This document shows positions 1 through 64,000 of a stretch of DNA of 64,000 bases, in pieces. Under the pieces are notes generated by a model. The model saw nothing but the letters and a program-made list of their open reading frames with translations. It had not been told where the DNA came from and made no database searches. The DNA comes from Raillietiella orientalis (taxonomy: Eukaryota). Every line of letters begins with the position of its first letter. Position 1 is the stretch's first letter. Position numbers and translations under genes: made by a program. The stretch is from NCBI GenBank assembly GCA_036172245.1, contig JAYWIR010000044.1, forward strand, positions 1,426,001 to 1,490,000, in the 5' to 3' direction.

Positions 1-3000
1 CGTCTGCATGGCTCCCTCTGGTTTCCACGAAGCGATTGCGGTCATCATCGCTGCCTATGCATCGACTCGGGAGCACACCAGAAAAGGAGAATTCGATTAA
101 ACGAGGACGGACATTCCAGTGCTCCTCCATCATTCATTCAACCGGATGCAGCTTCCCCAAAAAGCTACGTCTCGTGAGTTCCGGAAACCACGCGGAACTC
201 GAGCACGAAGCCTCAAGGGCTGCAACAGCAGCCACTCGCACAGCAGCACCTTCGCATGCGGAGCAAGATGCCCTGAACGGCGCTCAACACTCTCCAACCA
301 CCGGCGACAAAGAGCTTCCTAAGACCCGCAGCCGAGTTTGGCACAAGCGGGCAAGGGACCGAATCTCCTCGCAGCCGGGCGCAGCATCTCGCCCGTACAC
401 CTGCACAGGAAAGCGACGGACACTTTTGACTTTTCAATCCGGACGTCAATCGTCGACACTCTCGAAGGATCGAATCAAAGCAACGGTGCACTCCGAATTT
501 CCATTGCATTCCCTTCCACGAAGACCAGCCCCTCTCTCCCTCTTCTCCTTCCATGACAGCTATCCATGCGAATGCGCACTCCCCGCAAGGTATTCGAGGG
601 AAATCTCATGTACCATCAGCATGTGGGTCCCTCCTTTCCTCCGTCCCTCGGGCTTCTTTGACCTCACACTTGCCGCCCCACATTCCCATTTTCGCCGCCA
701 CATTTCGCTGCTCTTAGCGAAGACCGCAGTAGGGCGATGAAGTCTTCCTTGTCCACCGCGTGCTTCTGCATTTCATGGGACCACAGATGTGAACAGTCAG
801 GAAGTCCACGGGTGGAAACTTCGTGCCTGTCAACTGCTGTGCTTTTGGATGGAGTAGAGGAAATTTGGATGAGCCAAGCTGCTTGGGGTCCACTGCAGGT
901 GTCCACCGAACGGTTCGCGCTTCTTAAGTGTTTCCCGCAAGAGTTGCTCACTTGGAAAACGTGGTTCACTCTTTCTAGCCTGCATGGACACGCATCGTTT
1001 TCACGAGGCCCCTGTGCAAAGGGTTTTCCCGGTTTCAAAAACCTCCCGAACTCGAAAGGAAAGTAAGTACATTGACGCAGCAGCAACGACTTCAGAACTC
1101 GCGTGAAGGAGGGAAGAACGCTGTTACTGGAGTTTGCGCTGCTTGCGAGCAGGGCCTGGTTAAGCTTTGCAGCCGTTCCGTGGTGCCTATTTTGCATGGG
1201 GCCCGTCTGGAGGTGTGAGAGCGCGCACGCAATTCCCCTTGCAGATCCTGGTAATGCAGCCGGCATCATTCAGGATGAAAGCAATTGCGTCGGCTCGATC
1301 CCCATCTCCTCAAAAAGGTGCTGGGATCCTTAGAGGGCGCAATCCTTCTTTGGAATCACCTACCCTTCCTGTCGCGCATTGCTTTCTGGTCGTGAGGAAG
1401 GGCTGCAACTTGTCCGGTTTCTTCGATCCGTTTGCTTGCAGGTTGCTTCCTCTGTTTGTTTCCATGGAAAACCTCGGTTTCCTCCGTGGATCCTGCCCGA
1501 AGCGAACCGAATGCGTGCAATGGCACAAGCCGACAACGGAAGTTTCCAGAAACGGTTCGCAGGATTCGTGTGGGGTGGGATGGAACATCCTCAGAGCGTG
1601 AAGCGCAGTGACGGGAATCAACATCCCATCCTCGTCTGGCTGCTCGTCCTCAGGATCTTCGAGCGATGGAAGATCCACTGGTTTCCTGCGTCGTAAGCAC
1701 CACCTCTTCGGCAGGGTGGGAAGTCTGAGAGCTGAATACGAAAGGAACAAGATCCCGTGATGCAAATTTTTGAGCAACCCTTGCATCCGGCAGCCAGGGC
1801 AGCTTGTCGGTGATTTTGATGTGATTTTCTCCTACCACGCTGCTCGGCTCTGAGCCACATAGAGCTGAAACATGAGCATGGCATCGCAGAGACTTGAGAT
1901 ATAGCGATTACCGGTACTGAAATGTGGCATTTCCAACTCTTGGTCACAGAAATCGAGTCACTCCAGTGGTTTTCCTGTGTTATGAAGAATGCATCAGCTT
2001 CGTGTTCTGAAGAAAAAGTTTTCCAAAGGCACGAAATTTGCTGTTCCCATTAACTGCCCAGAAGGAAAGAGCACATTTCCCATACTCTGAAGTTTTCTAC
2101 CAGTCACCATGGCAGTAGGCTTTATTGCATGCAGGGACTTCTTGAGCATTGCCATGTTGGTAATGCAGCCGATGAGGAAGTCTCTGTTTTAAGGTTCCCT
2201 TTGCATTTGTTTGGTCATGTGGTGGATGGCAATGTGTGGTGGCAACTGGAATCTGTTCGTGGTTCCCATTTCTCCCTTGTGTATTCTCAACACTGCGTTG
2301 CGATCCATAGAATTTTTGCATCTCGACATTCCATGTCCGTGGAATAGCCTGTTTTCCACCTGCAACCCTGTTTAGAAATCCCAGATCTCCATCTCCAGGG
2401 AGGGTCTGCTTCTGGTTTCTTTCCCTTAGATTTCGTTTTGGAATCATTCGGCCTTCACTCTTGAAGCCATCTTGTGGTTTGCATCTGCATAGAATGTGAC
2501 TGCAGTGTGTGCATGAAAGAGCGCCAGAAATTGCATCCTGTGGAAACTCCTGGAAAAATTCCGGCATCATCATTTTGGATTAGCTGAAAGGTGCGGTGCA
2601 GTGATGGGCCTGGCTAGTGATGCTCTGCAGTACAGCGAATTCTCTTGAGCTCTGTCGCTAGCTACTTGAAGTGGTGATACGAAGAAGACAAAGAATCCAT
2701 GCTGGACAGCATGTTCCTGGTAGCGTTTTACTTTCCGTTTTTTCCCGTTTCTTCCTTTGTCGTGAGGTATTTGCTCTCTTCTTTCATCCCGACTCGGTTT
2801 GCCATTTCCCATCTCTCAAGAAAAAGTGGCTCACCCATTCGCTGTGTTTCCTCTTGTGCATATGCACAAACATCCTAGCTACTGCAGATTTGTTGGCAAA
2901 ATCCCAGTTCGGGTTCAAGCACTGCAGTGCACCGTGCGTGGTGGATGCAGTAACTGCGTGTCTCCTTCCTGCAGAGCTTCTCTCCTCCTCACACCGCATG

Positions 3001-3848
3001 CATAGCTATGCCATTATCCGTTAGGATCGCATCCGGATTGCTTTTGCGAGGAGGCTGTATTCCGAAGTACCATTCGAGCCTGCAGGGATATCAGATGCTC
3101 GGAACTTTCTCAGTCAGGGAAAACCGGATCGGTTTGTGGCTGGAAGGATGCACACGTTCGAAATGAGGTTTGCTTCAGCAGAGGAGTGTGACGACAGCAT
3201 GCTTTCAAACAAAGTGACAGTTCGTGTAGATACGCATCAGCGTTTCTGTTGGCATGGTTTCAACCTGGAAACTCGTCCCTGTTTGTTGAAGAAACGGCTT
3301 TTGACAGGACTGCTACCATCCTGCGCTTTGCTCCATGAAACTTGAGCAGCGTTGCTTGGAATGCTAAAGTAGGGCGGCCATCGGCATGGGATCCTGGTTT
3401 CCCTCAGGTTGGATTGCCTCTCCCGCAACGAGTCTGGGAAACAACTACCAAGTGTGCAATGGTTTCGTTATGGGGTTGTGAATGCAAACGGGGATATTCC
3501 AGGGTTTCCAGGAATTCGAGGCATCGCGACCTGGCTGCTGCTTTCCGTTTCGCCCACCGTGGCTACAGTTTGAGTGCGCTGAACGATCCTGAATCTTATG
3601 GCAATGCAGTTCCGGATGGGATCCACATCCACACACCTCTTGACATAAGAGTGTGCCACGTTGATGTTTGCGTGGAATGCTTGAGATATGCGAGTTGGTA
3701 TAGCAGTGTACGTTGCCACCCGGTCACGCCGGGGCGTTCATTGTAAACTCTCTTTACAATTCGTGGTACAAGGCTCCACTACGGCCAACACAACAGGACC
3801 TGTCGGGTCGCCGGTTCGCAGACCGGCGCGACTCTCCTCGGCAGCGGA

Positions 3849-6429
3849 AGGGGGTGGGGGGAAAAACAAAAAGAGAAATACAAACAGAAAAACAAAAAAT
3901 AGTTGGAGGGCAGGGAAGGGATCACGGTCCACAGGGAGGAGGGTCCATCCTTTCCAGGATGCCCTCGAGGATGATTCCCAGGTGGGACCATCTGGTTGCA
4001 AGCCGCAGGTAGCGGACCGCGAGTTCGACGGCACCCCTCTCGTGGCTCGGTCTTCTGAAATCGCTCCAGCTCGTCACGATCCCTCGGATGCAGCAGAGTG
4101 CTGCCAGGGCTGCGGCTGGTCGCAGGGCATCCCGCATGAAAAGAAGCCGAAATACGTCTCTGGGCTGGCTGCCCTCCTGCAGCCGTAGGGAGGTACCAAG
4201 ACGCTCCCACAGGGGTCGGAGAGCAGCACAATCAACAAGGAGGTGGGGGAGCGATTCCCGCTCCCCACACCTGATGCAGGAGGGATTCACTCGACCACTA
4301 GTCCAGTGGTGGCGGCGTGCGTTGCAGGGTAGACCCCAATGAAACAGCAGAAGCACCGACTCCTGCCACTTCAGGGTGAGGATCCTCGATCCAATAAAAT
4401 CCGGGGGCCACTTCAGATCATCCATCGGGATGCCGAGCAGTTCGCCCCATCTCTTCAATCCACGCGGGAGGACACTTCGGGTGGTGGCGCCGGCCAGCTG
4501 CGCCGTGTTCCAGCCGCTCAACATCTTCTCTCTGCCTGCGATTCGGCAGGAGAATTGCCGCATAGGCATGCGGCTGCTGGAGAGCGCCCTCCTCTGGAAG
4601 GGCATCGCCGTAGCAAGGGGCGTGGTCTCGGCCCACGTGCACCGGGCGGGACACTGCAACATGGACCGCAGGCTGCAGCGGGCGCGGTTGTAGAATCGCA
4701 GGCAGTTGCAGTTGTCATCTTCCTTTGCATTTAACCTCGCCCACGTTCCAACAGATTCCTCCAGCCATGCGGAGGAGTTGGCGGGGCTGCATACCATCCA
4801 GCCGTTCTCCTTAGCCAGGGTGGCCACGCGTCCAAGGAGAAGGCCGCATTTCCTGATCTTCGAGCCACGGCACAGAAGATAAGACGCGAGACCTTCCGTC
4901 GCGGATGCACGGCTGGCAAGGAGGTGGGCCGGAACGCAACACGGTGAGCTCCATGACTCGATGGCCAAGGTGCGCCATCGCAGCTGTATCTCCGTTCGCT
5001 CCAGCGTCAAGAGGCCGACACCGCCATCCCGACGCGGAGCACACAAGTCCATCAACAGGACTCGGGGCCTCCCTCTTCCCCAAAGGGCGAACCTGAGGAG
5101 GTCCTTCCTCCGTTTTTACAACTGCGGCGGGACGGGGCAAACAAAAAGCAGGGGGCGGAGGATGGGAGCCGCGAACGCGTTCCACACCGCGGCCCCTTCC
5201 GGAAGGAGAAACTTGTCTTCCAAGAACGGGCCGATCGCCAACTCTACTTTCCGGAGACGACCTGACCAGTCTTCCGAAGGGCAATAGTCCCCCAACGGCA
5301 CACCAAGGTACTTCAAGCACCTTGCCGTGGGGATCCCCAAACGGATCCAGTCAGGCCGTCCAGCACCGTCGCACCAACCGCTACCATCGATGACTTCGCC
5401 TTATTTACCCGTAGTGCACTCCCACGGCTTAGGAGATCGAAGAAATACTCGACTGCGGCTGCCGGGACGGACATGGGCAAAAAAAGCAGATCATCGGCGT
5501 AAGCCACTACGGCGGGCGTACTGGGGCCCGAGCTCGGCAAGGCAGCCAAAGTCATCCTGTACGCTCTCAGCAACAACTCAAAGTAGGCGCTGAAGAGCAG
5601 GGGACTGAGGCTATCGCCCTGCCTTATGCCCCGGCGCGCCGTACACCTGTTGACTGCTGAAAGAAACGTTGATTATGGCGTTGCGCCAGCAGGTGTGCAG
5701 GTAGGTTAGCAGGGAGGGTGAAAAGCACATGCGACCCAAGAGCTCCAAGAGAAGCTCCTGGTCCACGCAGTCGAACCCCTTTTGGAGATCGACCGCGAGC
5801 GCTAGGGCCCCCTTCTCCGCCCCGGTGTCCCTTCCCTGCCCGGCCGGCGCCCCCAAAGCGGGGTAGCCATTCACACGCTTTCGTTCATGTTCACTACTCT
5901 GCACATGTGCTCGCGAAGAACAGGTTGGCCTCCATACTTCGCCCGGGAACAGCGTAAGTCTGTTCCGGGCTAATTATGGAGTCTGACACCTGTCCTAAGC
6001 GCGACGCCCACAGTCCGGCTATCAGCTTGGCGACCGTGTTCACAATTGTGATCGGACGCCAGTTGCTGAGTCCTCCGAGGTCTCCTCCCTTGGGAAGGAG
6101 CCTCACTCTGGTTCACAGAAACGAGGCGGGTACATCCCCTTCGTCTCGGATCAGCCTTGTCAACTGAAGCACCAGGAGTGCCTACTCAGCCGCGAAGCAT
6201 GGGAAAAACTCCGCTGGCAGGCCGTCCTCCCCTGGTGCTTTCCGCCTCTTGAGCCTTTTATTCCCGGCGAGAATTTCGCCGGTCGTAAAAGGCTCGTCGA
6301 GGCTTTCCTTCTCCTCCTCCCCTATTGCCGGGGCACCATCCGCAAGCAAGCGCCGGGAGGCGCCTCGCTCCGGGGGCGCCCAGGCGTAAAGGCAGGGAGG
6401 GAGAAGGGTGTGGAGTGTACGGTAGACTA
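3849..6429 (-). mobile_element. Mirror copy of the decayed L1/Tx1-like retrotransposon
   Basis: ORFs 5894..6106, 5611..5904, 5313..5576, 5116..5340 and 3922..5055 (all minus) carry the same RT and CCHC motifs with the same disruptions. Only 2 substitutions seen relative to the other copy (4137, 5528). Confidence 0.92.
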
Positions 6430-7196
6430 TCGATCTGACGGGTCAACTGCGCATCGAGGCTTTGCGGTCACTGCTGCGCTTCACACTTGCGAACAGAACG
6501 ATCCTTTTCGTTCCCTGCGGCAGGCGGTGTCTGAAGCCTTCGTGCAGGCACTGCCAGTGTGGTGCGGCTCTTCCGCTTCCTCTGCATTGAAGCCATCGAA
6601 GATAAGCCGCTACGGCTTCACGGAAGAGGAGAGTGGGAAAGCGGCTGCTTTCGAGACGCATTTGCTGTAGGAAAGGCCTTGCGAAAAGATCTTCCGAAAG
6701 ATTTTCACTTGACCGTCACAGGCACCAAGCTCTTCGGAAGAGGCTACACATCCGACAGCATCTCTTCGTTTCTTTTTGTCCGACATGTACGTAAAGGAGT
6801 TTGGAAGTGTTTTGCAAGGAACTTGCGCACGAATGCGATGTGATGCCTGTTCGCTGTGCTCACTCTAGAGGACTGGTTCCAGTGCTTCCGTGATGTGAAA
6901 ACGGCGTCTTTCGCGAACTTTGCTGCTGACCGTGGGGACCATCAAGATTTTCCTTTTTTGCGCTCAAAGTTCGGGGCGTCAGGCTCGCTGCGGTGGAAGT
7001 GTACAAGAAATAGATGGTGTGCAGAACGGATGCTCAATGCCAAACTCGCCTCTTTAGAGCAGCATTTAGAGCGTCTCCAAGCGTCTCCATGGAACCAGGT
7101 AACCACTCCAGTTCCTTCCCATCCCACCTCACCTGGACACCTCCTGATGCAGTCGGTTACAAGATTTAGAAAATTCGAGTACGTTCGTGACTTCGG

Positions 7197-7234
7197 GGGA
7201 AATGCCCGTGCTGCGTGCAGCACGGGCATTTCCC
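7197..7234. repeat. Perfect 18-bp-stem palindrome with 2-nt centre (left arm)
   Basis: GGGAAATGCCCGTGCTGC-GT-GCAGCACGGGCATTTCCC read directly. Confidence 0.95.
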
Positions 7235-10200
7235 AACATATTTGTTTCGTGTATTGGTTTTCGTGAATGGCATCATCCATCTCCACGAGAGCTTGCAAGC
7301 TTCCATCATCCCTCTATAGGAAGTTTTCGATTCAGCCGCTACGAAGAAAGTGAGGAAGGAGCATCGGGCCAGCCTCGACACTCTGGATTCGGGCGGGATT
7401 GAGGTGCACTTCCGTGAACGTGACCACCCAAGTTCCGCAACCACGAGCTTCTCTGAGCGCTCCATTCGTCTCTGGTCTCGACGGACAGCCGGATGCAGCT
7501 CCTGCATTCCCCATGGCAGCGGGACCAAACGGATTGTGGCGCTCGTTTCGCGGGGTGCGGTGTCCATGGCGCGCGGTCGTGTGGGCGAAGCTTGAAAAAA
7601 GCAACTCTCGTGGAAAGAGAACTCGTCGGAATTGGGAAGAGCATAACATCCCATTCCGAAATTTCACCGGATTGACGCTGAGAATCATCTGGAGTGAACT
7701 CGTGATTTCGTCGCGTCCAATCATAAATTCATTCACCGTTCGTCATCGTTCAAGGAAGTTGGGATCGTGTTTCGCTGCGCGTGCTTTGAATCGCTTTGCG
7801 ATTTCAGGAATGTCAAGAAAGATCAACGTGTAATAAGAATGCTCGTTACTGGAGAGGTTCTCCTGCAGGGACGTGCGATCATGCGAACGCCGTTGCATTA
7901 AAGGTCGCGAGGAAACGGAGCTCTCGTCCAATCGCGCCACGTTGTTCTGCTCTCCCGCCGTAGTGCATCCGTTAAGGGAATGTAAAAGCGACCAAGTCCT
8001 CGTCCCAGTCCAGCCTCTGCCACGGTCACCCGCTGGAGCACGCGATTCCCGCAACTGGTGGTCCGATTTCGCGCCCGTATTTCCCGGGGCGTTCATCGCG
8101 TAAAATGATAGCGATTCCTTCTTGCGGTAGAATCGTTGGTTCTGCCATTTGCTAAATCAACACGCTGAACCCGCCAAATACCGGCACCAGACGGAGACGT
8201 TCGCTTCGGCACCGAAGGGGATGGGAAAACCGAAAGCAACAAGGAACCAACAAAAAACAGAGGGAAAGCTTCCCTCTTTATAAAGGGGGCGGCCGAATGT
8301 TGAAATCGAGGAAGGGATTACTTCGCGCTGCTCGGCGTCCTCTGCATCCTGTCCTCTATGCTGGCAAGTTCGCTCGGTGCGTTTCCCAGGTGAGCCCATC
8401 ACGTGGCGGTTCTCAGCAGAATTCTCGATCTACGCGTGGCTTCTGGACTTTTTCGGCCGAGTTCCAGGCCGCCATTACGTCTCCAAGACAGCACCGAACT
8501 TCAAACGACGCGGCTGGAGGCAGTACGGAGACATGCACGAGGGGGAGTTTCAAAAGATCTCCGGGGCACCGACCGGGACCCGAAGGGTGGTCTCTAGGCG
8601 ATTCCAGGCGGTCGGAGGGAAGCACTGTCAGGAACTCGATGCTGGAAGGTCTTCTTCATTCCGCTCCCGTCACAATTTACACTCGCACTCCCCGGCTTGC
8701 AGCGGCGAAGGCGCGCGTTGCACGGGATTCCCCAACGCAAGACCAGCAGTGCCCTCTCCTGCAAATTAAGGGAAGCAGAAGAAATCGCCGTTCCGGGATG
8801 CTGGAGGTCAATTCGCGCCCTCTGGAAGGTTGGCGATCAGCTCGACCTAGCTGCGTAAGAGTTCTCGGGATGAAACACTAGGGCATCGCAGAGCCCGTGA
8901 TTTCTCGAGGGGTCCGCACCCAGAAGTTTCTTGCTTGCCGCAACGCCGCAGGACACCTCCCACCTCCCATACCGTAAGGTCGCCACCTCCTCCTTCATCC
9001 CTTGAAGAGGACAGGACCGCGAATAGCTAGGGAAAACAAAGTTAAGAGCATCCTTTGCGGGCTGCGGGCAATCCCTTGCAGCGAGAGACGTGCTTCTCGG
9101 CCATTCTGCAGACAGGCGAACTCCGCCTCGCTCGCCCTGTTGATCTCTTCCGTTGCGTCAATTGCATGACCGCTGAAACCATGCAGTACGGCTGTCGGAG
9201 ACCAGTGCTCACCATGAAGTGTCTCGTTTGCAGGTGCACGCTGTGGCGCATCGCCGGTCTCCAGGAACAGTGATGAAGTAGCCAATGTTTTTTTAGCATT
9301 CCCGCCCTGTCGAGCCTGCCTTACTTTTTCCCGAAAGCCCTCTGTGTGGTATTGATCCCGGATCTCTCCTATGCTTGCTTGTTCCTCCATCCATCCTGCA
9401 CGGAAAGTGACTGACCTGAACAAAGTGACCTACCCTAACCTATCTAACCTGACCTGTAACCAGATTTTCGGGGAGTTGGGGAAGAAGCGAATCCCGTTGC
9501 GACTGGCGCGGGCGTACGAACCAAGGTGCGCGAGTGGGCTGTGGTTGACCGGGTGGCGTGGTAGAAGTGACCCTCTCAATGCGAAATTCATGGAACGTTC
9601 GGCGTTTGCGTTGTTCCACCGTGGGTGGTCGCACTCCGCGGCGAGAGGACGGTTGATGAGAGGACGGTCCATCTTTCCCGACGGCCTTCCCTGGGAGAGA
9701 TGACGAGAGCCACGGTGGTCATTTCGCTATCGTCCGAAGATTTGAAAGCGGAGTCACCAGTTCGAGCAGCGAGCAGCACTGCGCAGCTCAGGCTTTCTGC
9801 TCAACGGAGTGGAATCGCCTCTCTTCTTTGCTTCCGATGCCACGATGTCACGATGTGCGGCCGTCTTCCAGTGCAACTGCTGCCAGGGAAATTCTACGGA
9901 TGATCGGTAGGTGTTCCAATGTGGTGTTTCTTCTGGCGAAGAAAACGTGAGCCCTTCGTTTCCTTTCAAACTCACTTGCCCCTTGCGTTGAGGTGGCATC
10001 TGAATTCGAATGTCTTTATTCCCAACGTCTGTTCTGAAGAACAGCAGGGTTGTGGCATGGTTTGCAGAATCGTTCCCTCATCCTGCACTCTGCAGTCCGC
10101 CTTCTTTCGTCCATTCATCCGTTATCCATGACGCGTATACGTCACGGATGGGCATCTGCCATCACCATTCACCGAAGGAGATTCACGTTGCGCGCACTTG

Positions 10201-11645
10201 AGTGCGTGTCGAGCTGCCACCCTGGTACCACTCTGGTACAGCGCAGAAGACGTTCCGCGGAACCGTTACGCAGATTTGCGGACAGGAGCTCCTTTTGAAG
10301 GGACAAGGAGAAGCTGAGGCAACAGAAGTTTCCGTACTTCGCCAACGGGCGTCCTTCTTTTCCTTTCTTCGATTGATTGATCGAATCGACGAGCCTGAAT
10401 TGGTAATGCGGCCTACGGATCATGGAACGGATGTGGGTCTTCGTTCTCTTTTCCGGAAAATCAACGGTTTTTTCCAAGGCGTGCGTTGGTGCCTGCGGGT
10501 TCTCCCGAACCGCGAATCCATGCTGTTCCGTGGTCCATGGTCGCGCTGCTCATCTACTGCTTTCCCTTAATGTGAACGATAGGTGCTCATCCCTCTCCGG
10601 AGTGTGCGACACTGCACTGACCGCACGTGTGCTGCGGTAAAGGCAACCGAAATTCTCGCCGTTGGCTCGTAGCCTGGTGGCATGAAACCTCGCGCAATCT
10701 GAAGAGGTATCCGTGCTGAATGATGGTCTTCCCTTTTTGTCCGTCTTTGTCCCGAAGCAGCTGTCGAAGGAGACGAATTTCGAGCAAGGAAGGCTTCGCA
10801 ACCGACTGTGGTTCAATTCACCACCGACAGTCACGCGAAAATGCATCGTCCATTTGCGGAGAGATGAGCGAGCAGAGCTTCGGTTTCACGGATCGCTGTC
10901 AGGAGGGATTCTTACCCTACGCTTGAACGCCTTCGTTCCTGCCGGAAGCGAAGGTCTGTCCTCCTCCCACGGACTTCTCGGTGCGCGGGCGTACTCTTTT
11001 TCCGGATTCTGTTGTGCTTCGGGTTGCGAATGCCCGGCTTCATGTGTGAGTTGCTCCATAGGACCCAGGGCCATCCCGAGAGCCTCTTTTCAGAATCGGC
11101 CGTCCGAATGGCGACCCGGAGTTTCATTCCGCCCGCCGCCTGCAGAAAACTCAGTCGGGGCTTCTTGAAGACATGGCGCGTGAAAGAAGGACAGTTCGAT
11201 GCCAGCGTGCACTTTCTGAGGAACATCATACTTCCCCTACCAGGGTAATCCTGCTACCTGGATGCTCCGATGTGACGAGCCGATGGGTTCTCTCTCGTGT
11301 CTGCAATCCTCCGAGGTGCATCCTCTTTGTCCGGGAAGCTCGAGCTGCAAGTCGCGAGGAGCGATCCGACTTCTCCACGAGAGGACGGTTCGCACGTTGA
11401 CCTGTGAGTGTCGCCGTGTTCCCGCTGGATGGCTCCGCAAGTGCGGAGGCGCGTCTGCTGCTCCGTTCCAGCATCGCGTAACGTCATTTCGGATGGGGCT
11501 GGCGCAACGTTACACAGTTACAAAGCTTTCCGCAGGGCGTGCAGTATAATGCCCTGGCAGATGGGTAATAATTTGCGGCACGCCGTGTCTCCCGTGCTCC
11601 TTCCGGGCAGCGTGCCACCAGGGTACGCGTGGCGTATGGACGTGG

Positions 11646-12611
11646 GTGCGGGTGCTGTGTTCCTTGTCTTCTCATCCCCTCATTTCATCTATCTCCGTCA
11701 ACCGAGCAGCGGACTGCCGAACGAAATGCGTGGTTCGGCATGTCTTTCACGTCCGGATGTGCCATGTCTTTCTAAGAAAAATAATGGAGCAAAACGGAAA
11801 ATACGCTGAAGAGTCCCCCAGCTTATGCGCAGCAGGGCTCAACATCATCTTTCCGACCTTCACCACCGACGCTGCCCGCGGTCCCAACGCAACGTGTGAT
11901 GAAACGTCGGAGAGGCATCGGCGGTTACCTTCGTTCGCCAAGGAAGGTGAAGAGCTGTGGGGCACGCTGAGCAAACTGGAGAGGACAAGACTGGAGGCAT
12001 CCGCGGGTGTGTTTCTTCCGTCTTGCGCCACCCCTCCGCGGATGCGAGCGCTTCGTGGAAAGTCCACCTCGTTAGCTTTCTCGACGCAGTCCAACAGGGA
12101 AGGTGGAAACGCCCATCCCTCGTGCCGACTTGTTCTTGTCGGGCGAGTTCGCGGGCATTGCCACCTCTTTGGACATCCGCCCGCTTCTGTTGCGCGTGCA
12201 GCCTGCACGCACCAGGGTGCTGGCAGCAGCTCCTGTATCACGGGACAGCTCACCTGCCCGTCCGTCGGAAGCGCGGTGCTGGATCGATGCATCCGCGGAG
12301 GGCGGACTGGAAAAACTGCCAGGAGGGAGTCTTGGACCCCCCATGGACACACACGCCCACCATCTTTTGCAGAGCGCCATTCCGCAGGTTCCGTGCATTC
12401 AGGCACATCCTACCTTCCGTACTCGCAGCTCGCGCTCCGAACGACGACTTCCGTTTCGGTTGCCACTGCGGGCTGCCAGCAGCGTTCAAGCTGCGACTGG
12501 AGCGGAGGTTTCCCTGGTTGCCGCCGTTCTCGGGCATGTTTCCCGGAGATCGCATGGGAACAGGCTGCAAAAGCATTCCATTCCTGGCGTTCTTCGTGGG
12601 ATGCGTGCTGA
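11646..12611 (+). other. Longest non-retroelement ORF in the arm (321 codons, first in-frame ATG a few dozen codons in); coding status unsupported; mirror at 26018..26983 (-)
   Basis: Open frame only. No recognisable motif, and it is overlapped by 200+ aa ORFs in other frames, as is typical of GC-rich non-coding DNA. Confidence 0.12.
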
Positions 12612-15600
12612 TTCTCTCGACTGGACTTCAGTTCGGCTTCCACCCCATTCTGAATCATCAATTAAGAAGGATTGTGGAACCGGATTGAACTTTTCGCCCT
12701 CTCGGTGAGCGCAGGCGCAGCTGTTCCCGCGTTCCCGAACCTGCGGGCTCTACGTAGCGCCGTTCCTTTCAGCTCTCTGCATGGACTCCCTCTGCAAGTT
12801 ATCTCTCGCAGAAGGAATCATCTCGAGAAGCGGAAGTAACGAATAGGGCAGCAAATGGAGTTGCCGTTTTGCCAGAGAGATGCTGCCGCTTGGCGGTGGA
12901 TAAAGAAAAGAGGCCGGCCAACGTTTCCATCCCGAGAGCACAGATGAACGCGTGCAGCCAGGAGAGACGATCCGCCAGAAGCAGTCTGGATGGATATTCG
13001 GCCTCCGTGATGCTTCCCTAGCCGCGAAGCAACGCAGCACGCACCCCTGAGATTTCCATAGAAGAAGCTTTGAAGCGAGAAGTCGGAGCTGGACCAAAAC
13101 AGCAGGTAGGGAATGCAGCGCGTGTGCGCCGTCTCGAGCAGCTGGAGGTCCGGGACTCACATTGCTCATCAGCCCGAAGAGCAAACGGCGGAGGCTGCAG
13201 AAGGCCTCATCCCGATCTTAGGCTGTGCGCTGCATGCGGAACGCACAGCGAAGGACACATCCAATTGCGCGGTCGGCCAGGCGAAGTGCTGGGAAGCCAT
13301 CGGTCTTGAGGCGGCTGCCGAGGTCCAAGCGCACTGACCGTGGACGGGAGCGAGGAACGGCGGCGACGAGGCGATTTCAACAGAGCCTTCGCGAGACGGG
13401 CGCCCGCCCGTTCGTGCGCCTCTCTTCGTGGTGTCGATCCTCGGGTTCACCTGTTGGAGATAGCTGGCCGAAAGTGCCGGGGAGTAGTGGGAAAGACTCG
13501 ATTTCAAAGAGCTCGGCATGGAACAGAAGATGTGTGCATGGATGTTCTGGAAATTTGGAAAAACGAAATTGCCTTAGGAATGGTCGCCGTGGGTACGTCC
13601 GCTTCAGGGAATCGTACTTTTCGTCGCGTGGAACCAAGTAGCGAGTAAGGCAAGACAGCGACTCCAAGAAGGCAGCGGCATGCCTCGACGAAAGAAGGCC
13701 TGATTCTCCGAAAAAGGTCACGAGTTCAGGTGTGCCGAAGTTCTCGTGCTGGTGGAAGGTGTCCCAAAACACAATTCTCCCCCTCCTGCCTTCCCCTCTC
13801 AGGTGTTCTGTCCCATGCCGTCTCGGGAGCTGCAGCTCCGTCTTCACGTGCGTCTGGAGGACAAATCAGCCCGGTTAACGGGGGAGCGCATGACTCAGGA
13901 GCGCTCGTCTTCGCGCTGCACCTGATCGCAGAAATCCAATCATACTCCAATCCAATCCAATCAACCTTCGACCTTGGTCCCATCCGCGCTTCGCAACTCT
14001 TCCCGGTTTCTCCCGGGACTCGCGCTGGTTCCTTCTCTGTGGAAGAGGCAGCGGTCGAAAATGCACACGTGCGAAGAGCAGCGCTTTCGTCCCTCCAGAG
14101 AGAAGGCATCCGCCGCGCACCCAGCGAGACCCCAGGCTCAGCGTTCCCGAGAGCTACTTTCGTGACTTCCGGGAACGCTGCGTGCCCGGAGGGCGATCCG
14201 TGCGGAGGGCGCTGTCGCAAAGGGCGCTGGTAAAGGCGAAGGTGGGGAAGCCACGAACCGTTCGAAAGGAAGGTTTTCGAGGTGCTGGCAACATTTGCGA
14301 TCCGTGCCCTCGGAAAGTCCTGTCGTTCGTTTCGCTCCGCTTCCCGAAGGCTGGCACTTCCTCAGGTGAGCGGAAGGCAGCGACGCAGCGGTTGTGCGAT
14401 CCACTGGAGGGTTGGTAGCCGACGAGAACTGGGAGTGCTCCTGGAAGGACTGCAGAGAAAAGGACACGAGGCTCTCTGCGGAATCAGGGAGGTCCTTTCG
14501 TTCCTGCGGATGCTCCTGTAACCGTTCCACGTTCGGTTCGAAACCCAGGTTCGTTTCCCAGGTAACGACCGATCGATTTCAGCCTCCTGCGTTCCGTCGT
14601 TCACTGCCGACGCGAATGCCTCCCGAGCCACCTTTATGGAAGACGGTGAGGGAGGGATGCGAAGATGCGTACCTCGCGGGCTCGTTCTCCCGGGAGTGGC
14701 CTCAGCGTGCGTCTCCTCGTGCTTTCCCTCGCCCTTACGTGACCACCCACTGACCTGCGGGCCGCTCCTCCGAACGCTGGGCAGCTTCCGAAGAGCTGCA
14801 TCGACGCCGCTGTCCTTCCAGACGCCGGGTGAGGCACCCGAGTGTCCGCCGCGGATGGGGGACCAGGACCGATCGTGACACCGGTCAGCTGACGAGGCAT
14901 CAGCGGCACGGGCTCAGCCGCCCACGAGTCGCCTCTGGGACGCGCGACCCCGGCCGCTTCCCGCGGAAGGCCGCAGGCTCCGGGACGACGGCATGGAGTA
15001 CGCGCCGCTTGTTGCTCTCCGGCGCCCCTTCGGCCCCGCGCCAACGCAGCCGGCGCGCATCACATACCAACCCGCGATCGCTTCGAGTCCGTGCCGTTCG
15101 CGCCACATGCAGCAGCGGAAAAGTCGGCCGCGACGGTGAATTTGGCACCCTTGCTACGGGCTCCGTCAACGCTATGCGCGCCTCCCTCAAAAGAGCGGGC
15201 GCTGGGGCCGCGCAGTGTCCCTGGTGCGAGAGCCGCATGCGTCACCCGCCCGGGACCAGCGCCATACGTGGGCGCCAGATGGACAGGATCTGCCGGCCGG
15301 TAGAGCGGCACTCCGCTCGCCCCTCCGGCAGTACGTGCGCGCGTGCGCGTTCGGGTGCCAAGCGTAAGGAAGAGGGGGATGATGACCGCCCGCAGGCAGA
15401 ACCGTCGAGCAGGGTTACCAGCCCACGCACGACGCTTTTTTAGGCCCGGACGGAAGGACCTCGCGCCCATGGCCGCCGTCCGCCGGTGGCCATGTGTTCT
15501 GCCGATCTGGACCCATGGATCGGGGGAACGCGAGCAGCGCACCCTCCCGCATGTTCCCCGGCAGTATTCTCAGGCAATCGAGCTGGGAGCGCTACCGGCC

Positions 15601-15752
15601 GCCGTAGTCAAGTGGCGACTGGACTGACGGGGCGATCGTTAGCACACCCACTTGTGACAACAAGGGGACGCCGGTGCCCGTGCTCCTGCCCGTAACGACG
15701 CCCACGGCGTTCCCTTGGACCTGTGCGTCTTTCCGCGTTTCTGCCGGCAGGG

Positions 15753-16266
15753 GCGACCGAGCGCCTGCTGCCGGTTGCCTCTGCGGACGGGGACGCCCGC
15801 GGGCGGTCCACTCGCTCCTCCACTCTCGAAGAGCTGCTCCTCCAGCTCTGCACACCTCTGTGAGAACGAAGCTCTCAGGGGCATGAAAAAGGTGCATTGC
15901 CAAGGCAACCGGCGCCGCGAAACCGACTGCCGCCGCGTGCCTCGTGAAGTGCGTGCGCGGACGACCGCGCGCGACGCTGCTTAAGGCCTCCCAGGGTGAG
16001 AAGAGCCGAGCTTTCGCGATTTTTCGCCCTCCCAGACGGCGCACAGGCGATCTCTACGTGAGCTGGGTCGAGGTGGGCGAGTCGGAGCATCGATGGAGCT
16101 CGGAAGCGTGGGCGGTCCGGCGGCCCGCTCCTGCCTTCGGAGCGCAAGCGACCTCGGGTTGTTTGCATGGGAAGAGGGCGCATCCTGAAGCGCGCGACGT
16201 CCTCGACTTCCGAGGAAACGGACGGAACGATCGCCCGGGGCGCTCCGGCAGCAGGCGCTCGGTCGC
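15753..16266. repeat. 22-bp perfect inverted repeat pair (15753-15774 / 16245-16266) in the GC-rich inner arm end; mirrored at 22363-22876
   Basis: GCGACCGAGCGCCTGCTGCCGG and its exact reverse complement CCGGCAGCAGGCGCTCGGTCGC. Confidence 0.9.
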
Positions 16267-16971
16267 ACGCCCGGGTGTGAGGCACCCGTGCACTTCCGTG
16301 CGTGCGCAGCGTCTCTCGCGTCAGACCCGTCAGACCGCCTCTTTTCCTGGCGACAGGCGGGCGTCATTGGGCGCCCGTCCGGGTTAGAACGCCCCCTCGC
16401 GCTGGCCGCCGCTCTCTGCTTCCTCCGGCACGCCCGCACACCTGCGCGGCCGCGTGCGCGCGTCGCCTGAGGCCCCTTAAAGAGCGCGTGGGACCACGCC
16501 CGAGTCAGCAGCGCGCCTCCACGGACTCTCCCGGACGCGGTGCACGCAGCAACCGACGCTCAGGATGCCTCGCTCCCGGTCCTGCTTGGTAAGAGGTGCT
16601 CCCGCCGTGCTTGGGGCTCGTCAACCGGGCATCCGCGCATAATTAGGGGGGTGCGTCCCGTCCACGAGGCAGATGGCGCCGTGCTTCTGTATTTGTGGGG
16701 CAAGATAGGAGAAGCACCGCCTTGCGAGGAGCGGGGTGTGTGCTAGTTGCGTCGCTTCTTGCAGAACGGGTGCTTCCGCCAAGACCTGGGCCCGCTGCTC
16801 GCGTGGCATGCGTGGGGTCGTCTGGCTAGCGCTTTCCTGGGCAAGGCTTCGCGTCTGTGGGTCGCACGCTGAAAGCGCCGTGGTCGCTCGCTCGGCCGCT
16901 GTCGTAGCTCGTCCTTGCGTCTGGCTTGTGCGGTCGCGTGTTTGCGGTCGGAGGACGAGGAGGAGGATCGC

Positions 16972-19900
16972 ATGATCGCTGTAGTCTTCTGATTGGTTGC
17001 ACGCACGTTTTCGTGGTCTTCACGCGGCTTTTTATTTATGCTCTGTTTAGCACGGGTGCGGACCCCGGAGAGTCAGTTCCTCGGACTCTGATTTCGCTGC
17101 TGCCCTCCTTTTTTCCAGACGCCTTTCCTGGTGGCCGTTGTTTTGCTAAGCTGCCTGCGCTCTGACCTGGGTGTGTCGTCTCTGAAATCCCAGGTCAAGG
17201 ACAACTTGTCGAAGAACCTGATGTTCGGAAACCCCATAGGGAGTTGCTCCTTTTCGGAGTCGGCGCGTTTTTCCCGCGGGGACGAAGACAGTGTGTTATG
17301 CGTGATTATTTGGGAGCCCGATAATGAGGGAGGGGCCCAAGAAGAAGAGACTTGCGCAGTGGAAGTGTCGGTAAGCCCGCCCGTCCTTCAGCGGGAGCTC
17401 CTCTGGTTGTCTTTGTCCACAGACTTTGGATGGCTATGAGCAGCATGTCACAGTTGTCCTCTCCGAGGTAAAGAACTGCAGTTGCACCTTCGCAAAGGAT
17501 TCGGTGGAAACAAGGTGGGTACTGGCCGCGTGAAGGGTGGCATGCGCCACGCTTCCGCTCCGCCCTCGAGAGGAAGAGAGAGGGAAGAAGGACATCGGGG
17601 TAGCCGGAGGCGAAGGAGCCAGACTCTCGCTACGGACGATTCAGATGGCGGAGACGCTGCTTCTTGACCAGTGGCTACTCACCGTCCTGAAGCCGAGAAC
17701 CGGCCCCTATTGCGAGTTGGTCCCTGGAAGTCAAGGGGTCACGGTCAGCATCCATCCCTTTGGAGTCACTGGAGAAGTGATTCGCAGGCAACTGCCTGTC
17801 CCTCTGGTACTCTCCTCTCACCTGCAGGACATCATGCTTCCTCTGACCGCTGTTGGCGGCCCACGAGAGCGTCGATAGCTGCTGGATGCTGCTACCTGCT
17901 AAGAGTAACAGGAAACTCGTTTCCAGGCTGCCTCAGGATTCCATCTGGGTGCAACTATCGACTCCGTTCAATGCCTCCTGCATCCTGCAACCCAAGTCGC
18001 AGTTCTCGGCGAGCTTCTTCATTAACTAGAGTGGGAGGCTCATGTACGCCACTTGCAGAAATAAAGCGAATTTCTGGATGCAAGGCTCCCTTTTTATTTC
18101 GGAAAACGGGAGCGTAATCTCACAAAGAGGGGGCCGATTTGCGCCCCTCCCTCAACTGCACCCTGCAGATGTAGCTGCTATGTTGGATTCTGGGACGAGA
18201 CCATCGTCTCGCCGAGCTGGTTCGCCCAGGAGTTGCCCGTCCTCGGAGAATATCGCCGCACTGGAGATGCAGCGAGATCCATGAGAGTGTCGTCGGGTCA
18301 TCTGAAGATCACTGGAGTTTCTTGAACCACAATATGCCGGAGCTGCAAATTCTAAGGAGCTTCCTCTCTCGAGACGAGGAGGTTACCTAGGAAGAAGGAG
18401 TTACGATCTTTCCAGAGTTCTCGATTCCCATTTTCATCTTTGGTCCATTTGCTGGCTCTGTTTTATGCAATCCCCCCATTTTCTCAAGAAGAGCAGAGCT
18501 GCTTTTTTACCATCTCGAAGAAAATCGGCGCACGTGGCATTCCTGCGACCTCCTGATGACCCAAGCGTAACCGCGCGAGCTTGTGCTCCAGCTTCTACGA
18601 GGAAAGAGCAGCAGCTCAGTGTGTGCTTCCCACGATTCTCCTGTTTTCTTCTTCTTCAGTGTGCTTCCTCGAACGCCACGGGTGGGCTTCGAGCGTGCAG
18701 TCTCATCGTCTTCCTAGGTATCCCTTGGTTCCGTTTCCTGCTTGGCGCGGGAAGAAACAGCCCCACGAGCTCCAATCCTCTGCGTGCGGCGTCTGCGGCT
18801 TCTTAGCAGAAGTCCGAGAAGACGGCGTTGGGGAATGCCGGCTAGCAGCAGCCAAGCGATGTCTAGCAGGGAGTTTTGACCCTGCTTCAGTAGAAAGGAG
18901 TCATTCCACATGTGACAAGCACTCGAAGACTGGCATGCATCGTTTAAGAAGAAGCGTGAAAGAGGATGCTCTTGTTTGTGTTGCACACGTGGAGTCCATG
19001 GAAGTCAAACCAGGAGTCTCCAGAGGGCATTCTCCAACACTCTTGCTGACCCCGATCAACAAAAGTGGCCTCCAATCGACCCTCTTTGCGAAACGGACGC
19101 AAAGACCGGACCACATCTGGTGTTCCGGGGTCATCCGGGGATGACGGTGTCGTCGTTTGTGGTGTAAGTAAAGCAATGGTGGTGCAATGATAGAAGTAAT
19201 GATGGCCGATGGGAGTCAGCTGCTCCATGAATCTTCTGCTGAAACACCGAAGGAGACAGGACGAAGGCAGCAGAGCAGTGGATGGGCTGTCCCCTCTGCC
19301 GGGAGAGTAGCGCAAGTTCCCGGCAGGGCGGCCACAGAGGGACCTCCCTCTGTCGGATGAGGCAAGTCTTCAGGAGAAATGGAGGCCTTCGAGCGATGGT
19401 TGGGGTGCATGAGGAAGGAGACACCGCACTCCAGTGCGGATCACTCTTTTGAGATACACTGGAAGCTCAGGCTGGACCAGCCACTGTACGATTCGAAGAA
19501 ACCCCCGCGGGAGCACGTGCCTTGAGTGGAGAACGAAACGGAAGGGAGAGATGGGTGGTCATTTGTTGCGCTCTTCGGAGCGCCGTTTGGGCAACGGAAG
19601 CGTGGGCGTCCACGCCCGACCGGCGTCTGTTTTTATCCGGCTTGCTGTTGCCTTGGTGCAGTGCTGACCGCGGAAGGCTCCGTGCTCCTTGCTGCAGCCC
19701 CATTTGGGTGGAAACTGCGGAACGAGCCGATGCTCAGCCTGTCTTCTAGCTGACGATCGTGTGGATGAGAGGTAAAGACTCGACGAGATTCCCTCGTACT
19801 CCATGCCGAAGGCGTGCTGGCTCCGCGAGCTGCGGCGCACTTCTCTCGTAGCCGGTGGCAGCTCATCCGCCCCTTCTGTGGCAGATGCGGTGCGCTCCTC

Positions 19901-21657
19901 TGCCGGCAGAGGCGCCTTTGCGATTGCGAAGCCAACGGCCAGAGGACTCGCCACCTCATTTCTTCGTGCAGGTCTTTTTAAGTGTTGGGCTGACCCCAGT
20001 GCAAATCGCCTTCCGCGCAGTAGTATTCTCAATGAAGAGGGCAGCACAGTGGCCTCTTGTTGGGCGGGATGCTCCCTGTAAGATGGGGTCGCAGCGAGTC
20101 GCCGGTTTGTGCTGCGTCAGGGGACCTTCTGGGGACGGCGTGCAATACTCTCTCTGTGACGTTTGTTTGTTTGTTTTCTCTGCCGTACTCCCGGGCGACA
20201 TGCCGAAATCGCCACCTGGCCTAGCGTGAGCTATCCTTTCACGTCCTGCACCACCTGATCTGCCACGCAGAGCACACCGGATCTGAGCAACCTCCGCGTC
20301 GAGTATCGCGCGCGCGGTTGCGCGCGCTGAGCTGGGGATTCGCACCGCTTGGCGCCGCTCTCCGCTCTCGGCGGAGCCTCTAGGTGGATTTCACCACTGT
20401 CGTCCTCGGAGGTCAGGCGGCTAATCGGAGCGCTGCATCCGGGCTTAGGAGCAGTGGAACCAAAGGCAATCCAGAAAAAAAAAATACGGCGAACACCCTC
20501 TTTCCACTCACGTGATATCTGAGAGTGCAGGGCTTTCTTCTGTTCCGGCTGACTTCTTTCTCACTCTCCAAAGAGTGCCCACTGCACCCTCCAGCTGCCG
20601 TTTCTCCGAGAGACGCCTCGGACCAACCCCAGTGGTCTCCTGAGATCCGAGGATGGAGCGGGGGAACGGCGACGAGCGATGGGATGATGGTCTAAATGAC
20701 CTTTAGCAGCGACATGAATACGAGAACGCCCCATAAACTGCGGCAATGCTGCTGCTGCTGTGCAAAGAGCCAGTGGAAGAGCACCCGTTTCCATATTGAC
20801 ACGGACCGAGAAAACGAGGACGCGCCCTAGGCTGCCTGACTAAGCGGACTTTTTGCACCAAAGCGTCAATAAAACACACTGAATGTCCAAGAAAGGTCAA
20901 CAAGGAATGCACTTTATTTCTGGAAATGTCGGAGGGGTGGACGAGATTGCCGTGGCAGGACGGAGTCTAGTAGTAAAAGTCGGCCCAGAAGAACAAGCCC
21001 TCCGGAAGCGAGCACGACACGTTGAACTCGGTCTCAAATGTCTCAAAGATCAGTTTGCCAGTAAGGGAGTTGCTCAAACCGGTCTTCGGGATGCTGGAAG
21101 AATTGACATTGAATTTCCCTACCCTCTTTGGGCACTCTACTCCTCCCACGCTTCACCCATTACGCCGACTCACTTCATCTGTCCGCGGTAGTTCGAGAAC
21201 GTGCAGCTGAAGGTCGGAGGATCCCCGAAGAGTGTGACGTTGACCTCCTTCGGAATTGGCGGCGAGGTCTGCAAAAAAAGAAAGGCGACCTCCCCTCATC
21301 AGGGACTCAGGGTGAAGAGCGCAACTACCGAGACCGTAACAGAGCACCAAGATGGATGGATCGTGGGCTGCACGCTGGGACCCCAACTGCGTCTGCAGGC
21401 ATCATTCTCCTCCACTTCGATGTCCTCGTTCTGGACAAACAACAGGGAGCAGGGACCAAGCGGATTCTTAAAATGGAAGCTTCCCGAGAGGGACCTTAAC
21501 AGAGGGCGGTTCCTGGCGGACGTCAGGGCCAGAAGACACGCCAGAAGCGCCAGAGGCAACTAACCAAAAGAACAGAATCAACCGCAAGCAAATCGGAAAG
21601 AGTAGAAATGCCTCTGCAAGGCAGCACAGACGAGAAAAGAGCAGCCGTAGGGATTAC
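16972..21657. other. Unique 4686-bp spacer (loop) of the inverted repeat; no recognisable gene
   Basis: ORFs in this interval have no mirror partner, and base pairing fails at 16972/21657. Confidence 0.93.
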
Positions 21658-24600
21658 GCGATCCTCCTCCTCGTCCTCCGACCGCAAACACGCGACCGCA
21701 CAAGCCAGACGCAAGGACGAGCTACGACAGCGGCCGAGCGAGCGACCACGGCGCTTTCAGCGTGCGACCCACAGACGCGAAGCCTTGCCCAGGAAAGCGC
21801 TAGCCAGACGACCCCACGCATGCCACGCGAGCAGCGGGCCCAGGTCTTGGCGGAAGCACCCGTTCTGCAAGAAGCGACGCAACTAGCACACACCCCGCTC
21901 CTCGCAAGGCGGTGCTTCTCCTATCTTGCCCCACAAATACAGAAGCACGGCGCCATCTGCCTCGTGGACGGGACGCACCCCCCTAATTATGCGCGGATGC
22001 CCGGTTGACGAGCCCCAAGCACGGCGGGAGCACCTCTTACCAAGCAGGACCGGGAGCGAGGCATCCTGAGCGTCGGTTGCTGCGTGCACCGCGTCCGGGA
22101 GAGTCCGTGGAGGCGCGCTGCTGACTCGGGCGTGGTCCCACGCGCTCTTTAAGGGGCCTCAGGCGACGCGCGCACGCGGCCGCGCAGGTGTGCGGGCGTG
22201 CCGGAGGAAGCAGAGAGCGGCGGCCAGCGCGAGGGGGCGTTCTAACCCGGACGGGCGCCCAATGACGCCCGCCTGTCGCCAGGAAAAGAGGCGGTCTGAC
22301 GGGTCTGACGCGAGAGACGCTGCGCACGCACGGAAGTGCACGGGTGCCTCACACCCGGGCGTGCGACCGAGCGCCTGCTGCCGGAGCGCCCCGGGCGATC
22401 GTTCCGTCCGTTTCCTCGGAAGTCGAGGACGTCGCGCGCTTCAGGATGCGCCCTCTTCCCATGCAAACAACCCGAGGTCGCTTGCGCTCCGAAGGCAGGA
22501 GCGGGCCGCCGGACCGCCCACGCTTCCGAGCTCCATCGATGCTCCGACTCGCCCACCTCGACCCAGCTCACGTAGAGATCGCCTGTGCGCCGTCTGGGAG
22601 GGCGAAAAATCGCGAAAGCTCGGCTCTTCTCACCCTGGGAGGCCTTAAGCAGCGTCGCGCGCGGTCGTCCGCGCACGCACTTCACGAGGCACGCGGCGGC
22701 AGTCGGTTTCGCGGCGCCGGTTGCCTTGGCAATGCACCTTTTTCATGCCCCTGAGAGCTTCGTTCTCACAGAGGTGTGCAGAGCTGGAGGAGCAGCTCTT
22801 CGAGAGTGGAGGAGCGAGTGGACCGCCCGCGGGCGTCCCCGTCCGCAGAGGCAACCGGCAGCAGGCGCTCGGTCGCCCCTGCCGGCAGAAACGCGGAAAG
22901 ACGCACAGGTCCAAGGGAACGCCGTGGGCGTCGTTACGGGCAGGAGCACGGGCACCGGCGTCCCCTTGTTGTCACAAGTGGGTGTGCTAACGATCGCCCC
23001 GTCAGTCCAGTCGCCACTTGACTACGGCGGCCGGTAGCGCTCCCAGCTCGATTGCCTGAGAATACTGCCGGGGAACATGCGGGAGGGTGCGCTGCTCGCG
23101 TTCCCCCGATCCATGGGTCCAGATCGGCAGAACACATGGCCACCGGCGGACGGCGGCCATGGGCGCGAGGTCCTTCCGTCCGGGCCTAAAAAAGCGTCGT
23201 GCGTGGGCTGGTAACCCTGCTCGACGGTTCTGCCTGCGGGCGGTCATCATCCCCCTCTTCCTTACGCTTGGCACCCGAACGCGCACGCGCGCACGTACTG
23301 CCGGAGGGGCGAGCGGAGTGCCGCTCTACCGGCCGGCAGATCCTGTCCATCTGGCGCCCACGTATGGCGCTGGTCCCGGGCGGGTGACGCATGCGGCTCT
23401 CGCACCAGGGACACTGCGCGGCCCCAGCGCCCGCTCTTTTGAGGGAGGCGCGCATAGCGTTGACGGAGCCCGTAGCAAGGGTGCCAAATTCACCGTCGCG
23501 GCCGACTTTTCCGCTGCTGCATGTGGCGCGAACGGCACGGACTCGAAGCGATCGCGGGTTGGTATGTGATGCGCGCCGGCTGCGTTGGCGCGGGGCAGAA
23601 GGGGCGCCGGAGAGCAACAAGCGGCGCGTACTCCATGCCGTCGTCCCGGAGCCTGCGGCCTTCCGCGGGAAGCGGCCGGGGTCGCGCGTCCCAGAGGCGA
23701 CTCGTGGGCGGCTGAGCCCGTGCCGCTGATGCCTCGTCAGCTGACCGGTGTCACGATCGGTCCTGGTCCCCCATCCGCGGCGGACACTCGGGTGCCTCAC
23801 CCGGCGTCTGGAAGGACAGCGGCGTCGATGCAGCTCTTCGGAAGCTGCCCAGCGTTCGGAGGAGCGGCCCGCAGGTCAGTGGGTGGTCACGTAAGGGCGA
23901 GGGAAAGCACGAGGAGACGCACGCTGAGGCCACTCCCGGGAGAACGAGCCCGCGAGGTACGCATCTTCGCATCCCTCCCTCACCGTCTTCCATAAAGGTG
24001 GCTCGGGAGGCATTCGCGTCGGCAGTGAACGACGGAACGCAGGAGGCTGAAATCGATCGGTCGTTACCTGGGAAACGAACCTGGGTTTCGAACCGAACGT
24101 GGAACGGTTACAGGAGCATCCGCAGGAACGAAAGGACCTCCCTGATTCCGCAGAGAGCCTCGTGTCCTTTTCTCTGCAGTCCTTCCAGGAGCACTCCCAG
24201 TTCTCGTCGGCTACCAACCCTCCAGTGGATCGCACAACCGCTGCGTCGCTGCCTTCCGCTCACCTGAGGAAGTGCCAGCCTTCGGGAAGCGGAGCGAAAC
24301 GAACGACAGGACTTTCCGAGGGCACGGATCGCAAATGTTGCCAGCACCTCGAAAACCTTCCTTTCGAACGGTTCGTGGCTTCCCCACCTTCGCCTTTACC
24401 AGCGCCCTTTGCGACAGCGCCCTCCGCACGGATCGCCCTCCGGGCACGCAGCGTTCCCGGAAGTCACGAAAGTAGCTCTCGGGAACGCTGAGCCTGGGGT
24501 CTCGCTGGGTGCGCGGCGGATGCCTTCTCTCTGGAGGGACGAAAGCGCTGCTCTTCGCACGTGTGCATTTTCGACCGCTGCCTCTTCCACAGAGAAGGAA

Positions 24601-27600
24601 CCAGCGCGAGTCCCGGGAGAAACCGGGAAGAGTTGCGAAGCGCGGATGGGACCAAGGTCGAAGGTTGATTGGATTGGATTGGAGTATGATTGGATTTCTG
24701 CGATCAGGTGCAGCGCGAAGACGAGCGCTCCTGAGTCATGCGCTCCCCCGTTAACCGGGCTGATTTGTCCTCCAGACGCACGTGAAGACGGAGCTGCAGC
24801 TCCCGAGACGGCATGGGACAGAACACCTGAGAGGGGAAGGCAGGAGGGGGAGAATTGTGTTTTGGGACACCTTCCACCAGCACGAGAACTTCGGCACACC
24901 TGAACTCGTGACCTTTTTCGGAGAATCAGGCCTTCTTTCGTCGAGGCATGCCGCTGCCTTCTTGGAGTCGCTGTCTTGCCTTACTCGCTACTTGGTTCCA
25001 CGCGACGAAAAGTACGATTCCCTGAAGCGGACGTACCCACGGCGACCATTCCTAAGGCAATTTCGTTTTTCCAAATTTCCAGAACATCCATGCACACATC
25101 TTCTGTTCCATGCCGAGCTCTTTGAAATCGAGTCTTTCCCACTACTCCCCGGCACTTTCGGCCAGCTATCTCCAACAGGTGAACCCGAGGATCGACACCA
25201 CGAAGAGAGGCGCACGAACGGGCGGGCGCCCGTCTCGCGAAGGCTCTGTTGAAATCGCCTCGTCGCCGCCGTTCCTCGCTCCCGTCCACGGTCAGTGCGC
25301 TTGGACCTCGGCAGCCGCCTCAAGACCGATGGCTTCCCAGCACTTCGCCTGGCCGACCGCGCAATTGGATGTGTCCTTCGCTGTGCGTTCCGCATGCAGC
25401 GCACAGCCTAAGATCGGGATGAGGCCTTCTGCAGCCTCCGCCGTTTGCTCTTCGGGCTGATGAGCAATGTGAGTCCCGGACCTCCAGCTGCTCGAGACGG
25501 CGCACACGCGCTGCATTCCCTACCTGCTGTTTTGGTCCAGCTCCGACTTCTCGCTTCAAAGCTTCTTCTATGGAAATCTCAGGGGTGCGTGCTGCGTTGC
25601 TTCGCGGCGAGGGAAGCATCACGGAGGCCGAATATCCATCCAGACTGCTTCTGGCGGATCGTCTCTCCTGGCTGCACGCGTTCATCTGTGCTCTCGGGAT
25701 GGAAACGTTGGCCGGCCTCTTTTCTTTATCCACCGCCAAGCGGCAGCATCTCTCTGGCAAAACGGCAACTCCATTTGCTGCCCTATTCGTTACTTCCGCT
25801 TCTCGAGATGATTCCTTCTGCGAGAGATAACTTGCAGAGGGAGTCCATGCAGAGAGCTGAAAGGAACGGCGCTACGTAGAGCCCGCAGGTTCGGGAACGC
25901 GGGAACAGCTGCGCCTGCGCTCACCGAGAGGGCGAAAAGTTCAATCCGGTTCCACAATCCTTCTTAATTGATGATTCAGAATGGGGTGGAAGCCGAACTG
26001 AAGTCCAGTCGAGAGAATCAGCACGCATCCCACGAAGAACGCCAGGAATGGAATGCTTTTGCAGCCTGTTCCCATGCGATCTCCGGGAAACATGCCCGAG
26101 AACGGCGGCAACCAGGGAAACCTCCGCTCCAGTCGCAGCTTGAACGCTGCTGGCAGCCCGCAGTGGCAACCGAAACGGAAGTCGTCGTTCGGAGCGCGAG
26201 CTGCGAGTACGGAAGGTAGGATGTGCCTGAATGCACGGAACCTGCGGAATGGCGCTCTGCAAAAGATGGTGGGCGTGTGTGTCCATGGGGGGTCCAAGAC
26301 TCCCTCCTGGCAGTTTTTCCAGTCCGCCCTCCGCGGATGCATCGATCCAGCACCGCGCTTCCGACGGACGGGCAGGTGAGCTGTCCCGTGATACAGGAGC
26401 TGCTGCCAGCACCCTGGTGCGTGCAGGCTGCACGCGCAACAGAAGCGGGCGGATGTCCAAAGAGGTGGCAATGCCCGCGAACTCGCCCGACAAGAACAAG
26501 TCGGCACGAGGGATGGGCGTTTCCACCTTCCCTGTTGGACTGCGTCGAGAAAGCTAACGAGGTGGACTTTCCACGAAGCGCTCGCATCCGCGGAGGGGTG
26601 GCGCAAGACGGAAGAAACACACCCGCGGATGCCTCCAGTCTTGTCCTCTCCAGTTTGCTCAGCGTGCCCCACAGCTCTTCACCTTCCTTGGCGAACGAAG
26701 GTAACCGCCGATGCCTCTCCGACGTTTCATCACACGTTGCGTTGGGACCGCGGGCAGCGTCGGTGGTGAAGGTCGGAAAGATGATGTTGAGCCCTGCTGC
26801 GCATAAGCTGGGGGACTCTTCAGCGTATTTTCCGTTTTGCTCCATTATTTTTCTTAGAAAGACATGGCACATCCGGACGTGAAAGACATGCCGAACCACG
26901 CATTTCGTTCGGCAGTCCGCTGCTCGGTTGACGGAGATAGATGAAATGAGGGGATGAGAAGACAAGGAACACAGCACCCGCACCCACGTCCATACGCCAC
27001 GCGTACCCTGGTGGCACGCTGCCCGGAAGGAGCACGGGAGACACGGCGTGCCGCAAATTATTACCCATCTGCCAGGACATTATACTGCACGCCCTGCGGA
27101 AAGCTTTGTAACTGTGTAACGTTGCGCCAGCCCCATCCGAAATGACGTTACGCGATGCTGGAACGGAGCAGCAGACGCGCCTCCGCACTTGCGGAGCCAT
27201 CCAGCGGGAACACGGCGACACTCACAGGTCAACGTGCGAACCGTCCTCTCGTGGAGAAGTCGGATCGCTCCTCGCGACTTGCAGCTCGAGCTTCCCGGAC
27301 AAAGAGGATGCACCTCGGAGGATTGCAGACACGAGAGAGAACCCATCGGCTCGTCACATCGGAGCATCCAGGTAGCAGGATTACCCTGGTAGGGGAAGTA
27401 TGATGTTCCTCAGAAAGTGCACGCTGGCATCGAACTGTCCTTCTTTCACGCGCCATGTCTTCAAGAAGCCCCGACTGAGTTTTCTGCAGGCGGCGGGCGG
27501 AATGAAACTCCGGGTCGCCATTCGGACGGCCGATTCTGAAAAGAGGCTCTCGGGATGGCCCTGGGTCCTATGGAGCAACTCACACATGAAGCCGGGCATT

Positions 27601-30600
27601 CGCAACCCGAAGCACAACAGAATCCGGAAAAAGAGTACGCCCGCGCACCGAGAAGTCCGTGGGAGGAGGACAGACCTTCGCTTCCGGCAGGAACGAAGGC
27701 GTTCAAGCGTAGGGTAAGAATCCCTCCTGACAGCGATCCGTGAAACCGAAGCTCTGCTCGCTCATCTCTCCGCAAATGGACGATGCATTTTCGCGTGACT
27801 GTCGGTGGTGAATTGAACCACAGTCGGTTGCGAAGCCTTCCTTGCTCGAAATTCGTCTCCTTCGACAGCTGCTTCGGGACAAAGACGGACAAAAAGGGAA
27901 GACCATCATTCAGCACGGATACCTCTTCAGATTGCGCGAGGTTTCATGCCACCAGGCTACGAGCCAACGGCGAGACTTTCGGTTGCCTTTACCGCAGCAC
28001 ACGTGCGGTCAGTGCAGTGTCGCACACTCCGGAGAGGGATGAGCACCTATCGTTCACATTAAGGGAAAGCAGTAGATGAGCAGCGCGACCATGGACCACG
28101 GAACAGCATGGATTCGCGGTTCGGGAGAACCCGCAGGCACCAACGCACGCCTTGGAAAAAACCGTTGATTTTCCGGAAAAGAGAACGAAGACCCACATCC
28201 GTTCCATGATCCGTAGGCCGCATTACCAATTCAGGCTCGTCGATTCGATCAATCAATCGAAGAAAGGAAAAGAAGGACGCCCGTTGGCGAAGTACGGAAA
28301 CTTCTGTTGCCTCAGCTTCTCCTTGTCCCTTCAAAAGGAGCTCCTGTCCGCAAATCTGCGTAACGGTTCCGCGGAACGTCTTCTGCGCTGTACCAGAGTG
28401 GTACCAGGGTGGCAGCTCGACACGCACTCAAGTGCGCGCAACGTGAATCTCCTTCGGTGAATGGTGATGGCAGATGCCCATCCGTGACGTATACGCGTCA
28501 TGGATAACGGATGAATGGACGAAAGAAGGCGGACTGCAGAGTGCAGGATGAGGGAACGATTCTGCAAACCATGCCACAACCCTGCTGTTCTTCAGAACAG
28601 ACGTTGGGAATAAAGACATTCGAATTCAGATGCCACCTCAACGCAAGGGGCAAGTGAGTTTGAAAGGAAACGAAGGGCTCACGTTTTCTTCGCCAGAAGA
28701 AACACCACATTGGAACACCTACCGATCATCCGTAGAATTTCCCTGGCAGCAGTTGCACTGGAAGACGGCCGCACATCGTGACATCGTGGCATCGGAAGCA
28801 AAGAAGAGAGGCGATTCCACTCCGTTGAGCAGAAAGCCTGAGCTGCGCAGTGCTGCTCGCTGCTCGAACTGGTGACTCCGCTTTCAAATCTTCGGACGAT
28901 AGCGAAATGACCACCGTGGCTCTCGTCATCTCTCCCAGGGAAGGCCGTCGGGAAAGATGGACCGTCCTCTCATCAACCGTCCTCTCGCCGCGGAGTGCGA
29001 CCACCCACGGTGGAACAACGCAAACGCCGAACGTTCCATGAATTTCGCATTGAGAGGGTCACTTCTACCACGCCACCCGGTCAACCACAGCCCACTCGCG
29101 CACCTTGGTTCGTACGCCCGCGCCAGTCGCAACGGGATTCGCTTCTTCCCCAACTCCCCGAAAATCTGGTTACAGGTCAGGTTAGATAGGTTAGGGTAGG
29201 TCACTTTGTTCAGGTCAGTCACTTTCCGTGCAGGATGGATGGAGGAACAAGCAAGCATAGGAGAGATCCGGGATCAATACCACACAGAGGGCTTTCGGGA
29301 AAAAGTAAGGCAGGCTCGACAGGGCGGGAATGCTAAAAAAACATTGGCTACTTCATCACTGTTCCTGGAGACCGGCGATGCGCCACAGCGTGCACCTGCA
29401 AACGAGACACTTCATGGTGAGCACTGGTCTCCGACAGCCGTACTGCATGGTTTCAGCGGTCATGCAATTGACGCAACGGAAGAGATCAACAGGGCGAGCG
29501 AGGCGGAGTTCGCCTGTCTGCAGAATGGCCGAGAAGCACGTCTCTCGCTGCAAGGGATTGCCCGCAGCCCGCAAAGGATGCTCTTAACTTTGTTTTCCCT
29601 AGCTATTCGCGGTCCTGTCCTCTTCAAGGGATGAAGGAGGAGGTGGCGACCTTACGGTATGGGAGGTGGGAGGTGTCCTGCGGCGTTGCGGCAAGCAAGA
29701 AACTTCTGGGTGCGGACCCCTCGAGAAATCACGGGCTCTGCGATGCCCTAGTGTTTCATCCCGAGAACTCTTACGCAGCTAGGTCGAGCTGATCGCCAAC
29801 CTTCCAGAGGGCGCGAATTGACCTCCAGCATCCCGGAACGGCGATTTCTTCTGCTTCCCTTAATTTGCAGGAGAGGGCACTGCTGGTCTTGCGTTGGGGA
29901 ATCCCGTGCAACGCGCGCCTTCGCCGCTGCAAGCCGGGGAGTGCGAGTGTAAATTGTGACGGGAGCGGAATGAAGAAGACCTTCCAGCATCGAGTTCCTG
30001 ACAGTGCTTCCCTCCGACCGCCTGGAATCGCCTAGAGACCACCCTTCGGGTCCCGGTCGGTGCCCCGGAGATCTTTTGAAACTCCCCCTCGTGCATGTCT
30101 CCGTACTGCCTCCAGCCGCGTCGTTTGAAGTTCGGTGCTGTCTTGGAGACGTAATGGCGGCCTGGAACTCGGCCGAAAAAGTCCAGAAGCCACGCGTAGA
30201 TCGAGAATTCTGCTGAGAACCGCCACGTGATGGGCTCACCTGGGAAACGCACCGAGCGAACTTGCCAGCATAGAGGACAGGATGCAGAGGACGCCGAGCA
30301 GCGCGAAGTAATCCCTTCCTCGATTTCAACATTCGGCCGCCCCCTTTATAAAGAGGGAAGCTTTCCCTCTGTTTTTTGTTGGTTCCTTGTTGCTTTCGGT
30401 TTTCCCATCCCCTTCGGTGCCGAAGCGAACGTCTCCGTCTGGTGCCGGTATTTGGCGGGTTCAGCGTGTTGATTTAGCAAATGGCAGAACCAACGATTCT
30501 ACCGCAAGAAGGAATCGCTATCATTTTACGCGATGAACGCCCCGGGAAATACGGGCGCGAAATCGGACCACCAGTTGCGGGAATCGCGTGCTCCAGCGGG

Positions 30601-31394
30601 TGACCGTGGCAGAGGCTGGACTGGGACGAGGACTTGGTCGCTTTTACATTCCCTTAACGGATGCACTACGGCGGGAGAGCAGAACAACGTGGCGCGATTG
30701 GACGAGAGCTCCGTTTCCTCGCGACCTTTAATGCAACGGCGTTCGCATGATCGCACGTCCCTGCAGGAGAACCTCTCCAGTAACGAGCATTCTTATTACA
30801 CGTTGATCTTTCTTGACATTCCTGAAATCGCAAAGCGATTCAAAGCACGCGCAGCGAAACACGATCCCAACTTCCTTGAACGATGACGAACGGTGAATGA
30901 ATTTATGATTGGACGCGACGAAATCACGAGTTCACTCCAGATGATTCTCAGCGTCAATCCGGTGAAATTTCGGAATGGGATGTTATGCTCTTCCCAATTC
31001 CGACGAGTTCTCTTTCCACGAGAGTTGCTTTTTTCAAGCTTCGCCCACACGACCGCGCGCCATGGACACCGCACCCCGCGAAACGAGCGCCACAATCCGT
31101 TTGGTCCCGCTGCCATGGGGAATGCAGGAGCTGCATCCGGCTGTCCGTCGAGACCAGAGACGAATGGAGCGCTCAGAGAAGCTCGTGGTTGCGGAACTTG
31201 GGTGGTCACGTTCACGGAAGTGCACCTCAATCCCGCCCGAATCCAGAGTGTCGAGGCTGGCCCGATGCTCCTTCCTCACTTTCTTCGTAGCGGCTGAATC
31301 GAAAACTTCCTATAGAGGGATGATGGAAGCTTGCAAGCTCTCGTGGAGATGGATGATGCCATTCACGAAAACCAATACACGAAACAAATATGTT

Positions 31395-31432
31395 GGGAAA
31401 TGCCCGTGCTGCACGCAGCACGGGCATTTCCC
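31395..31432. repeat. Perfect 18-bp-stem palindrome with 2-nt centre (right arm copy)
   Basis: GGGAAATGCCCGTGCTGC-AC-GCAGCACGGGCATTTCCC read directly. Confidence 0.95.
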
Positions 31433-32199
31433 CCGAAGTCACGAACGTACTCGAATTTTCTAAATCTTGTAACCGACTGCATCAGGAGGTGTCCAGGTGA
31501 GGTGGGATGGGAAGGAACTGGAGTGGTTACCTGGTTCCATGGAGACGCTTGGAGACGCTCTAAATGCTGCTCTAAAGAGGCGAGTTTGGCATTGAGCATC
31601 CGTTCTGCACACCATCTATTTCTTGTACACTTCCACCGCAGCGAGCCTGACGCCCCGAACTTTGAGCGCAAAAAAGGAAAATCTTGATGGTCCCCACGGT
31701 CAGCAGCAAAGTTCGCGAAAGACGCCGTTTTCACATCACGGAAGCACTGGAACCAGTCCTCTAGAGTGAGCACAGCGAACAGGCATCACATCGCATTCGT
31801 GCGCAAGTTCCTTGCAAAACACTTCCAAACTCCTTTACGTACATGTCGGACAAAAAGAAACGAAGAGATGCTGTCGGATGTGTAGCCTCTTCCGAAGAGC
31901 TTGGTGCCTGTGACGGTCAAGTGAAAATCTTTCGGAAGATCTTTTCGCAAGGCCTTTCCTACAGCAAATGCGTCTCGAAAGCAGCCGCTTTCCCACTCTC
32001 CTCTTCCGTGAAGCCGTAGCGGCTTATCTTCGATGGCTTCAATGCAGAGGAAGCGGAAGAGCCGCACCACACTGGCAGTGCCTGCACGAAGGCTTCAGAC
32101 ACCGCCTGCCGCAGGGAACGAAAAGGATCGTTCTGTTCGCAAGTGTGAAGCGCAGCAGTGACCGCAAAGCCTCGATGCGCAGTTGACCCGTCAGATCGA

Positions 32200-34780
32200 T
32201 AGTCTACCGTACACTCCACACCCTTCTCCCTCCCTGCCTTTACGCCTGGGCGCCCCCGGAGCGAGGCGCCTCCCGGCGCTTGCTTGCGGATGGTGCCCCG
32301 GCAATAGGGGAGGAGGAGAAGGAAAGCCTCGACGAGCCTTTTACGACCGGCGAAATTCTCGCCGGGAATAAAAGGCTCAAGAGGCGGAAAGCACCAGGGG
32401 AGGACGGCCTGCCAGCGGAGTTTTTCCCATGCTTCGCGGCTGAGTAGGCACTCCTGGTGCTTCAGTTGACAAGGCTGATCCGAGACGAAGGGGATGTACC
32501 CGCCTCGTTTCTGTGAACCAGAGTGAGGCTCCTTCCCAAGGGAGGAGACCTCGGAGGACTCAGCAACTGGCGTCCGATCACAATTGTGAACACGGTCGCC
32601 AAGCTGATAGCCGGACTGTGGGCGTCGCGCTTAGGACAGGTGTCAGACTCCATAATTAGCCCGGAACAGACTTACGCTGTTCCCGGGCGAAGTATGGAGG
32701 CCAACCTGTTCTTCGCGAGCACATGTGCAGAGTAGTGAACATGAACGAAAGCGTGTGAATGGCTACCCCGCTTTGGGGGCGCCGGCCGGGCAGGGAAGGG
32801 ACACCGGGGCGGAGAAGGGGGCCCTAGCGCTCGCGGTCGATCTCCAAAAGGGGTTCGACTGCGTGGACCAGGAGCTTCTCTTGGAGCTCTTGGGTCGCAT
32901 GTGCTTTTCACCCTCCCTGCTAACCTACCTGCACACCTGCTGGCGCAACGCCATAATCAACGTTTCTTTCAGCAGTCAACAGGTGTACGGCGCGCCGGGG
33001 CATAAGGCAGGGCGATAGCCTCAGTCCCCTGCTCTTCAGCGCCTACTTTGAGTTGTTGCTGAGAGCGTACAGGATGACTTTGGCTGCCTTGCCGAGCTCG
33101 TGCCCCAGTACGCCCGCCGTAGTGGCTTACGCCGATGATCTGCTTTTTTTGCCCATGTCCGTCCCGGCAGCCGCAGTCGAGTATTTCTTCGATCTCCTAA
33201 GCCGTGGGAGTGCACTACGGGTAAATAAGGCGAAGTCATCGATGGTAGCGGTTGGTGCGACGGTGCTGGACGGCCTGACTGGATCCGTTTGGGGATCCCC
33301 ACGGCAAGGTGCTTGAAGTACCTTGGTGTGCCGTTGGGGGACTATTGCCCTTCGGAAGACTGGTCAGGTCGTCTCCGGAAAGTAGAGTTGGCGATCGGCC
33401 CGTTCTTGGAAGACAAGTTTCTCCTTCCGGAAGGGGCCGCGGTGTGGAACGCGTTCGCGGCTCCCATCCTCCGCCCCCTGCTTTTTGTTTGCCCCGTCCC
33501 GCCGCAGTTGTAAAAACGGAGGAAGGACCTCCTCAGGTTCGCCCTTTGGGGAAGAGGGAGGCCCCGAGTCCTGTTGATGGACTTGTGTGCTCCGCGTCGG
33601 GATGGCGGTGTCGGCCTCTTGACGCTGGAGCGAACGGAGATACAGCTGCGATGGCGCACCTTGGCCATCGAGTCATGGAGCTCACCGTGTTGCGTTCCGG
33701 CCCACCTCCTTGCCAGCCGTGCATCCGCGACGGAAGGTCTCGCGTCTTATCTTCTGTGCCGTGGCTCGAAGATCAGGAAATGCGGCCTTCTCCTTGGACG
33801 CGTGGCCACCCTGGCTAAGGAGAACGGCTGGATGGTATGCAGCCCCGCCAACTCCTCCGCATGGCTGGAGGAATCTGTTGGAACGTGGGCGAGGTTAAAT
33901 GCAAAGGAAGATGACAACTGCAACTGCCTGCGATTCTACAACCGCGCCCGCTGCAGCCTGCGGTCCATGTTGCAGTGTCCCGCCCGGTGCACGTGGGCCG
34001 AGACCACGCCCCTTGCTACGGCGATGCCCTTCCAGAGGAGGGCGCTCTCCAGCAGCCGCATGCCTATGCGGCAATTCTCCTGCCGAATCGCAGGCAGAGA
34101 GAAGATGTTGAGCGGCTGGAACACGGCGCAGCTGGCCGGCGCCACCACCCGAAGTGTCCTCCCGCGTGGATTGAAGAGATGGGGCGAACTGCTCGGCATC
34201 CCGATGGATGATCTGAAGTGGCCCCCGGATTTTATTGGATCGAGGATCCTCACCCTGAAGTGGCAGGAGTCGGTGCTTCTGCTGTTTCATTGGGGTCTAC
34301 CCTGCAACGCACGCCGCCACCACTGGACTAGTGGTCGAGTGAATCCCTCCTGCATCAGGTGTGGGGAGCGGGAATCGCTCCCCCACCTCCTTGTTGATTG
34401 TGCTGCTCTCCGACCCCTGTGGGAGCGTCTTGGTACCTCCCTACGGCTGCAGGAGGGCAGCCAGCCCAGAGACGTATTTCGGCTTCTTTTCGTGCGGGAT
34501 GCCCTGCGACCAGCCGCAGCCCTGGCAGCACTCTGCTGCATCCGAGGGATCGTGACGAGCTGGAGCGATTTCAGAAGACCGAGCCACGAGAGGGGTGCCG
34601 TCGAACTCGCGGTCCGCTACCTGCGGCTTGCAACCAGATGGTCCCACCTGGGAATCATCCTCGAGGGCATCCTGGAAAGGATGGACCCTCCTCCCTGTGG
34701 ACCGTGATCCCTTCCCTGCCCTCCAACTATTTTTTGTTTTTCTGTTTGTATTTCTCTTTTTGTTTTTCCCCCCACCCCCT
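32200..34780 (+). mobile_element. Decayed, 5'-truncated non-LTR retrotransposon ORF2 (L1/Tx1-like reverse transcriptase plus C-terminal CCHC knuckle)
   Basis: Motifs occur in canonical order across frames: KAPGEDGLPAEFF, LLPKGGDLGGLSNWRPITIVN, ISPEQTYAVPGRS, AVDLQKGFDCVD, GIRQGDSLSPLLF, AYADDL, KYLGVPL, LCAPRRDGGVGL, CIRCGERESLPHLLVDC. In-frame stops near 32445, 32514 and 33511 plus about three frameshifts. No endonuclease domain or ORF1 seen upstream. Pyrimidine-rich tail after the stop at 34707. Ends are approximate. Confidence 0.92.
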
Positions 34781-37700
34781 TCCGCTGCCGAGGAGAGTCG
34801 CGCCGGTCTGCGAACCGGCGACCCGACAGGTCCTGTTGTGTTGGCCGTAGTGGAGCCTTGTACCACGAATTGTAAAGAGAGTTTACAATGAACGCCCCGG
34901 CGTGACCGGGTGGCAACGTACACTGCTATACCAACTCGCATATCTCAAGCATTCCACGCAAACATCAACGTGGCACACTCTTATGTCAAGAGGTGTGTGG
35001 ATGTGGATCCCATCCGGAACTGCATTGCCATAAGATTCAGGATCGTTCAGCGCACTCAAACTGTAGCCACGGTGGGCGAAACGGAAAGCAGCAGCCAGGT
35101 CGCGATGCCTCGAATTCCTGGAAACCCTGGAATATCCCCGTTTGCATTCACAACCCCATAACGAAACCATTGCACACTTGGTAGCTGTTTCCCAGACTCG
35201 TTGCGGGAGAGGCAATCCAACCTGAGGGAAACCAGGATCCCATGCCGATGGCCGCCCTACTTTAGCATTCCAAGCAACGCTGCTCAAGTTTCATGGAGCA
35301 AAGCGCAGGATGGTAGCAGTCCTGTCAAAAGCCGTTTCTTCAACAAACAGGGACGAGTTTCCAGGTTGAAACCATGCCAACAGAAACGCTGATGCGTATC
35401 TACACGAACTGTCACTTTGTTTGAAAGCATGCTGTCGTCACACTCCTCTGCTGAAGCAAACCTCATTTCGAACGTGTGCATCCTTCCAGCCACAAACCGA
35501 TCCGGTTTTCCCTGACTGAGAAAGTTCCGAGCATCTGATATCCCTGCAGGCTCGAATGGTACTTCGGAATACAGCCTCCTCGCAAAAGCAATCCGGATGC
35601 GATCCTAACGGATAATGGCATAGCTATGCATGCGGTGTGAGGAGGAGAGAAGCTCTGCAGGAAGGAGACACGCAGTTACTGCATCCACCACGCACGGTGC
35701 ACTGCAGTGCTTGAACCCGAACTGGGATTTTGCCAACAAATCTGCAGTAGCTAGGATGTTTGTGCATATGCACAAGAGGAAACACAGCGAATGGGTGAGC
35801 CACTTTTTCTTGAGAGATGGGAAATGGCAAACCGAGTCGGGATGAAAGAAGAGAGCAAATACCTCACGACAAAGGAAGAAACGGGAAAAAACGGAAAGTA
35901 AAACGCTACCAGGAACATGCTGTCCAGCATGGATTCTTTGTCTTCTTCGTATCACCACTTCAAGTAGCTAGCGACAGAGCTCAAGAGAATTCGCTGTACT
36001 GCAGAGCATCACTAGCCAGGCCCATCACTGCACCGCACCTTTCAGCTAATCCAAAATGATGATGCCGGAATTTTTCCAGGAGTTTCCACAGGATGCAATT
36101 TCTGGCGCTCTTTCATGCACACACTGCAGTCACATTCTATGCAGATGCAAACCACAAGATGGCTTCAAGAGTGAAGGCCGAATGATTCCAAAACGAAATC
36201 TAAGGGAAAGAAACCAGAAGCAGACCCTCCCTGGAGATGGAGATCTGGGATTTCTAAACAGGGTTGCAGGTGGAAAACAGGCTATTCCACGGACATGGAA
36301 TGTCGAGATGCAAAAATTCTATGGATCGCAACGCAGTGTTGAGAATACACAAGGGAGAAATGGGAACCACGAACAGATTCCAGTTGCCACCACACATTGC
36401 CATCCACCACATGACCAAACAAATGCAAAGGGAACCTTAAAACAGAGACTTCCTCATCGGCTGCATTACCAACATGGCAATGCTCAAGAAGTCCCTGCAT
36501 GCAATAAAGCCTACTGCCATGGTGACTGGTAGAAAACTTCAGAGTATGGGAAATGTGCTCTTTCCTTCTGGGCAGTTAATGGGAACAGCAAATTTCGTGC
36601 CTTTGGAAAACTTTTTCTTCAGAACACGAAGCTGATGCATTCTTCATAACACAGGAAAACCACTGGAGTGACTCGATTTCTGTGACCAAGAGTTGGAAAT
36701 GCCCCATTTCAGTACCGGTAATCGCTATATCTCAAGTCTCTGCGATGCCATGCTCATGTTTCAGCTCTATGTGGCTCAGAGCCGAGCAGCGTGGTAGGAG
36801 AAAATCACATCAAAATCACCGACAAGCTGCCCTGGCTGCCGGATGCAAGGGTTGCTCAAAAATTTGCATCACGGGATCTTGTTCCTTTCGTATTCAGCTC
36901 TCAGACTTCCCACCCTGCCGAAGAGGTGGTGCTTACGACGCAGGAAACCAGTGGATCTTCCATCGCTCGAAGATCCTGAGGACGAGCAGCCAGACGAGGA
37001 TGGGATGTTGATTCCCGTCACTGCGCTTCACGCTCTGAGGATGTTCCATCCCACCCCACACGAATCCTGCGAACCGTTTCTGGAAACTTCCGTTGTCGGC
37101 TTGTGCCATTGCACGCATTCGGTTCGCTTCGGGCAGGATCCACGGAGGAAACCGAGGTTTTCCATGGAAACAAACAGAGGAAGCAACCTGCAAGCAAACG
37201 GATCGAAGAAACCGGACAAGTTGCAGCCCTTCCTCACGACCAGAAAGCAATGCGCGACAGGAAGGGTAGGTGATTCCAAAGAAGGATTGCGCCCTCTAAG
37301 GATCCCAGCACCTTTTTGAGGAGATGGGGATCGAGCCGACGCAATTGCTTTCATCCTGAATGATGCCGGCTGCATTACCAGGATCTGCAAGGGGAATTGC
37401 GTGCGCGCTCTCACACCTCCAGACGGGCCCCATGCAAAATAGGCACCACGGAACGGCTGCAAAGCTTAACCAGGCCCTGCTCGCAAGCAGCGCAAACTCC
37501 AGTAACAGCGTTCTTCCCTCCTTCACGCGAGTTCTGAAGTCGTTGCTGCTGCGTCAATGTTCTTACTTTCCTTTCGAGTTCGGGAGGTTTTTGAAACCGG
37601 GAAAACCCTTTGCACAGGGGCCTCGTGAAAACGATGCGTGTCCATGCAGGCTAGAAAGAGTGAACCACGTTTTCCAAGTGAGCAACTCTTGCGGGAAACA

Positions 37701-40700
37701 CTTAAGAAGCGCTAACCGTTCGGTGGACACCTGCAGTGGACCCCAAGCAGCTTGGCTCATCCAAATTTCCTCTACTCCATCCAAAAGCACAGCAGTTGAC
37801 AGGCACGAAGTTTCCACCCGTGGACTTCCTGACTGTTCACATCTGTGGTCCCATGAAATGCAGAAGCACGCGGTGGACAAGGAAGACTTCATCGCCCTAC
37901 TGCGGTCGTCGCTAAGAGCAGCGAAATGTGGCGGCGAAAATGGGAATGTGGGGCGGCAAGTGTGAGGTCAAAGAAGCCCGAGGGACGGAGGAAAGGAGGG
38001 ACCCACATGCTGATGGTACATGAGATTTCCCTCGAATACCTTGCGGGGAGTGCGCATTCGCATGGATAGCTGTCATGGAAGGAGAAGAGGGAGAGAGGGG
38101 CTGGTCTTCGTGGAAGGGAATGCAATGGAAATTCGGAGTGCACCGTTGCTTTGATTCGATCCTTCGAGAGTGTCGACGATTGACGTCCGGATTGAAAAGT
38201 CAAAAGTGTCCGTCGCTTTCCTGTGCAGGTGTACGGGCGAGATGCTGCGCCCGGCTGCGAGGAGATTCGGTCCCTTGCCCGCTTGTGCCAAACTCGGCTG
38301 CGGGTCTTAGGAAGCTCTTTGTCGCCGGTGGTTGGAGAGTGTTGAGCGCCGTTCAGGGCATCTTGCTCCGCATGCGAAGGTGCTGCTGTGCGAGTGGCTG
38401 CTGTTGCAACCCTTGAGGCTTCGTGCTCGAGTTCCGCGTGGTTTCCGGAACTCACGAGACGTAGTTTTTTGGGGAAGCTGCATCCGGTTGAATGAATGAT
38501 GGAGGAGCACTGGAATGTCCGTCCTCGTTTAATCGAATTGTCCTTTTCTGGTGTGCTCCCGAGTCGGTGCATAGGCAGCGATGATGACCGCAATCGCTTC
38601 GTGGAAACCAGAGGGAGCCATGCAGACGCTGTCCAATAACCGGACAGCCGTTGTCCCTCTCCCTCTATTGCTGACCTGATAAACGTCCGGGGAACGTAGT
38701 GTCAGGTGAGCCTGTGTGTTGCTGGTGGGGAACTGTTGTGTGGATGGTCCTCGGATGCAGAGGGAACGAGGGAGAGTCCAGCGCAAGCAAAGCAAGCTAG
38801 AAACTCTTGTTAGCGAAAGTGCTCCTGGATGCTTTGATAGCTTCGGGGCCATCTGGGGGTGTTCGAGGATTGGGCAGCTTCCGCGAGGTATTCGTGTGTA
38901 CGAATTTTCCGAGCTGGAACTCTGCAGAGAGGCTGCGCGGTGTGGTTTATGATAAGATTCTGATTTGTTCCACTCAGGCCATACTTGGGAACCGCATGTC
39001 AGGTGCATTGGCGTTTACATTTGCATGGACGTGGCCTGCTTGTAGGAGGGGAGAGGGGTCTGCAAGGTGCGGTTGTGCGTTCTCCGGGTGAGTCCTTCTC
39101 GTTTTCCTCCTTAGGAAGCGAAGAGGAAATCGATGCCGTTCCTATCGCGCCATCCTCTCCAGCTCTGGAGTCGTTCCATGCCGACGGAGTCCCGCGGGGA
39201 CGGCACAGAGCTGCTGACGGCGCAGTTGGCGACAGGGAGTCTTCTGGGCGAAGAGGGACTGAAGAAAAACACATCTGGGGTCGCGCGCTGGGATCCGGTG
39301 TCCGGCTGCGGAACGTTCTCGCTGATCTCGGAGTTCGATGTGCAATCCACAAGCAGGTGATAAAGAAATTCTAGGTCTTCGCACTTGCAACTGTTTGCCC
39401 TCCCTGTGTTTATTTGTATCTTCTTAAAGTGGTGGCCGCGACGCCGCGATGCACCTGATGGGGAGGTTGCGAGTGTTCGGGCTCTCATGGGCTGCCAAAT
39501 CAGATTCTCGTGAGGAATTCGGGTGTAAAAAGTGGAAACATTCTTTTTTGCAGGGCTATTGAGGTCGGTCAGGTGCAACCTCTTATCGGCTTGTGCTTGA
39601 ATTCACTTCGCAAGAGTGCTCCCACGTTGCTGGCTGCTGCCGTTTTGCATCCTCAGCGCTGCGGCAAGGGAGTTTGTCTTTCCCCACTCAGTCTTCACGA
39701 GGTGAACGATGATTCCCCCTACAGGGAACAACTGTTGTAAAGGAGGTACGGCAACCGCTGCGATCACTCCGATGTGGGCTCGTTGATCTTCGCGTGCATG
39801 GCAACTGTTTCCTTTGACCGGTCCGTACGTTTTGCTGAGTTGCAGGGGATGCAACCGTTCTCTTCCGACAAGTAGCCAACCGCAAGAGCTGGAGTTCGCA
39901 TTCGGACATGTCGCGGTCATCTTCGTGAACCGTGCTGAGGTTTTACATATGAATGTTATCAACAGTGGAAAAAAATTGAAAAGAGAAGGAAAATATAATT
40001 GTGCTTGATCATTGCAGACATAAATTCGCTTTTGTTTTTTGAAGTGATGATACCAAAGTGTGTATGATATTCTCCCTATAATTTAGTAAAGGTCTTTGTT
40101 TAGTTTTGATTCTAAATTCGGAATTTTGGATTTTTACACGTTTTCCAGACAATTTTCCTTTTTTGAAAGTTAATCCTTTTGTGAGTTTCGGCACTAAAGA
40201 ATCTTTTCGTGCCTTCAAAACCGATTTTGAAATGAAAAACTACAATTTAAATTTTCAGATACTAATTTTATTTGATCGACCGCTATGTAGTCCAAATTTT
40301 CAAATTTCATGTACATGGTGATCGATCTGCATTGATTTGGGACCTTGATACACTCTTCCATACCTTGAAAGTGAATACGAATAAAATAAATTATTAAAAA
40401 AGTCATTGCACATGTTGACTTCTATATTGATTTTGTTCAAAACCGAGGAGAACACATGATATCAGAGTCAATTTTCCTGTCAACTCTTTCTGAAAACACA
40501 ATTTTGTGTATCCAGCAACATGATGTGTATATTGTATAACGCATCCATTAGTAAGTGCAAATATCAGAATTTGTAGGAAAACGTGATTTAATCAAATATC
40601 TGTTTTTTTCAGAGCGTTTGGTTCTGAGCCAATTTTTTCATTTATTATCCGTCCCAGATTGATTGGAGATATATACTTCACTAAAGAACGTTCTGCTTCC

Positions 40701-40934
40701 CTGGAAAATTACATCATACAACGAATTATAACTTATGGAAAAACAACCTTTCATTTCAGATTATAAAACTGCTTCAGCATTGAAAATTCCCGGGCTTGTA
40801 AGCGATGTGTAATATATGTCCAGGACTTGAAATCCTAGAAGGAACAATATCGCCCAACTTAATTTTTAATGACAGTGTGCAACAACATACAGAATTCTTT
40901 TACATTGTCATTTGTCATTCTCACTCGTTTAACG

Positions 40935-41395
40935 TACATTCAATTGTTTTAAATAAAATTGTAAGTAGAATTCAATGAAAGTTTCAGTAAAAATGTTTTG
41001 CGTTATCTTAATTTTACCTTTTTGCCACATTGTTTTTTTAAGCAACTGATTTCGCTTTAGTTCTTCTTGATAGTGTGTGATAATTGTGTGTGTGTGTTTT
41101 TTTTTTGTGAGCAACTGCAGCAAGTGACTGATTTCCTTTTGGGATCCAAAGTTAAAAAAAAAAAAATGGCACTCTAGAAATTTTCAACAATTCCATGGCT
41201 TTTTTGCAAACAAAAAAGCACACACAAAAAAATAAACACAATTATCACACATTATCAGGAAGAACTAAGGCGAAATCAGTCAGGTGCTCAAAATAACAAT
41301 GTGAAAAAAGGTAAAATTAAGATAACACAAAATATTTTTACTGAAACTTTCATTTTATTTCACTTACACTTTTATTTCGAACAACCTTCAATGTA
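40935..41395. mobile_element. Foldback/MITE-like element: ~175-bp imperfect inverted arms (40935-~41112, ~41218-41395) around a ~105-bp spacer
   Basis: AATGAAAGTTTCAGTAAAAATGTTTTGCGTTATCTTAATTTTACCTTTTT pairs with AAAAAGGTAAAATTAAGATAACACAAAATATTTTTACTGAAACTTTCATT. Ends read TA|CATT...AATG|TA, compatible with a TA target-site duplication. The inverted repeat is directly visible; the mobile-element identity is inference. Confidence 0.7.
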
Positions 41396-41805
41396 TTAGT
41401 ATAAGAGTCAGACAGAAAAAAATTAAGTACTCAAAAAGGATTAAAGAAAACAATATGATTCACTGTCAAAAATTTGACAATTTTTATTGAAAGGAAATGA
41501 TCTAAAGTGTATTCAAGCAATAGATGAAGAGAGATTCAATACAGTCGTTTGAAAGACATATTTTCGTCATATTTATTGTATTCCTACATGTCCTCTGTTT
41601 AAATCGAAAACCTAATTTTGGTTTTCTCACATTTGAATTTATGTATTTGCAATTTTTTTCCAATATATTAATTCATAATTGCATGTGATTCATTTAGTTT
41701 TCAATATTGTAATTAAAAATTTCAAAACCTATGAATACATTGCAAGTAATTCTGTTATCCTGTGTACTTCCGGTCTCGTAAAATGTAGCGTGAAGTGCGA
41801 GCAAA

Positions 41806-42522
41806 ATGCCGCGGTACACGACGTGTATTGGGTTGCATAAGGGTTTCAAAGTCACAAAAAATAAGCCCAAACCACGACCATCTAGAAGGAAAGGGGTAAG
41901 TTAAATTTGTGGCAGAAACCTTTGTCTAATCTTTTTTTTTCCGTAGAAATTTTCAAAACGAGCCAAGTTTGTGCGTGATATAATACGAGAAATTGCTGGC
42001 CATGCACCTTACGAGCGCAGAGCCATGGAGTTATTGAAAGTTTCTAGAGACAAAAGGGCTCTCAAGTTTTTGAAAAAGAGGGTAGGGATCACTGTGCTCA
42101 CCGTATACGTGTTTTTGAAATAGACTTTAGTCTTTTTCGAGATTTCGATATTAGAAAACTAGATAGTGAAACGTGATTAAGTAAACATTTTCGAACTTTC
42201 TACTTTTACATTTAGAAACTGGTTTTTTGATGTGAACATTTCCGTTTCACAATATTAAGAGTATAACTTGCCTTCGATTTGGGAGAAATCCTTGTAACTT
42301 GCCATTTTTTATGTTAATAGTATCGGTATTAAAGGTGATCATAGGAATTGCAAATGTAAGAATGGTTGCGAGGATGTGTTTTAAGATCAGGAATGATTAA
42401 AGTGCATGTATTGCTGACAATTTTTGCAGCTGGGTACCCATCTACGTGGGAAAAGGAAGCGAGAAGAACTCAGCAGTGTTCTCGTGCAAAAAAGAAAAGC
42501 TGCTGGTGCACAAGCCAAATAA
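41806..42522 (+). CDS. RPL36: 60S ribosomal protein L36 (eL36), 105 aa; coding exons 41806-41895, 41947-42081, 42430-42522
   Basis: Spliced translation [105 protein letters not shown] matches the eL36 signature ([24 protein letters not shown]..KRLGTH.R.KRKREEL). Two phase-0 GT-AG introns (51 and 348 nt). AATAAA overlaps the stop codon (42518-42523). Confidence 0.97.
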
Positions 42523-45500
42523 ATTATATAGATAGACAAATAGTTTTTCCTTTCAATTGATTGACTCACTGAGTCCTCTTAAGTTCATGATGATATGATG
42601 TTGATTTATGATTTATACATCTTGCTTCTGTCATGTTGCTATGCAATTTGTATTTGTTTATGTTGGTGTGTATTCCAGCAGAAATAGGAATAGTGCTGTC
42701 ATTATGTGTGAAAGTAAGTAAATAAGTCTGTTAAGTACTTCTCAGCAAATTCACTTGATAACACAGAAAAATATGATATCTGTTAACATGGAATTATGCA
42801 ATAGTTGAATCACAATTTCAAGTGCTCTTGGGAATAAAGGTGGGTTAACAGTTCCTGATTGGATGGGTCTTTTGTGTAGTGGTTTTGTTCGTTCTTCAGT
42901 TAACCAAATTCACTTGGCTTAAGGTACCTAAAGTGCATGTGAAGTAACATACATGCCAATGTTGAAAGGATTTTTCTTTTGTGGAGTCATTTTCAGTCAA
43001 CTGGGACTGGTCATTTTGTGCCCTTACTGAGGAACATCTGGGTCTTTCTGACATCACAAGTACATCCATGTTGGAAAAAACTTGCCTTTGTACACCTTCA
43101 TACTAAATAAATTGAAGGGATGGGTAGCAAAGTTTCCTGCACTGTTCTTGATTGTTTTAAAACGCATACTCTTGAAGTTCTAAGAGTGCATGTAGTCAGT
43201 TAACAAGAAAATAGAGGTTGGAGGTTACACTTCTGTGCGTTTGATCTTTGGGGGACAGAATCATAAAAATCTTGTGGAAGTGTATGTTCATTCTCAGTAA
43301 TCTTAGTAGATCCAGATGATAAAGTCAGCATTGTGAAGCTTCAAATTGAATACCTAAGGTTGGTTCTGCCCACAATCATGTGTAATGACTATTGTAAGCA
43401 ACTGCTGAAGATGTGTACTGGGAGTGTGGGCTACAAATGGAAACTTTACTGTAGCAAAGAAACAAATAAAAATGGTAGCACATCTGGGAAGCCTTGATGA
43501 ATCATAATTGAGGGTGCAAACTGAGCATTTTTTTTGCACCTTGCTATAGATATGCTTTTGCATCTCTTGTTGCTGAATGCACCTCATTACATCTGTGTAT
43601 TTTTTCCAGATGAGAATCATAAATTCAAACCTAACTACTTTTATTTATTTATATTTTCTCTTTAATGCTTATCTTTAAGATGGTTCTGCCATAAGTTTTG
43701 TTCTTTTCAGTTTTTGTTTTCACTTGTGAGTTTTAGGTAGCTGGTCTGCTTGCGAATATTTTGATCTGGGTTTCATTTGCTAATTTTTGATATCTCCTCT
43801 GCACTTGTATGGTGAGCCATCAAAACCAAAGATCTAAAGGTACATGCAAGGATGTTCAGTTCATGTTTCCAAATCCTTTCCAATTTTCCTCAGATTTTGT
43901 TGAAGTTCAATCCTTGGATCTTATGGTTGAGTCATTTGTTAAATTGTTAAGTATTGATAAACAGAAATAGCAAAGCAAACCAGAAACCAGTTCAAAACCA
44001 GCATTTGCCGAATTTTTTTTTTTTTTTTTTATCTGTTAGCCATTTGATTGCAACACAAATGGTTGAAAAGGTAAAGACACAGGTCAGTATGGTGTGGAGA
44101 GAGCAGCATATGCAGTTAAAAGGCAATGAATGAGACTATTCAAGGCAAAATGCACGTAAAAGATATTTTCGTTGAGAGGGTGAAAGGTGCTCTCAGGTAA
44201 TAAGAACGTGATTAGCGATGAAGACTGGGAAAACAAATCGAGTGATGGGCGCACACAGAAAAGTTTGGGTCCAGGAGCTGCGGAGATTCACCGTGGCTGC
44301 TATGAGGCGCTTGAAGGCTTCCAGCAGATATGTTGCTCCTGGCTGTGGTGAAGTGCACTCACTGCGATGCTGATTTTTCGTTATGTCGGTTGGCGTTATG
44401 CTGGTTGGAGATAAGATTGGTTCGCCTGGAGAATTAGGGAACGTCCTGGTGTTTCGACCGAGTTGAAAAGGAGTAACCATCCGGTTTCCTTCTCCACTTT
44501 TGTGGGTGCACGGTGCTTGGGAAACATTCGCCGCATACGTGTAGAACGAAAGCCTGTTGTTCCAGAACGGAGGTGACCGAGGTCTGCTGGCTGCCACAGT
44601 CAATGCAGGAACTGTGCCCGAGCTGTGTCCACGGAGTGGAGGCTCTGCGCTTTTGCCCGCGTCCACCCCATGGCCGTGGAGCTGCGGCGCTCGGCTGGTG
44701 ACGTGTAAAAAGAGACATTCGGATCTACACGCCCGCCTCATTCGGGGGGGGGGGGGCATTTCGTAGATCGGGGCTACAGGTCACGATGCAATGAAAAGAC
44801 GGTAAAGTTCCGTTTCCGAATGATTAAGGAGCTTCGTTTTCGTAACACCCGGTGGTCATGCTGCGTAACATATCGCAAGGACACCCACCGGCGACAGCAC
44901 CCTCGAGTGCAGAAAAGGGAGGAGGGATGATGCTGCGTCACGTGACCAGGAAGCGCCCAACTGGTTGCCTGCGGACGGGGCTTTCATCCCGTCTCGGCCC
45001 TCGCACCGGGACGCACGTACGGTTTTTTCCCCGTACGCCGTACACCTTCCGTGGGCACGGTCGCATGCCTTTCTCGTACGTTTTCGGAGCGACGCATTCG
45101 CACCTTTGACGTGGTTTGTACGCACCGAGGCCGGGGGTGTACGTGCACCCCCGCGTGGAAACACCGTGGCTTCCTCCCACTGCCGAGTTTCGTTGCGATA
45201 AATCTCTCCTCGAGGCAGTGAAACCGAATTTCCGCTCGTGGTGGTGATTTTTGGTGAGAATTCGGCTGATTCGGCATCACCGACTTGGTTGCGCGGTGTG
45301 CAAGCACATCCGGCTGTACGTTCCTTCGTGCAAACAAAACAAAAAAAAAAAAAAGAGGGAAGGCGCACTTTTCCAGTGGGGGGGCTCCTTCGTTTGCGGG
45401 GAAGGCACAACCGCCGCATCTGCAGTCCCCTTCTTTGGGGGTGTCTGCAGCACCGCGAATGGGGTGTGGCGAGAAATTTGGCTCCTTCCGTTTGCAGAGG

Positions 45501-46799
45501 TCCGCAACTGTGGCTTCCTACATTTCGTTGTTTCTCTGCCTGCAAAAAAGACTTTTGACGGTGCTTTTATTCATTTTTTTTTATTTTTTTAAAAAATTGC
45601 GAGCATGCACTGCGAATTTTGGCACCGAGCGCCGTCAGCTCCACGAGAAAAGTCGAACGTACGTACGCTGGAGAGAGAGAACCACCTGCAGCACGCGTTA
45701 ACGTACAGTACACGATCTTCCACGAGGTAGCTGTCATTAAGGTATTATCTTTGCGTGAGTGCTGCATTTTCGGACGGGAAGGGGGGAGGAGTATGAACAA
45801 AATGCAGCCGATAAAAAAGTTTTCGAAAAGAGTGGAGTTGAGCGTTGGCTGCAGATGGAGTGGACCCAATCGGATCGGCCCTGCTCCCATTTTCGCCGAG
45901 ATCCTTTGACCATTCTGCGTGGAAATTCGGCTTGGGGGGGGGGGGGGGAGACAAAAAGTCAGGGTGATGGGAGAGATGAAGGTGCGGCGGGCGTTCCTCG
46001 AAATTCATCACAAGAGCCATCGCTTGTGTTTCAAAATGACGGATGTGCGTCTGCCTTCCCGGAACTGCTCTGGACCTTCGGAACCAAAGTGCTGGCTGAA
46101 AGAGAAGGATTCGGGGGGGGGGGGCCTGCGGAAACAAAAGTGCAAGGATGTGAGCTACGGATGGGAAGCGCAGGAAAAAAAAAAAGGTGAGGGCAGAGAG
46201 TAGAAAAAACGGTTTCAACGGAGCAAGTTACCACGTGAACTCATCGGCTCGGAACAAATGAGTCCTTGCGAGTGCCTGGAAAAAAGCCTTCCTGGACATC
46301 AGCTATGCCCTGCCCGCATGGCATTCCGCCGCGCACGTGCCCAGTCTAGAAAGCAAAATCTGCACGTCGACCTCGAACTGCCGCGCGCCTATCACGCACG
46401 CGAGCGCCTCTAATAGGTGCTCCTCTCAATGATAGGGAATATCGGTGGCAGCGTGGGTTTTTTCCCCGGACGCCTTTCGTCGAACCCTGGATCTTTCTGA
46501 GATGACGCTGATCGCCGGTTCGACCATCATCTGGAGCTGTCATCGGTCCATACCCATCCTCATGCAACAGCAGTTGCGTTTTATTATTATTATTTGTTTT
46601 GGACATTTGGTGAGACTACCTGATTTCCAATTATTTTACGATATTACTAGTATTAGTATTGGTTCCACAGCCAATTCGAATGACCGGTTTGAACAGAAGC
46701 AGATCGGCTTACAGATGTCGAATTCCGTCCGGGGCCCGGAGAAGGGTTGCTTTCCTTTTTGGGGGTCGCTAATTACTGGAGAACCGCCATTCGCCCGAG

Positions 46800-49700
46800 G
46801 GGGTCATGCAGCTCTTTGACATCATCTACACTAATCGAGGGCGCGTGTGACTCTTCGAGCTAGGGGTACTGCGGGAGGAGACCACCCTATGAATCCAGCA
46901 TGACTCCTCAGGAAAGAGTCCGTTCCTCTCTTACGCTTGGGAGGAAACCCCGACTGGAATGTCTTCCCTATTCTCTCCGGAGGGACCTCACTGAGGGAAC
47001 CATGCGTCATCTCTCCTCCAGTGGGACTCTCGGGAAAGGATCCGCTCCTTGTTTCCTCCTCGGAAGAGAACCCTGAAGAAACGCTTCCCATTTTCCCCGA
47101 AGGGAGCAGCGCGCTTCTTGCACTCTGAAGAGGGATCATCCATCCACCAGCTCCGTGGTAGGCGATGGAGGGTCCCTCCTCTCTGAGTGAGAAACGATCC
47201 ATCTTCGCAAGATTTGCGGAAAGACCCCGGAGGACCAGTCAGCGGCTTTGACCCATGCCACACCCGAAGCCTACAAGGCCAACCAGCGTCATCTTGCGGG
47301 GGGTACTCGAAACCCACCGCGCATCACCCGTTTCTCCGGCGCCGATCCTTCTCCTGGCGGGATTCGAACCCGGCATGGCGTGAGGAGCTGAGGCCGCAGC
47401 CACGTGGAGGGCGCTGGGAAGCTTCGAAAGTTCGAGGGGCGCTTGACAAGGGGAACGACCATGCGTCGCGAAGGGAGAGTCCTCTCATCCGGGCTGCTGC
47501 CCCTTTGCCCGCCTCGGGTGCGGCCAGCGAAGGTGTCATCCGGGTTGTGAAAGGTCACCTGCGCAGGTCACCGGCAGCCGGGCTGTGCCTTCTCTTCGGT
47601 GGCAGCGGCTCCCGCCCCCAACGCCTAGCGGGCTGCCGGCCACCTTCCAGGAGCGGCGAGCATCGACTGTCGCCGGGACTTCGGACCAGGCGGACCGCTG
47701 GCGACGACTTTCCTGTAGCGGCACGAATTTGAGGTAAAGCGTAGGAGGCGCACCGATCCCGGCCGGATGCGCGAACGCGTCGCGAAAGGAGGAAAAAGGA
47801 GGAGGAGGAGGGGACCATGGAAAGGAGGCGGTGCCTCTCAACCCCCTGTGGAAGCGTCTGCGAACGCACGGCGGGGGAGCCGCAGAGGACGCTCGCCCGG
47901 CGGGGGACCTCCCGTCGCGGGAAGATTTGCGGCCCCGGCGGCAAATTCGGGGTGAAGCCTTCGAGTCAGGAAGCGGACGCAGAGAGGGGGCCGTCACAGG
48001 GCAGAAGGATCTCTTCCAGGAGGAAGGCTCCTGCTCTCCCCTGTCAGGGAGCCAACCAAGGCCCCTTCTGAAGGGAAATTCCCCGCTCCCGGGGCTCGTC
48101 GGTCTCCAGAGGCGCCGCCCCCGGCGAAGCTGAGCGACCCCGACCTCCCATCGCGGCCGCGAGGTCGCTGCTCCGGGCGGCTGCCGTTTCCGAGTCACGC
48201 GGCCCGCGCAGGACGAGCGCGAGAACAACTTTGACGGTGACACGGCTCCCTCAGCGACCGGACGACCCAGAAGAGCGCGCGACCTTTTCTGCGGGGCAAG
48301 GCGCCGAGTTGGTTGACCTCTCGCGCGCAGAAGCTCCGGCAGGTTTCCCACGCGAGGCCGAGGATCAGACATTTCAGCGAGCCACTTGGCGGCTCCACCC
48401 AGGCATTACGAAAAAACACCCTGCGGCGAGGTCTGTTTCCCTTCATCCCCAGTCGTAAGAACCCCTCGAGCCGACCTCTCCCTGGGTCACCATCGACCTC
48501 CGTGCTGACTTCCCTGAGGCATCGTGGTGGGAAGAGGTCGCCCGACCTGTCCTTGGGGTGGAGGGAGCGCACTCGGGGATTTTGGGGACGCCGGGTAATC
48601 CCCTTTTGGATGGAGGTCCGCAGCCTCGTGGGCAGCTTGCCTCCCGGAATCACGGACCACCTCCGTCGCGGTTTTGCACTTCCGGCAGCAGCGCGGGGGA
48701 GTGCCATCACCTCAGGAAACGCGAGCGTCTCCCTCGCCATTGAGCAGCGGCCCCGCAGGAGTTGCCCGCCGGGCTCCCTCGTGACGGGGGAGTCGGGTCG
48801 CTGCAGCGCAGCCTCCGAAACGCCAAAGCAAGGGAAATCCGCCGACTGTGGTGGGCCGGAGAGTCACCAGAGCTGCCTTGCCTGCTGCCTACCGGATGAA
48901 GCAAATCGAGGAGACCTCAGTACATGCCCTTCCCCCTTCCCTTTCCCCTAAGCGGACCCGGATCTTTTGGCGCGGGGAGGTCGAGCAGTACCCTTCCTCC
49001 TGCGGGCACAACGCAGCACTCCCGCGCAACAACGTCGAAACGCCTGAGGCCGTCGCCGAACCGGACCCTTGCGCGGCTCACAGAAGATTCTTCACTCGCC
49101 CCCGTCCACCACGGCAACTCCCTTCCCGTCCTCGGTGCGCGCTCGTCGGCGACGGTTCGCTATCCCCCTCGGAGATGGCGCTGCAAGCTTTGCAACGCCG
49201 GAGGTGCCTCCTTCCCGAACAGCCCCCGAAAAGCAGGCCCTCAGCCCCACAAACAAACTGCTCTTCCTGGATGAAGGATGGGAGGTCGGGCTGCAGCAGG
49301 GAAGAGCGCGTGGGTCGCGGCCTCGGAATAGCGGTCCATCGTGGACGGAAGAACCGCGCCGCCGAGAGGCTGCCAGGCGCGCGTGGGGCCCGCCCGCCTG
49401 CCGCCGTCGCGGATCCGCTCGTGACCAAGCCGCCACCCCCTCCTCCTGGCAGGACGAGGCGCTCCCGACGAGAGGGTGCCGCTCTTGACTTTGGTAACCT
49501 AGCTTTATGACGGTTTCCATGGACACTCATACAGCTAGATAACCAAAGAGAAAACACAGCACTCGCGATCTTCCTGCTCTTCCTGCTGGCACGGAGGGGG
49601 TCGGGGGCAACGCCCCTCCCTCCGCTCTCCCGCCTCGCCGACCGGGAGAGGGTAAGGGATGGGGTTGCCGCGTGAGCGCTCTCCTTGCCTTCCCGGAAAG

Positions 49701-52700
49701 TCACCGTCCCGCGTCGCTATTCTTCCAGGTGCGGAGAGGGGGGTGGAGGGAGGGAACGAGGGGGAGGGGAGGAGGAGGAGGAGGGAGAGAGGAGGGAGGG
49801 GAAGAAACACCGGGATCGGACGGGGCGGGTAGGGACGGGGAGCACCGGGATCGTCGCGCCGCGGCTGCCGCGGAGCGCGCACTCGCGCCGTCCGGACGGC
49901 CGACGGGAAAAAAAATCGCTCCGCGTTGCCTAGGAGACCCGTGGGACGGACGCCGCGGGGGAAACGCGGCGGCAGCGAGGGAAAGGAGGGGGGAGGGGGG
50001 GAAGTGGGTCGCGCGCGCGAGAGAGAGGAGGAGGAGGAGGAGGGGCTGGGCGGAGCCGCTGTGGCTGGTCGCCCGCTCTTCGTCGCGCTGCCACTGGCTG
50101 ATGCCGCCCCGCGAGCTCCGCGAGGTCACCTTGGCGCCCGCCGCCGGGGGCTGACCGTGGAGGCGGACGGCGTGCGCGCGCATCACCTTCGAGCGGCGAG
50201 CGGGAGGTTGGCGGAAGGGTCGTCCTCTGCCGACCTCTCCGCGGTCAGCCCCCGGGGCGGCCTTCCTCCTGCGTGTGAAGGGCAGGCACGAGGCTCCGGA
50301 GCGGTCGCGGCCCGGATCGGGATCTTCGTCCCCCTCCTTTCGGACTTCCCCGACGGCGCTGACCCCGACCTCCATCTGTCCACCAGCGCACCTTCCGCCC
50401 GAGGGCATTTCCCGGTCTCTGGAACCCGCGCCTTCCTCCTTCTTCCGGCGCAGGCGGAGCGGCGGGGTCGACCCGCCAGGTCAACGCACCCTCTCCCTGC
50501 CTCGCCCCATGATCCGGGGGCTTCCACCTCACCGGGCCGCACGCCGGATGGAAGGAGGCGGCGAGTCTCCCCCCTCCCCCTCCGCGAAGTTCCCGCGGGA
50601 AGGGAAGGAGAGGGTGGCCGGGGCAGGGGAGGGTCTGCCGCCCCTGCGCCGGTTCATCGGCCCGCGCCCTACCGCCGCTGCCGGCGGTAGTGTGTCAGCC
50701 ACGGAGGAACGAGTCCCCCTGGGGGGAGGAAGAAGTGGGAAGACGAGAGCGCGCGCTCCTCCCCCGCCCTCCCATCGCCAGGAGCGACCGCTGGAGGGCC
50801 GCCTGCCCGGCTACAGCGCGCCGAGGGAACGGCCACGGCCCGAACGACTCCCTATGACCCCTCCCGCATCGTCGCCGTCGTCAAGGGCAGCGGACCGCTC
50901 CCGGGGGACGCGCGGCTGCGAGGGACGCGGCCGTGCGACATCCAGAAGCGAGCGCCGGTCTGGAACCTCCGGGCGCCCCGAGGCCGCGGCCTTTTGGCCC
51001 GCTCCCCTTCTCCGATGCATTCCCGAGATTTTTATCTCCGGTAGAGGAAACAAAAGGGAAAGTCGAGCGGATTTGCTTTGATTTAGGATGGTCCGAGAGA
51101 AGCGCGGAGCGAGGCAGGGAGGCGCTCCGTTGCATGGCAACGAGGCCAGAGGACCCGTTTTATTGCCCGGCGCAAGTAGAAGGCTATTGCGCAGGTGCAT
51201 CCCTGGGGGAAATCGCAGAACAATCGTTGGCCGAGGGAGCTTCCCCGGCCCCGGAGTGGAAGGGACACACCACGGAAGCGGCAACGGTCGCCTAGGCCCG
51301 GTCCCTTTTCTTCTGAGTGCCGCCGTGAAATTGGAAGATGGCGGCCGTATTTTTTTTCTTTCTTTTTTTTTAAAACCCACCCACCTCCTCCTAGCAGCAC
51401 CTCCGAGCGCTGCCGCCATCTGCCGCCAGCGAGCACAGCCCTCACGCGCGTTCTTTTTGTCCATTTTCATTCCGGGCGGTCGTTGTCTCCGTTTCAGGAA
51501 TGGAACGGGCAGGAAGCAGCTCTTTTTCTCCTAGGTGTGCCCACCGCGTGCGCTGCTTTCCCTTGGGCTTGACGCGTCCCCTCTTCTTTTTCTTTTTCTT
51601 CTTTCGAAGGGGGCACGCGACCCGGATGCGTGAAAGGTCTTCCTTGTACAGGCAGCAGCAGCAGCAGTCCATGCCCAGTTGCGCAAGCCCCGTCCACACC
51701 TGGACGCTCCCACCGACTTGGACCTCATCCATCTTTTCCGCGGCGGGAGTGGGAAGGTCGTCGGCTAGCCGTACGTACCCCCACTCGGCACGCCTCCTCC
51801 ATTCGATTTTCTGGAATCACCCAGCCTTCGTTTCGTGCGTCGCTTTCCTCGAGATCCCGTTTCAGTCTCCTATATGAAGGGGATGAGGGAGAATCCCGCA
51901 CGCTCTGAAACATCCCATTCCAACTTCCTTCTGCGTGGCTCCCCAACGTTCCGAGGGCAGTGCACAACTCTGGGAGGGAAGGAACAGGGACGGCTGGCTG
52001 GCTTATCCGGCGCACTTCCGAGTTCGCGAAGGCGGAACACATCCATGGCAACCTTCTCGAGAAACAGAAGATGGAGGAGAAAAGGGGGGAGCGCCGAAGC
52101 ACCTTCACCCTCTCCCACTCTGACGCCGACCAGGGGAAGTGATGTCCCTCTCCCCCCCACTCGACCACGCCCACCCGTCCTTCGCACGCCCACCTATCGT
52201 AGGAACCAGTCGGAAGAACGTGTCTCCGCACCACACCAAAGTGCGCGGAGATGCCGCCACACCCCGCTGGCTGCTGCTTTTTTTTCTTCTTTCATTCGGT
52301 TGGTCTTCTAACGGATACTCGCGCATGCTGGGACGATCGGCTAACGTCGCAGGAGAAGCCGCGTGATGCACAAACCTGGAAAGGGGGAGAGTTTCGAACC
52401 CACTCCCCTTCGGTTGGTGTCTCCACTCGTGGCGCAGCGAGTTGGAGCTGCTTGCCGCGTTGAGGGCGCTTGTCCAGGCATTTATCCAAATTGCATTTCA
52501 CGAACGGCAAGCTGGACAAGCGGACTGCCGCCGAGGCTGCAGACGCCCGGCCGACGGATCCAGACGGACGACTAGCACTGAGCGCTCCTGCCGCGCCGCG
52601 CACCGGAGCAAACCTGATTCGCCCGGCCTTCTTCCAAGGAACCTCGAGTTTTCGGGAACCCGCCGGGCTCCCGGAAACTCCGACCACGACTCTGCGGCCT

Positions 52701-53050
52701 GGACTCCTTCTCATCACTTGGGAGCGGCGGATCGTCACGCCTCTTGGCGGTGAGGCCTCTGTGATTTCCCTCCCGCGCACCCCCATGAACCTCCTGCGCA
52801 GGCGGCCTGCAAGCGCCGAGATTTCCCTCCCATCCAAAGAGCGGGCATGCATCCGAGCGCTCACGAGAGTTGCCTAAGCAACGATGAGCGCTTTCGGGCG
52901 CGCCGCTTCAAACGACCGCGTGCACCCGTGTCGAGGTGAACGAAGCCCTCTTTCCGAGGGCGGCTCAGGAGCCCATGCTGAGTCGGTGGGCTCGGCCGCT
53001 TGCATCTTGGCGTACCCACGGTGGTTTCCCTCCTCCCTTGCTTGAAGGCG
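46800..53050. other. GC/CpG-rich island without recognisable coding content; contains polypurine G-rich tracts
   Basis: Visibly very GC-rich with abundant CpG, unlike the AT-rich, CpG-poor RPL36 and DENND4 regions. Long ORFs occur in all six frames and are Arg/Pro/Gly-rich. Boundaries approximate. Confidence 0.6.
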
Positions 53051-56000
53051 GCGTTTCTTCTCGTCTCTCAATGAGGTTCGTGCCGTTACATGGCTCGGCC
53101 CCCTTCCTTGCTTTTATTCATTTATGGCCATTTCATTTCCTTTTGTCGCTGTTTTATTTTGTGTGTATGTACGTTTCTTTTTTTTTTTTTTTTCTTGTTC
53201 TAAACGGTCGCAATCGTTACGATTCCGGCAGACTGGGACGGCGCCATTTTTACCTAACGATAATCGCTCTGTTCCCTGCTCTTGTTAGCGCGCGTTTTTT
53301 TCTTCGCTTCTTCCGTGAGTGAGGAGCGCAACCATTTGGAACGACCGAATTCACGATACCGAATGTTTTCCGCTCGGTTTTTTCTTTTCCCTCCCATGCC
53401 GGGAAAAAAAAAAAAAAAAAATGCAGGTTTCGTGAAACCTTGAAGCGCGTGGCCAAAGTTTTTGCATCCCAACGGAAATTTTCGGAACAGCTTTAGAAAG
53501 CACACACGACAAGCACCACCAACCATTTCTTCCGAGATTGCACCGGAAGAAATGTAATCGCCTCTTTTCCACAGTTTCGCAAAGTAAAAGTTTTCGTTCC
53601 AGCCCGCTGGGCCTTTCCTCTGGAGAAAGAAGTCTCCGTGGCGAAACCGCGCTCGTGCTCTTCAGGAGAAAGCGAAAACTCGGTTTTCGCCACTGCGACC
53701 TCGGCACCCGGGAAGCGATCCGGAGCGAAAGAACGGCCGGAGAGACCCGCGGTCGCGGGCCAGATGGGGGCGCAGGGGTGACCCGCCCCCGCCGTTCACA
53801 CGGCAACGAGCGCGCAACGCTTCGGGGGGGTGGAGGGGTGGACGCTAGGAGCGCACGTCTATGCTGCCACGGGAACGGATGGTGGCGCGCGGTCGGTCGG
53901 GGTCACTCCTTTGCAGGCACGATTCGGAGCCCTTTCCCTCCCCATCCTCCTTGAACGAACCTCGGCATGTGAGGATCTCCAATCACCTGTTCATCCCTTC
54001 GAATGTACCGCTCTACAGGTGCAAGCACGTGCCTGTGGAGTATTTTCTTGACGCCTGGCGCGCTTTTCCCGCCATGGTGGCTGCTGGGTTCGCCATTGCT
54101 CCGACGAAGATTCGCTCGCAAGAGGATGGAGGGGAGACGGAAAGGAAGGAAGGCGTGAAAAGGGCGAAAATCCTACGGCGAAGATAACGGTGCGCGGCCG
54201 CAGGCCAAGTTTTCGACTCTGAGCATGGAACGCTTGCGGACAACTTAAGACCCAGAAGACACCACCCAAAAGGCACCAACCCGTCCAAGAGATCAGCAGC
54301 AGACACGTGGTAGAGGGCGACGTGAAACCGAAGGACCTTGTGCTGTTACGATGTCTTCATTAAAGACGAAAAATGCAGGTTTGCCTGCTTTCGCTCAGAA
54401 GGAAGACGTCATTGCTCGGAGGTGGACGAATCCCGCATTTTAGCTGCCTTCACTCAATGAGGATGATTACAATAAATGAAGGGAAGCAGCAGTGAACCGG
54501 AAACGCCGACTCTTCGATCTCCTGAAACATGAGCGAATGAATAAGTTTCCCTTAACTAGGAAGGCATCCTGACCTTTCTCAGCTTTTTCTTGCTCATCTT
54601 CCCGAGCTTCCTCTTCCCGACCCCAGCTTCGCGAAGTCCCCTTGTCCTTAAACCATCGCCGTTTCTCCCACGAGAAACGCACGATAAATTCACGAGGCAC
54701 GCATAAAGCAGCTCTGTCTGTATCACACTTGACGCTCGCCGAGGCCAACTCAACATGTGTTACTCTGATGCAGGTTGTTTCATGGCAGCCAATCCACGTC
54801 TCTCAATCACGTAAGAAGAGCGGCAAAACCAGGCGAAACCCGAAACTTGAGGTCATCTCGGATGCTCCTCGTGGGGCATTCTGCCTCGTTTGCTGCCGGC
54901 CGCTAAGCAACGAACGGGGCTTCCGATTTCGGGATGCCCCCCCCCCCATTCTGCTTGAAAACCCCGGACGGCGGCATTGCTCGTCTCACTGATGATGGCC
55001 TTTACATAGCATGCTGATGGCTTGCAGCAATATGGAGCAAGTGCGTGTATTTCGCCTCGGTCCTGTCAAAGGCACTCGGGCTGGAAACGCCTTCTTCCTT
55101 CTCTCCCATTCTGCTCCCGATTCGAAAGCTTTTCTGCGGAGGCAGAACCGAGTTCTGCACGCTTCCGAGAACAGGAGCAGCGAGCGGTCAGCGGTTCAGA
55201 TCTACCGGAGACGGAGAACAAGAGATGCTCGAACCGGTGCACGGGTGCATCATGAGACCATCTCCCATGCCACCGATTTTGTGCTACACCAGTGAGGTGA
55301 CTGGACATCCCGTCGGGAAGGAAGCGCTTAAGAAGAGCGGAAAACCCGGATGAAACTCGACCACGAAATGTGAGGTCATCTGTGAGGCTAATGCAAATCC
55401 GGGCACGAGGAAGCAACAAATGGACGAAGCCCTTCGGATTATCATCCGTTCGATGGCAGCTGACCACCTCTTCTGATGAAAGAGAAGCGATGATGATGTG
55501 TATGAAATTGGTAATGATTTAATCCACTTTGCGTTGCGCAACCTGCAGCAAATCAAAAGGAAAATTTTCTGTTGCCAGGAGGCAACTTTTCACTTTTCAC
55601 AAAGAGGAGGGGGGGAGGGGAAAGGAAAGAAAAGAAAAGAAAGAAAAAGTAAAAGAAAAAAAAAACACACATTTCACCTAAGGAAGATCTCCTATGCAAC
55701 TTTTTATCACCACACAGCTTAATAGGAAGAATTTCTAAGCTTACTTTGAGGTTGCACCGAACTGCTAAACGTCGTCCAAAAATTCTTTTTCCCAAACCAT
55801 CGTCACAAAAAGACAAAAAAAAAAAAAAGCACGAGACGTCCAGTAGAGTAAAAAAAAAAAAAAAAAAAAAAACTTTTGTGCCACTGGTTGCAAAGAAGAC
55901 CGTTTTGAGAGTTTGCACTTGATCAAACCGAGTCTAGCAGTGGGGGTGGGGGGGAGGGAAGCCTGGAAGAATTTTCAATCGATTTCACACTGACCTTAAG

Positions 56001-56964
56001 AATGCCCGTGCATTCCGAAGCACGCGTGGTTTCAAAAGTGTCCAGAACACACGCAAGGACTTCCCAAACAAATTTCGTACACTCATTTCAATAAATCATG
56101 ATTAGAAGGTCCTCAATGTGGCAGCGCATGACTCCTGATTCACATTTTTCGACTTGAGCGTGCTGCAGAACGCTTTTTTTTTTTATCATTCAGAAATCAC
56201 AGTGAGGTCATTCTGAGCCAGACACCTTAATATAAAAAGGACCCTTGCAAAATCCTGCACATACCTTGAAAAGGAGCAAAAGGAATTCCACAAGTAACAC
56301 GGTCCACTTTGTCAAACGTAGTGCTGATGCGAAATCTTGCTTTGAGGTCACCTTTTTGGGTTTCTCCTGGGTCAGCTCGGAATTTCCGTGACGGGGATGC
56401 ATTTGGGGTTCTTCGCGGTTCCTCCGCACGGCAGAAAAAGGGAGAATTAGAAGGAGAAGAGGAAGAAGAGGAAAGCTCCCATCCTCGGCTAAAGGCTGAG
56501 TGCTCTGCAAGATGCCTCCTTGCGTCGGATGCATGCTGCGATCTGGTTCGTTTCCACGGGAAACATCCCGCGCCTCTCTCCTTCCGCGGGTTCGATTCAT
56601 GCCATGGAATGCAGTTGTTGCTCCATCACCACACCTCATCGTTCGACTGCGCCGAGTGGTCGAGTGATAAAACATCTTTTCTTCGTGTTGCAGCCATCTC
56701 GAATTGCGACAATCTTTCGAACTTTCCAGGCGTGTTCAGTACAACGCCGAAACACGTTATTTAAAAATCAGTCATGTCGTACTCCAAACCTTCAAGGTTA
56801 TCGTGATTCTGCTTAAACATTAGTCTTTGGGGGGAGGGGGGGGGGTATTTATTTTTCAAACACTCAGGAAATATCTGCTTGAGTATCCTTGACTGTGCTG
56901 TCAATCAATTTTTAAATGCACGCAACCATTTGGTGTGCTTCGCTTCCAGTTCGAAAGAGTGCGA

Positions 56965-56988
56965 CTCTCTCTCTCTCTCTCTCTCTCT
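56965..56988. repeat. (CT)12 microsatellite
   Basis: Read directly. Confidence 0.9.
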
Positions 56989-57652
56989 TTCTCTGTTCCA
57001 TTAATTTTCTGAATGTACAACGTGCTTTGGGTTGTATTTTTAGGGCCCTTGATTGAATCAGATATTTTCAACCGCCTTTTCAGCACCATCACTTCGAGTA
57101 CTCCAAGCTGATAAAAATTGCCATTGAGATAAAAAAAAAAAAAAAAAAAAAAATTCTTTTCTTAGCTTTGCCTACGCAGGAAAGGTCCGATTTTCTTTGC
57201 TTTACCAAACTGTTAAAACCGTAATTCGAGAATCAGCTGTTGGAATCACTGTGGCAGCAAATGGAAAGAGAAGCGCAGGTGCCAACTGTGGGTTTTTTTT
57301 TTGTCAAAGCTTGCGTGTACACAATGGTGAACGCACAGTATTTTTTCTTGAAGTACGGAAAAAAGGAAAGAAGGCGGCGGGCGAGCTTTGGAAAGTCAGG
57401 ATGCCCAACACCCGAATGTCCAACACTCGCTCTGTTGAAAACGAAAGTCTCCACAGGGCTATCCCGCGTCCCCTTCCCCCCACTCCCCTCCACTTTCTAC
57501 AAATAGAAACAGGTAAACGAGACTGCTATGCTCAAGAAGTCAAAATATCCAACGTCTGTAAACGTGGAGGCACTGTATAGGTCACGATGTACATTCACGT
57601 GCCGTCTAGCTGCAAGGAGTTGAATTTTTACCACATGGGTCACCCAATTCTA

Positions 57653-57668
57653 ACGTACGTACGTACGT
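57653..57668. repeat. (ACGT)4 self-complementary microsatellite
   Basis: ACGTACGTACGTACGT read directly. Confidence 0.85.
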
Positions 57669-60111
57669 AGGTAGGTGGTTGGTTGTCTATGAGCGTGCCG
57701 CCAAGGTTCCATACTTGCATAGAAGAGCGGCTCGAAGTCATCAGTGGGTTGGCTCGTCTGATCTTGCCAGTCCATCGATAAAGAAGAAAAAAAAAAAAAA
57801 AGAAAGGAGAAAAAAAGGAAAAAGAGAGAAACTGCAGCTGTTCTTCGATCGAGAGTAAGACACTTTACACGTCAGAGCAACTTGAAAGAGCGAGACACGT
57901 ACGTGGCTCCGAGATTGCATGCGACCACAGATATGGAGTAAAGCTGGTACGGTGCTGCTATCAGGTGTCAGCAAGCAAATGATCACAACTTCATGAACGT
58001 CCCACAGCCGATACCAGAGAAGCAAACTATAGCTATAAAAACACCTGAATTTTCGATTTATAATTTAAAAGAACGCTAGGAGTGGAGGATGTAATAAAAG
58101 AGCACAGAATGTACGTTAAATTGAGGCCACATCTGGCGCTTCCTTCACTAACTGTAAGCACAATCAAGGGCTTCTGCAAACAAAACACATCGAATTAGCA
58201 ATTTTCACTTTGTGTTGTGTTATCACTCCCATTTGGCAACGTTCTCCAGCTGAAGGGGTATTTGGCAGCAATCAGGCAAAAGTGGATTGCTTTCTTTAAC
58301 AAAAGACTGAAAATTTTCCCACGTTTAGTTTCAGGCATCCAAAACTATAGAATCATTCTTTTGTGAAGCTTCCTGTACATGTCAATGCTTTGTCGTGTAC
58401 ACCCGAACAAAGAAACCAGGACCGAATCACCTTAAAGTCAGATGAGGCCGTCAGGTAAGCGATTCTAGGAATCCCATAAATCAATAAAAATGGAATATGA
58501 CGCACAGCTGTTTTAAATGTAAATGGGAAGAACCAGACAATTGCCCTCCAAATTTCCTTGCACATCCACCTTTCGTCGAATAGGTTCGCCTATTAAACCT
58601 GAGGTCTTCCTCCCGGAGCTGACTGCACTGAATGTGTGCAACAAATTCTCGTTCCTGTGAGTGAACATTCTCTCCTGATACCTCGAAGAAATGCTGGTAG
58701 GAGCAGCACCTCGAAGGAAATCATGTAAGCTATTCACCTGAAGCCCAAAGCACGGGAAGAAGGACTTGCAAAGTGAAAACCCATCAAAGTATACCAGCAA
58801 TTTGCTGGTAATAGGAGACTACGGCCTTTCCCAAAGAAGATACGTACAGATTCTTTATTTGAATTCATCTAAGTACTCGATTCCCTTCATTTATTAGGAG
58901 ATATTTGACCGGCCTTTTTAAAATTTGCGTTTATAAAAGACAAAAGTGAAATTCCGGTGATGTGCGTGGGGAAAAGGGGTTGAGAAATAGCAAAAACATT
59001 TAATGCTGTTGACACTCGTCATCCAACTGCTTGAATGCAAAAGCAAGCTTTTTAAACGTATTGAGGCTTTAACACTGAAGAACTTTTGGATTCGCACTTT
59101 TTGATTTAAGATGAAACTGCGGGAATGACTCTGAGTATATAAAATGCACGACAGTACTGACACTTAAGCCTACGGCTATCCGAATTACTTTCAAAACAAA
59201 GTGACTGAATGAGTTGGGATTTTTGTTTACGTTTTCGAGTTTTCACCTTCCCTAAAAGGGAGAAAACATGTAGTCAGCAAAAATATGCATAAATGGGTTG
59301 ATTCGTGGGAGCTGCTGGCATTGATTCGGTTGAAGAAGCTGTTTAGCATGGCTGAAACTAGACATGGCTCAAAGAAAGGTAAAGGAATGAAAACATTAAT
59401 CCATACCTTGCACTTCTATCCCCCTCTAGTCTGGTGGCTTTTTCCTTTTCTTTTTCTTCCTTCTTTTTCTTCGGAAAGGAAAGCGGGTAGGAGAAAGGGG
59501 GCCCTCGTTGACCGTAAAATTGCGTTGGAAGAGACCCTTGAAGCTGGATCGCAAACAACTCCCACGACTACTTATAAACTTTTTTTTATTGTGTACGAAT
59601 AATTTTTGAAATTGAGTCATAAACTGAAGTGCCCTGATTTTTGTATGAAAATTTCAACGTATATATGTGTGAATTTATAACACCCGTAAAGGCAGTTTTG
59701 TCAAAAGCATGCCCTTACATGTGCATGCACCACGAGAAAGAATCAGTTGTCTTTCGTATATATTCCACAAAAACTTCGGGAGAATGTTCAAACGCCGAAG
59801 AGAGAAATTTCACAGCAAAACACAATCACAGATGCAATCTTATGCTTAACCAACTCTACAAAGTGCATCTGGTCATTTCAGCCAAAAAAAAAAAATCGAT
59901 AAACCTATCATATGGGTATGCAACCGGAAGTACACATACATCTGTTTATATGTATTACAATGGCCAAGGAACGTTTTCCAAAAGACATCTATTAAACAGG
60001 GGGATCATGATATCGACTGCTGAGTAGGTTCAACAAAATTGGCTACCTTACATAAATGTTGATAAAATATAGAACTCGTAGTGTCATGTTCATGCTTCAT
60101 GTAAGCCATGC

Positions 60112-60132
60112 ATATATATATATATATATATA
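60112..60132. repeat. (AT)10 microsatellite
   Basis: Read directly. Confidence 0.9.
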
Positions 60133-61672
60133 CCAAATCACATATTCACTATATGTACAAGGTTCTATATTCAAAATGTAGGGCGACGAAAGACCACAGA
60201 GGGCAGGGCAAAAGTTTGAGGCAGTTATTAACGCGGAATCAGTGGTAAAAACGACACAGCCCCCTAAATTTGGGAAGGATGATCACGTGAATATACATGG
60301 TTGTCTTTCCAGTCTCTCAATTCCCTCGCTAAGCCATCAAATGGAGCAAGTTGGTAAAGGCTGGATGACTTTGCAAATGGGATGGCGTAAAGAAGTAATC
60401 ACTGGAAAATGGTTGCACTTCCAGGCACCCAAAACTCGAAATGACAGAAAATACTGGGTGAATTCCTCTTATTGTGCGATTTCGATCTGTCCATCTTCCA
60501 CAAATGCTCGTGGCATTTATCTGCAGCAATGCAAACAGTCAGGATGATTCTAATCCACTGACTAGGAAATTATGCATGATCCAGTTACTGTTTTGAATCC
60601 CATCATGTTAATCAAAATGCAATCAGTCCCACTGAAAAGAGCTCCCCAAATGATTCCTTTCGAAATTCTCCACTTTTCCATTTCAATGCGCCCCCAGCAC
60701 TAAGTGTCAAATCTCCCATGAGACCTACGATTTGGAAGTATTCTGCTTAAATCATCCTAAACTTGTCACTCAAGGATTCATTTTTTTTTTTTTTTTTAAA
60801 TAATAATGCGACTGAAAGTAAAAATAGTAATGGATTTGTAGTGTCGAAGAAGAAAAAAGGCAAACAAAAGAACAGTACTTCAGCATTCCAAAGGTCAAAA
60901 GTACGGAAAAATAATATGATTCGAGGCAGGTTACCACTTTAGAGATTTTGCCTCAAGATTGGTGAAATACTCGGAAAGGGAGGAGGACGTCACACCTCGC
61001 ATGTTTTCTGGGATGTCCTCTAAGCTGCGCTTCATGGAGACGTGGCCAACACCTCTGAATTGGGAAAATGAAGAAAATCCATGCATTTCCACCACCCATA
61101 ATGCTTCGTGGAAGCAGGCCGGCCAACTTTCATTACGTAGCAGTGTAACCACATATTCTGAACTTCAGACGATTCTAAATTCCATTATGCATTTTCGATG
61201 CTTTTTTTATATACTGCAATGTTTCCCACTCCATACCACTTCCGATGCGTGGTCTGACTCCTTATCATGCAATCATAATCCTCCCATTTACACATTTGCC
61301 TTAAACATGCCAGCACTCTATTCGAGGGATTCGCCTTTGCTATTCGTTTCCAGTACACAAAATGGCACAAAACTGAAGACATTTCTTCTCCCTCCTCCCT
61401 TCTTTTTTTTTTTTTTTTTTTTTTTTTACAAAAAGGTACTCTTTGGAAGAAGATCTTTCGCAGCTCTTTTACGCACCCTGCTTCGCCTCTGCTTAGTTTT
61501 TGGTCCACAGATTGCACGAAAAGGTGGTCTGATTTGCGCTCGCTCCCATCACTTGCATCCACGCCTTCGTCTTTCCACAATCTCAGCAAAGACGAATATT
61601 AAAACGGGGCAGCAGCATACATAAACTCCCTTAAAAAGGCATTGATGATTACAAATATTATAAATTAAATAG

Positions 61673-61678
61673 TTTATT
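61673..61678 (-). terminator. Candidate AATAAA polyadenylation signal of the DENND4-like gene
   Basis: TTTATT on the plus strand, ~108 nt downstream of the minus-strand stop codon at 61786-61788. Confidence 0.5.
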
Positions 61679-61785
61679 AATGTGTAGCAGGTACTCTTCT
61701 CCATACTGAACATTTTGAGCTAAATAGAAAAAAGCACAACTACCACCGAAGGCAACAGGTTCCATGCAATAAAAATAATGGCTCT

Positions 61786-64000
61786 TCATAAACACAACTC
61801 TGCAAAAATATTACGACAGGCCCGTGCAAAACGATTGGGGGACATGTTGATCTTGGACAATTTTGCACGATACGCTGCTGCCTGGAATTCTTCATCAAAG
61901 GAATCTGTAAAGAACACATTTTGGCATGTATGAAAACAGTATTTAAACAATGTTTCTTGCCTATATTAATTTCATCTCTGCCTAGGGCAACAACAGAAAG
62001 AAAAAGAATATCACGATAAATGGATTCACGGGGATATCGTTCATCGCCAATACTGTCCGCAGTCTTCTTCATGTTGGTAGCTAAGCGAATTGCTTCATCA
62101 AAATCTCTCCACTGAATGCATTCAATGATACTGACTAGATGACTACGGAAAAAAACATGCATGCAGAAGGCAAAACAAGAGCTCACATGCGACAGTCCAG
62201 CTGCTGATCAGCAAGCAAGGCATCAACTAAAGGAGAAGTTGGATAACGCGTTTGCCAAAGAACATGCAATGGCTCCTTTTCATTATGCAACAATCGATTG
62301 TCCCAACAAGTACGTACTACTGCAGAACCAATATCTAGATTTTGCTGTTTATGCACCAAAGATGGAAGATGTGACCAGACACCGATTCGCGAAAAAATCC
62401 AAACCAGATTCCAATAAAGAATAGGATGGCACTCCACAAACATGACATCTAGTAAGACTGAGTGTCCTTCTGACTGGAGCACATTCTCCAATTCTCGGCG
62501 CAATACTAATGGACTTAAATATGGAACACAACAGGGTTGCACATCAGTGAAAGTTTTCTGCTTTGACTGATTGGCTCCACCGCTATGTACCCAAGCAGTC
62601 AGGTGCGGTACGGTGGAAACACCACAGACACGACAACGGGTATTCAAATTGGAATCATCAGCAGACCATGCTGCCATTACTTCTTCATCATACAATATCA
62701 CGCTACAATGACTGCAACAACAAGTGGATGTCATTTCCAGTTCTAGAATGGGTTTTGAATCAGGTGTCGATAGTCCATATTTGTCCAAAGGCAGGGGTAG
62801 GATAAACTGTGAGCTGTGGCCTATGTGTCATAATTACATGGATGTACTGAGGTACACTAACTTACACAACATATCTTCAAGACCATCATTCAGGATGGAG
62901 TAATCTTCTTCACATGACAACTTGTCAGATGAACCCATTAAAGACCAAGATTCATTCAAAGAACGGTTAGGAGTGCTGATGCTTCCCTTGAGCTCATCAA
63001 GTCGCTTATACATACTGCTGGCTGCCTGCCGAACTCTCTCTTGAAGAGCCTCTTTGCGTGGTGTCAGATTGTAAGGGCTAATAGAGGAGAAATTCCATGA
63101 ATTAGGACAAAAAAGGGAGCATATTCACCTGAGAGCTAAATTACGGAAACTTTCCGACAGTGACTCCAGTCCAGCTTTGACTGAGCAGCATAAAGCACTC
63201 CCAAGATCAGGAGCGGAACCTTTGCGAGCTGAAGTGGATTTGGAAGGCAGTTTTTCATTTTCTTCAAAATCACAAAACAGTTTAGGCTCCAAAGAAGCAT
63301 CACATTCAGAAATATGCTTAGAGCTAATTGGATTGTCATGTTTCACGCTACTTTGTGATCTGGAGAAAGCACCCAGTGGATCATCAGCCACAACCAAGGT
63401 AAAGGATGGAGTTGAGGGAGGGTTAGATTTATGGTGGCTACGAAAAGTTAGTGAGCTGCGCAGCTTGTGAAACCTCTGGAATCGAGAAGGAGACTTAGGT
63501 AATGGAGAATCTGCTTGATCGTCTTTTTCTTTACATCCATTGCTGCCAGCTTGTAACATGGTGGATTCTTCAGGCAGGGTAGAACTATTTGGCATCTCAT
63601 GCCTCAAGCGAATCAAATTGCTTGGCAATTCCACAATGAGCACTCTACACATGCTGGAGCTCACCTATGACGTTCTCGTTGAACATAATTATTGAAACTC
63701 ATGCTACGACTCTGAGGAAAGTGACGTCCAGCATCAACTTTGCCATGGCTGGTGATAAGGACACTGCCTGGAGCTATCTGGCTTCCAGAAATTCCTAAAT
63801 TCCCAAATTCTTACCAGCTACTTGCAAACTGCAAATATTAGTCACACTGCACACTTTGGCTAAGTTTCCAGTACGCAGTTTGGAAGCATCAGATTCACTT
63901 TTTTCAGAATCTAACTTTAAGGTTTGATGTTTGGCTGCAAAGCAATGTTACCCACTGTACATAAGGGGACAACCTACTTATCTCTGGGGACAATTGCATT
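61786..64000 (-). CDS. DENND4: 3' part of a DENND4/Crag-family (c-myc promoter-binding protein-like) DENN-domain Rab GEF gene; 5' end outside window. Well-supported exons: ~63602-63129, 63077-62866, 62820-62187, 62142-61961, 61904-61786
   Basis: Spliced translation has the DENND4 C-terminal hallmarks CSHCSVILYDEEVMAAWSADDSNLNTRCRVC, VPYLSPLVLRRELENVL, HPILYWNLVWIF and [28 protein letters not shown]...ACRNIF. Introns 63078-63128 (51 nt), 62821-62865 (45), 62143-62186 (44) and 61905-61960 (56, GC-AG) all preserve frame. Splice sites above ~63.6 kb are ambiguous. The DENN domain itself is not in the window. Confidence 0.9.

What the first reader, a model, noticed from the sequence alone, without database searches (positions are those of the whole stretch)
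1..38628. Giant palindrome: arms of at least 17 kb at about 99.9% identity around a 4.7-kb spacer
Seen: 1-16971 is the reverse complement of 21658-38628 with a constant offset (no indels) and only 15 substitutions spotted by eye (a lower bound). Established: such structures arise by fold-back/template switching or breakage-fusion-bridge, and can be maintained by arm-to-arm gene conversion, as in primate Y palindromes. They are also a classic artefact of chimeric long reads or MDA. Inference: if real, this is a very young or actively homogenised amplicon next to compact housekeeping genes, and read-through transcription would give a multi-kb dsRNA hairpin.
Basis: partly seen in the sequence, partly recalled or inferred. 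Interest (0 to 1): 0.8.

Follow-up and report, generated by a model that had tools for sequence, protein, structure and literature searches.

The report
Near-perfect 17-kb inverted duplication, unverified
The window really does hold two mirror-image copies of at least 17 kb separated by 4.7 kb of unique DNA, but without the raw reads it cannot be decided whether this is a young natural inverted duplication or an assembly error.

Summary
Bases 1-16971 are the reverse complement of 21658-38628, with 15 substitutions, no indels (99.912% identity) and a unique 4,686-bp spacer. The window start cuts the left arm, so the arms may be longer.

The arms hold no recognisable gene, only a frameshifted LINE remnant present in both copies. 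The right flank carries RPL36, mir-9 and the 3' end of a DENND4/Crag gene. The host is a bilaterian invertebrate with no close relative among the named proteins.

The 15 differences avoid homopolymers and 8 of them lie in the outermost 2 kb. They look like true variants, either paralogous or allelic, not consensus errors.

No genome, sequencing run or independent assembly could be reached. The junctions and copy number are therefore untested.

I favour a real fold-back or template-switch duplication, kept alike by youth and/or arm-to-arm conversion (about 0.5). The main rival is a chimeric-molecule misjoin of the second haplotype (about 0.4). If real, it is a new member of a known kind. Interest is modest.

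The parts
1..16971 (.). Left arm, cut by the window start. Its outer end is unknown.
   Evidence: reverse complement of 21658-38628 with 15 substitutions and 0 indels. GC is 57.7% and CpG observed/expected is about 0.7-1.1.
16972..21657 (.). Unique spacer of 4,686 bp
   Evidence: no blastn similarity to the arms, to the right flank or to its own reverse complement; none of the spacer ORFs of 70 aa or more has a Pfam match. GC is 55.8%.
21658..38628 (.). Right arm. It runs without a compositional break into the RPL36 flank.
   Evidence: a domain of positive GC skew (+0.14 to +0.25) spans about 37.8-39.6 kb and straddles 38628/38629.
3925..6112 (-). Decayed LINE reverse-transcriptase remnant in the left arm
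   Evidence: RVT_1 in ORFs 5316-5672 (E 1.6e-6, 28.5 bits) and 5897-6112 (E 1.9e-4); weak zf-RVT in 3925-5115 (E 0.0045). All three are below Pfam's cut-offs. The three pieces lie in three different frames, so the element is broken.
32517..34704 (+). Mirror copy of the same LINE remnant in the right arm
   Evidence: Coordinates obtained as 38629 minus the left-arm coordinates. It differs from the left copy at only 2 sites (4137 and 5528). The LINE was therefore already decayed when the arms were duplicated or last homogenised.
16966..16985 (.). Junction A (arm/spacer, 16971|16972)
   Evidence: The arm ends in GATCGC, and GATCGC recurs 2 nt into the spacer. 6 of the next 9 bases still match the other side.
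21644..21663 (.). Junction B (spacer/arm, 21657|21658)

Best explanation
A genuine inverted segmental duplication (palindrome) in the genome of an unidentified bilaterian invertebrate. Two arms of at least 17 kb of non-coding, GC-rich DNA lie around a 4.7-kb single-copy loop. Proposed origin (inferred): a fold-back or template-switch event, in which a broken or stalled 3' end annealed about 4.7 kb back on its own strand and copied it outward. The loop of the fold-back became the spacer. The 99.91% identity reflects youth, arm-to-arm gene conversion, or both. No function is indicated. The arms hold no recognisable gene, so it is most simply a neutral structural variant. Shown here: the structure, the substitution-only differences, the uniqueness of the spacer and the gene-poor content. 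Inferred: that both junctions exist in native DNA, the mechanism, and conversion.
For: (1) The 15 arm differences are all substitutions. None of the 55 homopolymer runs of 5 or more differs between arms, and none of the differences is a change in homopolymer length. Long-read consensus errors would include indels. A hifiasm assembly of MDA HiFi data showed 21.4 mismatches and 17.4 indels per 100 kb (preprint 10.64898/2026.06.11.730069, passages). So two distinct biological copies exist. (2) The spacer size fits natural fold-back duplications: 766-70,466 bp, median 3,428 bp, in 21 sequenced junctions (PMC3907307, passages). It lies in the tail for MDA inverted chimeras, whose distance is usually under 10 kb with a peak at 250-300 nt (PMC9984789, passages). 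(3) The spacer shares no inverted similarity with the arms. A graph misjoin through a short inverted repeat is therefore not available, and an artefact would need a chimeric molecule. (4) Divergence rises outward: 0.036% in 6001-16971, 0.075% in 2001-6000, 0.225% in 221-2000 and 1.8% in 1-220 (KS p = 0.006). This is the edge pattern described for conversion-homogenised duplicates (PMC2588116, passages). (5) Arm length, identity and spacer all fall inside the ranges of accepted palindromes: arms 8-140 kb, over 99% identity, spacers 77 bp to 358 kb (PMC8327919, passages).
Against: No read-level evidence of any kind is available: no genome, and no independent junction. The left arm is cut by the window start. 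There is no compositional boundary at 38628/38629, so the mirror image may continue upstream over RPL36, mir-9 and DENND4, as a misjoined haplotig would. The mismatch density is highest in the 220 bp next to the window edge, which would also fit a poorly supported contig end. The inner edge shows no raised divergence (no difference in the last 1,939 bp), which the conversion-edge model does not predict. The transition:transversion ratio is 6:9, low for natural variation in many animals. The host has no close relative among named proteins (best DENND4 hit 52% identity). That is typical of obscure small animals, which are often sequenced after whole-genome amplification. Published 'palindromes' in an invertebrate draft genome later proved to be scaffolding artefacts of phased haplotypes (PMC8494291, passages). 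No gene in the arms gives selection a reason to keep the structure.
Confidence: 0.5

Rival explanations
1. Assembly artefact. The locus is single copy. A fold-back chimeric molecule (of the kind phi29/MDA amplification makes, or a rare library chimera) joined the left end of the 'spacer' to the reverse strand 4.7 kb further on. The assembler then walked back along the same locus using reads of the second haplotype. The 15 differences would be allelic SNPs.
For: Inverted chimeras with jumps under 10 kb are the commonest MDA artefact (PMC9984789). Palindromic reads made up about a third of matched reads in amplified single tardigrades (PMC13265396). hifiasm on MDA HiFi data of C. elegans gave a duplication ratio of 1.24 and 1,753 misassemblies (preprint 10.64898/2026.06.11.730069). 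The left arm runs to the window edge with no compositional boundary at the mirror point. Substitution-only differences at about 0.09% are compatible with low heterozygosity. The host is a poorly sampled invertebrate. Adineta vaga provides a precedent (PMC8494291).
Against: It is unknown whether this assembly used amplified DNA. A 4.7-kb jump is far out in the tail of the reported chimera distances (peak 250-300 nt). Heterozygosity of 0.036-0.075% over the inner 15 kb with no indel would be low for an outbred invertebrate. The monotonic outward rise of differences has no cause under this model.
Confidence: 0.4
2. The visible part is the centre of a much larger real palindrome. Its arms continue upstream and mirror RPL36, mir-9 and DENND4, for example as the product of a breakage-fusion-bridge cycle or an isochromosome-like end.
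For: The match reaches window base 1, and a coherent GC-skew domain crosses 38628/38629. The arm end seen here is therefore set by the window, not by biology.
Against: Identity is already falling steeply at the window edge (4 differences in the last 220 bp), which suggests the end of the homology is near. No telomere-type repeat is present in the window. Duplicated RPL36 and mir-9 cannot be checked.
Confidence: 0.07
3. A mobile element or integrated linear DNA element with giant terminal inverted repeats and a 4.7-kb core.
For: The overall shape is an inverted repeat around a unique core.
Against: No transposase, integrase, polymerase or capsid domain was found in any of the 220 ORFs of 70 aa or more in arm plus spacer. 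The arms are not built of sub-repeats. There is no second copy in the window. The arms carry an old host-type LINE remnant.
Confidence: 0.02

Closest known systems
Large palindromes of primate X and Y chromosomes (P1-P8 on Y; 26 on human X)
   Same: Inverted arms over 8 kb at over 99% identity around a unique spacer. 99.91% identity here compares with 99.97% for Y palindrome P6. The 4.7-kb spacer is within the 77 bp to 358 kb range (PMC8327919 and PMC3723533, passages).
   Different: Those arms mostly carry testis-expressed gene families (21 of 26 on X). Here no gene was found in the arms. The host is an invertebrate, any sex linkage is unknown, and conservation in relatives and ongoing conversion are untested.
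Fold-back inverted duplications with a disomic spacer (human constitutional inv-dup; yeast and tumour models)
   Same: An inverted duplication is separated by a few kb of single-copy DNA. The median spacer is 3.4 kb, against 4.7 kb here (PMC3907307, passages).
   Different: Those cases lie next to terminal deletions, translocations or rings, and have 2-8 bp of inverted microhomology measured against an intact reference. Here there is no ancestral sequence, no telomere repeat in the window, and the outer end is unseen.
Inverted (palindromic) chimeras of multiple displacement amplification and the misassemblies they cause
   Same: Two segments of one locus are joined in opposite orientation with a jump under 10 kb (PMC9984789; PMC13265396; preprint 10.64898/2026.06.11.730069).
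   Different: The typical jump is hundreds of bases. Such a copy should match its template apart from errors, which include indels. Here there are 15 clean substitutions and no indel. It is unknown whether amplified DNA was used.
'Palindromes' of the first Adineta vaga draft genome
   Same: Gene-scale mirror-image blocks in an invertebrate assembly, once read as biology.
   Different: Those were traced to erroneous scaffolding of phased haplotypes (PMC8494291, passages). The present window has no N gap (0 N), so scaffolding alone cannot explain it.
Conversion-homogenised young duplicates in Drosophila
   Same: Very low divergence in the body of the duplicate and raised divergence toward an edge (PMC2588116, passages).
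   Different: That pattern is described for both edges. Here only the outer side shows it, and the inner edge is sharp.

Membership tests
Large palindromic segmental duplication (criteria used for primate X palindromes, PMC8327919) | Inverted repeat with arms over 8 kb | tested here: met
   At least 16,971 bp
Large palindromic segmental duplication (criteria used for primate X palindromes, PMC8327919) | Arm-to-arm identity over 99% | tested here: met
   99.912%: 15 substitutions, 0 indels
Large palindromic segmental duplication (criteria used for primate X palindromes, PMC8327919) | Both arms present in native DNA (arms at twice spacer depth; both arm-spacer junctions spanned by independent molecules) | not testable with these tools
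   No genome held. No run was listed. No independent junction found.
Large palindromic segmental duplication (criteria used for primate X palindromes, PMC8327919) | Ongoing arm-to-arm gene conversion (within-species arm divergence lower than between-species divergence) | not testable with these tools
   No related species or second individual is available. The outward gradient of differences is only suggestive.
Fold-back inverted duplication (PMC3907307) | Single-copy spacer of about 0.8-70 kb between the inverted copies | tested here: met
   A unique 4,686-bp spacer. Its copy number is not tested.
Fold-back inverted duplication (PMC3907307) | Short inverted microhomology at the spacer/duplication junction relative to the unrearranged sequence | not testable with these tools
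   This needs the ancestral or allelic unrearranged sequence. Only a GATCGC recurrence and 6 of 9 matching bases beyond the junction were seen.
Fold-back inverted duplication (PMC3907307) | Adjacent terminal deletion with a healed end, translocation or ring | tested here: inconclusive
   No telomere-type repeats of 3 or more units for 8 motifs in the window. The outer end of the left arm lies outside the window.
MDA or long-read inverted chimera misassembly | Inverted join of two segments of one locus less than 10 kb apart | tested here: met
   The jump is 4,686 bp. The range is from PMC9984789.
MDA or long-read inverted chimera misassembly | Junction supported by one molecule or one amplified lineage only, with the locus at single-copy depth | not testable with these tools
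   No reads are available.
MDA or long-read inverted chimera misassembly | The second copy differs from the first only by sequencing or consensus errors | tested here: not met
   15 substitutions, 0 indels, and no homopolymer-length difference in 55 runs of 5 or more. The copies are distinct sequences, which could be allelic or paralogous.
Foldback or giant-TIR mobile element | Element-encoded transposition or replication genes, arms built of sub-repeats, multiple copies | tested here: not met
   No such Pfam domain in 220 ORFs. No internal repeats. No other copy in the window.

The most novel reading that the evidence does not exclude
The palindrome is real, is kept alike by arm-to-arm conversion, and carries no protein-coding gene at all. 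That would make it a large conversion-maintained palindrome in an invertebrate whose only plausible product is non-coding, for example a multi-kilobase hairpin transcript feeding an siRNA pathway, next to a housekeeping gene and a mir-9 locus.
Probability: 0.06. Interest if true: 0.6.

Novelty: new member of a known kind. Interest (0 to 1): 0.3.

Why it matters
If real, this is one more example, from a poorly sampled invertebrate lineage, that fold-back duplication produces large near-identical palindromes outside mammalian sex chromosomes. In this case the arms contain no genes, so selection on arm genes could not explain its persistence. If it is an artefact, it flags a false duplication of at least 17 kb (possibly a whole mirrored contig arm) in a deposited assembly. 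That would inflate gene counts and could be mistaken for a signature of unusual genome biology, as happened with Adineta vaga. Either way the decisive test is simple and cheap for anyone who holds the reads.

Tried and rejected
- **Whole genome:** none is held, so the sequence upstream of the window could not be read.
- **Sequencing runs:** none was listed for 16400-22200.
- **Junction A in metagenome contigs:** an exact 26-mer search gave 0 matches.
- **DENND4 relatives in metagenome contigs:** 147 pattern matches, none confirmed.
- **Junction-spanning ORF 21472-22005 against the 5.8-billion protein collection:** this was meant to find independent assemblies that carry either junction. 171 candidates, none significant.
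- **Earlier findings of this scan:** nothing for this genome or for look-alike stretches. The 8 listed of the 505 'palindrome arm spacer' notes all concern other genomes (phage, giant-virus or bacterial).
- **Six-frame translation of long stretches for Pfam:** It was replaced by stop-to-stop ORF lists.
- **Taxon of the host:**
  - The DENND4 exon gives at best 52% identity, to an unnamed Plutella protein, and otherwise 32-53% to molluscs, arthropods, fishes and Hydra.
  - tblastn of six of those hits back on the window adds nothing.
  - The LINE ORF has no hit.
  - The Atlas gives only weak leads.
  - The host is therefore left as 'bilaterian invertebrate'.
- **Coding potential of the longest non-LINE arm ORF (353 aa, 11550-12608):** no Pfam match. 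Atlas recognition is 894 and the best score 0.75. It is treated as non-coding.
- **'Differences are only consensus errors':** rejected because there are no indels and no homopolymer involvement.
- **'Bacterial or viral insert':** rejected because 220 ORFs gave no domain other than LINE reverse-transcriptase fragments and one weak hit (Inhibitor_I66, E 4.3e-4, below cut-off) that I take as chance.
- **Telomere motifs:** none found.
Full report
**1. The observation**

The repeat finder reports a single inverted pair in the window, 1-16980 against 21649-38628. I checked every base along the symmetry axis i <-> 38629-i. In 1-16971 there are exactly 15 mismatches and the offset is constant, so there is no indel. 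From 16972 the match breaks down: mismatches at 16972, 16974 and 16978, then dense mismatching.

Identity is 99.912%. The spacer, 16972-21657, is 4,686 bp. The match runs to window base 1, so the outer end of the arms is not seen and 17 kb is a minimum.

**2. What the DNA is**

The arms are GC-rich (57.7%; local values 50-69%), with CpG observed/expected mostly near 1.

- All 220 stop-to-stop ORFs of 70 aa or more overlapping 1-21700 were scanned against Pfam: 150 and 70.
- The only matches are two RVT_1 fragments (5316-5672 and 5897-6112, minus strand; E 1.6e-6 and 1.9e-4, both below the curated cut-off) and one weak match, probably chance (Inhibitor_I66, E 4.3e-4).
- A weak zf-RVT match lies in 3925-5115 (E 0.0045).
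- These three pieces lie in three different frames, so this is a broken LINE remnant.
- Its mirror copy (32517-34704) differs at only two sites (4137 and 5528). The LINE had therefore already decayed when the arms were copied or last homogenised.
- The longest other ORF (353 aa, 11550-12608) has no Pfam match and a low Atlas recognition score (894; best hit 0.75). Several frames are open over the same stretch, as expected of stop-poor GC-rich non-coding DNA.
- Rfam finds nothing in arms or spacer, and there is no tRNA.
- Neither arms nor spacer contain tandem or dispersed repeats within the window. The spacer has no similarity to the arms, to the flank or to its own reverse complement.

**3. 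The neighbourhood and the host**

Of the 261 ORFs of 55 aa or more in 38629-64000, I scanned 57. These covered 38.7-44.8 kb and 55-63.7 kb. The ORFs of the GC-rich 44.8-55 kb block were left out.

- One ORF matches Ribosomal_L36e (E 4.6e-23). Read from the sequence, RPL36 has three coding exons, 41806-41895, 41947-42081 and 42430-42522. It encodes 105 aa, with GT-AG introns of 51 and 348 nt.
- mir-9 lies at 49479-49557 on the minus strand (65.3 bits against a gathering score of 58.6), inside a block of about 66% GC.
- The 3' exons of a DENND4/Crag gene lie at about 61.7-63.7 kb on the minus strand. The best hits are 32-53% identical and come from moths, bivalves, mites, crustaceans, fishes, a lamprey and Hydra.

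The host is therefore a bilaterian animal, evidently an invertebrate, with no close relative among named proteins. Its genes sit in AT-rich, CpG-depleted DNA (31-43% GC; CpG o/e 0.31-0.46), while the intergenic DNA is GC-rich with CpG o/e near 1.

**4. What the 15 differences say**

- All 15 are substitutions: 6 transitions and 9 transversions.
- None is a homopolymer-length change, and none of the 55 homopolymer runs of 5 or more in the arm differs between copies.
- Long-read consensus errors include many indels. As one yardstick, a hifiasm assembly of amplified HiFi data had 21.4 mismatches and 17.4 indels per 100 kb (preprint 10.64898/2026.06.11.730069, passages only).
- I therefore reject the idea that the arms are one sequence plus errors. 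There are two biological versions of this 17 kb, either paralogues or alleles.
- The differences are not evenly spread. There are 4 in 1-220 (1.8%), 4 in 221-2000 (0.225%), 3 in 2001-6000 (0.075%) and 4 in 6001-16971 (0.036%).
- A KS test against a uniform spread gives p = 0.006. The probabilities I computed for single cut-points are post hoc.
- There is no difference in the innermost 1,939 bp.

**5. Is the arm end at the window start a real boundary?**

A domain of positive GC skew (+0.14 to +0.25) runs from about 37.8 to 39.6 kb and crosses 38628/38629 without a break. There is also no repeat or telomere motif there. The end of the visible arm is therefore set by the window (or the contig), not by a recognisable biological edge.

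This leaves two possibilities open. The left arm may continue upstream, or the contig may start here.

**6. Attempts to obtain independent evidence**

- No whole genome is held.
- No sequencing run was listed, so no reads could be laid.
- An exact 26-mer across junction A has no match in the metagenome contigs, and that collection holds no confirmed relative of the DENND4 exon.
- The ORF that crosses junction B has no relative in the 5.8-billion-protein collection, so no independent assembly carrying either junction could be found through it.
- The scan's earlier notes hold nothing for this genome.
- The two tests that would decide the matter, junction-spanning molecules and depth, therefore remain undone.

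**7. Weighing the explanations**

*For a real duplication:*
- The copies differ by clean substitutions only.
- The 4.7-kb spacer is typical of natural fold-back duplications: 766-70,466 bp, median 3,428 bp, in 21 sequenced junctions (PMC3907307, passages). It is far out in the tail for amplification chimeras, whose distance is usually under 10 kb with a peak at 250-300 nt and an overlap of 5-8 nt (PMC9984789, passages).
- The spacer offers no inverted homology through which an assembler could turn round by itself.
- Divergence rises toward the outer edge, as described for duplicates homogenised by conversion (PMC2588116, passages).
- Size, identity and spacer all lie within the ranges of accepted palindromes (PMC8327919 and PMC3723533, passages).

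*For an artefact:*
- There is no read support.
- The arm is truncated at the window edge with no boundary at the mirror point.
- The highest mismatch density lies right at that edge.
- The inner edge does not show the raised divergence that the conversion model predicts for both edges.
- The host lineage is obscure, of the kind often sequenced from amplified DNA of single tiny animals. In such data palindromic reads reach a third of matched reads (PMC13265396, passages), and hifiasm produced 1,753 misassemblies and a duplication ratio of 1.24 (preprint above).
- The palindromes of the first Adineta vaga assembly vanished in the chromosome-level assembly (PMC8494291, passages).
- No arm gene would give selection a reason to keep the structure.

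*My odds:*
- Real inverted duplication: about 0.5.
- Chimeric-molecule misjoin with the second haplotype: about 0.4.
- The rest goes to a much larger real palindrome that mirrors the flanking genes, and to a giant-TIR mobile element. The latter is disfavoured because there are no element genes, no sub-repeats and no second copy.

**8. Mechanism, if real**

A 3' end at a break or stalled fork annealed to a short complementary stretch about 4.7 kb back on the same strand and was extended outward. The loop became the spacer.

- The junction shows a GATCGC recurrence and 6 of 9 matching bases just inside the spacer. Without the unrearranged sequence, microhomology cannot be scored.
- The sharp inner edge, the absence of indels and the absence of arm-specific insertions point to a recent event or to efficient conversion. 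The outward gradient would favour conversion with a nearby outer edge.
- All of this is inference.
Nothing here tests it.

**9. Novelty and score**

Large near-identical palindromes with kilobase spacers, fold-back duplication and inverted-chimera misassemblies are all well described. If real, this is a new member of a known kind, notable only for gene-free arms in an invertebrate. If not, it is a routine assembly error. Interest: 0.3.

My statements about papers rest on passages retrieved with term searches. They do not rest on whole texts or supplements. Other titles were seen only in search listings.

Noticed in passing
window 41806-42522 (+): Complete RPL36 gene. Three coding exons (41806-41895, 41947-42081, 42430-42522), 105 aa, with GT-AG introns of 51 and 348 nt. 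It sits in 27-35% GC DNA directly beside intergenic DNA of 53-58% GC.
   Followed up: yes
window 49479-49557 (-): mir-9 precursor (Rfam RF00237, 65.3 bits, E 1.9e-10). It is embedded in a roughly 10-kb block of 58-67% GC with CpG o/e near 1.
   Followed up: partly
window 61743-63664 (-): 3'-terminal exons of a DENND4/Crag-type gene. The best database identity is only 52% (an unnamed Plutella protein distinct from Plutella Crag), and otherwise 32-53% across many phyla. The host lineage therefore seems unsampled among named proteins.
   Followed up: partly
window 40935-41395: A stretch of about 460 bp that aligns to its own reverse complement at 73% identity (an imperfect hairpin-type or MITE-like element). 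It lies in the AT-rich DNA just upstream of RPL36.
   Followed up: no
whole window: Strongly two-phase composition. Genes lie in AT-rich, CpG-depleted DNA (for example 42-44 kb: 36% GC, CpG o/e 0.31; 62-64 kb: 43% GC, 0.46). Non-genic DNA is 55-69% GC with CpG o/e about 1. This is the reverse of the usual vertebrate pattern and would fit gene-body methylation in an invertebrate.
   Followed up: no
window 37800-39600: A domain of about 1.8 kb with strong positive GC skew (+0.14 to +0.25) straddles the outer end of the right arm. A 270-aa open frame (37889-38701, minus strand) also crosses that point. No Pfam match.
   Followed up: partly
window 61403-61427: A perfect run of 25 T, intact in the assembly. 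Together with the unbroken RPL36 and DENND4 exons, this suggests good base-level quality.
   Followed up: no
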